From positions 1,830,001-1,862,000 of the forward strand of contig NC_010814.1 of assembly GCF_000020385.1 (NCBI RefSeq): DNA of 32,000 nt. Direction: 5' to 3'. Origin of the DNA: Trichlorobacter lovleyi SZ (GTDB taxonomy: Bacteria > Desulfobacterota > Desulfuromonadia > Geobacterales > Pseudopelobacteraceae). This document shows, one piece after another, positions 1 through 32,000 of this stretch. Both the position numbers and the translations under genes were made by a program. Every line of letters begins with the position of its first letter. Position 1 is the first letter of the stretch. The notes beneath the pieces were generated by a model. The model did not search any database. It saw nothing but the letters and a program-made list of their open reading frames with translations, and was not told the DNA's origin.

Positions 1-370
1 AGAGGATAACAAGGTTAACGCTGAGTTTATTGTAAAAATACTGGGTAGAACCGGACACAGGATTACTGCGGTGGAGAATGGTCAGCAGGCGCTGGAGCTG
101 TTACAGCACCAGCGATTTGATTGTGTCCTGATGGATATACAGATGCCGGTGTTGGGAGGCGACGCTGCTACCCAAATCATCCGGGAACAGGAGCTTGGTA
201 CAGGGGAGCATATCCCGATCATCGCACTCACCGCCCATGCCATGACCGATGAACGGATACGGTTACTGAGTCAGGGGTTTGATGCCCATGTATCCAAGCC
301 GGTGGATATCAGTTTTCTCGTTTCCGAGCTGGAACGTGTGACATCTGCTCAACTCAACCAGCCACGATAG
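1..370 (+). CDS. 3' end of a gene truncated by the window edge: C-terminal receiver (REC) domain of a hybrid sensor kinase or response regulator
   Basis: Frame 2 is open from nt 2 (EDNKVNAEFIVKILGRTGHRITAVENGQQALELL...), so the listed 71..370 ORF only starts at an internal GTG. REC motifs are present: [28 protein letters not shown]. It is a close paralogue of the REC at the end of the 3745..6390 kinase. Confidence 0.75.
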   Translation, partial: EDNKVNAEFIVKILGRTGHRITAVENGQQALELLQHQRFDCVLMDIQMPVLGGDAATQIIREQELGTGEHIPIIALTAHAMTDERIRLLSQGFDAHVSKPVDISFLVSELERVTSAQLNQPR

Positions 371-399
371 TCAGCACTGACCCCCTGTCTTTGGGTAAA

Positions 400-1098
400 T
401 CAGCTTGCCGCAGCAGTTCCAAGCAGTTTTTCATACATGGCCAGCAGTGTTTCATTACTGAGGGCAACAACCATTGGATGTGGGACGCCTTTGTGTTCTG
501 CTCCGTTTTTGACGATCATCTCATACAGCTCCCCGATGTACATTGAATAGGCCTTGCGGTAATAGTCCCACCAGACCGGTAGTCCGTCCGGTGACTGGTC
601 AAAGAGCTGGCTCAGAAGGTGGTGCAGTACCCGCAGTTTCATTTCAGCCCAGGCACTTTCATGCAGTGCCTTTTCATAGCACCAGGTGTAATCCGGGTAG
701 GCCTCTGACTGCTGCATCAGCTGGGTGGCCGGCAGCAACCGCTCGTCTTCCAGGGAAGAGGCGATCCCGCGGTTTATTGATCCGCAAATGAGTTCACAGT
801 CGTCAGCAAATTTGCCGCTTAGCAACAGCTGGTTTACCACCGCCACCTGAATGGTGGTTGCTATAAGCCCCCGGAACGTCCCGTTGAGGTTAGCACTTTG
901 CACGACGGCAATGAGGTCCAGGTGGAGGCGTTCTTCCAAGGACTCTCGTAAAGCTGGATTCTGCTGAAATACGCTGATTTCAAAGTGTTCATGTGCCAGC
1001 GTCTCACTGCCAATCAGCATATCCAGGCACTCCTTGATGCTGTTGGTGATCTTTTCCTTTGTCTGGGTATTGATGGACAAATCAGTTTCCGGTTTCAC
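400..1098 (-). CDS. hypothetical protein (232 aa, predicted helical, no motif recognised)
   Basis: Long ORF with a GTG start preceded by AGGAGGA (plus-strand tcctcct at 1104-1110), 4-5 nt upstream. No TM segment or catalytic motif recognised by eye. Confidence 0.6.
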   Translation of the reverse strand: MKPETDLSINTQTKEKITNSIKECLDMLIGSETLAHEHFEISVFQQNPALRESLEERLHLDLIAVVQSANLNGTFRGLIATTIQVAVVNQLLLSGKFADDCELICGSINRGIASSLEDERLLPATQLMQQSEAYPDYTWCYEKALHESAWAEMKLRVLHHLLSQLFDQSPDGLPVWWDYYRKAYSMYIGELYEMIVKNGAEHKGVPHPMVVALSNETLLAMYEKLLGTAAAS

Positions 1099-1226
1099 TC
1101 GATCCTCCTGATGGTGTAGTGATAGTTGGTGTGGGGAGATAACCGCTTTTCAGGACAAGCGCCATGGGGCCGGGTCTTTGGTTTATGGTCCGTACCGGCT
1201 TTTTCTTGAATTGAAGCTATCGTTTC

Positions 1227-2222
1227 TCAACCTGATAATGACTGCCAGGGGTACAGGCCATGCACACGGCCATGCAGGCGGGCAATTCCAAGCAGGATGT
1301 CGATATTCGTGGTTGACTCACCTGTTTTCTGTCCGATTTCGCGCACAGCGCTGACAAGCGCATCAAGCTCTATGGCTCTCCCAGCAGCGGCATCCTGGAG
1401 CATGGAGGTCTTGAATGCTCCCAGTTTGCGGGTGACAGCATTCCTCTCCTCGCCGCTCTGGCTAACCGGGCAGCCGATTTTAGCGCCGATGCGCGACGCC
1501 TCTGCCATGACGTCCAGACAGAAGCGGTTGACCAGCGGATCATCGAGAATTTGGTCGCAGGTGGCCCCCGTGATGGCAGAGACCGGATTCATCGTCATGT
1601 TTCCCCAGAGTTTGAACCAGATGTCGCTCTGGATATTTCTGGAGACCTCTACTTCAAGTGTTGCCGAGCCAAGCAGCTGCTCCAGCTTGCGTAGTCTCTC
1701 GGAATCGCTGCCGTTGGGCTCCCCGATAATCAGCCTTTTGCCGAAGACATGGCGTATAAAGCCCGGCTCCAGCAGGGAGAAACTGCCATGTACGACACAG
1801 CCCAGCACGTGTGCAGCAGGAATCCTGGCGGCAATTAAACCGTCCGGGTCCACTGATGCAAGTCTTGTCCCGGCATAGGTGCCCCCGAATCCGTCAAAAA
1901 ACCACCAGGGGATACCATTCATTGCAGTCAAAACCGTCGTGTCCGGGCCGATTAACGGGGCGATTCCCTGGGCAACCTGTCCCAGGGCAGTGGCCTTGAC
2001 AGCGATAATGATCAGATCCTGTACCCCCAGATCTGCGGGGCTGTCGGTGGCATACACTTTTTCCGTGAGCATCAGGTCATTGCTTTGCATCCTCAGGCCG
2101 TTACTCTGCAGGGCCTTCAGTGTGGCCTGGCGTGCCACGACATGTATGCTATGTCCTGCGTGGGCAAGGAGTGCCCCAATGAATCCACCGACCGCCCCAG
2201 CGCCATAGATGCAAATTTTCAT
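1227..2222 (-). CDS. panE: 2-dehydropantoate 2-reductase (ketopantoate reductase, ApbA/PanE family)
   Basis: N-terminal Rossmann motif MKICIYGAGAVGGFIGALLAHAGH, ~330 aa length and C-terminal helical domain typical of the ApbA/PanE family. The ATG at 2222 is preferred over the upstream GTG at 2231. Confidence 0.7.
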   Translation of the reverse strand: MKICIYGAGAVGGFIGALLAHAGHSIHVVARQATLKALQSNGLRMQSNDLMLTEKVYATDSPADLGVQDLIIIAVKATALGQVAQGIAPLIGPDTTVLTAMNGIPWWFFDGFGGTYAGTRLASVDPDGLIAARIPAAHVLGCVVHGSFSLLEPGFIRHVFGKRLIIGEPNGSDSERLRKLEQLLGSATLEVEVSRNIQSDIWFKLWGNMTMNPVSAITGATCDQILDDPLVNRFCLDVMAEASRIGAKIGCPVSQSGEERNAVTRKLGAFKTSMLQDAAAGRAIELDALVSAVREIGQKTGESTTNIDILLGIARLHGRVHGLYPWQSLSG

Positions 2223-2486
2223 GGTGACCACACCTGTCTGTCCAAAATTGTTTGATGAAACGTGAATCAGGCTCCGGGAAATTGTTGCTGCAACCTGGTC
2301 AAATCAGTACCTTACTACTCGGGTATGCAGATACTATGCCACGGAGTTGTGATGGGTTGGGCGGTGAAAACTGTTGTTTGATCAGTTGGTTATCCTGATA
2401 CTGTGCCGTCGTGCGAATAGTAGGTTCCTGTTTTGAGAATTTCAGCAGTACGCCGGCAGAGACGGATGCGGCACACTCAGCATCTA

Positions 2487-3476
2487 TTACCGACAAGCCG
2501 TACCCGTCATGACCCCGGCTCCATTGGGCAGATCAAGTGACAACCTGTTGACCTCGCAAAGCCCTGCAGTGTTCATGAGTGCAAAAAGCTCTTGCTGCGT
2601 ATAGGATTGACCCGCCCGGGTGCCGAGCAACATGTTCAACGAGAAGAGTGCCGGAAACAGTGGCGCTGTCTTGGTGTTATCAAGGATGAACTCCTGAATC
2701 AGTAACCGCCCGCCATCGGCTAACGACTCTGCTGCTTTGGCGACAACGGTTGCACTGTCAGCAGGAGACTCGCTATGCAGGAGATGGGAGATCCAGACCA
2801 GGTCATAGCCCGTACCAAACCGGTCGCTCAGTACATCTCCTGCCTGAAAGGTGATGCGTTCGGACAGGCCAAAATGCCGTATGGTCTGCTCAGCAAAAGG
2901 GCGGGTTGTCGGGAGGTCATAGACAACGGCGGTCAGATCCGGATTGTGCAGGCAGAAGTGAATGGCATAGGTGCCGGGTCCACCTGCCAGATCAAGCATT
3001 CTGCGATGGCCGCTCAATTCAAGGGCCGATGCAATGCGTGGTGCATTAAGTGAGGCCAGGTTGAACATTCCCATCAAAAAGCTTTCCCGTTCCCTTTCCA
3101 GAGCCTCGTGGGACAGACGCTGCCGAACCGGTTCACCGCGGAGCACTGCTTCATCAAGCCGGCTCCAGCCTTCCACCAGATGATGGTGGTGCATAATGAT
3201 ATGGCCCATATAGCTGTCTGATTTTTTTGAGAGGTAGGTTGCGCTGAAAGCCGTTGATCGGAACGTGTTCTCTTCTTTATGCAGCAGTTCCAGTGCCGTA
3301 AGCGCATGCAGCAGCATCCCCAGGCCACGTTCATCAGCTGATAGCTGCCGTGCCAGTTCAGGTGTGGTCATTGCTGAGTCTGTCAGACAGGTGAAAATAT
3401 CCAGTTTAACCCCGGCATGCAGGGTGCAAGTGCTCCAGTAGCCTCCTGAAAGTTGTAGCAGATCCGGCAGGTTCAT
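2487..3476 (-). CDS. class I SAM-dependent O-methyltransferase (family 2, with N-terminal dimerisation/winged-helix domain)
   Basis: SAM-binding motif LDLAGGPGTYAI, then DLVWISHLLHS and GGRLLIQEF, typical of COMT/CrtF-like O-methyltransferases. Start placed at MNLPDLLQ (ATG 3476) with GGAAAGGA 6 nt upstream. Confidence 0.7.
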   Translation of the reverse strand: MNLPDLLQLSGGYWSTCTLHAGVKLDIFTCLTDSAMTTPELARQLSADERGLGMLLHALTALELLHKEENTFRSTAFSATYLSKKSDSYMGHIIMHHHHLVEGWSRLDEAVLRGEPVRQRLSHEALERERESFLMGMFNLASLNAPRIASALELSGHRRMLDLAGGPGTYAIHFCLHNPDLTAVVYDLPTTRPFAEQTIRHFGLSERITFQAGDVLSDRFGTGYDLVWISHLLHSESPADSATVVAKAAESLADGGRLLIQEFILDNTKTAPLFPALFSLNMLLGTRAGQSYTQQELFALMNTAGLCEVNRLSLDLPNGAGVMTGTACR

Positions 3477-3744
3477 AGATTGTCCTTTCCTGCTCTCCTT
3501 CGTGTTCTGATCCGGTCTGAGCATATGCAGGCCTCGGTTCAGCCTGTGCATGGTGGCGCCTTGTTCAACGTTGCCTGTTGATCAACCCGCGCTGCTGCGG
3601 GAACCAGCTAAAATCAGCTTGATTATAGTTCAATTGGATGCATAAATAGCAACTACATTTGAATTGCAGCACCGGGGGATAGACGGTCAGAATCTCCGCA
3701 AGGTCTGCAGCAGGTGTTCTACGCAGGAGTATGGAGCATTTTTG

Positions 3745-6390
3745 ATGAAACAGCTTTCAGCACTGTCAATACGGGCTCAACTGGTTTTGATCACACTGAT
3801 CATTGCCCTGCCTGCCATTGTCATTATCATTTATCTAGGTGTTAATCAGCGCAGGAGCGCTGTTGATGATGCCTATCAGCTTACCCGTCTGATTGCCGAA
3901 CGGATCACTTCAGAACAAAAGAATATGGCTGCAGCTGCTGAGCAGTTGCTGGTGACGCTTGCGCAGATGCCGGAGATCAGGCAGCAGAATCAGGCCAAGG
4001 TCCAACAGCTGTTGCGTTCGCTCAACGAGCTGAACCCTCAGTATGCCAATATTCTGGTAACCGACCGGACCGGCAAGACCTGGGCTGCGGTCTTTATGCC
4101 GCCTCCGCCTGCCATGCTTGATGACCGGCGCTATTTCAAGAATGCCATCGCCAGCGGGCGTCTTTCGTCCGGCGAATATGTTGTCAGTAAAAGTATGACC
4201 AACAAGCCGGTCTTTCACTTTGCCTATCCGTACCGTGATGCCGCAGGCAAGATTGGTGGTGTCATCGTGGTTGCTTTCAGGCTGGACACCTATTCAACGG
4301 TTCTGAGAAACAGCCCGCTGCCAGCAGGCACCAACTTCCTGTTGCTTGACCACGCCGGTGTGATCATGCACCGTGCCCTGGAACCGGAAAAGATAATCGG
4401 CAAGAAATATCCGGAAGTCTCCTTCAAAGAGATGCTGGCAGGGCCTGACGAATACTCCTACCGGGGGCCGGCCTCATTCGGGGACGAACGTTTTATCAGT
4501 TACCGTAAAATACGTCTGCAGGGTGAAGCCGACCCGTACATGTATGTGCGGGTCGGTGTTCCGGTTAAAACCACCCTTGCCGCAGCTGATCAGACCATGC
4601 TGAAAAGCATCGCTTTTTTCGGAACATTCCTGTGCGGCGCATTTCTGCTGGCATATCTGATTGGCAAGCGTTCGATTGCTGACCGGATTATCCTGCTGGA
4701 ACAGGCCTCTCAACGCCTTGCCAGTGGTGAGATGCAGACTCAGGTGGCCAGCGCTGTTTCGGGTGGCGAGATTGGGCGCCTGGCGGAAAGCTTTGATACC
4801 ATGGCCCGGCAGCTTACTGAGCGGGAGCAGGTAATTCGCGAGAGTGAGGTCCGTTTACGAAGCATCACGGATTCTGCCCAGGATGCCATCTTGATGATGG
4901 ATGACCAAGGGGCGATTACCTTCTGGAATCCGGCAGCTGAGACGATCCTTGGCTATAAGGCTGAGGAAGCGCTGGGAAAAGACCTACACCTTCTGTTGGC
5001 TCCCTTGCGCTACCAGCAGGCGTTTCAAAAGGCTTTTTCGGTTTTTGTGCAGACCGGGCGTGGCCATGCCGTTGGCAAGACCGTTGAGCTGGCTGCAAAG
5101 CGTAAAGATGGCCAGGAGATTGTTGTCTCCCTCTCTTTGTCGGCGGTTTTTCTCAATGGCCGCTGGTATGCTGTCGGGCTATTAAGAGACATTACTGAAA
5201 GCAAACATTATCAGGAGGAACTGCTGGAGGCCCGGCATTCTGCTGAAGCCGCCAATCGGGCCAAGAGTGAGTTCCTGGCCAACATGAGCCATGAGATCCG
5301 CACACCGATGAACGGTGTTGTCGGTATGGCTCAGCTTCTACGGTATACCCAACCCACCAGAGAGCAGGAGGAGTATCTGGACAACCTCGAACTTTCCTGC
5401 AAAAATCTGCTCGAACTGATCAACGATATTCTGGATCTTTCCAGAATAGAGTCAGGCAAACTTGAGCTTGAAGCTGCTGTTTTCTCTTTGCGGAGTTGCA
5501 TTCAGGAGGTCGTCAGCAACCAGGCCTCGCGCATTGAACAAAAAGGACTTCAGCTGCTGACCTCGTTGGATGAGCAGGTACCTGAACAGGTGGTCGGGGA
5601 CTCCTTGCGATTCAAGCAGATTCTGCTTAATCTGCTGGGCAATGCCATCAAGTTTACGGAAGCGGGCAGCATAACGGTCTCCGGCCAGATCTCTTCCCGG
5701 CAGGAAACCGGCTGTACCTTCAGGCTGATGGTGAGTGATACCGGGATCGGTATGACAGAAGAAACATTGCAGCGAATATTCAACTCATTTGAACAGGCTG
5801 ACAGTTCAACCACCCGGGTCTATGGCGGCAGCGGTCTTGGTCTTGCTATCTGCCGTCGGCTGACGGAACTGATGGGAGGGCGTATCTGGGCTGAATCAAC
5901 CTTCGGAAAGGGGTCAGCGTTCTTTGTTGAGTTGCCGTTTGCGCTGCCGCCCGCAGAGGGAAACGGGGGGGATCAGGCTGTACCGTCTGCAGAGCCGGTT
6001 CAGACGGTGATGAACAGGAGGCTGAAGATACTGGTTGCTGAAGACAACAAACTGAATGCCGATACGATTGTTGCCATGCTGAAGCAGATGGGACATGAGT
6101 CTCTGGCAGTGTCAAATGGCCGTGAGGCCTTGGAAAAATGGCATGCATCCGCCTTTAACTGCATTCTGATGGATATCCAGATGCCGGTGATGGACGGTAA
6201 CCTGTCTGCTGCAACAATTCGCAAGCAGGAACAAAAGATGGGGGGCCATACGCCGATCATTGCCATGACTGCCCATGCCCTGCATGGTGATCGGGAACGT
6301 TTTCTGGCTGAAGGTTTTGACGGCTACGTCTCAAAACCGGTGGAGATGCAGGCTCTGGCTGCAGAGCTGCGGAGAGTCAGCGCAGCATGA
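3745..6390 (+). CDS. hybrid sensor histidine kinase: TM - double-Cache-like periplasmic domain - TM - HAMP - PAS - HisKA - HATPase_c - REC
   Basis: Two hydrophobic segments ([21 protein letters not shown] and [19 protein letters not shown]) flank a ~270-aa extracytoplasmic region. H-box [14 protein letters not shown] boxes ([24 protein letters not shown]) and C-terminal REC ([12 protein letters not shown] ... SKPV). The ATG at 3745 has GGAG upstream. Confidence 0.88.
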
Positions 6391-6405
6391 AATTCTGAAC
6401 TGGGC

Positions 6406-6448
6406 AAGACAAAAGGGACAGGCCGTCACAGCCTGTCCCTTTTGTCTT
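6406..6448. terminator. bidirectional intrinsic terminator hairpin between convergent genes
   Basis: Perfect 18-bp inverted repeat AAGACAAAAGGGACAGGC (6406-6423) / GCCTGTCCCTTTTGTCTT (6431-6448) with a 7-nt loop. The arms contain A4/T4 runs. It lies exactly between the kinase stop (6390) and the pyrG stop (6460). Confidence 0.7.
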
Positions 6449-6459
6449 ATGTCCTGTCT

Positions 6460-8067
6460 CTAACGCTGGTTGCGGTGTGTCAGCGACGCCCCGATGAATG
6501 CCCGGAAGAGCGGGTGGGGTACCAGCGGTTTCGATTTGAACTCCGGATGGAACTGACAGGCCAGGAACCAGGGATGATCAGGCAGTTCGATGATCTCGAC
6601 CAGGTCTTTCTGCTGGTTGATGCCTGACAGCACCAGACCTTTGGTGGTCATCAGCTCACGGTAGGTGTTGTTAAACTCATAACGGTGCCGGTGCCGTTCG
6701 GAGATGTCAGCCTCATTATAGGCGTCAAAGGCCTTGGTACCTTTGGTCACCGTACAGGGACAGGCGCCCAGACGCATTGTGCCGCCTTTCTTGTTTACTG
6801 ACTTCTGTTCTTCCATCAGGTGAATCACCGGTTCCTTGCAATCATTCTTGAACTCGGTTGAACAGGCCTTCGCAAGGCCGCAGACGTTTCGTGCAAATTC
6901 AATTGCAGCCATCTGCATCCCCAGGCAGATGCCAAAGAACGGGATCTGTCTGGTACGGGCATACTCAATGGCCAACACTTTTCCTTCAGTGCCGCGCTCA
7001 CCAAAGCCACCCGGCACCAAGACGCCATCCACATCATCCAGCCAGCCTTCAACACCGTTTTCCTCGATCTTTTCTGCATCGACATACTTGAGGTAGACAC
7101 GGCAGTCGTTGGCAATACCGCCGTGGGTCAGCGCCTCGGCCAGGGACTTGTAGGATTCGGTCAGGTTGACATACTTGCCTACAATGGCGATCCGTACTTC
7201 GCCGTGGCTGGGGTGACGCAAGGTTTCCACCACATCCTGCCAGGGGGTCAGATCCGGCTGCTTGGTCCAGATGTTCAGCTTTTCAACCACCTGTTCGTCC
7301 AGCCGCTCCTTGTTCAAGGCCAGTGGCACGGCATAGATATGCTCCGAGTCAACGGAAGGGATCACGCAGCTCTCTTCTACGTTGCAGAACAGGGAGATCT
7401 TCTTCTTCATATCCTGGGGCAGTTCGCGGTCGCAACGGCAGAGCAGGATGTCGGGCTGGATACCGATCTTGCGCAGCTCCATGACTGAGTGCTGGGTCGG
7501 CTTGGTCTTCATCTCGCCGGCAGTACGGATGTAGGGTACCAGGGTGACATGAACATAGAGGGTGTTACCGGCCCCGCGGTCAAAGCGGAACTGGCGGATC
7601 GCCTCAAGGAACGGGAGTGACTCGATGTCGCCGACAGTGCCGCCTACTTCAACGATGGCCACATCGGCCCCTTTGGCATTTTCAATAATCTTGCTTTTGA
7701 TCTCGTCGGTGATGTGGGGAATGACCTGCACGGTACCGCCCAGATAGTCACCACGGCGTTCCTTGTCAATGACCGAAAAATAGACCTGTCCGGTGGTAAA
7801 GTTACTCTTCTTGGAAAGCCGGGCCGAGGTGTAGCGCTCGTAATGTCCCAGGTCCAGGTCGGTCTCGGCGCCGTCATCGGTTACAAACACCTCGCCATGC
7901 TGAAAGGGGGACATGGTACCGGGATCAACGTTAATGTAAGGGTCCAGCTTCTGCATGGTAACCCGCAGGCCCCGGGATTCAAGCAAAGCCCCGAGAGAAG
8001 CGGCTGCCAGACCTTTGCCGATGGATGACACGACACCACCGGTGATAAAGATAAACTTGGTTTTCAT
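6460..8067 (-). CDS. pyrG: CTP synthase (glutamine hydrolysing)
   Basis: [27 protein letters not shown]-terminus, glutamine amidotransferase motif [10 protein letters not shown] and C-terminal QFHPEFKS. Start at ATG 8067 with AGGAG ~10 nt upstream; the ORF-track start at 8103 adds 12 non-conserved residues. Confidence 0.95.
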
Positions 8068-8105
8068 GGAAAGAGACTCCTGATCTTTTGCTCGTGCAGT
8101 CATGG

Positions 8106-8864
8106 TTATCCTTGCTTCATACGTTCTTTAGCCTTGTTCAGGTCGTCAGGTGTATCAACGCCCAAGGATTCAAATTCTGTTTCTACCACCCTGATCCTGA
8201 TCCCGTTTTCCAAAGCCCGCAGCTGCTCAAGTTTTTCTGAAAGTTCAAGAAATGTCTGGGGCATTGCAGCATATTCAAGCAGGAAGTTTCGTTGATAGAC
8301 GTACAATCCCACATGTTTGAAGCAGAGCAGGCGTCCCGAGGCAAAGGCCTCATCCTTCAAGTCCTGCCACTTGTCCCGAAAGAAGGGCAGGGGAGAACGG
8401 GAAAAGTAGAGGGCATAACCGTTATTGTCAGTCACGACCTTGACCACATTGGGGGAGAGAAAATCGTGCAGGCATTTGACGCGGCTCTTGAGGGTGCCCA
8501 TCTTGAGCCCGGGGTTTCCCAGAAACGGCTCGATGGCCTGGTTGATCATGGCCGGATCAATCAACGGCTCATCACCCTGTACGTTGACAATAATATCAGC
8601 ATCCAGTCCCCGAGCCACTTCAGCCAGCCGGTCAGTGCCGGTTTCGTGGTCAGTCGAGGTCATGATCGCCTCACCGCCGATCTGATGGATGACATCGGCA
8701 ATCCGTCGGTCATCGGTGGCAACAATGGCCCGTGAAACCAGCGAGGCCCTGATGGTCTGCTCGTAGACATGCTGAATCATCGGCTTTCCGGCCAGATCGG
8801 CCAGGGCCTTGCCGGGAAAACGAGTGGAACCGTAACGAGCGGGAATGATGGCAACAATCTGCAT
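8106..8864 (-). CDS. kdsB: 3-deoxy-manno-octulosonate cytidylyltransferase (CMP-KDO synthetase)
   Basis: [30 protein letters not shown] and NVQGDEPLI motifs, ~250 aa. Start taken at [10 protein letters not shown] (8864); 8870 is also possible. Confidence 0.9.
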
Positions 8865-8980
8865 GGTCATACTTCCAGGGGGCAAGGGTCAAGGGGCAGC
8901 GGCAAAAAACGGAAATTGCTGCTGCAGCTCCTAAAAAGCAAGCATGGAAAATACTCTCAAGCAGCAGGACTGTCAAGGTT

Positions 8981-10240
8981 TCAGGAGTTGCGGCGTTGCC
9001 CTTGAACAATACTGTTCCGCCAGTTGAAGGCGTCCAGTTGGGCAGCCAGCAGTTGGTCAAGGCTGATGGACAAGGCATCAAGCAGCTTCTGTACGACAAC
9101 AAAGTCTGCTTTTTCCAACCGCTCCGCCAATAACAACAACATACCGAGTTGCCCATCACGACGCAGCAGGGCATCAGCCATATCTTCGGACAGATTCAGG
9201 CTTTCAACTACATGTTCCATCGGGGTTTCGTAGAGGGCATCCAACAATGACAGGATACCGGTCAAAAAGGCGGTTTCCACAAGGTCGCTGGTACGGCTCT
9301 GACCGGTACGCTGCATCATCAGCAGTTCCATCAAGCGTCCCCGTACGGCAGCCATTTCAAGCAGCGGCGAGTTCAGACCCCGTTCATCCTTGCCGGCAAA
9401 CAGGGCCAGTTGTACCCAGCGCCGCAGATGGTTTATCCCCAGAATCATGATGGCATGACGGATATTCTTGATCTTCTCCCGCAGGCCGATCATGACCGAG
9501 TTAACCAGCTTCAGCAGGTTAAAGGTCAGGCTGGGGTTCTCCCGGAAGGTTTCTTCCACCTCATCAATATCCCAGTTCTCATTTAACTGTTGCAGCAGCT
9601 TCATCATGGCAATCCCGGAGGGATCAATCCGCTTCTGGCCTATAATGACCGGCCGTTCAAAAAAATAGCCCTGGAACAGTTCAAAACCGTACTCCAGGCA
9701 TTGCTCAAATACCTCGACGGTCTCAACCCGTTCTGCCAGCAGTTGAACCGGGTACTTTCGCAGGTTTGCCGCTATGCCGGACAGCTCAGCCGGGTCGGTG
9801 GCCATGATGTCCACCTTGACAATATCCACCATTTTGTAAAAGGCGGAGTGTTCCGGCGCATAGATATGGTCATCCAGGGCAATTTTAAAGCCCATTGACT
9901 TCAACTCACTGCAGCGCAGGCGAACGTTATCGTCAAGTTCGATGGTTTCCAGGATCTCCAGTACCGATTGTTGAATCGGCAACAGCTCCAGCATTTCCGA
10001 ATGCAGCACCCCGGCGGTGATATTCAGGAAGCCGAATTTGTCGCCCAGCACATCCTGGAGACCGAAATCCGACAATGCACTGGATATGACCGAAGCCGAT
10101 GCCTGGGCCTGGCTCTCAAACTGGGCAGTCGTGTGGTGACTGGCCGCCCTGAAGAGCAGTTCATAGCCGAAGATCTCCTGCTTGCGGTTCAGGATCGGCT
10201 GGCGGCCAATAAAAAATTTGAGGTCAGGTTCAATTGCCAT
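8981..10240 (-). CDS. EAL domain - HDOD domain protein (YuxH/COG3434-type c-di-GMP phosphodiesterase or receptor)
   Basis: FIGRQPILNRKQEIFGYELLFR (ELL variant of EAL), FLNI, LEILET, IALDDH, VKVD, LLAERVE and FQGYFF follow the EAL catalytic-residue order. The C-terminal half (LLKLVNSV..., ILGINHLRRWV) matches HDOD. Confidence 0.85.
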   Translation of the reverse strand: MAIEPDLKFFIGRQPILNRKQEIFGYELLFRAASHHTTAQFESQAQASASVISSALSDFGLQDVLGDKFGFLNITAGVLHSEMLELLPIQQSVLEILETIELDDNVRLRCSELKSMGFKIALDDHIYAPEHSAFYKMVDIVKVDIMATDPAELSGIAANLRKYPVQLLAERVETVEVFEQCLEYGFELFQGYFFERPVIIGQKRIDPSGIAMMKLLQQLNENWDIDEVEETFRENPSLTFNLLKLVNSVMIGLREKIKNIRHAIMILGINHLRRWVQLALFAGKDERGLNSPLLEMAAVRGRLMELLMMQRTGQSRTSDLVETAFLTGILSLLDALYETPMEHVVESLNLSEDMADALLRRDGQLGMLLLLAERLEKADFVVVQKLLDALSISLDQLLAAQLDAFNWRNSIVQGQRRNS

Positions 10241-10264
10241 AGCCTGGTACCATGCACCGTGCCG

Positions 10265-11329
10265 TTAAAGACACAATTTCAGGGTCTCTGCCGCTATCCG
10301 GTCCAGCGGCATGATCTTGTCAACACCACCCAGCTTGATCGCTTCATTCGGCATGCCGAATACCACGCAGCTGGCCTCATCCTGGGCAATGGTCCGTGCC
10401 CCGGCATCGTGCAGCTCCTTCATGCCGTGGGCCCCATCGTCACCCATCCCGGTCATGATCACACCAACCGCATTCTTGCCGGCATAGCGTGCTGCCGATC
10501 GAAACAGCACATCCACCGAGGGGCGGTGACGGGAAACCAGCGGTCCTTCTTTGACTTCAACGTAGTAGCGAGCCCCACTGCGTTTCAGCAGGGTGTGCCT
10601 GTTGCCCGGTGCAATCAGGACATGGCCCCGCACCACTGAGTCGTTGTTTTCGGCCTCTTTGACGGTTACCCGGCAGATACTGTCCAACCGTTTGGCAAAG
10701 GCTGCCGTAAAGTTCTCCGGCATATGCTGGACAATCACGATGCCCGGAGTGTCTTCCGGCAGCATCTGCAGGAAGGCTGAAAGCGCCTCGGTTCCGCCGG
10801 TTGATGCTCCCACCACCACTACCTTTTCGGTGGTCATTATCATGGCCTTGGTATTAGGGGCCTCCATGATGACGTCGGCGGTATATTTGGGGCTGACTTC
10901 ACGTATGGCGCGGATCGGCTTGAGTCTGGCTGCCGCCGCCGCCCTGATGCTGTCACAGATCCGGATACGGGACTCCTCGATAAACTGTTTGGTGCCCATC
11001 TTTGGTTTGGTGATGATATCCACGGCCCCGTATTCAAGTGCCTTCAAAGCGGTTTCGCTGCCGCTTTCCGCCAGACTGGAACACATTACCACCGGAATCG
11101 GGTGTTGGGACATCAGTTTCTGTAAAAAGGTGATGCCATCCATGCGGGGCATCTCCACATCAAGGGTGATCACATCAGGTACCTGTTCAGCAATCTTCTG
11201 CACCGCCACGATCGGATCCTGTGCCATGCCGATCACCTCTATCCCCGGATCGCTGGAGAGGATGTCGGACAAGGTCTGGCGAACCAGGGCAGAATCGTCA
11301 ACTATCAGGACTTTTATCTTGTTTGACAT
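10265..11329 (-). CDS. cheB: chemotaxis response regulator protein-glutamate methylesterase/glutaminase
   Basis: N-terminal REC ([13 protein letters not shown] ... [14 protein letters not shown]), linker, then methylesterase domain ([28 protein letters not shown]). Confidence 0.95.
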
Positions 11330-11333
11330 ACTT

Positions 11334-12206
11334 TTAGTCCTTGCGATACACGGTGTTGGCCACCTGGGTAAAGGGAACCTCCAAGCCGTTTAACGTCTCA
11401 GAGTGTCCGATAAACAGGTATCCGCCAGTCACCAGCTGACGATGAAACTTGTGCATCAGTTTTGCCTGTGTCTGCTTGTCAAAGTAGATTACGACATTAC
11501 GGCAGAAAATGACATCCATTCGCTCACTGATACCGAACTGATCCTCCATGAAATTAACCCGCTTGAAGCTGACGCTGCTACGTAGTTCCGGGGCAATCCT
11601 GACCAGCCCCTTGCTGCGGTCTTTGCTGCGCAGCAGGTATTTCTTCTTCATGGAGAGCGGGATGGTGTCGGTCCGATCCTCGCCGTAGACTGCAGATGAA
11701 GCCTTTTTGATGACCTGAGTACAGATGTCCGAGGCCAGGATCGAGAACTTGAAGCCGTGGTTGGCAGCAGCATAATCACTTAACACCATGGCCATGGTGT
11801 ACGGTTCTTCACCGGTCGAACAGCCTGCAGACCAGATCCTGAAAGGATTCAAGGGGCTTTCGCCGGCCCCCCTGAGCTGCCGCATGGTGGGGATCGCCTC
11901 CCGTACCAGAAAATCAAAATGCTGTGGTTCACGGAAAAAATCGGTCTTGTTGGTGGTGACCACATCAATCAGCTGGATGATCTCCTGCTCTCGTCCCGCC
12001 GGAGAAAAGATAAAATCGGAGTATTCCTGAAAGCTGTGCATTCCCAATGCCTTCAGACGTTTCTGCAGTCTGGCTTCCAGCATGGTTTTCTTGGCAGGGG
12101 GCATCTTGATCCCTACCTCATCGTAGATCAACGCACTGAACTGCTCAAACTCCTTGTTGCGCATACTGCAGAGTTGTGGTGTGGCCTGGCCGCTGTCGTG
12201 GTTCAT
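11334..12206 (-). CDS. cheR: chemotaxis protein methyltransferase, full length (N-terminal helical domain plus SAM-MTase domain)
   Basis: [70 protein letters not shown]. Start placed at ATG 12206 (MNHDSGQ) with GGGAG 9 nt upstream. This removes the 35-nt overlap with cheY implied by the ORF-track start at 12245. Confidence 0.9.
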
Positions 12207-12210
12207 CAGG

Positions 12211-12579
12211 TTACTCCCGGGACAGCAGTTTGTTGACCGTTGCAAGCAGGTCTTCCTGCTTGACCGGTTTCATCAGCCATCCGCTGGCACCTGCGACCCG
12301 TGCCTGTTCAAACAGGTGCTTCTGCGAGTCGGTACTCATCACCAGCAACGGAGTGGAGGAAAATTGTGCCAACTGCCGCACCTCACGGACAATGGCAATG
12401 CCATCCTTGCCCGGCATGTTGATATCGGTAATGATCAGGTCCGGCTCTACCTCTTTGATTCGATCAAGGGCCAGCAGCGGATCAGATACGGTTTCAACCC
12501 GATGGCCGCCATGTTGCAGGGTGAACTTTGCGCTGAGCAACTGGGGCCTTGAGTCATCTATCAGCAGGATGGTTTTCAC
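12211..12579 (-). CDS. cheY: CheY-like single-domain response regulator
   Basis: 122 aa REC: ILLIDDS, DLIITDINMPGKDG, LLVMST, GASGWLMKP. It lies between an MCP gene and cheR. Confidence 0.85.
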   Translation of the reverse strand: MKTILLIDDSRPQLLSAKFTLQHGGHRVETVSDPLLALDRIKEVEPDLIITDINMPGKDGIAIVREVRQLAQFSSTPLLVMSTDSQKHLFEQARVAGASGWLMKPVKQEDLLATVNKLLSRE

Positions 12580-12610
12580 GCGGTCTGTCTCCTGTGAGCA
12601 GCGCAGTCCA

Positions 12611-15082
12611 TCATACCGGACGGTATGCTAAGGCCTGTTGCCGCGTGCTGTTCAGGCTGAAGAAGGCGATGGTTGTCTTGAGCTGCTCGGCCTGACCAGC
12701 CAGCTCTTCGGTGGTGGAGGCCATCTCTTCAGCTGCCGAGGCATTCTGCTGAATCACCTGATCAAGCTGCTGAATGGCACGATTGATCTGGTCGGCACCG
12801 GCATCCTGTTCTTTACTTGAGGCAGAGATCTCCTGCACCAGCTCGGCAGTACGCTGGATATCCGGCAGGATGGCGGTCAGCATCTGACCGGCAGCCTCGG
12901 CCACCTGGACGCTGCGGCCTGACAGTTCACTGATCTCACCGGCGGCAGTCTGGCTGCGCTCTGCCAGCTTGCGGACTTCAGAGGCAACCACAGCAAATCC
13001 CTTGCCGTGCTCACCGGCCCGGGCTGCCTCAATGGCGGCGTTCAGAGCCAGCAGATTGGTCTGGCGGGCGATCTCTTCAATGATGCTGATCTTGGTGGCA
13101 ATCTCCTTCATGGCGGCCACGGTTTCATTGACCGCCTTGCCGCCCTCACGGGCATCGGTGGCCGACTTGTTGGAGATCTTCTCGGTCTGCGATGCGTTGT
13201 CAGCGTTCTGTTTAATGCTGGAGGACATCTCTTCCATGCTGGAGGAGATCTCTTCGGCAGAGGCAGCCTGCTCGGTTGCACCCTGGGACAGGGACTGGGC
13301 CGTGGCAGAGAGTTGCTGCCCGCCGGTGGCAATGCCGTCAGCTGCTGCCTGTACCTCCCGCACGATCTCCTTCAGCTTCTCCACCATGTTGGCCAGTGAT
13401 TCCATCAGGTCGTCGTTTTCGCTGCGCTTCTTCAGTTCAACCATCAGATTGCCCTGGGCAACCTGCTTGGCATTGGCGGTGATACTGTTGGTTGCTTCAA
13501 TCAGGACGTTCAGGTTGTTCTTGATGTCGTTGAAATCGCCATTGTAGTTATCGGTGATGATCCTGGGCATATCACCTTTGCTGATCCGGTCGACATACTC
13601 GGCTGCCACATTCAGGGGGCCGATCACGGCATCAAGGGTTTCGTTGACTCCGGCCACAATCGCACGGAAGTCGCCCTGGTGTTTGCCGGCATCAGCGCGG
13701 GTGGACAGCTTGCCTTCAACTGCGGCCTTGACTAACAGATTGGCATCGGCCACCAGCGCGTTCACCGCGTCAATGCAGGTGTTGAGATTGTTTTTGATCT
13801 CATTGAAATCGCCCTGATAACTGGCTGTTATTTTTGGTGGGATATCTCCTTTGGAGATCCGGTTGACATAGTCTGCTGCAACCTGCAGCGGTCCGATCAC
13901 CGCATCCAGAGTCGCATTTACCCCAGCAACAATGGCATGAAAGTCGCCTTGATGTCTGGTGGCATCAGCGCGGGTGGATAGTTTGCCCTCTACAGCAGCC
14001 CTGGCAAGCATATTGGCATCTGCCACCAAATGGGTGATCGCATCGATGCAACCGTTCAGGTTGTTTTTGATGTCGTTAAAGTCACCATTATAGCTGTCTG
14101 TTATATGCGGCGGGATATCACCCTTTGAAATCCGGTCGACATACTCGGCAGCCACGTTCAACGGGCCGATCACGGCATCCAGGGTGCCGTTAACTCCGGC
14201 CACAATGGCATGGAAGTCCCCCTTATGCTTCGTGGCATCAACCCGGGTGGCCAGTTTGCCGGCAATGGCAGCTTCGGACAGCAGGTTGGCGTCGGCCACC
14301 AGCGCCTTGATTGCCGTTACCATGTTTGCCATGGAAGCGATGATGCTGCCGTCAGGTGCCTGTTGCGCATCCAGATTAACCGAGAGATCTCCCTGCGAGA
14401 TCTGATTGGCGATCTCGCTGATTCTGACCGGATCATCCCCAAGATAACGGCCAAAGAAACGGCGTAGACTGAGCGACATCAGCACGGCACAGATTACAAT
14501 CAGGATCAGGGCAGCTGCTCCCAGCTTGACGGTTAAGCCAATGAAAGGTGCAAAGAACTCGCTCTGCTTGATACCAACGTACAGCACACCAATGGTTTTT
14601 CCCGCGTTGTCCCGAATCGGTTCGTAGGCGGTGTAATAGGTGGTACCAAGAATCCTGGTTTTGCCGTGAAATGCTTTGTTCTCCTTGAAGATTGCATCAT
14701 GGGCTTTGCCCTGAAGGGTGGTGCCGATGGCCCGCTTGCCCTCTTTGGTCAGCACATTGGTAGAGATACGGGTGTCCCCCATAAAGATGGTGGCAGTACC
14801 ACCGGTCAGTTCCTTGACCTTGTCGGGGATTTCAAAATTGTTATTGATCTGATAGGACCCGGCCAGCAGTTTGTTGTCTACAACAGAAAATGTGGTCCCT
14901 TTTTGATGCAGCAGTTCCTTCAGGGTCGCCATCCGGCTTTCCTGGTTGGCAATAGCAAACTTCTCGATCTGCACAAAGACCGAGTACATGGTCAGGGTTG
15001 TCAGGGCACCGATAATGCAGATAACAACCAGATTGTTGATGATCAGAAGCCTGGTATTGGTTTTCAGTGACCGCCAGAACAT
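12611..15082 (-). CDS. methyl-accepting chemotaxis protein: TM - single-Cache-like sensor - TM - HAMP - 3 x 91-aa poly-HAMP-like modules - HAMP - MCP signalling domain (~34 heptads by my count)
   Basis: Periplasmic segment [17 protein letters not shown]...GKRAIGTTL...[23 protein letters not shown] is sCache-like. Hairpin tip [41 protein letters not shown]. Methylation-type [16 protein letters not shown] sites. The ATG at 15082 has GGAGG 4-5 nt upstream. Confidence 0.92.
12657..14310 (-). repeat. dispersed direct repeat, copy A (3' 1.65 kb of the MCP gene), collinear with 15901..17554
   Basis: Landmarks at 12657/15901, 13568/16812 and 13805/17049 all share the same offset of 3244 nt, so no indels. 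Highest similarity is in the 3' ~0.9-1.1 kb. Confidence 0.9.
13484..14302 (-). repeat. in-frame tandem repeat, 3 x 273 bp (3 x 91 aa), inside the 12611..15082 MCP gene
   Basis: Landmark (c/g)atatc(a/t)cc recurs at 13568, 13841 and 14114, an exact 273-nt period. It encodes repeated ...GKL(A/S)TR(A/V)[33 protein letters not shown](I/M)P..IT..Y.GDFN.IKNNLN..I(D/E)A... Confidence 0.9.
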
Positions 15083-15104
15083 GCCGCCTCCATACTTGGA
15101 TTTT

Positions 15105-15596
15105 TTATTCCTGTGTTCCGCTGGTCTGCAGAGCGGCCATTTCCTGTTCAGAGAAGACCCGGTCGATATCCAGAATCATCACAAAATGTTCTTCATGCTT
15201 GCCCATTCCCTTGATGAACTCGGTGTTGAGGCGGGTACCGATATGGGGAGCCGGTTCAATCTGTTCCGGCTCCATCTCAACCACCTCCTGCACTGAATCG
15301 GCCAGGGCACCCAGAATAGTGGTGTCACCGTCAAGGGTTACTTCAACCACAATGATGCAGGTATTAATAGTTTGTTCTGTCGCATCCATGCCAAACTTGA
15401 GCCGCATATCTATGACAGGCACCACACTGCCCCGCAGATTGATGACCCCCCGCATAAATTCGGGTGTCTGCGGTACTTTAGTTATACTTGTAAACTCAAG
15501 TATCTCTCGTACTTTCGATACATCAAGGGCAAAGATCTCATCGTCCAGTTTAAAGGTCAGGTATTGGACAGTTTCTGTTATAGTTGAAACGGACAT
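15105..15596 (-). CDS. cheW: chemotaxis coupling protein CheW
   Basis: [23 protein letters not shown]...[32 protein letters not shown] is the CheW fold signature. Start at ATG 15596 with GGAGGA 4 nt upstream. The 26 extra residues in the ORF track are read-through of an intergenic palindrome. Confidence 0.92.
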
Positions 15597-15608
15597 AAAA
15601 TCCTCCTG

Positions 15609-15712
15609 AAGTGTGACGTTAGAAGAGTGAGGAGTGAAGTTAGAAGAGTGAAAAGGTTTTCTTTCACCCTTCACCCTTCACCCTTCTAACTTCACACTTC
15701 TAACTACACTCT
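15609..15712 (-). repeat. intercistronic imperfect palindrome (REP-like) between the MCP stop and the cheW RBS
   Basis: Core stem GTGAAGTTAGAAGAGTGAA (15634-15652) pairs with TTCACCCTTCTAACTTCAC (15678-15696) at 18/19 positions. The right arm carries 3 tandem CCCTTCA heptamers (15667-15687). Outer TTAGAAG/CTTCTAA and AGTGT/ACACT pairings extend it. It shares the GAAGGGTGAAG/CTTCACCCTTC motif with 21716..21776. Confidence 0.7.
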
Positions 15713-15719
15713 TGCCTTT

Positions 15720-18326
15720 CTAAAATTTCTCAAATTCATCATCCAGATGGTCTTTGCCCTTAGCGCCCAGGTCAATATGCACGCCACCGCTCTTGGCTTG
15801 TCTTGGTGGTGCCGTGTGGGTTACCAAGGGGCGTTGTTGCGGTGCAGGCCGGGCCGGTTGTTTGTGGGACAGAGCACGCTGGGTGCCGTGGGTGTCAAGA
15901 CTGAAGAAGGCGATGGTTGTCTTGAGCTGCTCGGCCTGACCAGCCAGCTCTTCGGTGGTGGAGGCCATCTCTTCAGCTGCGCTTGCGTTTTGCTGGATGA
16001 CCTGATCAAGCTGCTGAATGGCACGATTGATCTGGTCGGCACCGGCATCCTGCTCTTTGCTGGATGCACTGATCTCCTGTACCAGCTCGGCAGTACGCTG
16101 GATATCCGGCAGGATGGCGGTCAGCATCTGACCGGCAGCCTCGGCCACCTGGACGCTTCTCCCTGACAGTTCGCTGATCTCACCGGCGGCAGTCTGGCTG
16201 CGCTCTGCCAGCTTGCGGACTTCAGAGGCAACCACGGCAAATCCCTTGCCGTGCTCACCGGCCCGGGCTGCCTCAATGGCGGCGTTCAGGGCAAGCAGGT
16301 TGGTCTGGCGGGCGATCTCTTCAATGATGCTGATCTTGGTGGCAATCTCCTTCATGGCGGCCACGGTTTCATTGACCGCCTTGCCGCCCTCACGGGCATC
16401 GCTGGCCGACTTGTTGGAGATCTTCTCGGTCTGGCTGGCGTTGTCGGCGTTCTGCTTGATACTGGAGGACATCTCTTCCATGCTGGAGGAGATCTCTTCG
16501 GCAGAGGCAGCCTGCTCGGTTGCACCCTGAGACAGGGACTGGGCCGTGGCAGAGAGTTGCTGCCCGCCGGTGGCAACGCCGTCAGCTGCTGCCTGTACTT
16601 CACGTACGATCTCCTTCAGCTTGTCCACCATGTTGTAGAGTGATTCCATCAGATCATCATTTTCGCTGCGCTTCTTCAGTTCAACCATCAGGTTGCCCTG
16701 GGCAACCTGCTTGGCATTGGCGGTGATACTGTTGGTCGCTTCGATCAGTACGTTCAAATTATTCTTTATATCATTAAAATCGCCATTATAGTTGTCGGTT
16801 ATAGTCTTAGGCATATCACCTTTGCTGATCCGGTCGACATACTCGGCTGCCACATTCAGGGGGCCAATCACGGCATCGAGGGTTTCGTTGACACCGGCCA
16901 CAATGGCGCGGAAATCACCTTGGTGTTTGGATGCATCGGCACGGGTGGACAGCTTGCCTTCAACTGCGGCCTTGACCAGCAGGTTGGCATCGCCAACCAG
17001 TGCGTTGACCGCGTCAATGCAGCCGTTCAGGTTGTTTTTGATCTCGTTGAAATCGCCGTTGTAGTTGTCTGTAATACGAGGTGGAATATCGCCTTTGCTG
17101 ATCCGGTCAACATACTCGGCAGCTACGTTTAGCGGACCGATGACCGCATCCAGGGTGTCGTTGACACCTTGGACTATTTTGCGGAAGTCACCTTGGTGTT
17201 TAGTTGCATCAGCGCGGGTGGCAAGTTTGCCTTCGACTGCGGCGTTGACGAGCATGTTGGCATCGCCAACCAGGGCGTTAATGGCGTCCATGCAGCCGTT
17301 CAGGTTGTTTTTGATCTCATTGAAATCACCGTTGTAGCTATCGGTAATCTTGGGCGGGATGTCGCCCTTGCTGATCCGGTCGACATACTCGGCGGCAACG
17401 TTCAAAGGTCCGATTACGGCATCAAGAGTTTCGTTGACGCCAACCACGATCTTCTGGAAGTCACCCTGGTGCTTGGAGGCATCGGCACGGGTAGCAAGCT
17501 TGCCGGCAATGGCGGCGTCGGACAACATGGAGGCGTCTTTGATCAGGGCCTGGATCGCCTCGGCCATCTTGTTCATGGCTGCCTGCAGAATACCGGTCTC
17601 ATCCTTGGCAGTGCTGTCAAGTTGGACATCGGTGTTGCCGGCTGCAATTTTGTTGGCTGCATCAACACAGGCATTGATCGGGGTAACGATTGACTTGGTG
17701 ATAAACCAGCCCATGAAGATACCAATGATAAGTGATGCAATACCTAAGACCAGGACTATTGTTTTAGTCTGATTGGCAAGGGCGATCCCCTTTTTACCAG
17801 ATTCTTTGACCAGTTTTTTCTGGTAATCCATGAACTCGCCAATGGCTTTGAAATATTCAGCCTGTGATTGACGAAGCTTACTCGTAAGTAACTGAATAGC
17901 TTCATCACGTTTACCTGATTGGGACAGATCGATGACCTGCTTCTGATCAGCTTGCATTGCGGCACGTTTGTCCTTTACTGCTGCCATCAGTTTTCTGCCG
18001 CTGTCAGTCTTGATCATTTTTTCAAAGTCTTCAATGCCTTTGGTTATTTTCTCCCCTGCTTCCTTGACGCGGGCCAATTCTTTCTGGCGTTCAGCAGGTT
18101 CACTAACCAACAGCATGTTGCGGATAGCCCGGGCTGAGACGTTTGCGCTGATCCGTATGTCTGTCAACAGATCAATCTTTACAATTTTGTCCTCAATCAG
18201 GCTATCCATTTCGTTGTCAAGAGAGGTCACATTTACGTATGACACTACAGCAATAATTGTCAGTAGTATCAAGACCGCTGCAAATCCAACAGCCAACCGT
18301 TTACCAATCTTCATGTTCTTCAGCAT
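15720..18326 (-). CDS. methyl-accepting chemotaxis protein: TM - four-helix-bundle (4HB_MCP-like) sensor - TM - HAMP - 3 x 91-aa poly-HAMP-like modules - HAMP - MCP signalling domain - P/Q-rich linker - C-terminal EFEKF
   Basis: N-terminus [31 protein letters not shown] followed by an all-helical ~165-aa periplasmic region. Second [22 protein letters not shown]. The signalling domain is nearly identical to the 12611..15082 MCP. The ATG at 18326 has AGGAGG 8 nt upstream. Confidence 0.92.
15901..17554 (-). repeat. dispersed direct repeat, copy B, collinear with 12657..14310
   Basis: See copy A. Constant 3244-nt offset; the encoded proteins differ at about 8 of ~368 aligned residues from module 3 to AFFSL (counted by eye). 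Confidence 0.9.
16728..17546 (-). repeat. in-frame tandem repeat, 3 x 273 bp (3 x 91 aa), inside the 15720..18326 MCP gene
   Basis: Same module as 13484..14302, in the same register (offset 3244 nt). Protein modules run [30 protein letters not shown]... / [30 protein letters not shown]... / [30 protein letters not shown]... Confidence 0.9.
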
Positions 18327-18357
18327 ACTCTGTACCTCCTGTGGGTGTTTGAGTCTG

Positions 18358-18954
18358 TTACACAATCTCGCTGTTTCTGACGTTTTGCAGGGTGTTCAAA
18401 ATTGTTGAGCGTACATCGTTGTCAAAAGGTTCGTCATGCCCTGGATAGACCAGATCAATCTCCCGTTTTGACAGCTTAATCAGTGTTTCAATATAACCCC
18501 TTGTGTACCTTCCTCCGCTGGTTCGGATGCGTAGTTGGGTGTCGCCAGAGAACAGCAGCTTCTGTGACTGGCAGTAGAAGGCTACCGAGTCTGATGAATG
18601 CCCCGGTGTGTGCAGCACATCCAGATACTCGTCGCCCGCCTTTATGACCTGATTGTCTTTTAAAAGAGCATCAACACCCGGGCCGGGTACCCAGCCGTAG
18701 ACCCTGGCGCCGTATCTCTGCCGGAACAGGTCTGCCGAAGCCGCGTGGTCAAAATGATTGTGGGTCAGCAGCACCTGCTCAATTGCCACCTTGCCGCAGC
18801 CGGTATAGATCTTGTCAATCTCGTCCAGAATGTAGCCATCGGTACCCGGATCAATCAGGGTGTTGACGGCATCAATCTGGTTCCAGTCCCCCAATAGCAG
18901 ATATGAACGGCAGGTGTAGGTATTGGGGTTTCTGGCCAGCTGAATTACCCGCAT
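18358..18954 (-). CDS. metallo-beta-lactamase (MBL) fold hydrolase
   Basis: [13 protein letters not shown] (H-x-H-x-D-H), [19 protein letters not shown] follow the canonical MBL metal-ligand order. 198 aa. Confidence 0.8.
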
Positions 18955-18961
18955 ACAGTGG

Positions 18962-19570
18962 CTACCCCACCTTTCTAAACAGCTGAGCGTCTGGTGTCAT
19001 CGGTTCAAACAGGTGGCTGATCTCGGTCGGGATCTTTTGCGTGTTTTCTGTGGCAAAAAATCCACCGGGTGCCAGGCTGCGGTGATACATCCTCAAGACT
19101 TCAATCCGCTGTTCATAGGAGAAGTGCAGCAGCACATTCTTACAGACGATCAGCGAGTAATCAGAACCCACCGGCTGCAACTGCAGCAGGTCGTTGTACT
19201 TGAAAAAAACCCTATTACGGATGCGATCAATGACCTTGTGATAGCCGGATTTGCCCGCTACTTCTTCAAAATATTTGCGAAAGATCTCTGGTGGAATCCG
19301 TTGCAGCTCTTCGGTCTTGTATTCTGCAGCCGTGACAATATCGCCAAAGTTGTTTTCGCTGTCATAGTCAGTGGCATCCAGATACAGGGTGTTGAACCCC
19401 ATATCACCCATCCGTTCTGCAAACAGGATTGCCAGGGTGTACGGTTCCTGCCCCAAGGCACAGCCTGCATCCCAGACCTTGATTCTGAGGCGGCCTAAAG
19501 CCAGCTTCAGGGTGTGTTCAACGGCATATTCAAGGACTGGCAGGTCGCGGAAAAAGAAGGTAAAGGCCAT
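18962..19570 (-). CDS. CheR-like SAM-dependent methyltransferase lacking the N-terminal receptor-binding helical domain
   Basis: Begins directly at the conserved FFFRD motif (MAFTFFFRDLPVLEYAV), then IKVWDAGCALGQEPYTLAILF, LDATDYD, LIVCKNVLLHFS, PGGFFATE. It is 202 aa versus 290 aa for the full-length cheR in this window. Its ATG overlaps the cheA stop (TAATG). Confidence 0.75.
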   Translation of the reverse strand: MAFTFFFRDLPVLEYAVEHTLKLALGRLRIKVWDAGCALGQEPYTLAILFAERMGDMGFNTLYLDATDYDSENNFGDIVTAAEYKTEELQRIPPEIFRKYFEEVAGKSGYHKVIDRIRNRVFFKYNDLLQLQPVGSDYSLIVCKNVLLHFSYEQRIEVLRMYHRSLAPGGFFATENTQKIPTEISHLFEPMTPDAQLFRKVG

Positions 19571-21699
19571 TAGCCGAACTGCTCCTGTTCTATCATGGCT
19601 ACTGATTGCACCAACAGGCCCGGATCAAGGATCAGGGCCACCGTGCCATCCCCCAGGATGGTTGCGCCGGATATGCCGCGTACATCTCGATAAAGTTTGC
19701 CCAGGGTCTTGATGACAGTCTGGTGTTCACCCACCACATCATCCACCACAAAGCCGATCCGTTTGCCATTTACCGAGAGGATCACAATCTGTTCAATCTC
19801 CGGCTGGTTGGTGGCGATCTCAAATTCATCCCGCAGGTTGATGTAGGGGGTCAATTCGCCCCGTACATGGGCCAGGTGGCGGCCATGGGTGGCCTGTACA
19901 TCGGCACGGGTCAGTTCAATACACTCTTCCACCATGGTCAGCGGCAGTACAAAGTAGCTCTGGTCGATCCTGACCAGCAGAGTTTCGATGATGGCCAGGG
20001 TCAGGGGAATCCGCAGGGTGATGATCGATCCCTTACCCTGTTCGCTGGCAATGTCGATGGTGCCCCGCAACGCCTCAATCGCTTTTTTGACCACATCCAT
20101 GCCGACACCACGCCCTGAAACGCTGGTGACCTTCTGGGCGGTGGAGAAGCCGGGGGCAAAGATCAGGTTGTATATCTCTTTATCAGTCAGCTCGGTGGTG
20201 GCAGTGATTAGCCCCCGTTCAATCGCCTTGGCCTTGATCCGTTCTTTGTCAAGACCGGCGCCATCATCACGGATGGTGACCAGTACGCTATCGCCAGAGT
20301 GTACAGCTGCCAGATGGACAATCCCCTTGGCTGGTTTACCGGCTGCCTTGCGGACATCGGGCATTTCCACACCATGATCAATACTGTTGCGGATCAGGTG
20401 CACCAGCGGGTCGTTCAGCTTTTCAATAACGGTCTTGTCCAGCTCGGTCTCTGCGCCGGTTGTTTCCAGATCAATCTCTTTGCCCAGCTCTGCAGAGAGA
20501 TCCCGCACCAATCGTTTGAACTTGCTGAAGGTTGAACCGATCGGCAGCATCCGCATGTTAAGGGTAGTATCCCGCAGCTCAGAGATCAGCCGTTCAACCT
20601 CTTCTGCCACGGCACTGATTTCATTGTCGTGGCGGTTACCGGCGATCTGGGTCAGGTGGGCCTGTACCGTAACCAGTTCGCCCACCAGGTTCACCAGATG
20701 ATCCAGCCGTTCTGCCGGAACCCGGATTGAGAGGGAGGCTTCAGCTGCAGCCGGCGCCGCCGTAGTCCGCTCCTGACGGGCCTGTTTGACCTGTTGCTGC
20801 TCCAGAAGGGCTGATTGTACCTTTGAGACCGGTACCAGCCCCTGTTCCACCAGAATTTCGCCGAACCGCTTCTGCATGGAGAGGATCTTCTGCATCTCCA
20901 CCGGAGAGAGGTCTCCCCGTTCAACCAGAATGTCACCCAGTTTTTTATAGCTGGTGTCACCATCTGAAGTTGTTCCATCGTCAATCAGATCAATCTTCAG
21001 GTCGCAGTCATCTTCCACAAAGATGAAGACATCCTTGATCGCCTCAATGCCACGGGTTGTGGTGAGAATGATATCCCAGTAAAAATAGCAGTGTTCAGGG
21101 GTAAGCTGATCAAGGGAAGGGATGGCGTCCAGGTGGGCCATGACTTCACAGGAACCAAGGTCGCGCAGTTCATTCAGCAGGCTGATCGGGTTGGTGCCAC
21201 CCAGCATGATTTCCGGCAGCGGTTTGAAGCGGATGCGGTAGGTGCGGCTGGTGTCTGCTTCAGCTGATTGTGCAGGAGCAGCTGCAACAGGTTCCTGCTT
21301 CAGTTTGGTTGCCTGGGGTAATAGCTGTTGCAGGCCATCAATAATCCGCTGGCCGTTTGCTTCATCTGCCGGAGGGCCACCAGCCGATGCCTCCAGCATG
21401 GTGGTGATCTGGTCCCGTGCCTGCAGGGTAAGATCAAGCAGGCAACGGGTGACCTGCATCTTGCCGTTTCTGACCTGATCAAAGACCGTTTCAACCTCAT
21501 GGGTAAAGCGGGCAATGTCATCAAAGCCAAACATGGCACCGGAACCTTTGATGGTGTGCATGGCCCGGAAGACCCGATTGATCAGGTCGTTGTCCTGGGG
21601 GTTGTCCTCCAGTTCAAGCAGGGAGGTCTCCAGCTCGGCCAGCAGCTCACCAGCTTCTTCGCGGTAGGTGGCTATATGTTGTTCCTGTGGTGATGACAT
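19570..21699 (-). CDS. cheA: chemotaxis histidine kinase CheA (Hpt/P1 - P2-like - inserted tandem helical motif - P3 - P4 - P5)
   Basis: P1 FRAMHTIKGSGAMFG (phospho-His48). Dimerisation IRVPAERLDHLVNLVGELV. N/G boxes DPLVHLIRNSIDHG, DDGAGLD, GFST...SGRGVGMDVV. CheW-like P5 at the C-terminus. The ATG at 21699 has GGAGG upstream. Confidence 0.95.
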   Translation of the reverse strand: MSSPQEQHIATYREEAGELLAELETSLLELEDNPQDNDLINRVFRAMHTIKGSGAMFGFDDIARFTHEVETVFDQVRNGKMQVTRCLLDLTLQARDQITTMLEASAGGPPADEANGQRIIDGLQQLLPQATKLKQEPVAAAPAQSAEADTSRTYRIRFKPLPEIMLGGTNPISLLNELRDLGSCEVMAHLDAIPSLDQLTPEHCYFYWDIILTTTRGIEAIKDVFIFVEDDCDLKIDLIDDGTTSDGDTSYKKLGDILVERGDLSPVEMQKILSMQKRFGEILVEQGLVPVSKVQSALLEQQQVKQARQERTTAAPAAAEASLSIRVPAERLDHLVNLVGELVTVQAHLTQIAGNRHDNEISAVAEEVERLISELRDTTLNMRMLPIGSTFSKFKRLVRDLSAELGKEIDLETTGAETELDKTVIEKLNDPLVHLIRNSIDHGVEMPDVRKAAGKPAKGIVHLAAVHSGDSVLVTIRDDGAGLDKERIKAKAIERGLITATTELTDKEIYNLIFAPGFSTAQKVTSVSGRGVGMDVVKKAIEALRGTIDIASEQGKGSIITLRIPLTLAIIETLLVRIDQSYFVLPLTMVEECIELTRADVQATHGRHLAHVRGELTPYINLRDEFEIATNQPEIEQIVILSVNGKRIGFVVDDVVGEHQTVIKTLGKLYRDVRGISGATILGDGTVALILDPGLLVQSVAMIEQEQFG

Positions 21700-21715
21700 A
21701 AAACCTCCGGGTTAA

Positions 21716-21776
21716 GGAAGAAGGGTGAAGTGTGAAAGGGGGGTGTTTCACCCTTCACTCTTCTCACTTCACTCTT
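21716..21776 (-). repeat. intercistronic imperfect palindrome (REP-like) between the cheY stop and the cheA RBS
   Basis: GAAGGGTGAAGTGTGAAA (21720-21737) pairs with TTTCACCCTTCACTCTTC (21746-21763) at 16/18 positions with an 8-nt G-rich loop. Same GGGTGAAG/CTTCACCC vocabulary as 15609..15712. Confidence 0.7.
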
Positions 21777-21780
21777 GATT

Positions 21781-22146
21781 CTAGCCGAGTACTTTTTTCA
21801 CAACCGCGATTAGCTGTTCAGGTTTAAACGGCTTGACAATCCAGCCGGTGGCACCGGCAGCCTTGCCTTCTGACTTGCGGGATTCCTGGGATTCAGTGGT
21901 CAACATCACAATCGGGATGAATTTGTTCAGGGCGCCGCCACGAACCCCCTTGATCAGACCGATACCATCCAGGTTGGGCATGTTCAGGTCGGTGATCAGC
22001 ATATCCACCTTCTGGGTGCCCAGTTTGGCCAGGGCGTCCTTGCCATCCACCGCCTCAACCACGTCATAACCGGCCTGCTTGAGGGTAAAGCTTACCATCT
22101 GCCGTACACTTGCTGAATCATCAGCGGTCATAATCAGTTTTGCCAT
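21781..22146 (-). CDS. cheY: CheY-like single-domain response regulator
   Basis: 121 aa REC: IMTADDSASVRQ, DMLITDLNMPNLDG, IVMLTTES, GATGWIVKPF. It lies immediately upstream of cheA in the transcript. Confidence 0.88.
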   Translation of the reverse strand: MAKLIMTADDSASVRQMVSFTLKQAGYDVVEAVDGKDALAKLGTQKVDMLITDLNMPNLDGIGLIKGVRGGALNKFIPIVMLTTESQESRKSEGKAAGATGWIVKPFKPEQLIAVVKKVLG

Positions 22147-22147
22147 G

Positions 22148-22504
22148 TCAGTTTATTCCTCCACACCAGATACAGGGTAGGTCTGCGTTGTGTTTGCAGG
22201 TGGATTGGCGTTGCAGCCCAACACATTCAATAGTTTTTTTTACATCAGGGGAGATACAACCTGAAAAGTTAAAGCGTTTCTGAACACGTAGAGCGGTGCG
22301 ACAGGCTGAACAGATCAGCTGCATACCAGCAAGGTCAATTTCTTCGATGCCGGAAACATCAAGCAGGATATTGGTTGATGGTATCTCTTCAAGAAGCAGA
22401 CCGTGTAATTCTGCAGCGGTGTCAATGGCCAGCCTGCCTGCCACACTGATTTTCAGTGCGCTGCCGTCGCTACTGGTACTATGGGTAAGGGTCAGATCAG
22501 ACAT
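22148..22504 (-). CDS. STAS domain protein (SpoIIAA-like fold) with a Cys-rich C-terminal half
   Basis: LKISVAGRLAIDTAAELHGLLLE...NILLDVSGIEEIDLAGMQLI follows the STAS beta-alpha pattern. There are 7 Cys between residues 65 and 114. The ATG at 22504 has GGAGA upstream. The stop is 1 nt from the cheY ATG. Confidence 0.7.
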   Translation of the reverse strand: MSDLTLTHSTSSDGSALKISVAGRLAIDTAAELHGLLLEEIPSTNILLDVSGIEEIDLAGMQLICSACRTALRVQKRFNFSGCISPDVKKTIECVGLQRQSTCKHNADLPCIWCGGIN

Positions 22505-22519
22505 ATCGTCTCTCCGGTC

Positions 22520-24313
22520 TTAAAATAAATCAACATTATCACCAAACTCGGAATCACTGCCGGTACTGTCCTGCTGCTTCTGCAGTGAGAGTTGGACGCC
22601 ATGCCGCGCTGCCATCATTTCATGGATCATCCGTTCGCTTTCCATGGTGTAGCGCTGCTCCATGTGACGCAGGTTGTCTCGAAACTCATTTGAGGCCGGT
22701 ACCAGTGTCCGGGCCTCGGTATAAATCTGTTCAAGGGACTGTACTGCCTGTTCGGTCTGTTGCAGGATCTCTTCATGCACATGAATACTGGATGTGGTCA
22801 GATTAATTTCGTCTGAAAGTGACTCTGCCGTAATTGCCAGTGTTGAAAGCTGTTGCAGCAGGGAACGGTTAATGGCAGACAGGGATGAAATAATCTGCCG
22901 GGCCTCCTGCTCCATCTCGCTTACCTGGTTCGAACTGTCACCGGCCTCCAGAAAATTCAGATCCGTCATGCTGGCGGTGATACCGTTAATCGCTTGCAGT
23001 GTGCTTGAGACCGCCTCAGTCTGGACAACAGCCTCCAAAGAAAGTCGCTTGATCGCTTCAGCCAGTACCCCCAGAGCAGCCCCCTGAGGTCCGGTGTGGG
23101 CTGCCTTGATCTGGGCGTTCAAGGCGATCAGGTCGATCTCGGAACCAACCGCTTCGATATCACTGACAAATCCGCCTATCTCTGCCATGGTACCGGTTAC
23201 CTTCTGCATGGCAGTTGCAAGTTCATGGTCTGCCTTTTCACAGTTTTGCAGAATCAGGGTGACTTGATGCATCTCCTTTTCCATGGTTTCCAGGAGGGAA
23301 GTCTCGGCAGAACCCGAATTGCCCATCAGCGTCTGTTGTAATTCCAGGCTGATCTGGGTCTGTTTTGATCCAATATCCCGCAGGCTATCCAGAATGGTGT
23401 TTGTGGCCTTGCTCAGCTGGTCTGCGGCATGCCTGGTCTGTGCGGTTTGCAGTTCACAGATATCGCCGATTTCCGCAACCACGGCCGGACAGGTGTTGTC
23501 GTTGGGAGTTGCGTGACTGCAGGTATGTTGCATTAGTTTCTCAAGCGCCTCAATCACATGCTCGATCTGCTGCCGGGTGATGTCATGAAACTGCATGGAT
23601 GCCACCACCGCACCGATATCAGAAGCGATCTGTTCTGATATCAGGGCAACCTGATTGCCGGTGGCAGAGCAGGTGGTGTTCAAGCCAGACAGGGTCTCAA
23701 GGTTGTTGCCGACAGCGGTCAGGATCTTGTGAGCATCGGTGTACTGGTGTTCTTCTGTGGTGCGTACCATCTGCAGGTTGTTGCTGATCAACTGCGCCAG
23801 GGCCTGACGCTGGACCATGATGCCGGCAGATTTCTCACTGACGGTCTGGGAGAGCTTTTCAACATCCATGGCCAGGGTGGTAAAACCGGCTCCCAGTTCT
23901 CCCAGTCTGGCAGATTCAATCTTGGTGGAGATGGAGAGCATCCGCAGGGCCTTGTCCATCTTCTGAAACCCTTCCAGGGGTTGTATGACCTTGTCAAGCT
24001 GGACCATGATCTGTTCCAGGGTGCTGCAACTCTGGGTGCCCTGCCTGTTGACCCGCTCCAGATAGTCATTCATGTCACTGAACAGATGACGAAGCCGTTC
24101 TGTCAGCTGGCTGCTTTCAGAGCCGGCAACCAGTTCCACCAGCTCGCTGGAAACGGACGATATTTTTGAGGAGCGGATGGCGAAATCCTGCAGTTTTCCG
24201 CCCAACTCCAGAAACTGATCTTCTGTGCTGCCAGCCAGTCGTTGCAGAATCTGTATGGTAGGAGTCAGATTACTGCTCCATTGTACGACCTGATTGCAGA
24301 GATGCGGAGGCAT
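22520..24313 (-). CDS. soluble (TM-less) MCP-like protein with two signalling-hairpin-tip segments
   Basis: No hydrophobic TM segment. aa 123-155 LRMLSISTKIESARLGELGAGFTTLAMDVEKLS and aa 393-425 IDLIALNAQIKAAHTGPQGAALGVLAEAIKRLS each align to the canonical tip [33 protein letters not shown] at about 13-14 of 33 identities by eye. The rest is heptad-like and helical. Confidence 0.75.
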   Translation of the reverse strand: MPPHLCNQVVQWSSNLTPTIQILQRLAGSTEDQFLELGGKLQDFAIRSSKISSVSSELVELVAGSESSQLTERLRHLFSDMNDYLERVNRQGTQSCSTLEQIMVQLDKVIQPLEGFQKMDKALRMLSISTKIESARLGELGAGFTTLAMDVEKLSQTVSEKSAGIMVQRQALAQLISNNLQMVRTTEEHQYTDAHKILTAVGNNLETLSGLNTTCSATGNQVALISEQIASDIGAVVASMQFHDITRQQIEHVIEALEKLMQHTCSHATPNDNTCPAVVAEIGDICELQTAQTRHAADQLSKATNTILDSLRDIGSKQTQISLELQQTLMGNSGSAETSLLETMEKEMHQVTLILQNCEKADHELATAMQKVTGTMAEIGGFVSDIEAVGSEIDLIALNAQIKAAHTGPQGAALGVLAEAIKRLSLEAVVQTEAVSSTLQAINGITASMTDLNFLEAGDSSNQVSEMEQEARQIISSLSAINRSLLQQLSTLAITAESLSDEINLTTSSIHVHEEILQQTEQAVQSLEQIYTEARTLVPASNEFRDNLRHMEQRYTMESERMIHEMMAARHGVQLSLQKQQDSTGSDSEFGDNVDLF

Positions 24314-24341
24314 AGGCCAGATTCCTTTCGCCGACGAAGTG

Positions 24342-24740
24342 CTACTGAATCAGTCCCAGGGCGCGGAGTTCCCTGACCAGTTTCTGTTTGCTGATCGGCT
24401 TGACCAGATAGGCGGTGGCGCCATCCTGATAAAATGAGTCAAAGACCGTCTTGGGGTCATCAAGTGCCGTGGTCATAACCACCTTGACCTCCAGATTGGG
24501 CGGCACTTCAAGCTCTTTTTCGAGCTTCCGCACCAGGCGTAACGCCTCCCGGCCATCCATCTTGGGCATCATGATGTCCATGCAGATCAGGTCATAGGGG
24601 GTCTTGGCATCATGGGCCATCTTGAAGGCGGTTACCGCTTCTTCACCATCAACGGCAATCTCGCAGTCAAAGTAAGCCCCCAACAGTTCCCTGAGAATCC
24701 GGCGGGAGATGAAGTCATCTTCAACAATCAGACATTTCAC
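24342..24740 (-). CDS. single-domain response regulator (CheY-like)
   Basis: 132 aa REC: CLIVEDDFISRR, DLICMDIMMPKMDG, VVMTTAL, YLVKP. GTG start with GGAG 7 nt upstream. Confidence 0.85.
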   Translation of the reverse strand: MKCLIVEDDFISRRILRELLGAYFDCEIAVDGEEAVTAFKMAHDAKTPYDLICMDIMMPKMDGREALRLVRKLEKELEVPPNLEVKVVMTTALDDPKTVFDSFYQDGATAYLVKPISKQKLVRELRALGLIQ

Positions 24741-24752
24741 GGTGGGACTCCT

Positions 24753-25223
24753 TTACTTGAAGTCTGCAATGCCGGAAAAGATGTAGTCACGTCCGGCAAC
24801 TTCCTTCTGGTGGCATTCAAAACAGTTTTTAACCGGATCAAGGCGACTGGGTTTCCCCTCTGCCGTATAACCGGCATACAGCCAGCCCCCCGTGGCTTTC
24901 CTGGTTTTGTCCTTTTTCATCAGCACCACCATGTTTTTCGGGCCGTCAATGCTGCTGTTGTCCCCTTTGATGTTGAAGTGCTCAACCACAATCCGGCTGC
25001 CTTCGGGGAATTTGTTGCCGGCCTGGTAGCCCTTGATCGCCTTGGGGTCGGCATAGATATAGTGGATACCGTAGAAAAGTGATTTCTTGTCCGTCACCAC
25101 CTTGCGGACACTCTTTGTCCAACCCTGATATTTGGGTAATGGCGGCGTACTGGTTGCTGCAGCAGCGCAGCCGATACAAACCAGCACAAACAGCAGGGTG
25201 TTGAGCAGTGTAAGGCGTTTCAT
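24753..25223 (-). CDS. secreted cytochrome P460 / cytochrome c'-beta family haem protein
   Basis: N-terminal signal peptide MKRLTLLNTLLFVLVCIGCAAAA (possibly a lipoprotein). Family pattern Y..W, G.HYIY, KFPEGSRIVVE, VLMKK, TGGW.Y. Single C-terminal haem motif C134-F-E-C-H138. Confidence 0.7.
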   Translation of the reverse strand: MKRLTLLNTLLFVLVCIGCAAAATSTPPLPKYQGWTKSVRKVVTDKKSLFYGIHYIYADPKAIKGYQAGNKFPEGSRIVVEHFNIKGDNSSIDGPKNMVVLMKKDKTRKATGGWLYAGYTAEGKPSRLDPVKNCFECHQKEVAGRDYIFSGIADFK

Positions 25224-25278
25224 CTGTTTCTGTTCTCCTTTGACAACGGTTAGTACGGCTATCTGAGTTAATGGGTGA

Positions 25279-25306
25279 AGTATAGCACCGCTTGGTTGAT
25301 TGTCAC
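25279..25306 (-). promoter_or_regulatory. candidate internal sigma70-type promoter upstream of the P460 gene
   Basis: The minus strand reads GTGACA-N16-TATACT with TG one nt upstream of the -10 (extended -10). It lies in the only sizeable gap (124 nt) at the 5' end of the operon. Sequence match only. Confidence 0.35.
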
Positions 25307-25347
25307 GTCAGGTTGCCTGTTTTTTATCTGTGGTCCGTAATGCCGAT

Positions 25348-26478
25348 TTACTGGCTTTCCTGCACGGTTTCAGATGTTTCATTGGCTGGCAGGTAGATGG
25401 AAAACGTGGTTCCGCTGCCAGGTGCACTTTCAACACTGATGGTGCCACAGTGCTGTTTGACAATGCCATATACCATGGATAGTCCCAGTCCACTCCCCTT
25501 GCCGACCTCTTTGGTGGTGAAAAACGGATCAAATATCTTTGGAAGCAGTTCTCTGGGGATACCACACCCGGTGTCTGAGACGGTCAGATGGATGTAGGTG
25601 CCTGGTGAGAGTTCAAGCGCTGACGCTGATTTGCTGTCAAGCAGGATATGGGCTGTGGCAATGGTCAGCTGGCCGCCATCGGGCATGGCATCACGGGCAT
25701 TAATGGCCAGATTCATCAACATCTGTTCAATCATGCTGCGGTCTACGCTGGCATGGCTGGTGTTCTGGTCGCAGACAAAATTGAGGGTAATGTTGTCTCC
25801 GATGATCCTTCTCAGAAACTTCTCAAAGCTGGAAACCAGGGTACAGAGCTCCGCCTTTGACGGGGTTGCTTCCTGTTTGCGGCTGAAGGTCAGCAGGCTC
25901 TGGGTCAGGCTGGTGGCCCGTTTTGCCGCATCCACAATCATCTGCAGACTTTCATGGTTGGGATCTTCCGGTGGAGTCTGCATCAGCAACATGGTGCTGT
26001 AGCCCCTGATGACGGTCAGGATGTTGTTGAAATCATGGGCCACCCCGCCGGCCAGTATGCCGATCGCTTCCAGTTTCTGCGAGTGGCGCAGCCGTTCTTC
26101 GGCCTTTTTGATCCGCAGCATGACCTTGATATGGGCCACCAGTTCATGGCTTGAGATCGGCTTTTGCAGAAAGGCATCTGCTCCCAGGTCAAGGGCTCTG
26201 ACCCGGTCTTTTGAATCAACATCAGCAGCGGTGATGACAATAACCGGGATATAGGCAGTTGCCGGATTTTGCTTGAGACACCGGATGGTTTCATAACCAT
26301 CCATGTCAGGCATCTGCAGATCAAGCAGGATGGTGTCCGGGTGCCAGCTGCGCGCCAGGTCTAGCCCCTCCTTGCCTGAACAGGCGGTTTTCAGTTGGGC
26401 ATCGCTCAGGTGCTTTTCCAGGGTGCCTTTCATGACCAGCAGGTTGACGTTTGAATCATCAATGGCGAGAATTTTCAT
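25348..26478 (-). CDS. REC - HisKA-like - HATPase_c histidine kinase (receiver at the N-terminus, no TM, no sensor domain)
   Basis: REC: ILAIDDSNVNL, TILLDLQMPDMDG, VIVITA, FLQKP. H-box LAGGVAHDFNNILTVI. ATPase boxes NLAINARDAM, DTGCGI, GSGLGLSMV. Its ATG overlaps the upstream gene's stop (ATGA). Confidence 0.85.
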   Translation of the reverse strand: MKILAIDDSNVNLLVMKGTLEKHLSDAQLKTACSGKEGLDLARSWHPDTILLDLQMPDMDGYETIRCLKQNPATAYIPVIVITAADVDSKDRVRALDLGADAFLQKPISSHELVAHIKVMLRIKKAEERLRHSQKLEAIGILAGGVAHDFNNILTVIRGYSTMLLMQTPPEDPNHESLQMIVDAAKRATSLTQSLLTFSRKQEATPSKAELCTLVSSFEKFLRRIIGDNITLNFVCDQNTSHASVDRSMIEQMLMNLAINARDAMPDGGQLTIATAHILLDSKSASALELSPGTYIHLTVSDTGCGIPRELLPKIFDPFFTTKEVGKGSGLGLSMVYGIVKQHCGTISVESAPGSGTTFSIYLPANETSETVQESQ

Positions 26479-27728
26479 GGGGCAGGTACCGTTGAGTGCT
26501 TGAAGGGCAGGCAGCAGGTGAAACTGCTGCCCTGTTCCGGGCTACTTTCCAGGGTTAATCTGCCCCCCAGTTTGTCGCAGATGGAACGGACTATGGCCAG
26601 ACCAATGCCGCTGCCTTCGCTGCGGCGGGTCAGGTAGTGCTCCAGCTGGGTAAACGGCTGGAAGATAACTTCCTGACAGGCAATTGGTATCCCTTTTCCA
26701 TTGTCGCTTACCTGTACGCAGACCGAGGCTTCCTGGTGGTCAGTTGTGGCAGGTTCAGCCCAGAGATGGCAGCTGACCCTGCCGCCTCTGCCGGTGAATT
26801 TAAAGGCATTATCCAGCAGACATCCGGCAATGATATGCAGTGCATCCCACGGTCCCTGCAGGGGCAGGGAGGCCTGTTGGCCGCAACTGGTTTTAAACTG
26901 AATCCCCGTGTTGATGGCCATGGTCTGATAGCGGCTTTCAAGCGATTCCAAAGCCATGCAGGGGCTGTTAATGATATTGCCTGTTGAATGCTTTGCAGAA
27001 CGGGCCTCTGCAAGGGTCAGAAGATTGTTGACCAGCGTTGTCATGCGGTGGGCCGATGCCTTGAGCAGTGACAGGTACTCTGCCTGTGATGCTTGCACGC
27101 CCTGATCTTCCAGCAGTTGAACAGCTCCCACAATGCCATTCAGGGGGGTACGGAATTCATGGCTGATCAGACTTAAAAATTCACGTTTTAATTCGGCAAC
27201 TTCACTGGCTTTATGGTGTGCTTCCTGCAGCATTTCCAGCTGTTCGCAGAGTTGCTTGGTCTGTTTTGCCACCTGTTCTTCAAGATGAGTGCGGTATTGC
27301 TGTTCCAGACGCTGGGTCATCAGGAAGGCCAGTACCTTGGAGATGCACCAGTTGAGCTGGTCAAAATCTATCGGTTTAAAGAGCAGGTCAAAGGCGTGCT
27401 GTTTTAATCCTTCAACCACCAGATCAAAATCAGTGTAGCCGGTCATGAGTAGCGCTGGCAGTGCAGGCAGAAACTGGTGAACCGCTTCCAACAGGCGGAT
27501 ACCGTTCATGTCCGGCATACGGATATCAGTAATCAGCAGATCAATTCCAAGACCTTGCTGTTCGATGATTGCCAGGGCTTCATGGCCGCCAGGGGCGCAG
27601 ATCACCTGATACCCCTGTGCCTCCAGAAACGTTTGCAGCATCTTCAGCACCATCGGCTCATCATCAACCAGCAAAATGCTGGCTTTTATGGATGGCAGGA
27701 GGTTGTCAGGGGTTGATGATGCTTCCAT
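26475..27728 (-). CDS. REC - coiled coil - HisKA - HATPase_c histidine kinase (receiver at the N-terminus, no TM, no sensor domain)
   Basis: REC: ILLVDDEPMVLK, DLLITDIRMPDMNG, LLMTGY, LFKP. H-box LISHEFRTPLNGI. ATPase LLDNAFKFT, DNGKGI, GSGIGLAIV. Start set at ATG 27728 (MEASSTPDN) because the ORF-track start at 27785 lies inside the predicted -12 promoter element. Confidence 0.8.
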   Translation of the reverse strand: MEASSTPDNLLPSIKASILLVDDEPMVLKMLQTFLEAQGYQVICAPGGHEALAIIEQQGLGIDLLITDIRMPDMNGIRLLEAVHQFLPALPALLMTGYTDFDLVVEGLKQHAFDLLFKPIDFDQLNWCISKVLAFLMTQRLEQQYRTHLEEQVAKQTKQLCEQLEMLQEAHHKASEVAELKREFLSLISHEFRTPLNGIVGAVQLLEDQGVQASQAEYLSLLKASAHRMTTLVNNLLTLAEARSAKHSTGNIINSPCMALESLESRYQTMAINTGIQFKTSCGQQASLPLQGPWDALHIIAGCLLDNAFKFTGRGGRVSCHLWAEPATTDHQEASVCVQVSDNGKGIPIACQEVIFQPFTQLEHYLTRRSEGSGIGLAIVRSICDKLGGRLTLESSPEQGSSFTCCLPFKHSTVPAP

Positions 27729-27780
27729 GGGTAACTTTCTGGCGCAATCGGGAATGTGTCTGTTTGCTATTGTTTGTAAT

Positions 27781-27796
27781 TGCACTATATGTGCCA
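27781..27796 (-). promoter_or_regulatory. candidate sigma54 (-24/-12) promoter
   Basis: The minus strand reads TGGCAC-ATATA-GTGCA against the consensus TGGCAC-N5-TTGCW. GG and GC are at exact spacing, with one mismatch in the -12 box. It sits ~50 nt upstream of ATG 27728 and immediately downstream of a sigma54 activator gene. Confidence 0.55.
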
Positions 27797-27880
27797 GCGG
27801 AATGGTGTATTTTGCTTTGTATGTAAATTACCGTAAATATTCGGTAGTTTGTTTTTGCAAAGAGATTTTGATTTTATATA

Positions 27881-27934
27881 TGTGTCATCATAGTGTGTCA
27901 TGGCACAGTTGTGACACGTCAATAGTGTATCATG
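27881..27934. promoter_or_regulatory. candidate upstream activator sequence (EBP binding sites)
   Basis: Direct repeats TAGTGTGTCATGG (27891-27903) and TAGTGTATCATGG (27922-27934) are 31 nt apart. There is an extra TGTGTCAT at 27881. Inverted repeat GTGTCA-N11-TGACAC (27895-27917). The centre is ~110 nt upstream of the -24 box, with an AT-rich spacer (27820-27880) between. Confidence 0.4.
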
Positions 27935-29621
27935 GCTCTGTTTGTTGCTCAAGCCAACGGTAAAAAGTACGTCGACTGATGCCCAGCAGCTTTGCTGCTT
28001 CAGTACGATTACCCTGTGTGCGTCGCAACGTCTCCTGCAGATCAACCGTTGCATGGGGCTGTTGGGCATGGCTGGTTTCAGTCCGGTGGCCAATCGTGTT
28101 GAAAAATTCAGTCGGCAGGTCATCTGAGGTGATGATTGAGCTGTGGCTTAAGATGCAGGCATGTTCGATCAGATGCTCCAGCTCGCGGATGTTTCCGGGC
28201 CAGGAATGGTTGCGTAACGCAGACAACACATCTTCGGAAAGGCTGCTGAAGGTGCGGTTGAATTTGTGTGAAAATTTGTGCAGGAAATGCTCAACCAGCA
28301 GGGGGAGGTCTTCCAACCGTTCCCGCAGGGGAGGAACTTCAAGACGTACCACATTAAGACGATAGTAGAGGTCCTGGCGAAACTCACCGCGACGGACTTT
28401 TTCCGGTAGATTGCGGTGGGTGGCGGCAATCACCCGTACATCAATCTTGATCGGTGTTGTGTCACCGACCCGTTCAATCTCCCGCTCCTGCAATACCCGC
28501 AGCAGGCGGATCTGCAGGGAAGGGGAGATGTCGCCGATTTCATCCAGAAAGATGGTGCCACCATGGGCCTTTTGGAAGCGGCCCATCTTGTCTTTGATTG
28601 CGCCGGTAAAGGCACCGCGGACATGGCCGAACAGCTCGCTTTCCAGCAGTCCTTCCGGTAGTGCCGAACAGTTGAGTTTGATAAACGGCTTCTGTTTTCT
28701 TGCACCGCATTCATGGAGTGCCTGGGCCACTAATTCTTTACCGGTGCCGCTTTCTCCGCAGATCAGGACTGTGCTGGTGACATCGGCCAGGGCCTCAATC
28801 CTGGTGTAGAGCTGCTGCATGACCGGTGCATGGCCGATGATGGTGTGAAAGCGGCTGCGTTGCTGCAGCTGTCGCTCCAGATCGTCCAGCCTGGTTTCGT
28901 CACGTATGACTGCTACCGCTCCGGTACGGGCTCCGTCCTCGCTGGTGGTCGGGGTGGCGATGACACTGACAATCCTGGTACGGTTGCCGGTACCCCGGCA
29001 TTCAATCCGTTTCAGTTCGTGACGTTGTCCAGTTCGGACGGTCTCTGCCAGGGCCATGCGGCAACTGCCGAGGCAGCCGGTGCTTAGCTGATCAAGCGGT
29101 TGCCCCAGCTGAGCAGGATTGTAGCCGCATTGCAGGGCTGCATCGTTAAGGTGCTGCAACTGGAGGCGCTGATCCACCATGATGATAGCATCACTGATGC
29201 TGCGGTTGATTGCTTCCAGGTTGGCGCGAAACTGCTCCCGTTCAAGCTGCAGCCGCCGGTTTTCAATGGCATGGCGGGTGATGCTGCTGATCTGCAGGCT
29301 GTCAAACGGTTTACAGAGATAATCAAAGGCGCCGTAACGGACTGCTTCAGTTGCAGTGGCAACATCCGGGTATCCGGTCATCATGATCACACGGCTGGTG
29401 GGGGTGATCGCCGTGGCTGTCTTGAGCAGCGCCAGTCCGCCTTGGTCCCTGTCCAGCTTGATATCGATAAAAATGACATCGTAGGGATACTGCCCGATCA
29501 AGGTGAGCGCGTCATGACAGCTGTGGGCCACATCAGTCTGATGTCCGTCATTGCCAAGAACCGTGCTGATCAGGCGGGTGACCGGAATTTCATCATCTAC
29601 AATCAGTATCCTGCCCGGCAT
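27930..29621 (-). CDS. sigma54-dependent transcriptional activator (REC - PAS - AAA+ - Fis-type HTH; NtrC family)
   Basis: REC: ILIVDDEIPV, DVIFIDIKLD, IMMTGY, LCKPF. Walker A GESGTGKE. Sigma54-contact loop GAFTGA. FLDEIGD. R-finger region. C-terminal HTH AAKLLGISRRTFYRWL. Start at ATG 29621 (MPGRILIVDD). Confidence 0.9.
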   Translation of the reverse strand: MPGRILIVDDEIPVTRLISTVLGNDGHQTDVAHSCHDALTLIGQYPYDVIFIDIKLDRDQGGLALLKTATAITPTSRVIMMTGYPDVATATEAVRYGAFDYLCKPFDSLQISSITRHAIENRRLQLEREQFRANLEAINRSISDAIIMVDQRLQLQHLNDAALQCGYNPAQLGQPLDQLSTGCLGSCRMALAETVRTGQRHELKRIECRGTGNRTRIVSVIATPTTSEDGARTGAVAVIRDETRLDDLERQLQQRSRFHTIIGHAPVMQQLYTRIEALADVTSTVLICGESGTGKELVAQALHECGARKQKPFIKLNCSALPEGLLESELFGHVRGAFTGAIKDKMGRFQKAHGGTIFLDEIGDISPSLQIRLLRVLQEREIERVGDTTPIKIDVRVIAATHRNLPEKVRRGEFRQDLYYRLNVVRLEVPPLRERLEDLPLLVEHFLHKFSHKFNRTFSSLSEDVLSALRNHSWPGNIRELEHLIEHACILSHSSIITSDDLPTEFFNTIGHRTETSHAQQPHATVDLQETLRRTQGNRTEAAKLLGISRRTFYRWLEQQTEP

Positions 29622-29700
29622 GATTCCCCCGTTATTGACCTGCATACAAGTATGGTTTATAGGATAACGTGGTAAAAAGATTTTGCAAGCAGGAGCTGCT

Positions 29701-30171
29701 ATGGCCCGTCCTAGCTGGGACCAGTATTTTATTGATATCACCCTTTTGGTGGCAACCCGTTCAACCTGTCTGCGGCGTCAGGTGGGTGCCCTGCTGGTCA
29801 AAGATCGCAATATTCTGGCCACCGGCTACAACGGTACGCCGTCCGGTATCAGGCATTGTGAGGAAACCGGTTGCCTGCGGGAGCGGCTGAAGGTGCCCTC
29901 AGGCGAACGCCATGAACTGTGCCGTGGCCTGCATGCCGAGCAGAACGCCATTATTCAGGCTGCCCGGCATGGCGTCAATATTGATGGTTCCACCCTCTAC
30001 TGCACCACCATGCCCTGTATCATCTGTACCAAGATGCTGATTAATGCCGGCATCAAGCGGATCGTCTATGCCGAGGGATATGCCGACGAGCTTGCCCGTG
30101 AAATGGTGCAAGACAGCGGGATTGAGGTAGTCCATTTTGAACGCGGCACACCAGAAGGAGGAACCCGATGA
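29701..30171 (+). CDS. deoxycytidylate (dCMP) deaminase, ComEB-like
   Basis: [18 protein letters not shown], zinc motifs HAEQNAI and PCxxC ([10 protein letters not shown]). The ATG at 29701 has AGGAG 6 nt upstream. Confidence 0.85.
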
Positions 30172-30620
30172 AGTGTCCGTTCTGTGGCCATCCAGATAGT
30201 AAAGTCGTCGATTCACGGCCTGATAAAGGCGGAGCGGTTATCCGCCGCCGTCGCGAATGCGAGGAGTGCGCCAGGCGTTTTACCACCTATGAACGGGTGG
30301 AGGAGATGCTGCCTCTGGTCTGCAAGAAGGATGGACGGCGGGAACATTTTGACCGGATGAAGGTGGTCTCCGGCATCAAGAAGGCTTGTGAAAAACGTCC
30401 GGTTTCCGTGGAGGATATCGAGCGCATGGCTGACCGGCTGGAAACCCGCCTGCAGGAGTGCGGTGAGCGGGAAGTGCCGGCATCACGGATCGGCGAGTGG
30501 ATCATGAACGAGCTGCATGCCGTCGACCAGGTCGCCTATGTCCGTTTTGCCTCGGTCTATCGTTCTTTTAAGGATATCAACGAATTCATGGTTGAGCTGC
30601 AGGACCTGCTGAAAAAGTAG
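30168..30620 (+). CDS. nrdR: transcriptional repressor NrdR (zinc ribbon plus ATP-cone)
   Basis: [17 protein letters not shown]...[20 protein letters not shown] is the NrdR signature. ATGA overlap with the upstream gene. Confidence 0.95.
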
Positions 30621-30629
30621 GGGGCCGAA

Positions 30630-31733
30630 ATGTCAACATCAGACATTGCATACATGAAGCGGGCGATTTCCCTTGCACGGAAAGGGTTAGGCAGGACTGC
30701 TCCCAATCCGGCTGTAGGCTGTGTGATTGTGTGCGACGGGGTGATTGTGGGGGAGGGGTGGCATAAAAAGGCCGGTACCCCCCATGCCGAGGTGCATGCC
30801 CTGGCCATGGCCGGTGCTGCAGCCAAAGGGGCTGATGTCTATGTGACGCTTGAGCCCTGCTGCCATCACGGTAAGACTCCACCCTGTTGCGATGCGTTGA
30901 TCGCCGCAGGTGTGCGGCGGGTGGTGGCCGGCATGGTTGATCCCTTTCTGCAGGTGGCCGGCAAAGGATTGCAGACTTTGCGTCAGGCCGGTGTCCGGGT
31001 TGAAGTGGGGTTGCTGGAACAGCAGTGCAAGGAGTTGAACAAGGGGTTTATCAAGTCTGTCACCACCGGTATGCCGTACCTGCTCTACAAGACCGCCATG
31101 ACCATGGACGGTAATATTGCCACTGTCACCGGACATTCCCGCTGGGTCACCGGTGAGGAGTCCCGGCGTCTGGTGCATCGCCTGCGTGCTCACTGTGATG
31201 CCGTCATGGTGGGGGTGGATACGGTGATTGCAGACAACCCGCAATTGACGGTCCGGCATGTCAGGGGGAGAGATCCGCTGCGGGTGATTGTGGATACCCG
31301 CTTGCGTACTCCGGAAAGCGTTAACGTACTGAATGGCACTGATGCCGGTAGAACCGTGATTGCCACCTGTGAGACAAATCCTGATATTCATCAGCGCTAT
31401 TTGTCGCAGGGAGCGGACATACTGGTCTGCCGGGAATATGACGGCCGGGTTGAAATGACTGATCTGCTGCGCAAACTGGCTGTCAGGGGGGTGCAGAGCA
31501 TTCTGGTGGAGGGCGGCAGCCGTCTGGCAGGCGATCTGTTGCAGCGCAATCTGATTGATGAATGTATTTTTTTCTATGCTCCAAAGGTAGTGGGGAACGG
31601 TTTTGCTCCCTTTGCCATACAAGGAATAAGTACCATGGATGAAGCCATTCAACTAGAGGTGCAGCGGGTTGGCATGTCCGGCCCCGACGTGGTGGTGTAT
31701 GCCAGGCCGGTGGGTGTATGTTTACCGGTCTGA
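30630..31733 (+). CDS. ribD: bifunctional diaminohydroxyphosphoribosylaminopyrimidine deaminase / 5-amino-6-(5-phosphoribosylamino)uracil reductase
   Basis: YMKRAISLARKGLGRTAPNPAVGCVIV, HAEVHAL, TLEPCCHHGKTPPC, then the reductase half KTAMTMDGNIAT...SILVEGG. Confidence 0.95.
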   Translation: MSTSDIAYMKRAISLARKGLGRTAPNPAVGCVIVCDGVIVGEGWHKKAGTPHAEVHALAMAGAAAKGADVYVTLEPCCHHGKTPPCCDALIAAGVRRVVAGMVDPFLQVAGKGLQTLRQAGVRVEVGLLEQQCKELNKGFIKSVTTGMPYLLYKTAMTMDGNIATVTGHSRWVTGEESRRLVHRLRAHCDAVMVGVDTVIADNPQLTVRHVRGRDPLRVIVDTRLRTPESVNVLNGTDAGRTVIATCETNPDIHQRYLSQGADILVCREYDGRVEMTDLLRKLAVRGVQSILVEGGSRLAGDLLQRNLIDECIFFYAPKVVGNGFAPFAIQGISTMDEAIQLEVQRVGMSGPDVVVYARPVGVCLPV

Positions 31734-32000
31734 TCGAGTGTACCGGGCGTGTGGTTGCCCTGCGTCGCGGCGGGGAGCGTGCCGTGCTGGAGGTTTCTGC
31801 TCCGTTGCCCGTCAGTGAGGTCTGTATCGGTGACTCAATTGCCGTAAACGGTGCCTGTCTGACGGTCGTGGCTATGCAGGGGGATCGTTTCAGCTTTGAT
31901 GTATCGCCTGAAACGGTGACCCGTACCACCTTTGCTACCCTGCAGCCGGGCAGCCCGGTCAATCTGGAACGGGCCCTGCGGTTGGGCGGCCGTCTGGACG
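31718..32000 (+). CDS. ribE: riboflavin synthase alpha chain, 5' part (runs off the window)
   Basis: The ATG at 31718 opens MFTGLIECTGRVVALRRGG...IGDSIAVNGACLTVV...FSFDVSPETVTRT, the lumazine-binding repeat signature. It overlaps the ribD end by 16 nt. This ORF is absent from the supplied track because it has no stop in the window. Confidence 0.85.
   Translation, partial: MFTGLIECTGRVVALRRGGERAVLEVSAPLPVSEVCIGDSIAVNGACLTVVAMQGDRFSFDVSPETVTRTTFATLQPGSPVNLERALRLGGRLD

Follow-up and report, generated by a model that had tools for sequence, protein, structure and literature searches.

A probable expanded F8-class chemosensory system in Trichlorobacter lovleyi with a family-specific regulatory head and a c-di-GMP protein at its tail

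Do the kinase, haem and c-di-GMP genes that surround a chemosensory core belong to one system with it, and what would that system control? Minus-strand genes run uninterrupted across positions 8981-29621 of the window (the whole 32,000-nt stretch analysed, from a Trichlorobacter (Geobacter) lovleyi-type genome), and their order recurs in many genomes, so that the arrangement is not due to chance. The cluster comprises 18 genes on one strand; the 20 genes counted in a preliminary description are reached only when the downstream housekeeping genes kdsB and pyrG are included. A Pfam search of each ORF bore out every domain call of that description. Its tally of one CheA, one CheW, three MCP-type proteins, two CheR-type enzymes, two additional kinases and seven receivers held as well, and no CheC, CheD, CheX, CheZ or flagellar gene was found within the cluster. 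The phospho-acceptor Asp/Thr-Ser/Lys residues are intact in all seven receivers. The ATGA (26475-26478) and TAATG (19568-19572) overlaps lie exactly as described. The genes had otherwise been described as separated by 1-40 nt or by two structured spacers; both hairpin spacers are real, but there are two further long gaps, giving four above 40 nt (201, 124, 123 and 81 nt). We consider it likely that the locus encodes an expanded F8-class chemosensory system, with a family-specific transcription and phosphorelay module at its head and a c-di-GMP protein at its tail.

Table 1 Features of the cluster in transcription order, with positions in the window.
Feature	Position	Strand	Evidence
σ54-dependent enhancer-binding protein (EBP), REC-PAS-AAA+-HTH_8	27930..29621	-	Pfam Sigma54_activat 1.2e-71, Response_reg, PAS_9, HTH_8
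Candidate activator binding sites	27880..27925	.	Palindrome with flanking half-sites, directly 3′ of EBP stop codon
σ54 promoter TGGCAC-N5-GTGCA	27782..27796	-	~54 nt upstream of HK1 ATG (27728)
REC-HisKA-HATPase kinase 1 (HK1)	26475..27728	-	Pfam; ORF reaches 27785
REC-HisKA-HATPase kinase 2 (HK2), no TM segment	25348..26478	-	Pfam; ATGA overlap with HK1
σ70-like promoter match GTGACA-16-TATACT with TG	25279..25306	-	Consensus match only; in 124-nt gap before haem protein gene
Secreted Cytochrome_P460-family haem protein, cytochrome c′-β type	24753..25223	-	Pfam PF16694 3.3e-31
Single-domain response regulator (RR)	24342..24740	-	Pfam Response_reg 2.2e-18
DosM-like soluble receptor, two MCP signalling tips	22520..24313	-	Two MCPsignal stretches (Pfam); 597 aa
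Cys-rich STAS protein, CheS position	22148..22504	-	Pfam STAS_2 3.9e-13
CheY, first copy	21781..22146	-	Pfam
Hairpin spacer cheY/cheA	21700..21780	-	-25.7 kcal/mol, z -2.6
CheA (Hpt, dimerisation, HATPase, CheW-like)	19570..21699	-	Pfam; NCBIfam CheA 5.9e-140
Predicted MshEN-type c-di-GMP-binding motif pair within CheA, residues 253-301	20797..20943	-	NCBIfam NF053729
CheR-type methyltransferase without N-terminal domain	18962..19570	-	Pfam CheR 7.6e-31, CheR_N absent
Small MBL-fold hydrolase	18358..18954	-	Pfam Lactamase_B 1.7e-21; HxHxDH intact
Transmembrane MCP 4HB-HAMP-3xHAMP_2, class 34H, C-terminal EFEKF	15720..18323	-	Pfam; two TM segments
Hairpin spacer MCP gene/cheW	15597..15719	-	-52.7 kcal/mol, z -6.6
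CheW, single domain	15105..15596	-	Pfam CheW 2.3e-38, one stretch
Transmembrane MCP sCache_3-3xHAMP_2, class 34H, without pentapeptide	12611..15082	-	Pfam
CheY, second copy	12211..12579	-	Pfam
Full-length CheR	11334..12203	-	Pfam CheR_N + CheR
CheB (REC + methylesterase)	10265..11329	-	Pfam
EAL-HDOD protein	8981..10240	-	Pfam EAL 1.4e-12, HDOD 1.3e-13

Both membrane receptors belong to class 34H, as symmetric deletions of 7 residues compared with E. coli Tsr show, and the 3′ end of the sCache_3 receptor gene is 93% identical to the 4HB receptor gene. EFEKF is the consensus of Geobacter 34H receptors (PMC2577667), and 34H receptors have been linked to F8 systems (PMC7184735, PMC11253619, PMC8429497). 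CheAs at least 44% identical to that of the window come from loci with 34H MCPs; at 39% identity or less the MCPs are 36H, apart from one Campylobacterota exception. Among the 36H loci is one of Vibrio metoecus, with a gene order like that of V. cholerae cluster III. Since both membrane receptors are 34H, one of them ends in EFEKF and CheA groups with the CheAs of 34H clusters, the Che core is, as judged from the sequence of these three, an F8-class system with 34H receptors. The gene order had not been recognised as a described system; the core nevertheless falls among the clusters that Tran et al. 2008 (PMC2577667) termed 'Type 2 E. coli-like' in Geobacter, where extra non-che ORFs had been noted. 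With these clusters, R. leguminosarum Che2 and P. syringae cluster II it has in common transmembrane receptors of class 34H, an xF/YxxF/Y-type pentapeptide tail, and a core of CheY, CheA, CheW, CheR and CheB. EFEKF on the one receptor serves as a tether for the full-length CheR, which retains equivalents of E. coli CheR R187/G194/R197.

Among 56 F8-type loci, CheW was counted in 25 of 33, CheR in 20 of 27, CheB in 19 of 25, CheY in 35 of 50, the STAS protein in 27 of 49 and the double-tip receptor in 24 of 42. The short CheR is present in 14 of 53 and the MBL hydrolase in 9 of 51, the latter count excluding two loci where an inserted gene placed MBL past the distance limit. The double-tip receptor, Cys-rich STAS, CheY, CheA and, less often, the short CheR and MBL make up a block that is found repeatedly in different phyla. 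The receptor, STAS, short CheR and MBL had been taken for non-Che modules; they are instead recurrent accessories of this CheA lineage, and the expanded F8 form is conserved in several phyla, mostly anaerobic. The cited F8 literature makes no mention of the double-tip receptor, the Cys-STAS, a CheA with MshEN motifs or the short CheR with MBL, and rhizobial and Pleomorphomonas-type F8 clusters are without these accessories and have extra CheWs instead (PMC8429497). The first CheY is 61-98% identical in F8-type loci. The short CheR shares 27% identity with its full-length counterpart, of which it misses the first ~85 residues, and the structures nearest to the MBL hydrolase are of the YcbL/glyoxalase II types (2XF4, 1XM8). 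By fold and position, a small STAS-only gene between a soluble MCP and cheY1-cheA, the STAS protein resembles CheS of S. meliloti and A. fabrum, a CheA-binding protein that directs the flow of phosphoryl groups to one or the other of two CheYs (PMC12654446). Unlike CheS, which belongs to the alphaproteobacterial main chemotaxis cluster, a system of another class, it has a conserved Cys triad with a C-terminal C(I/L)W motif (LLCSA(H/C), GC, C(I/L)W); its phospho-Ser position shows no conservation.

No TM segment was found in the double-tip receptor. Its tips, at approximately residues 108-165 and 364-433 (phmmer), are also kept in ~600-aa orthologues across phyla, and its more than 1000 full-length homologues are annotated merely as 'MCP'. 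The AF2 model is all-helical (pLDDT 81), and a structure search with the protein was weak, with no match at E ≤ 1e-3. Soluble, with two signalling domains but without a sensor domain, and encoded within a che cluster, it is in architecture like V. cholerae DosM of cluster I, a hallmark of F9 systems (PMC7534058, PMC9321776). A DosM-like receptor could therefore point to a double-layer array of F9 type, wholly cytoplasmic as in cluster I. We regard this as very improbable: CheW is a single domain here and not the triple CheW of F9, two transmembrane 34H receptors are encoded alongside, and CheA is of the F7/F8 lineage, its best Vibrio match being a 36H locus with a cluster III (F7)-like order, not cluster I.

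Within CheA, the match to NF053729 scored 33 bits, just below the cutoff of 38, and the motif pair matched PilF (6F8L, 6.6e-7) and MshE (5HTL, 5e-4) in the PDB. Motif II occurs in 29 orthologues of CheA, of which 26 have motif I as well; the spacer between the motifs is 1 residue, not 5. The conserved, predicted MshEN-type c-di-GMP-binding motif pair in this CheA is a new element described here. The CheA of Aeromonas veronii (Wang et al. 2016) has the same order, Hpt-(P2)-MshEN_N-dimerisation-HATPase-CheW-like, with the insert at the same position; its motifs are about 5-10 residues apart, and the equivalent MshEN_N fragment bound c-di-GMP in vitro with a Kd of 2.6 µM (PMC5013675 and its supplement).

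To the recurrent block, Geobacteraceae add a σ54 activator, two REC-kinases, a cytochrome c′-β and an RR at the head and an EAL-HDOD protein at the tail. The activator retains GAFTGA in the translated AAA+ part. The palindrome behind its gene, TGTGTCATGGCACA on the plus strand (27894-27907) and TGTGCCATGACACA on the gene strand, is flanked by the half-sites TGTCAC/TGACACA. It matches once in the window, where 0.71 matches are expected by chance, and is not significant alone; the same palindromes occupy the same place in three other loci (L006, L009 and L022). The σ54 promoter, within the 201-nt gap between the EBP and HK1 genes, is identical in T. thiogenes (L006) and reads TGGCAC-N5-CTGCA in L009; similar -24/-12 elements lie behind the EBP gene in L011, L021, L022, L025 and L032. 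This supports the earlier proposal that a σ54 activator heads the cluster, since a matching promoter and the conserved palindrome come immediately after its gene. The HK1 start at 27728 is the one used by gene callers on public contigs, and a search of HK1 for a hydrophobic segment, and hence a TM segment, found none. Both REC-kinases have intact phospho-sites. The secreted haem protein, which has a CFECH motif and whose signal peptide spans residues 1-29, does belong to the Cytochrome_P460 family, but the description as P460 was less apt, since in the PDB it is closest to M. capsulatus cytochrome c′-β (6HIH/7ZQZ, E ~1e-18), as against ~1e-5 for true P460.

Alternatively, the run could consist of separate units packed between housekeeping genes. 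The EBP and the two REC-kinases, possibly with the haem protein and RR, would then be a σ54 two-component module with targets elsewhere, next to an ordinary F8 chemotaxis operon and an EAL-HDOD gene unrelated to either. Consistent with this, long gaps with their own promoter-like elements precede HK1 and the P460-family gene, and the head module is confined to Geobacteraceae, as is EAL-HDOD except at one locus, L075, where it adjoins a 36H (F7-type) cluster. The head module is also reshuffled in L011 and L015, and in L008, a close relative, the activator is missing together with its promoter, but the remainder is retained. Nevertheless, we hold separate units to be unlikely. In nine Geobacteraceae loci, with CheA 67-94% identical to that of the window, the REC-kinase, P460-family and RR genes are co-conserved with the Che core, contrary to the outcome that would have refuted the earlier description, and the P460-family and RR genes always stand directly before the double-tip receptor, with which the RR is co-conserved. 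Within Geobacteraceae the EBP, too, shows co-conservation with the kinases, the P460-family protein and the RR. In two distant lineages, L025 (Nitrospirae) and L032 (Syntrophorhabdus), an EBP gene and σ54 promoter lie directly before STAS/CheY/CheA. Furthermore, neither REC-kinase has its own sensor domain, so that both require an upstream kinase, the genes lie on one strand throughout with tight spacing, and no convincing terminator was found between them.

Transcription as a single operon is what we infer for the expanded F8 cluster; the 201-nt and 124-nt gaps (the latter between HK2 and the P460-family gene) contain promoter-like sites, so the cluster may also be transcribed as several units. 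The two hairpins are conserved by position. Strong hairpins of unrelated sequence occur at the cheY/cheA junction in L006, L008, L009 and L018, and hairpins or terminators at the MCP/cheW junction in L006, L022, L024, L040 and L042.

The output that we infer for the cluster bears on a proposal that it is an alternative-function pathway, acting on EAL-HDOD c-di-GMP turnover or by phosphorelay to the REC-kinases rather than on motility. EAL-HDOD closes seven Geobacteraceae clusters, and the locus has REC-kinases and an EBP. Relay to the REC-kinases is plausible by precedent: the Che cluster of R. centenum Che3 (CheA3) is joined to the receiver-kinase CheS3 (PMC3868531), and in M. xanthus Che3 (CrdS/CrdA; PMC3147164) the NtrC-type σ54 activator CrdA stands at the cluster head, both with gene regulation as output. 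Both belong to other chemosensory classes, and the present cluster differs from them in that it has two REC-kinases and its σ54 promoter is directed at its own genes. The G. sulfurreducens Esn network (EsnABCD) likewise ties a Geobacter Che-like pathway to c-di-GMP, but with 40H receptors, a β-group cluster and a diguanylate cyclase as response regulator (PMC5585712). Turnover as the output fares less well. The EAL-HDOD protein is missing from most F8-type loci. It retains the ELL, ExxE, DD, K, E and Q residues, but it has no receiver and its loop 6 is degenerate; together with the motif pair in CheA, this makes c-di-GMP at least as likely an input as an output. In addition, two ordinary CheYs are retained here, as against none in M. 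xanthus Che3, and F8 systems in the cited studies do affect swimming, with small or modulatory effects (PMC8429497, PMC11253619), which speaks against setting motility aside. A non-motility pathway is therefore possible but somewhat doubtful.

For the expanded F8 system, we propose that the activator would bind the palindrome and fire the σ54 promoter, so that the two REC-kinases are transcribed, probably reading on through the cluster, while the hairpins after cheY and the first MCP gene would raise the ratio of upstream products. The 34H receptors, CheW and CheA would form membrane arrays, which the double-tip receptor may join or bridge. The periplasmic haem protein might conceivably give an NO/CO or redox cue to a receptor periplasmic domain. 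CheA would phosphorylate CheB and both CheYs, and probably the REC-kinase receivers as well, with the STAS protein tuning CheA-CheY traffic in a CheS-like manner. From the REC-kinases the signal may pass to the regulator, the activator or both, so that a transcriptional loop is closed. c-di-GMP would bind CheA, its level being set or read by EAL-HDOD. Our data suggest that the cluster represents a known chemosensory class, yet one with an accessory set that is unusually rich and largely unstudied.

The cluster comprises 18 consecutive minus-strand genes, flanked by dCMP deaminase, nrdR and ribD on the plus strand at one side and by kdsB and pyrG on the minus strand at the other. Pfam agreed with every domain call of the preliminary description, and the two gene overlaps it reported are exact, whereas its count of 20 genes was too high. 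Most neighboring genes of the cluster lie -4 to 34 nt apart, but four gaps are longer. Two of these are the structured spacers already described, which are real, and two are long unstructured gaps that had been missed. Since an Rfam scan of the whole window matched no family, the hairpins in the structured spacers are not known RNAs. A terminator scan found no credible terminator between cluster genes; the sole intergenic minus-strand match overlaps the cheA ribosome-binding site and was discarded as not credible. Related loci also have hairpins at the cheY→cheA and first MCP→cheW junctions (L006, L008, L009, L018, L022, L024, L040 and L042 between them); their position is conserved across species and their sequence is not. 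Those of Ignavibacteria and Bacteroidota at these junctions resemble true terminators, and the two in the window are composed of GTGAAG/CTTCAC-type repeats.

Just past the stop codon of the last gene, EAL-HDOD, lies a σ70-like match that could serve kdsB-pyrG; in several Geobacteraceae this gene pair comes after the cluster, in the same orientation. A large hybrid kinase is encoded 2.6 kb past the cluster on the opposite strand, and no evidence of a link between it and the cluster was found. The identical CheA protein is present on contigs of the KB-1 dechlorinating culture (JGI 2013843002) and in several sequencing runs, and the closest other genome found was that of Trichlorobacter thiogenes, with 94% CheA identity, which marks the window as part of a Trichlorobacter (Geobacter) lovleyi-type chromosome. 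An assembly breakpoint is suggested by several public contigs with the window's CheA, which break off within or ahead of the first MCP gene. The two MCP genes are 93% identical at their 3′ ends, and each holds three tandem HAMP_2 units of 273 nt.

Coordinates of features in and around the chemosensory cluster
Feature	Position in window	Strand	Details
Chemosensory cluster	8981-29621	-	
Activator sites (candidate)	27880-27925		palindrome TGTGCCATGACACA and flanking half-sites
σ54 promoter match	27796-27782		TGGCAC-N5-GTGCA
Long gap, EBP→HK1			201 nt
Long gap, HK2→haem protein gene			124 nt
Long gap with hairpin, cheY→cheA	21700-21780		81 nt; -25.7 kcal/mol, z -2.6
Long gap with hairpin, first MCP→cheW	15597-15719		123 nt; -52.7 kcal/mol, z -6.6
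STAS gene (family with cysteine motifs)	22148-22504		
CheA motif pair	20797-20943		CheA residues 253-301
MCP 3′ ends, 93% identical	12649-12948; 15893-16192		
Tandem HAMP_2 units	13508-14353; 16752-17597		
σ70-like match	8948-8976	-	TTGACA-17-TATTTT
Hybrid kinase	3664-6390	+	dCache-HAMP-PAS-HisKA-HATPase-REC
ORF	400-1098	-	232 aa, no Pfam match
PanE-type reductase, neighbour of the 232-aa ORF	1227-2231		
O-methyltransferase, neighbour of the 232-aa ORF	2487-3551		

When aligned to E. coli Tsr, the 36H reference for heptad class, both transmembrane receptors of the cluster (4HB-MCP and sCache_3-MCP) have a single deletion of 7 residues per arm of the signalling hairpin, which makes them class 34H. 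The 4HB-MCP ends in ...DDEFEKF, with the pentapeptide EFEKF (xF/YxxF/Y type) behind a long linker. This pentapeptide is the exact consensus of Geobacter 34H receptors, found in clusters that are rich in non-che ORFs and were termed 'Type 2 E. coli-like' (Tran et al. 2008, PMC2577667). Later work places 34H receptors, as well as the pentapeptide and its matching CheR, in class F8 (PMC7184735, PMC11253619, PMC8429497), the class definitions being taken from papers later than Wuichet & Zhulin 2010. A CheA scan of 185,579 species genomes yielded 80 loci, which were annotated with the window's proteins and whose receptors were classed. Receptors are 34H in the loci whose CheA shares 44% identity or more with that of the window and 36H in those at or below 39%, with one Campylobacterota exception. 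The 36H group includes a Vibrio metoecus locus whose gene order we take to match V. cholerae cluster III, of class F7. Because its receptors are 34H, one bears EFEKF and its CheA groups with those of the 34H loci, the cluster core is, by receptor class and the CheA-identity split, an F8 system. In the β-subdomain of the full-length CheR, the part concerned with pentapeptide binding, the loop length and the equivalents of R187, G194 and R197 are kept but those of G188 and G190 are not; in the short CheR only G194 of these five is kept.

The double-tip receptor, STAS, short CheR and metallo-β-lactamase (MBL) genes had been described as non-Che modules. Among the 56 F8-type loci, counting for each gene those with enough flanking sequence, cheY stands immediately before cheA in 35 of 50, STAS is encoded nearby in 27 of 49 and a TM-less receptor of ~600 aa in 24 of 42; downstream of cheA there is a short CheR in 14 of 53 and an MBL hydrolase in 9 of 51, a count that omits two further loci in which an inserted gene moved the MBL past the distance limit. 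The corresponding figures for core genes are 25/33 for CheW, 20/27 for CheR and 19/25 for CheB. At least some of the accessories occur in Desulfuromonadales, Nitrospirota, Syntrophales and Thermodesulfobacteriota, and also in Ignavibacteria/Melioribacteraceae, Bacteroidota and one Treponema. Since they recur in several phyla, the four modules are not local additions; judged by this distribution, they are accessories of an expanded F8 form.

The double-tip receptor contains two MCPsignal stretches, without hydrophobic segment, TM or sensor domain, and its tips lie at about residues 108-165 and 364-433; orthologues likewise have two. Its AF2 model is wholly helical (pLDDT 81), and a Foldseek search with this model returned chemoreceptor cytoplasmic (MCP) domains among the top matches, none at E <=1e-3. 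More than 1000 full-length homologues are annotated only as 'methyl-accepting chemotaxis protein', and NCBIfam holds no specific family for it. The protein is DosM-type in architecture, sharing with DosM two tandem signalling domains and the absence of TM and sensor domain. DosM and a triple CheW are considered hallmarks of class F9 (PMC7534058, PMC9321776), and on the receptor's architecture the cluster could be read as an F9-type cytoplasmic array. However, the CheW here (163-189 aa) has a single CheW domain rather than the triple-domain CheW3, and CheA is not F9-like. With the CheW, CheA and receptor evidence all against it, the F9 reading was rejected in favor of F8. Geobacter is not among the DosM carriers that Mo et al. 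2022 list in their supplements, and no mention of double-tipped receptors in F8 clusters was found in the cited literature.

Directly upstream of cheY-cheA, a STAS-only protein is encoded. In S. meliloti and A. fabrum the order is soluble MCP, CheS, cheY1 and cheA, and CheS is a CheA-binding protein that apportions the phosphoryl flow to two CheYs (PMC12654446); the window's protein is likened to CheS by this shared gene position and its STAS-only make-up. Three cysteines are conserved in its family, in the motifs LLCSA(H/C), GC and C-terminal C(I/L)W, and may form a metal or redox site. An anti-sigma antagonist partner switch of the SpoIIAA/CrsA type was rejected, because the phosphorylatable Ser is not conserved (A, S, T or variable) and no PP2C phosphatase or anti-σ kinase gene lies within the cluster. 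Full-text search of P. syringae papers found no STAS protein, the matches being to the author Staskawicz. The short CheR lacks an N-terminal domain and is 27% identical to the full-length CheR. The MBL protein has an intact HxHxDH motif, and its nearest structures are of the YcbL/glyoxalase II type; for these reasons a link to the di-iron chemotaxis sensor of Treponema and Thermotoga, raised by a weak Pfam ODP match (23 bits, below cutoff), was dropped. The flavodiiron-type motif is HxExDH. NCBIfam gave only generic matches, below cutoff, for STAS, short CheR, MBL and EAL-HDOD.

Within CheA, an NCBIfam MshE-related c-di-GMP motif was matched at residues 278-304 (33 bits vs a cutoff of 38, half of the profile), and by eye two tandem 24-residue MshEN motifs, KLGDILVERGDLSPVEMQKILSMQ and RFGEILVEQGLVPVSKVQSALLEQ, were recognized with the pattern RLGxxhhxxGhhxxxxLxxxLxxQ. 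The best PDB matches of this segment are T. thermophilus PilF and V. cholerae MshE. Of the 29 CheA orthologues with motif II, 26 also have motif I, and both motifs appear better conserved than the surrounding linker. The motifs are separated by one residue, as against five in V. cholerae MshE, and the full 53-residue MshEN domain was not matched. The same architecture is listed for Aeromonas veronii CheA, a fragment of which binds c-di-GMP with a Kd of 2.6 µM (Wang et al. 2016, PMC5013675 supplement), the window differing in its spacer of 1 residue rather than 5. From these motifs, the window's CheA probably reads c-di-GMP. In EAL-HDOD, most catalytic residues of the EAL domain are present, yet its loop 6 is degenerate; the protein may therefore hydrolyse c-di-GMP or only bind it. 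In a Nitrosomonas MAG (L075), a gene for an EAL-HDOD protein of 43% identity immediately precedes cheY-cheA within a 36H (F7-type) cluster; here the protein type has joined a Che cluster independently. The preliminary description had proposed a non-motility pathway whose output could be c-di-GMP turnover, which is possible but not favored: the CheA motif pair, together with EAL-HDOD at the cluster end, suggests that c-di-GMP is at least as much an input to CheA as an output.

At the head of the cluster, the σ54 enhancer-binding activator (EBP) has REC, PAS, AAA+ with GAFTGA, and HTH_8. Candidate activator sites lie immediately after its stop codon, and a σ54 promoter match of the GG-N10-GC form is found ~100 nt past the palindrome and ~54 nt before the ATG of HK1. 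By itself the palindrome does not reach statistical significance within the window; its weight comes from its conserved position. Both elements are nearly unchanged in T. thiogenes. The palindrome is perfect in L022 and in L009, a more distantly related Geobacter MAG, which also has a TGGCAC-N5-CTGCA of its own. An EBP with a σ54 promoter behind it also stands upstream of cheA in a Nitrospirae locus (L025, directly before cheY) and in Syntrophorhabdus (L032, directly before STAS). The strict σ54 pattern gave only 4 matches over all loci, and the candidates of L011, L021 and L022 are less certain because the -12 element had to be relaxed. In a T. lovleyi MAG (L008), the activator gene, palindrome and promoter are absent (its positions 2700-3130), and HK1-HK2-P460-RR and the remaining cluster are retained. 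With its NtrC-type activator at the head, the cluster resembles M. xanthus Che3, which has CrdA (PMC3147164), but Che3-type (ACF) systems have no CheY and an NtrC-like regulator as sole output, whereas the window has two CheY genes.

HK1 and HK2, the REC-HisKA-HATPase kinases, have an N-terminal receiver. Since they have neither sensor domain nor membrane segment, their input must, from domain make-up, be phosphorylation, the same mode as in R. centenum, where CheA3 controls CheS3 by phosphorylation (PMC3868531). The following gene encodes a haem protein with a signal peptide and CXXCH. Its identity as a true cytochrome P460 was rejected, since cytochrome c′-β entries matched at ~1e-18 vs ~1e-5 for P460 entries; it is much closer to M. 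capsulatus cytochrome c′-β, and NCBIfam has no specific family for it. Cytochromes c′-β bind NO and CO. In nine Geobacteraceae loci with a CheA 67-94% identical to the window's, the P460-type and response regulator (RR) genes always precede the double-tip receptor, although the order of head genes differs in L011 and L015. Head genes thus travel with the Che core, and the prospect raised in the preliminary description, that the two are never co-conserved, does not hold. The run might instead consist of separate neighboring units, a reading favored by promoter-like elements in the long gaps and the lineage restriction of head and tail; this co-conservation, the sensorless kinases and the EBP-σ54-Che arrangements of distant lineages all argue against such a division.

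A working scheme can be built on the observed gene content, receptor class, accessory-block conservation, CheA motif pair, and activator with palindrome and σ54 promoter. The activator would fire the σ54 promoter, so that transcription covers the kinases as a minimum and probably the entire run, and the hairpins after cheY and the first MCP gene would protect or partly terminate the upstream mRNA, whereby CheY and receptor would be more abundant than CheA and CheW. Membrane arrays would be formed by the 34H receptors with CheW and CheA, and the double-tipped receptor would join or bridge them. CheA, modulated by c-di-GMP, would pass phosphoryl groups to the CheYs, CheB and the REC-kinases, and the kinases in turn to RR and/or the activator. 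STAS would behave like CheS, perhaps under redox or metal control, and a receptor may receive, at its periplasmic domain, an NO/CO or redox signal from the periplasmic haem protein. The behavioral output may be swimming, gene expression or both. In its fullest form, an F8 array would integrate three internal states with external cues: the double-tipped receptor would bridge or stack the 34H arrays, c-di-GMP would gate CheA directly via the MshEN insert at a local level set by EAL-HDOD, the metal- or redox-sensing Cys-STAS would also gate CheA, the cytochrome c′-β would be an NO/CO co-sensor for a receptor, and output would be split between CheY and a CheA→REC-kinase→σ54-activator loop re-inducing the cluster. 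That all these parts hold jointly we consider improbable.

The gene order, at first unrecognized, belongs to an already known class, Geobacter clusters of this type having been catalogued in 2008, and CheA-MshEN, DosM and CheS each have precedent elsewhere. No published description was found of CheA-MshEN, a DosM-type receptor and a CheS-like STAS combined in an expanded F8 form, along with the pairing of a short CheR with an MBL, a STAS family rich in cysteines and the σ54/REC-kinase/cytochrome c′-β head. The expanded variant is useful to specialists and testable, and brings no surprise of principle. F8 systems are widespread and poorly understood, and the recent literature cited here calls them experimentally unexplored. 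The double-tipped receptor, a CheA that is probably a reader of c-di-GMP, the conserved Cys-rich STAS partner, the short CheR with its MBL, and the σ54 activator with its candidate binding site and promoter offer handles for experiments. A richer F8 form is common to Desulfuromonadales, Nitrospirota, Ignavibacteria/Bacteroidota and others, and in it double-tipped receptors have a second home besides F9. For Geobacteraceae that respire organohalides and metals, such a system could tie gas or redox sensing, biofilm second-messenger state and behavior together.

Follow-up and report, generated by a model that had tools for sequence, protein, structure and literature searches.

The che gene cluster in the window analysed here (32,000 nucleotides of Trichlorobacter lovleyi SZ, contig NC_010814.1, positions 1,830,001 to 1,862,000) raises the question of whether its CheA kinase could itself be a receptor for c-di-GMP. 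An earlier note on this DNA had read two tandem MshEN-type motifs between the P2-like region and P3 of this CheA, had pointed to an EAL-HDOD gene at the end of the operon, and had considered that such a kinase would be unusual. We examined the identity of the segment, its conservation, its predicted structure and its gene neighbourhood. The coordinates of the features are given in Table 1.

Table 1. Domains of the insert-bearing CheA and neighbouring genes, with positions counted from the first nucleotide of the window.
Feature	Position	Strand	Description	Evidence
cheA	19570-21699	-	709 aa, five-domain chemotaxis histidine kinase with insert	ORF, Pfam, Foldseek
P1 (Hpt), residues 10-104	21388-21672	-	helical bundle in the full-length model	Pfam PF01627, 62.4 bits
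P2-like alpha/beta domain, residues 152-240	20980-21246	-		full-length AlphaFold model; Foldseek match to 2lp4
Acidic linker, residues 241-252	20944-20979	-	variable among orthologues	pLDDT ~60
MshEN-type motif 1, residues 253-276	20872-20943	-	KLGDILVERGDLSPVEMQKILSMQ	translation, motif scoring
One-residue spacer, K277	20869-20871	-	five residues at the same place in MshE	
MshEN-type motif 2, residues 278-301	20797-20868	-	RFGEILVEQGLVPVSKVQSALLEQ	translation, motif scoring
Linker to P3, residues 302-328	20716-20796	-	basic continuation of the final helix as far as about residue 314, flexible linker beyond it	
P3 dimerisation domain, residues 324-382	20554-20730	-	helical hairpin 329-383	Pfam PF02895 (H-kinase_dim), 50 bits
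P4 ATP-binding kinase domain, residues 430-567	19999-20412	-		Pfam PF02518 (HATPase_c); Foldseek TM 0.9 to CheA P4 structures
P5 CheW-like domain, residues 573-699	19603-19983	-		Pfam PF01584 (CheW), 99.4 bits
cheY	21781-22146	-	immediately upstream of cheA	Pfam Response_reg
STAS-domain protein	22148-22504	-	anti-sigma-antagonist-like, upstream of cheY; in 14/29 long loci	Pfam STAS_2
597-aa protein	22520-24313	-	weak match to MCP signalling domain; in 17/29 long loci	Pfam MCPsignal, 45 bits
EAL-HDOD protein	8981-10240	-	putative c-di-GMP phosphodiesterase	Pfam EAL 47.9 bits, HDOD 51.3 bits
cheB	10265-11329	-	in 22/29 long loci	Pfam
cheR	11334-12245	-	in 25/29 long loci	Pfam
Response regulator	12211-12579	-	single-domain	Pfam
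Chemoreceptor	12611-15082	-	poly-HAMP, sCache	Pfam
cheW	15105-15674	-	flanked by two poly-HAMP chemoreceptors	Pfam
Chemoreceptor	15720-18365	-	poly-HAMP, 4HB	Pfam

The protein has the CheA domain order P1 (Hpt), P2, P3, P4 and P5, as established from Pfam, a full-length AlphaFold model and Foldseek. The Pfam scan of CheA gave no P2 match; in the full-length model, residues 152-240 fold as strand-helix-strand-strand-helix-strand (pLDDT mostly 70-89), and the structure that Foldseek matched to this region, 2lp4, is a P1-CheY/P2 complex. The CheA P3-P5 structures 8c5v and 1b3q matched the full-length model at about 1e-33, and the CheA model NF007835 scored 468 bits on the protein, under its equivalog cut-off of 793. 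The motif pair falls between residues 240 and 324, which gives the protein the architecture of an MshEN_N-containing CheA. It is followed by the end of a helix spanning residues 291-314 and by a stretch with pLDDT below 50 (316-325), and the linker that separates it from P3 differs in length among homologues.

Translation of the minus strand of 20797-20943 gives KLGDILVERGDLSPVEMQKILSMQ-K-RFGEILVEQGLVPVSKVQSALLEQ, corresponding to CheA residues 253-301, so that the two 24-residue motifs (253-276 and 278-301) and the single lysine between them are as previously read. The published motif, RLGxx(L/V/I)(L/V/I)xxG(L/V/I)(L/V/I)xxxxLxxxLxxQ, is 24 residues long and occurs in two tandem copies (Wang et al. 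2016, PMC5013675). Scored strictly against it, motif 1 fits at 8 of the 11 defined positions and motif 2 at 9, while the relaxed version with which Wang et al. searched databases gives 10/11 and 11/11. The counts of the earlier note (9-10 and 10-11 of 11) hold for the relaxed motif but are slightly too high for the strict one. Two tandem copies are thus present here too, and every departure from the motif is conservative save an Asp at position 11 of motif 1. A tandem pair with both motifs at 10/11 or better was found in 0 of 20,000 shuffled CheA sequences, and when the window was translated in all six frames, no other in-gene match reached that level. A chance origin of the motif pair is excluded.

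We then compared the segment with known MshEN modules. The Pfam model T2SSE_N (PF05157), previously suggested as the test of identity, gave no match at E<=10 with either the whole CheA or an 87-aa fragment; over the segment the scan gave only a sub-threshold match to DUF4388. This miss is expected and uninformative, since in the alignment published by Wang et al. (PMC5013675) the start of PF05157 lies within motif II and most of the model falls on the MshEN_C subdomain, which is missing from CheA. The NCBIfam model NF053729 ('c-di-GMP_motif, MshE-related'; cut-off 38) scored 40.4-41.2 bits on the isolated segment and 33 bits on the whole protein, the match to the segment consisting of two separate stretches and not of a single 53-position alignment. 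The same model matched the inserts of all 29 diverse CheAs (best 2.4e-15). Weaker matches went to the MshEN-bearing proteins NfrB and EpsG; for NfrB, the model NF008411 matched 25 of the 29 inserts weakly. Against the PDB, the single segment sequence found PilF at 1.6e-6 and MshE at 1.7e-3, and a profile of the segment found PilF at 3.3e-21, Geobacter PilB at 5e-8, MshE at 2.1e-7 and an entry consisting of the isolated 'c-di-GMP binding domain of PilF' at 2e-7. The 14 best PDB matches of the profile belong without exception to the MshEN-carrying family of type IV pilus assembly ATPases (PilF, PilB, MshE), and no unrelated protein appeared below E 0.08 in this search. Finally, in an alignment with E. 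coli K-12 CheA, the E. coli protein leaves about 46 columns empty across the module, which is therefore an insertion relative to classical CheA, as had been proposed. Together with the ligand-contact positions described below, the NF053729 score and the PDB profile matches bear out the MshEN-like identity of the segment and, at the level of sequence, support its homology to the MshEN_N c-di-GMP-binding module.

In MshEN_N, the ligand is contacted by Arg1, Leu2, Gly3, Leu17, Leu21 and Gln24 of each motif. These positions are retained in this CheA, as K253, L254, G255, M269, L273 and Q276 in motif 1 and R278, F279, G280, V294, L298 and Q301 in motif 2. We followed them in 29 diverse CheAs with 38-78% segment identity. 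G255, G280 and Q301 are invariant (29/29 each), L298 is kept in 28/29, the position of L254 is Leu or Ile in all 29, and in both motifs positions 17 and 21 carry hydrophobic residues throughout. The first position of motif 1 is Arg or Lys in 25/29. Less well kept are the terminal Gln of motif 1 (Q in just 15/29) and the initial Arg of motif 2 (R/K in just 17/29), and Asp occupies position 11 of motif 1, a core hydrophobic site, in 25/29. The stretch LGEILVERGD is very strongly conserved, beyond what the generic motif requires. The module with its one-residue spacer was found in 120 of the 120 closest orthologues, where the segment is conserved more strongly than both flanking linkers, and also in 28 CheA cluster representatives with 35-54% identity.

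The spacer is where this module departs from the published one. A spacer of about five residues within a 53-residue unit defines MshEN_N; here it is one residue, and the module is therefore 49 residues long. A spacer of one was found in 39 of 40 CheA-like cases, the remaining one being a CheA fragment, while the modal spacer of non-CheA MshEN-like matches is 5, and the HMMER alignments to MshE and PilF opened a gap of 4-6 residues at the spacer in every case. The geometry of this junction matters because each guanine pocket of MshE is formed by both motifs (PMC5013675). The two AlphaFold models differ in fold at precisely this point. In the full-length model, which was built from a more diverse alignment, the segment forms four helices (254-261, 266-273, 279-285 and 291-314) in the MshEN_N order, with low-confidence linkers on either side and a break at 274-278. 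The fragment model (pLDDT 91) has three helices, the central one running continuously through the spacer; its top Foldseek match was MshE (5htl), at a level that is not significant (E 3, TM 0.42, rmsd 9 A). With the full-length model as query, the Foldseek matches in the PDB were dominated by CheA P3-P5 and histidine-kinase structures.

Module and spacer are the same in carriers from the Geobacteraceae, Desulfovibrionaceae, Desulfobulbales, Nitrospirota, Brocadiaceae and Spirochaetales. A genome scan found the module in at least 349 species genomes, a count that is a lower bound because the pattern used, LGEIL[VL]ERG, does not capture every variant, among them the LGDILVERG of the window itself. 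Some of 150 representative matches were TPR proteins, which were taken as low-complexity false positives. In 27 of 29 long related loci, cheY adjoins the insert-bearing cheA (58-92% identity). The EAL-HDOD gene does close the same-strand che cluster of the window, as the earlier note had stated: Pfam finds both domains, it is the last gene of that cluster, and by eye its translation keeps the catalytic residues ELL, N, E, DD, K, E and Q. The link between this gene and the CheA module does not extend to carriers in general, since an EAL-HDOD gene downstream of cheB was found in Geobacteraceae loci only (7/29 long loci). A published description of Geobacter che clusters (PMC2577667) mentions neither the insert nor EAL or HDOD.

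Our preferred reading, to which we give a probability of about 0.6, is that residues 253-301 are a compact, CheA-specific derivative of MshEN_N that most likely binds c-di-GMP and tunes chemosensory output; for the one-residue-spacer form, we infer both the binding and any effect on the kinase. The module would form a small helical unit of its own along the flexible tether that leads from the CheY-binding P2 to the P3 dimerisation domain. Each motif would contribute an N-terminal Lys/Arg-Leu/Phe-Gly and a C-terminal hydrophobic-xxx-Leu-xx-Gln, and both could jointly form the c-di-GMP pocket, as in MshE. Ligand binding may then alter how the P1-P2 arm compacts or docks, and such a change could affect the access of P1 to P4 or the delivery of CheY/CheB by P2, so that chemosensory output would depend on the cellular c-di-GMP level. 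In Geobacteraceae, the predicted phosphodiesterase whose gene closes the cluster could reduce the local c-di-GMP level.

The same segment could instead be a descendant of MshEN_N that has lost nucleotide binding. On the P2-P3 tether it would serve as a small helical spacer or interact with other proteins, for instance by setting the reach of P1/P2, by making a dimer contact beside P3, or by docking the co-conserved STAS or MCP-like proteins. It would then be comparable to the N-domains of XpsE/GspE, which keep the fold and have lost c-di-GMP binding. We consider this possible, though rather unlikely. Such a loss has occurred among MshEN homologues, including XpsE (Wang et al., PMC5013675), but in XpsE it came about through changes at the two Gly, the Leu positions and the Gln, the CheA equivalents of which (Gly255, Gly280, Leu298 and Gln301) show little or no variation, and every pocket hydrophobic is retained in the CheA insert. 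The Asp at a normally hydrophobic core position, the poor conservation of the motif 1 Gln and the motif 2 Arg, and the excess conservation of LGEILVERGD speak for a non-binding unit, as does a one-residue spacer that is specific to CheA and invariant in the 120 orthologues. A further point for it is that in the fragment model the two central helices are joined into one and 5htl cannot be superposed; against it, the full-length model restores the four helices. Moreover, the insert of Aeromonas veronii CheA binds c-di-GMP: fragment 261-390, the sole CheA fragment assayed in Supplementary Table 6 of Wang et al. (PMC5013675), has a KD of 2.6 uM by ITC, a modest affinity.

Another reading takes the one-residue-spacer form as a CheA-specific and structurally distinct receptor. 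Its central helices would be continuous, as in the fragment model, and its pockets would be completed between the dimer subunits just above P3, so that c-di-GMP (or 3',3'-cGAMP in Geobacter) could clamp both P2-P3 tethers and gate trans-autophosphorylation. We regard this as improbable. A domain-swapped dimer, suggested by the continuous helix, was not kept as the main explanation, given that this helix is broken at 274-278 in the full-length model.

Less probable still is that the ligand is another cyclic dinucleotide such as 3',3'-cGAMP, the altered spacer having retuned the specificity of the module. Geobacter species use 3',3'-cGAMP as a second messenger, as described in the Hypr-GGDEF and GEMM-Ib literature. 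The genome studied here is of the Trichlorobacter/Geobacter lovleyi type, and VcMshEN binds cGAMP weakly (Fig. 1 legend, PMC5013675), so the scaffold can accommodate this ligand. However, the same module and spacer occur well outside the Geobacter lineage, in Nitrospirota, Desulfovibrionaceae, Desulfobulbales, Brocadiaceae and Spirochaetales, and the neighbouring gene encodes an EAL protein, a putative c-di-GMP phosphodiesterase. In addition, the invariant Gly through which backbone amides recognise guanine O6/N7 is kept in both motifs, which argues for two guanines. Last, Pfam calls no domain on the segment, but the view that the motifs fit by chance, within a helical linker of the generic kind found in most CheAs, is refuted by the shuffled sequences (0/20,000 with a tandem pair), the profile match to PilF (3e-21), the lack of the segment in E. 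coli CheA and a conservation far above that of its flanks.

If the module of our preferred reading does bind c-di-GMP, the messenger that governs the change from motile to sessile life would act directly on the central chemosensory kinase, in contrast to the known c-di-GMP inputs, which target receptors, CheR or the motor. The carriers include sulfate reducers, Nitrospirota (magnetotactic forms among them), anammox bacteria and spirochaetes, and with at least 349 species genomes one biochemical result would annotate a group of pathways that is both large and important in the environment. Neither the idea nor the first binding measurement is recent, both dating from 2016. The architecture HPT-P2-MshEN_N-P3-P4-P5 was already listed at that time (Wang et al. 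2016, Nat Commun 7:12481, Supplementary Table 4, PMC5013675), and the CheA of Desulfovibrio vulgaris, DVU_1594, which has the short-spacer form, stands in the MshEN_N alignment of the same work with a 4-residue gap at the spacer (Supplementary Fig. 3c). The suggestion that such a CheA would be unusual therefore does not stand: the feature is genuine but, with a published architecture and hundreds of species, not new, and the value of the window is that of a well-defined test case and not of a discovery. Our literature search for an effect of c-di-GMP on the activity of any CheA found no report.

The closest relatives of this module are found in other CheAs. A. veronii CheA (EKB11881) is likewise a five-domain CheA with an MshEN_N-type motif pair between P2 and P3, but its spacer is about 9 residues long, against one here, and position 1 of its motif 1 is M and not R/K. 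DVU_1594 has the short spacer, as in the window (YKRLGEILLERGDV...EEQR-P.GELL...ASALAEQ), and no binding measurement was found for it among entries of Supplementary Table 6 of Wang et al. 2016 (PMC5013675). The N-terminal domain of Vibrio cholerae MshE (5HTL) shares the tandem pair of 24-residue motifs and their key residues; counted by eye, its identity to our CheA is 10/24 for motif 1 and 6/24 for motif 2. MshE, however, has a 5-residue spacer, an MshEN_C subdomain and a C-terminal secretion ATPase, whereas the CheA module is a stand-alone unit of 49 residues inside a kinase. The best PDB sequence match is the MshEN of Thermus thermophilus PilF (6F8L, 8PDK and others), a type IV pilus assembly ATPase of which four repeated domains were matched, with spacers of 4-7 residues. 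Fusion of MshEN_N to an enzyme other than an ATPase is shared with E. coli NfrB, a glycosyltransferase allosterically activated by c-di-GMP through a C-terminal MshEN (PMC10118264). The NfrB module has a normal spacer and lies at the C-terminus, whereas that of CheA is internal. Chemotaxis receives c-di-GMP inputs through PilZ-bearing chemoreceptors (Tlp1, Cbp1), MapZ acting with CheR1, YcgR-type motor brakes and the CheY-like Cle proteins. All of these share with the role proposed for our CheA the logic by which the level of a second messenger biases chemosensory output, but they act on a receptor, a methyltransferase or the motor by means of PilZ or receiver-like domains, whereas in the window it is the kinase that is predicted to sense the messenger, by way of its MshEN-type module.

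The cheA gene encodes a CheA of five-domain architecture, in which Pfam assigns Hpt (residues 10-104), H-kinase_dim (324-382), HATPase_c (430-567) and CheW-like (573-699) domains, and in which a P2-like alpha/beta domain lies at residues 152-240 (full-length AlphaFold model, mean pLDDT 82). This model matches CheA P3-P5 structures at ~1e-33 (Foldseek). Between P2 and P3, the translation agrees exactly with the motif pair described in an earlier note, motif 1 (253-276) and motif 2 (278-301) being separated by K277. With the strict published MshEN motif, motif 1 fits 8 and motif 2 fits 9 of the 11 defined positions, and with the relaxed search motif of Wang et al. 2016 (PMC5013675) 10 and 11, respectively. 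Translation, motif fit and shuffles together confirm the tandem motifs. Pairwise alignment leaves E. coli K-12 CheA with a gap of ~46 columns across the module, indicating that it is, as proposed, an insertion.

Coordinates of the features of the che region
Feature	Positions	Strand	Description
EAL-HDOD gene	8981-10240	minus	3' of cheB only in Geobacteraceae
cheR	11334-12245		normal full-length
Chemoreceptor	12611-15082	minus	poly-HAMP
Chemoreceptor	15720-18365	minus	poly-HAMP
CheR-like SAM methyltransferase and metallo-beta-lactamase-fold protein	18358-19570	minus	202 aa, without the CheR N-terminal domain; 198 aa
cheA	19570-21699	minus	ORF, 709 aa
Tandem motif insert	20797-20943	minus	CheA residues 253-301, KLGDILVERGDLSPVEMQKILSMQ K RFGEILVEQGLVPVSKVQSALLEQ
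MCP-like protein and STAS protein	22148-24313	minus	597 aa, weak MCP signalling-domain match (45 bits); anti-sigma-antagonist-like
Cytochrome P460 gene	24753-25223	minus	just upstream of the che cluster
Two REC-HisKA-HATPase kinases and REC-PAS sigma-54 activator	25348-29741	minus	consecutive, upstream, same strand as the cluster

The Pfam scan assigned no domain to the insert. The NCBIfam model NF053729 (cyclic di-GMP-binding domain-containing protein, MshE-related; cut-off 38 bits) reaches 40.4-41.2 bits when the segment is taken alone and 33 bits, below the cut-off, with whole CheA. A single-sequence search of the PDB retrieved Thermus PilF (1.6e-6) and V. cholerae MshE 5HTL (1.7e-3), and a profile of 29 diverse CheA inserts retrieved PilF (3.3e-21), Geobacter PilB (5e-8), MshE (2.1e-7) and the isolated c-di-GMP binding domain of PilF (2e-7), with no unrelated protein below E ~0.08. 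Every PilF, PilB and MshE alignment carries a 4-6-residue gap at the motif junction and therefore, judged by sequence, the insert is a homologue of MshEN_N with a spacer four residues shorter.

All 120 closest orthologues (69-100% identity) have the two motifs with exactly one residue between them, and among these proteins the linkers on both sides vary. CheAs of Trichlorobacter (Geobacter) lovleyi are, among named proteins, the closest to this one. Searched exhaustively against 1.84 billion cluster representatives, residues 240-320 found 487 matches at E<=1e-3. CheA-like proteins make up 90 of the best 150, and 28 full-length representatives (35-54% identity) all combine CheA domains with the module. 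Among the matches listed, 39 of 40 spacer-1 pairs occur in CheA-like proteins, the 40th being in a 96-aa fragment whose C-terminus lies within the first part of P3, and the modal spacer of non-CheA MshEN-like matches is 5; the one-residue spacer is CheA-specific. A 263-aa CheA fragment, P0185, carries three consecutive motifs with a single Lys between each (NKIGEVLIEKG...EQ K KLGEILVEAG...EQ K KIGQILIESG...QQ), so the one-residue-spacer unit can be iterated. Six large proteins of 780-1180 aa from the same search (P0121, P0122, P0125, P0135, P0136, P0161) combine Hpt domains with 8-11 MshEN-like motifs separated by 6-7 residues, P0121 having also dockerin and bacterial TSP3 repeats; this combination was not found in the accessible part of the Wang et al. 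tables (PMC5013675).

The che cluster, all on the minus strand, reads in transcription order: response regulator, 597-aa MCP-like protein, STAS protein, CheY, CheA, short CheR-like methyltransferase, metallo-beta-lactamase-fold protein, poly-HAMP MCP, CheW, second poly-HAMP MCP, response regulator, CheR, CheB and EAL-HDOD. Over the 29 related loci that have long flanks we counted CheY (27), CheR (25), CheB (22), CheW (18), the MCP-like protein (17), STAS (14) and EAL-HDOD (7). The last gene does close the cluster here, as the earlier note had it; a general link to the module does not hold, the loci with EAL-HDOD being essentially Geomonas and Trichlorobacter, and the association is lineage-specific rather than a property of the module. 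EAL-HDOD follows cheB in L007, L014, L016, L030, L033, L039, L043 and L060 (48-78% identity). Its EAL part scores weakly in Pfam (47.9 bits) with ELL instead of EAL; read by eye, the translation retains ELL and the other catalytic residues, so the protein is plausibly an active phosphodiesterase. The methyltransferase start overlaps the cheA stop at 19570, and at least nine related loci (38-61% identity; e.g. L010, L015, L019, L024, L044, L064) share, 3' of an insert-bearing cheA, the pair that it forms with the metallo-beta-lactamase-fold protein. The MCP-like and STAS genes lie directly upstream of cheY-cheA, and in 17 and 14 of the 29 long loci, respectively, they are co-conserved with the insert-bearing CheA. 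Each chemoreceptor has three HAMP_2 repeats (328-347 bits) between its sensor domain (sCache_3 or 4HB) and its signalling domain. Several Geobacteraceae loci (L001, L013, L018, L024, L039, L043) also have cytochrome P460 close to the cluster, and the kinases and sigma-54 activator could constitute a regulatory unit of the neighbourhood.

The two AlphaFold models of the insert disagree. The fragment model (residues 250-312, shallow orthologue alignment, pLDDT 91) has three helices (254-261, 266-285, 291-311), one continuous through the spacer, and its first Foldseek match in the PDB, MshE 5htl, is not significant (E 3, TM 0.42, rmsd 9 A). The full-length model, made with a more diverse alignment, has four (254-261, 266-273, 279-285, 291-314) with a five-residue break at SMQKR, at a pLDDT of 79-88 in the insert. 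Its predicted helix order is that of MshEN_N, whose helices span 8, 12, 10 and 14 residues (Wang et al. 2016, PMC5013675), but its two central helices would each be about one turn shorter. The junction geometry matters, because residues of both motifs build each guanine pocket in MshE (PMC5013675).

Starting from the observed homology, insertion, conservation and distribution of the module, the best-supported reading, with a probability of about 0.6, takes it as a receptor for c-di-GMP located on the P2-P3 tether. Binding by the one-residue-spacer form is plausible by analogy with one published relative, which binds with a different spacer. Since low-confidence linkers (241-252 and 315-328, full-length model) flank the module, ligand would more likely make the tether compact, dock or self-associate than couple it rigidly to P3, which would change how P1 is delivered to P4, or CheY/CheB to P1; we infer an effect on the kinase in this way. 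That the insert is a non-binding structural derivative seems distinctly less probable. Across the 29 inserts all pocket hydrophobics are retained, G255, G280 and Q301 are invariant, L298 occurs in 28, and in motif 1 position 1 is R/K and position 11 is Asp in 25 each; the terminal Gln of motif 1 is kept in only 15 (else R/K/H/N) and the initial Arg of motif 2 is R/K in only 17. Binding of a different dinucleotide is improbable, and chance resemblance can be set aside, with no tandem pair in 20,000 shuffles of CheA.

The MshEN identity proposed earlier stands on the HMM and PDB matches, and the description of such a CheA as unusual was wrong: the association of MshEN with CheA was reported by Wang et al. 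2016 (PMC5013675), who list the domain order HPT-P2-MshEN_N-P3-P4-P5, and in a scan of one genome per species at least 349 genomes encode a relative, including Geobacteraceae, Desulfuromonadales, Desulfobulbales, Desulfobacterales, Desulfovibrionaceae, Nitrospirota, Brocadiaceae and Spirochaetales. Our literature search found no later paper on a c-di-GMP effect on any CheA or on an assay of the short-spacer form. According to Wang et al. (Suppl. Table 6, PMC5013675), fragment 261-390 of the Aeromonas veronii CheA EKB11881 binds c-di-GMP with a KD of 2.6 uM; other G. lovleyi proteins were also analysed there (PMC5013675). Their MshEN_N alignment (PMC5013675) includes Desulfovibrio vulgaris DVU_1594 (YKRLGEILLERGDV...EEQR----P..ELL...SALAEQ), of the same short-spacer CheA form as ours. 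The insert-bearing CheA is a further case of this published architecture. In it, only the one-residue spacer, with its possible structural consequences, might merit more study.

Follow-up and report, generated by a model that had tools for sequence, protein, structure and literature searches.

The window analysed here, 32,000 nucleotides of contig NC_010814.1 of Trichlorobacter lovleyi SZ, contains a chemosensory gene cluster on the reverse strand (Table 1). An open reading frame between the genes for a CheY-like receiver and a STAS-domain protein encodes a 597-residue product identical to T. lovleyi WP_012469797.1, which is annotated there as an MCP. Re-examination bore out the frame, the residue numbering and the positions of D244 and Q248 given by an initial annotation of this DNA. 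The protein is all-helical and, as that annotation had proposed, lacks a transmembrane segment, the highest Kyte–Doolittle 19-residue mean being 1.35. The three CheY-like proteins previously noted correspond to three single-domain genes, and profile searches found no CheZ, CheC or CheX within the window, again as described. CheZ, CheC and CheX were likewise absent from the STAS–CheY–CheA clusters of the protein's family, where checked.

Table 1. Features of the chemosensory cluster and of the 597-residue protein (nucleotide positions in the window; aa, residues of the protein).
Feature	Position	Strand	Basis or remark
EAL-HDOD protein, cluster end	8981..10240	(-)	
CheB	10265..11329	(-)	
Full-length CheR	11334..12245	(-)	
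Third CheY-like receiver	12211..12579	(-)	
MCP: sCache sensor, 3x HAMP_2	12611..15082	(-)	Six methylation-consensus sites
Single-domain CheW, 189 aa	15105..15674	(-)	
Transmembrane-type MCP (MCP1): 4HB sensor, HAMP + 3x HAMP_2	15720..18365	(-)	Six methylation-consensus sites; ends EFEKF
Metallo-beta-lactamase-fold protein	18358..18954	(-)	
Short CheR, SAM-binding domain only	18962..19570	(-)	
CheA (Hpt, dimerisation, HATPase, CheW domains)	19570..21699	(-)	
CheY (CheYb)	21781..22146	(-)	81-99% identity across loci
STAS-domain protein, like S. meliloti CheS in domain type and in its place in the cluster	22148..22504	(-)	Pfam STAS_2; synteny; PMC12654446
Soluble MCP-like protein ORF, 597 aa	22520..24313	(-)	ATG start; working name 'DosZ-like'
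Conserved acidic C-terminal peptide SEFGDNVDLF, aa 588-597	22523..22552	(-)	GDNV[DE]LF-type ending in about 78/80 loci
Poorly conserved linker, predicted disordered, aa 571-587	22553..22603	(-)	pLDDT <50; variable in alignment
Invariant motif Y555-T-M-x-x-E560-R561-x-x-H564	22622..22651	(-)	Cross-clade alignment; Y-T-M-x-x-E-R as strictly kept as central motif
C-terminal MCPsignal match, aa 359-510	22784..23239	(-)	Best Pfam PF00015 stretch; 2ch7 alignment
Tip-like segment 2, aa 393-425	23039..23137	(-)	N399 and G411 invariant
Second conserved motif, E281-x-G-D-x-C-E-L-Q-x-A-Q292	23438..23473	(-)	L288 and Q292 kept across clades
Variable loop between halves, aa 267-274	23492..23515	(-)	AF2 DSSP break 266-274; alignment length varies
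Central invariant motif, aa 239-257, S-M-Q-F-H-D244-I-T-R-Q248-Q-I-E-H-V-I-E-A-L	23543..23599	(-)	CheZ-like [SA]-x-x-h-x-D-x-T-x-Q
N-terminal MCP-signalling-like segment, aa 43-209	23687..24187	(-)	PDB phmmer to 3g67, E 6.6e-7; second Pfam MCPsignal stretch
Tip-like segment 1, aa 123-155	23849..23947	(-)	K131 invariant; E133 invariant in 89-sequence alignment
CheY-like receiver (CheYa), immediately upstream	24342..24740	(-)	Pfam Response_reg; synteny

Synteny shows that the STAS, CheY, CheA, CheW, CheR and CheB gene set is conserved around the family gene, which is always accompanied by a CheY; on one contig, a 121-residue receiver and the family protein stand alone. It is well supported that the protein is the signature accessory component of this chemosensory cluster, which is conserved and comprises a STAS/CheS-like protein, CheY, CheA, CheW, MCPs, CheR and CheB. 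Clusters of this type occur in Geobacterales and several Alphaproteobacteria, and the cluster is probably the Geobacter 'alpha-group' cluster, with STAS–CheY–CheA relatives in Alphaproteobacteria. The genome scan for the family gave matches in Geobacterales only. In the PDB, CheYb is closest to 4h60/4hnr, which we take to be V. cholerae CheY4 of cluster III/F7. The function of ancestral F7 systems is unknown (PMC7184735), as is that of the family-specific Geobacter clusters (PMC2577667). Members of the family, which is itself widespread, at present carry no annotation beyond 'MCP', 'chemotaxis protein' or 'hypothetical'.

The initial annotation had described two MCP signalling tips in this one polypeptide. 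Pfam MCPsignal (PF00015) matched it in two stretches, not one (45.2 bits; cut-off 34.6; E 1.2e-11), and matched all 43 close orthologues; alphaproteobacterial relatives scored 12–24 bits, under the threshold. In a phmmer search of the PDB, aa 43–209 aligned with the soluble receptor Tm14 (3g67; E 6.6e-7), with LSISTKIESARLGELGAGF inside the alignment, and aa 289–552 with 2ch7 (E 1e-5). Tm14 is the best solved-structure match to the N-terminal half, tip sequence included. The N- and C-terminal halves also align to one another (BLASTP E 5e-4). The two MCPsignal-like stretches therefore stand; the tips themselves fared less well, because two AF2 runs placed both segments within unbroken helices and did not reproduce the expected hairpins. 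We therefore regard aa 123–155 and aa 393–425 as MCP-tip-like sequences, and as putative hairpin turns only. When AF2 model 1 was compared with the PDB by Foldseek, the only matches were weak ones to MCPs and coiled coils, all with E above 0.001, and CheZ was absent from the top 50. A reading of class 40+24H as denoting two tips was rejected, since in the literature it is a heptad class and not a double tip. On a Shinella relative, the NCBIfam SpiroCoCo/LA_3659 profile matched aa 334–477 with 39.5 bits, which we judge to be helical or MCP-like similarity.

Unlike Tm14 and ordinary MCPs, the protein has two copies of the segment, divergent tips and neither methylation-consensus sites nor a terminal pentapeptide. 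Positions of the R388/E391/F396 type are partly replaced in the second tip copy. The methylation pattern [ASTG][ASTG]xx[EQ][EQ]xx[ASTG][ASTG] was found nowhere in the 597 residues, even when relaxed, whereas each adjoining MCP has six such sites. We conclude that this is a soluble, non-methyl-accepting, all-helical protein with two tandem, paralogous MCP-signalling-domain-like segments, a description that is well supported.

Equally well supported is its DosM-like architecture. It had been remarked that ordinary MCPs have one tip; this is true, but receptors with two signalling domains are an already described class, exemplified by DosM (VC1403) of the V. cholerae F9 cytoplasmic arrays (PMC9321776, PMC7534058), and this part of the observation is not new. 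Like DosM, the protein is a soluble helical chain of roughly 600 residues, encoded within a che cluster, with two tandem segments resembling MCP signalling domains and neither transmembrane segment nor sensor domain. In F9/DosM clusters, a triple-domain CheW3 co-occurs (PMC9321776); here, by contrast, as in the Methylosinus and Agrobacterium clusters, CheW3 is absent and nothing beyond a single-domain CheW and the P5 domain of CheA was found. The closeness of CheYb to the cluster III/F7 structures is a further difference. By description, as opposed to sequence, DosM also differs in that no CheZ-like motif, Y-T-M-x-x-E-R or terminal peptide is reported for it. The central motif seems not to have been described before.

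This motif lies between the two MCP-like segments, where aa 240–257 read MQFHDITRQQIEHVIEAL. We aligned 36 sequences from Geobacterales, Methylocystaceae, Rhizobiaceae and Novosphingobium (four or five clades), which share 16–19% overall identity. All seven residues of Q241-x-x-D244-x-T246-R247-Q248-x-x-E251-H252 are invariant (36/36); the motif is at least as strictly conserved as the MCP-like tip segments. D244 and Q248, the pair singled out in the initial annotation, are also invariant in the 43 close orthologues and at 80 genome loci. Given the composition of this protein, F-x-D-x-T-x-Q-x-I would be expected by chance 2.3e-4 times and D[ILMV]TxQ 0.05 times. Heptad analysis assigns D244 to b (or e) and Q248 to f (or b), and D244, Q248, E251, H252 and E255 to b, c and f positions; from heptads alone, D244 and Q248 would both face outwards and be exposed. 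The invariant patches of the cross-clade alignment are aa 30–38, 241–257 and 555–564. We considered Q248–Q249 as a methylation or deamidation pair and rejected it, as the pair is Q-R in the alphaproteobacterial clades and has no flanking consensus.

The initial annotation had likened this segment to the catalytic helix of CheZ, with the F, D, T, Q and I positions and the D-x3-Q spacing coinciding. Profile–profile alignment with hhalign agrees, pairing D244 with D143 and Q248 with Q147 (P 7.7e-4 to 8.7e-4, probability 23–25%, for a comparison picked after the motif was seen). Searches with existing CheZ profiles gave a divided answer. Pfam CheZ did not match the window protein itself, and NCBIfam Phos_CheZ (NF041271) reached only 12.3 bits at aa 237–266 (E 0.091; cut-off 350). 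Each profile, however, matched 8 of the 43 orthologues, Pfam CheZ in the catalytic register and with scores below cut-off. For the best of these, P0077, the isolated central segment scored 29.7 bits with Pfam CheZ (E 7.4e-7; gathering cut-off 30.7), the only match below E 0.1 in an unbiased profile scan, and the central segment of a second orthologue, P0054, matched in the same register. No CheZ profile matched the Methylosinus and Rhizobiaceae clades. With E. coli CheZ as the query, the sequences collected were all enterobacterial and at least 78% identical, and the resulting narrow HMM was uninformative; a home-built HMM was instead made from 126 diverse CheZs obtained by a representative search. 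Its maximum was 23.7 bits with real sequences and 6.8 bits with reversed controls, and 104 of 121 sequences aligned over the motif. Weak, non-collinear matches to the CheZ N-terminus at aa 453–493 were treated as noise. Overall, the statistical support for a possible homology to CheZ is weak.

As far as sequence goes, the parallel with CheZ (PF04344; E. coli 1KMI) nevertheless appears wider than first described. Both proteins are all-helical, and in both a long helix bears a catalytic-type D-x-T-x-Q motif whose hydrophobic register is the same. In CheZ, an A-x-x-F-Q element precedes D-x-x-x-Q (PMC7750401). Its counterpart is [AS]-[LM]-Q-[IV]-[GA] in the alphaproteobacterial clades and S-M-Q-F-H here. 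Position −5 remains small and position −2 hydrophobic; the Q at −1 is not retained, although 23 of the 126 diverse CheZs have H at this position and read F-H-D-L-T-G-Q. In both, a variable linker then leads to an acidic peptide at the C-terminus whose last residue is F. The initial annotation had found this tail, DSTGSDSEFGDNVDLF, loosely reminiscent of the CheY-binding peptide of CheZ. The tail is confirmed, and most members, including the alphaproteobacterial ones (LDDILFA, EDLFxDALF, DDFDDGLF), retain an acidic terminal peptide with F (or LFA) at its end. The CheZ consensus is SQxQVDDLLxSLGF; the tail of Rhizobiaceae (EDLFxDALF) resembles its DDLLxSLGF part well, that of the Geobacter clade (GDNVDLF) only loosely.

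There are also clear differences. The protein is nearly three times longer than CheZ, its motif is embedded between MCP-like segments, and 340 residues separate motif and tail, compared with about 55 in CheZ. G146 of CheZ is R here, and Q139 and the full A-x-x-F-Q are matched only in part. The invariant E251, H252 and Y-T-M-x-x-E-R have no CheZ counterpart.

Sinorhizobium meliloti CheT provides a precedent. According to PMC12654446, which cites Agbekudzi et al. 2024, the action of CheT as a CheY phosphatase has been validated; its predicted fold is CheZ-like, and it has only the DXXXQ motif and no detectable sequence homology, which shows that cryptic CheZ-like phosphatases exist. Like the protein described here, CheT is a helical protein of a che cluster with a DXXXQ motif, in its case the only recognisable feature, and its system has a STAS protein, two CheYs and no CheZ; the STAS protein, CheS, acts on CheA/CheY1 (PMC12654446). 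Compared by description only, CheT differs in being a separate protein whose predicted fold is given as CheZ-like and not as MCP-like.

Our leading hypothesis, held tentatively and at rather less than an even chance, is that the receptor-like scaffold of this protein incorporates a CheZ-like phosphatase. It would dimerise into a rod, with its MCP-like segments placing it in or beside the CheA/CheW–receptor array. The acidic C-terminal peptide, on its flexible linker, would capture phosphorylated CheY as the CheZ peptide does, and the central site would act as in CheZ: D244 pairing with the conserved Lys in the CheY active site, Q248 positioning the hydrolytic water, and T246 lying in the helix core like T145. 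Through this capture and the CheZ-like site, CheY~P would be dephosphorylated where it is made, while the adjoining STAS protein might have a CheS-like role, steering phosphoryl flow among the CheYs.

For many non-enteric chemosensory systems, among them the ancestral F7 systems and the Geobacter clusters mentioned above, no means of ending the CheY~P signal is known. Were the hypothesis true, the missing step would be supplied by a cluster-encoded protein combining receptor-like docking, a CheZ-type motif and a tail, with the phosphatase sitting at the kinase as with CheZ and CheA-short in E. coli. The broader proposal, that the whole family is an unrecognised CheY~P phosphatase built into the receptor lattice of an old type of chemosensory system that has no known phosphatase, is doubtful. 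It would extend the CheT finding, in that DXXXQ phosphatases may be hidden below sequence-search thresholds. It would also bear on the origin of CheZ: the D-x-T-x-Q helix lies in a protein plainly derived from MCP hairpins, which would suggest a shared ancestry of CheZ (perhaps also CheT) and chemoreceptor hairpins.

Several other explanations have to be weighed. The protein may be purely a scaffold or receptor, as for DosM, organising or stabilising a cytoplasmic or long-receptor array, with its central residues forming a structural junction (a polar network of aa 241–257, 281–292 and 555–564) or a ligand-, metal- or redox-sensing site; we think this unlikely, yet worth serious attention. A structural role is described for the double-domain receptor DosM, 98% of whose homologues lack sensor domains (PMC9321776), and the CheZ profile scores are weak. 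The three invariant patches plausibly meet mid-molecule, and E251, H252, E560 and H564, with no CheZ equivalent, are typical of metal or ligand binding. Against this, seven invariant polar residues at such low overall identity are rare for purely structural junctions, and D244, Q248, E251, H252 and E255 occupy b, c and f positions. Profile searches of the protein and its orthologues detected no metal-binding or sensor family, and a scaffold accounts neither for the CheZ register nor for a terminal peptide on a tether. A further, improbable reading is that tail and central site bind CheY~P without speeding its hydrolysis, in a FliM-like manner or as a phosphate sink, and so alter array activity or sequester the regulator. 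The strict association with CheY genes, down to the two-gene locus, would fit this, as would the resemblance of the terminal peptide to CheY-docking peptides and the extreme constraint on CheYb (81–99% identity), which is expected of a protein with several binding partners. Binding, however, has no obvious need of an invariant D, T and Q spaced as in the CheZ catalytic motif. Since the cluster encodes a STAS protein resembling CheS together with several CheYs, it is also possible that a phosphate sink or retro-transfer ends signalling without a dedicated phosphatase.

That the tail is instead a CheR/CheB tether like NWETF or EFEKF, on a methylation-related adaptor, we consider quite improbable. 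A flexible linker with a terminal aromatic residue would suit a tether; an x[FY]xx[FY] pentapeptide serves Geobacter MCPs of class 34H (PMC2577667), and CheT forms a complex with CheR (PMC12654446). In this protein, however, the last five residues are NVDLF; those of the alphaproteobacterial clades are DILFA or EDALF, and none of these endings has an aromatic at −4. Methylation-consensus sites are missing from the protein itself, and the true EFEKF tether is found on the neighbouring MCP1. NarX-type histidine kinases have an H-box of the form H-D-x-x-x-Q, and H243-D244-x-x-x-Q248 can be read as one, which would make this a HisKA_3-type, DHp-like phosphotransfer or phosphatase module. H243 is not conserved, being G or A in all alphaproteobacterial clades (Methylosinus, Rhizobiaceae, Novosphingobium), which counts against this, and a scan of ten isolated central segments, with matches up to E 10 admitted, gave no HisKA_3; we therefore rejected the H-box. 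The motif is short, and its likeness to CheZ might be fortuitous, but chance leaves both the cross-clade invariance and the Pfam and NCBIfam CheZ matches unexplained. We give these last two readings hardly any weight.

Finally, the invariant E251, H252 and Y-T-M-x-x-E-R suggest a site larger than that of CheZ, possibly with another function. Even if the protein is not catalytic, Q-x-x-D-x-T-R-Q-x-x-E-H together with Y-T-M-x-x-E-R marks an uncharacterised functional site.

The coordinates and residues that the initial annotation gave for ORF 22520-24313 were all correct. The 597-aa product is identical in sequence to WP_012469797.1 / ACD95457.1 of Trichlorobacter (Geobacter) lovleyi, annotated ‘methyl-accepting chemotaxis protein’, and, as had been claimed, has no membrane-spanning hydrophobic segment (KD19 peak 1.35). 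Two AlphaFold2 runs (pLDDT 79.6 and 81.6) predicted it to be wholly helical, with the C-terminal 26–40 residues disordered. The two MCP-like segments also proposed were recovered: the Pfam MCPsignal match passed its threshold and comprised two stretches. Among solved structures, the N-terminal half (aa 43-209) aligned with the soluble receptor Tm14 (3g67; E 6.6e-7), tip sequence included, and aa 289-552 with TM1143 (2ch7; E 1e-5). The halves also align to each other (E 5e-4), which marks an internal duplication.

The presumed tips (138-141 and 408-411) lie inside unbroken helices in both models, with helix breaks at 108-109, 266-274, 333-335 and 452-457. As modelled, the protein would be either a rod with one tip per end or a four-helix bundle from whose centre two arms extend, and under either topology the central motif is predicted to lie mid-molecule. 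No match to the methylation-site consensus was found in the protein, compared with six in each of two neighbouring MCPs, one of which bears the Geobacter EFEKF CheR tether; this points to an MCP-derived protein that is probably not methyl-accepting. Double-signalling-domain architecture is already known from Vibrio cholerae DosM, which spans both layers of F9 cytoplasmic arrays (PMC9321776, PMC7534058); CheW3, the F9 hallmark, is absent from this cluster. The protein can be securely identified as an accessory protein of DosM-like type, conserved, soluble and derived from MCPs.

The putative catalytic residues D244 and Q248 proved invariant both among close orthologues and in a 36-sequence set reaching distant relatives. 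Across 43 orthologues (46-93% identity), S239, Q241, H243, D244, R247, Q248, Q249, E251, H252, E255, A256 and L257 did not vary. The strict pattern Q-x-H-D-x-x-R-Q-Q-x-E-H-x-x-E-A-L matched at 74 of 80 Geobacterales genome loci, and D-x-T-R-Q is visibly kept in three of the six departing from it (three loci inspected). A tblastn search of plasmids found distant relatives in Methylosinus (E 9e-11 across aa 97-564), Agrobacterium, Shinella, Rhizobium and Novosphingobium. In a 36-sequence comparison, at 16-19% overall identity, the invariant residues were L23, G38, K131, Q241, D244, T246, R247, Q248, E251, H252, N399, G411, Y555, M557, E560 and R561, which makes Q-x-x-D-x-T-R-Q-x-x-E-H the densest invariant run of the protein. 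By heptad analysis T246 is a core residue, and D244 and Q248 point outward. In the second half, aa 509-531 hold a degenerate second copy of the motif (SSIHVHEEILQQ aligned to ASMQFHDITRQQ); its V512 and H513 are nearly invariant within Geobacterales, but not outside.

As to the proposed likeness to CheZ, the window protein reached only E 0.091 (NCBIfam); in unbiased library scans 8/43 orthologues matched Pfam CheZ and 8/43 NCBIfam Phos_CheZ. With the central segment of orthologue P0077 isolated, CheZ was the sole family under E 0.1 (E 7.4e-7; 29.7 bits, cut-off 30.7), and that of a second orthologue, P0054, matched in the same register. With our own HMM of 126 diverse CheZs, real sequences outscored reversed controls and 104/121 aligned over the motif; hhalign (P about 8e-4, probability 23-25%) paired D244 with D143, T246 with T145 and Q248 with Q147, the E. 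coli CheZ sequence being confirmed against 1KMI_Z. F-H-D-L-T-G-Q occurs in 23/126 CheZs, and small -5 and hydrophobic -2 residues recall the CheZ A-x-x-F-Q element (PMC7750401). No CheZ match was found in the alphaproteobacterial clades of relatives. We judge the resemblance to be real, to keep the register and to be under selection; homology to CheZ is suggested, short of established.

The protein ends in the acidic tail that the initial annotation had described. A variable low-confidence linker precedes a conserved acidic terminal peptide: GDNV[DE]LF at about 78/80 Geobacterales loci, LDDILFA in Methylosinus, EDLFxDALF in Rhizobiaceae and DDFDDGLF in Novosphingobium, compared with the CheZ consensus SQxQVDDLLxSLGF. 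The layout of putative catalytic helix, flexible linker and acidic peptide ending in F parallels that of CheZ.

Our leading, though tentative, reading is that the invariant central site and tail would make this protein a CheZ-like CheY~P phosphatase at the array. CheZ, CheC and CheX are all lacking from the window's cluster, as had been noted. In S. meliloti, the STAS protein CheS binds CheA and speeds CheY1 dephosphorylation, and CheT is a phosphatase whose sole recognisable marks are DXXXQ and a predicted fold like that of CheZ (PMC12654446). The searchable literature yielded no description of the central motif or family function.

Somewhat less probable is a structural or sensory junction, which the outward D244 and Q248 would fit less readily. 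CheY binding without catalysis seems unlikely beside the invariance of both putative catalytic residues. A CheR/CheB tether role is more doubtful still, since CheR tethers as a rule have aromatics at -4 and -1 and the tail does not fit this. An H-box or a chance match is very improbable. H243, invariant among the 43 orthologues, is G or A in distant relatives and so is not conserved, which removes the HisKA_3 reading.

Features of the cluster and its surroundings
Feature	Position	Strand	Remarks
Two hybrid kinases, then sigma-54 activator	25348-29741	-	upstream of cluster; receiver-HisKA-HATPase kinases; activator receiver, PAS, AAA+, HTH
112-aa ORF	27785-28123		no family match; overlaps end of activator
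Cytochrome P460	24753-25223	-	just upstream of CheYa
CheYa	24342-24740	-	
597-aa protein	22520..24313	-	
CheYb	21781-22146	-	
Short CheR, MBL-fold protein	18358-19570	-	CheR: SAM-binding domain only, no CheR_N; MBL: metallo-beta-lactamase
4HB-MCP (transmembrane)	15720-18365	-	three HAMP_2 units; ends in EFEKF
MCP (transmembrane)	12611-15082	-	ends in QQALAYRPV
CheYc	12211-12579	-	
EAL-HDOD	8981-10240		
Receiver-HD phosphohydrolase (Agrobacterium leguminum p1, L088)	3267-4409		
Shinella relative (Shinella oryzae ‘plasmid’, L087)	8293-10065		

The window's genes run CheYa, 597-aa protein, STAS, CheYb, CheA, short CheR, MBL-fold protein, MCP, CheW, MCP, CheYc, CheR, CheB and EAL-HDOD, the core order being kept across 80 loci. 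In Methylosinus the relative follows STAS, CheY, CheA, CheW, MCP, MCP, CheW, CheR and CheB; a comparable set adjoins it in Agrobacterium leguminum, and one contig carries a 121-aa receiver and a relative, nothing else. This is probably, by inference, an ‘alpha group’ Geobacteraceae cluster, a group of unknown function, reportedly without mcp genes and with an HD-type gene (PMC2577667). The cyclic-nucleotide/HD-type gene at the cluster end or start differs between related clusters, being receiver-HD in Agrobacterium and EAL-HDOD in the window, which hints at second-messenger output. Synteny between cytochrome P460 and the che cluster holds at most of the 80 Geobacterales loci and may tie the cluster to NO or hydroxylamine chemistry. 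Short CheR, MBL-fold protein and 4HB-MCP behave as a movable sub-module, which follows CheA in the window and lies on the upstream side of P460 at loci such as L032, L040, L046 and L053; the methylation-site strings, six per protein, are identical in the two MCPs. CheYb keeps 81-99% identity across loci at which that of the 597-aa protein is no more than 39-49%. Of the solved structures, 4h60/4hnr ‘CheY’ matches CheYb best (E 6e-36), E. coli CheY being far weaker (about 1e-19). The Shinella relative matches NCBIfam LA_3659_fam / SpiroCoCo_N (39.5 bits, cut-off 36, aa 334-477) and is labelled ‘type VII secretion target’ in some records, and cluster relatives are labelled ‘DNA-binding ferritin-like protein’, such labels probably being helical-repeat mis-annotations.
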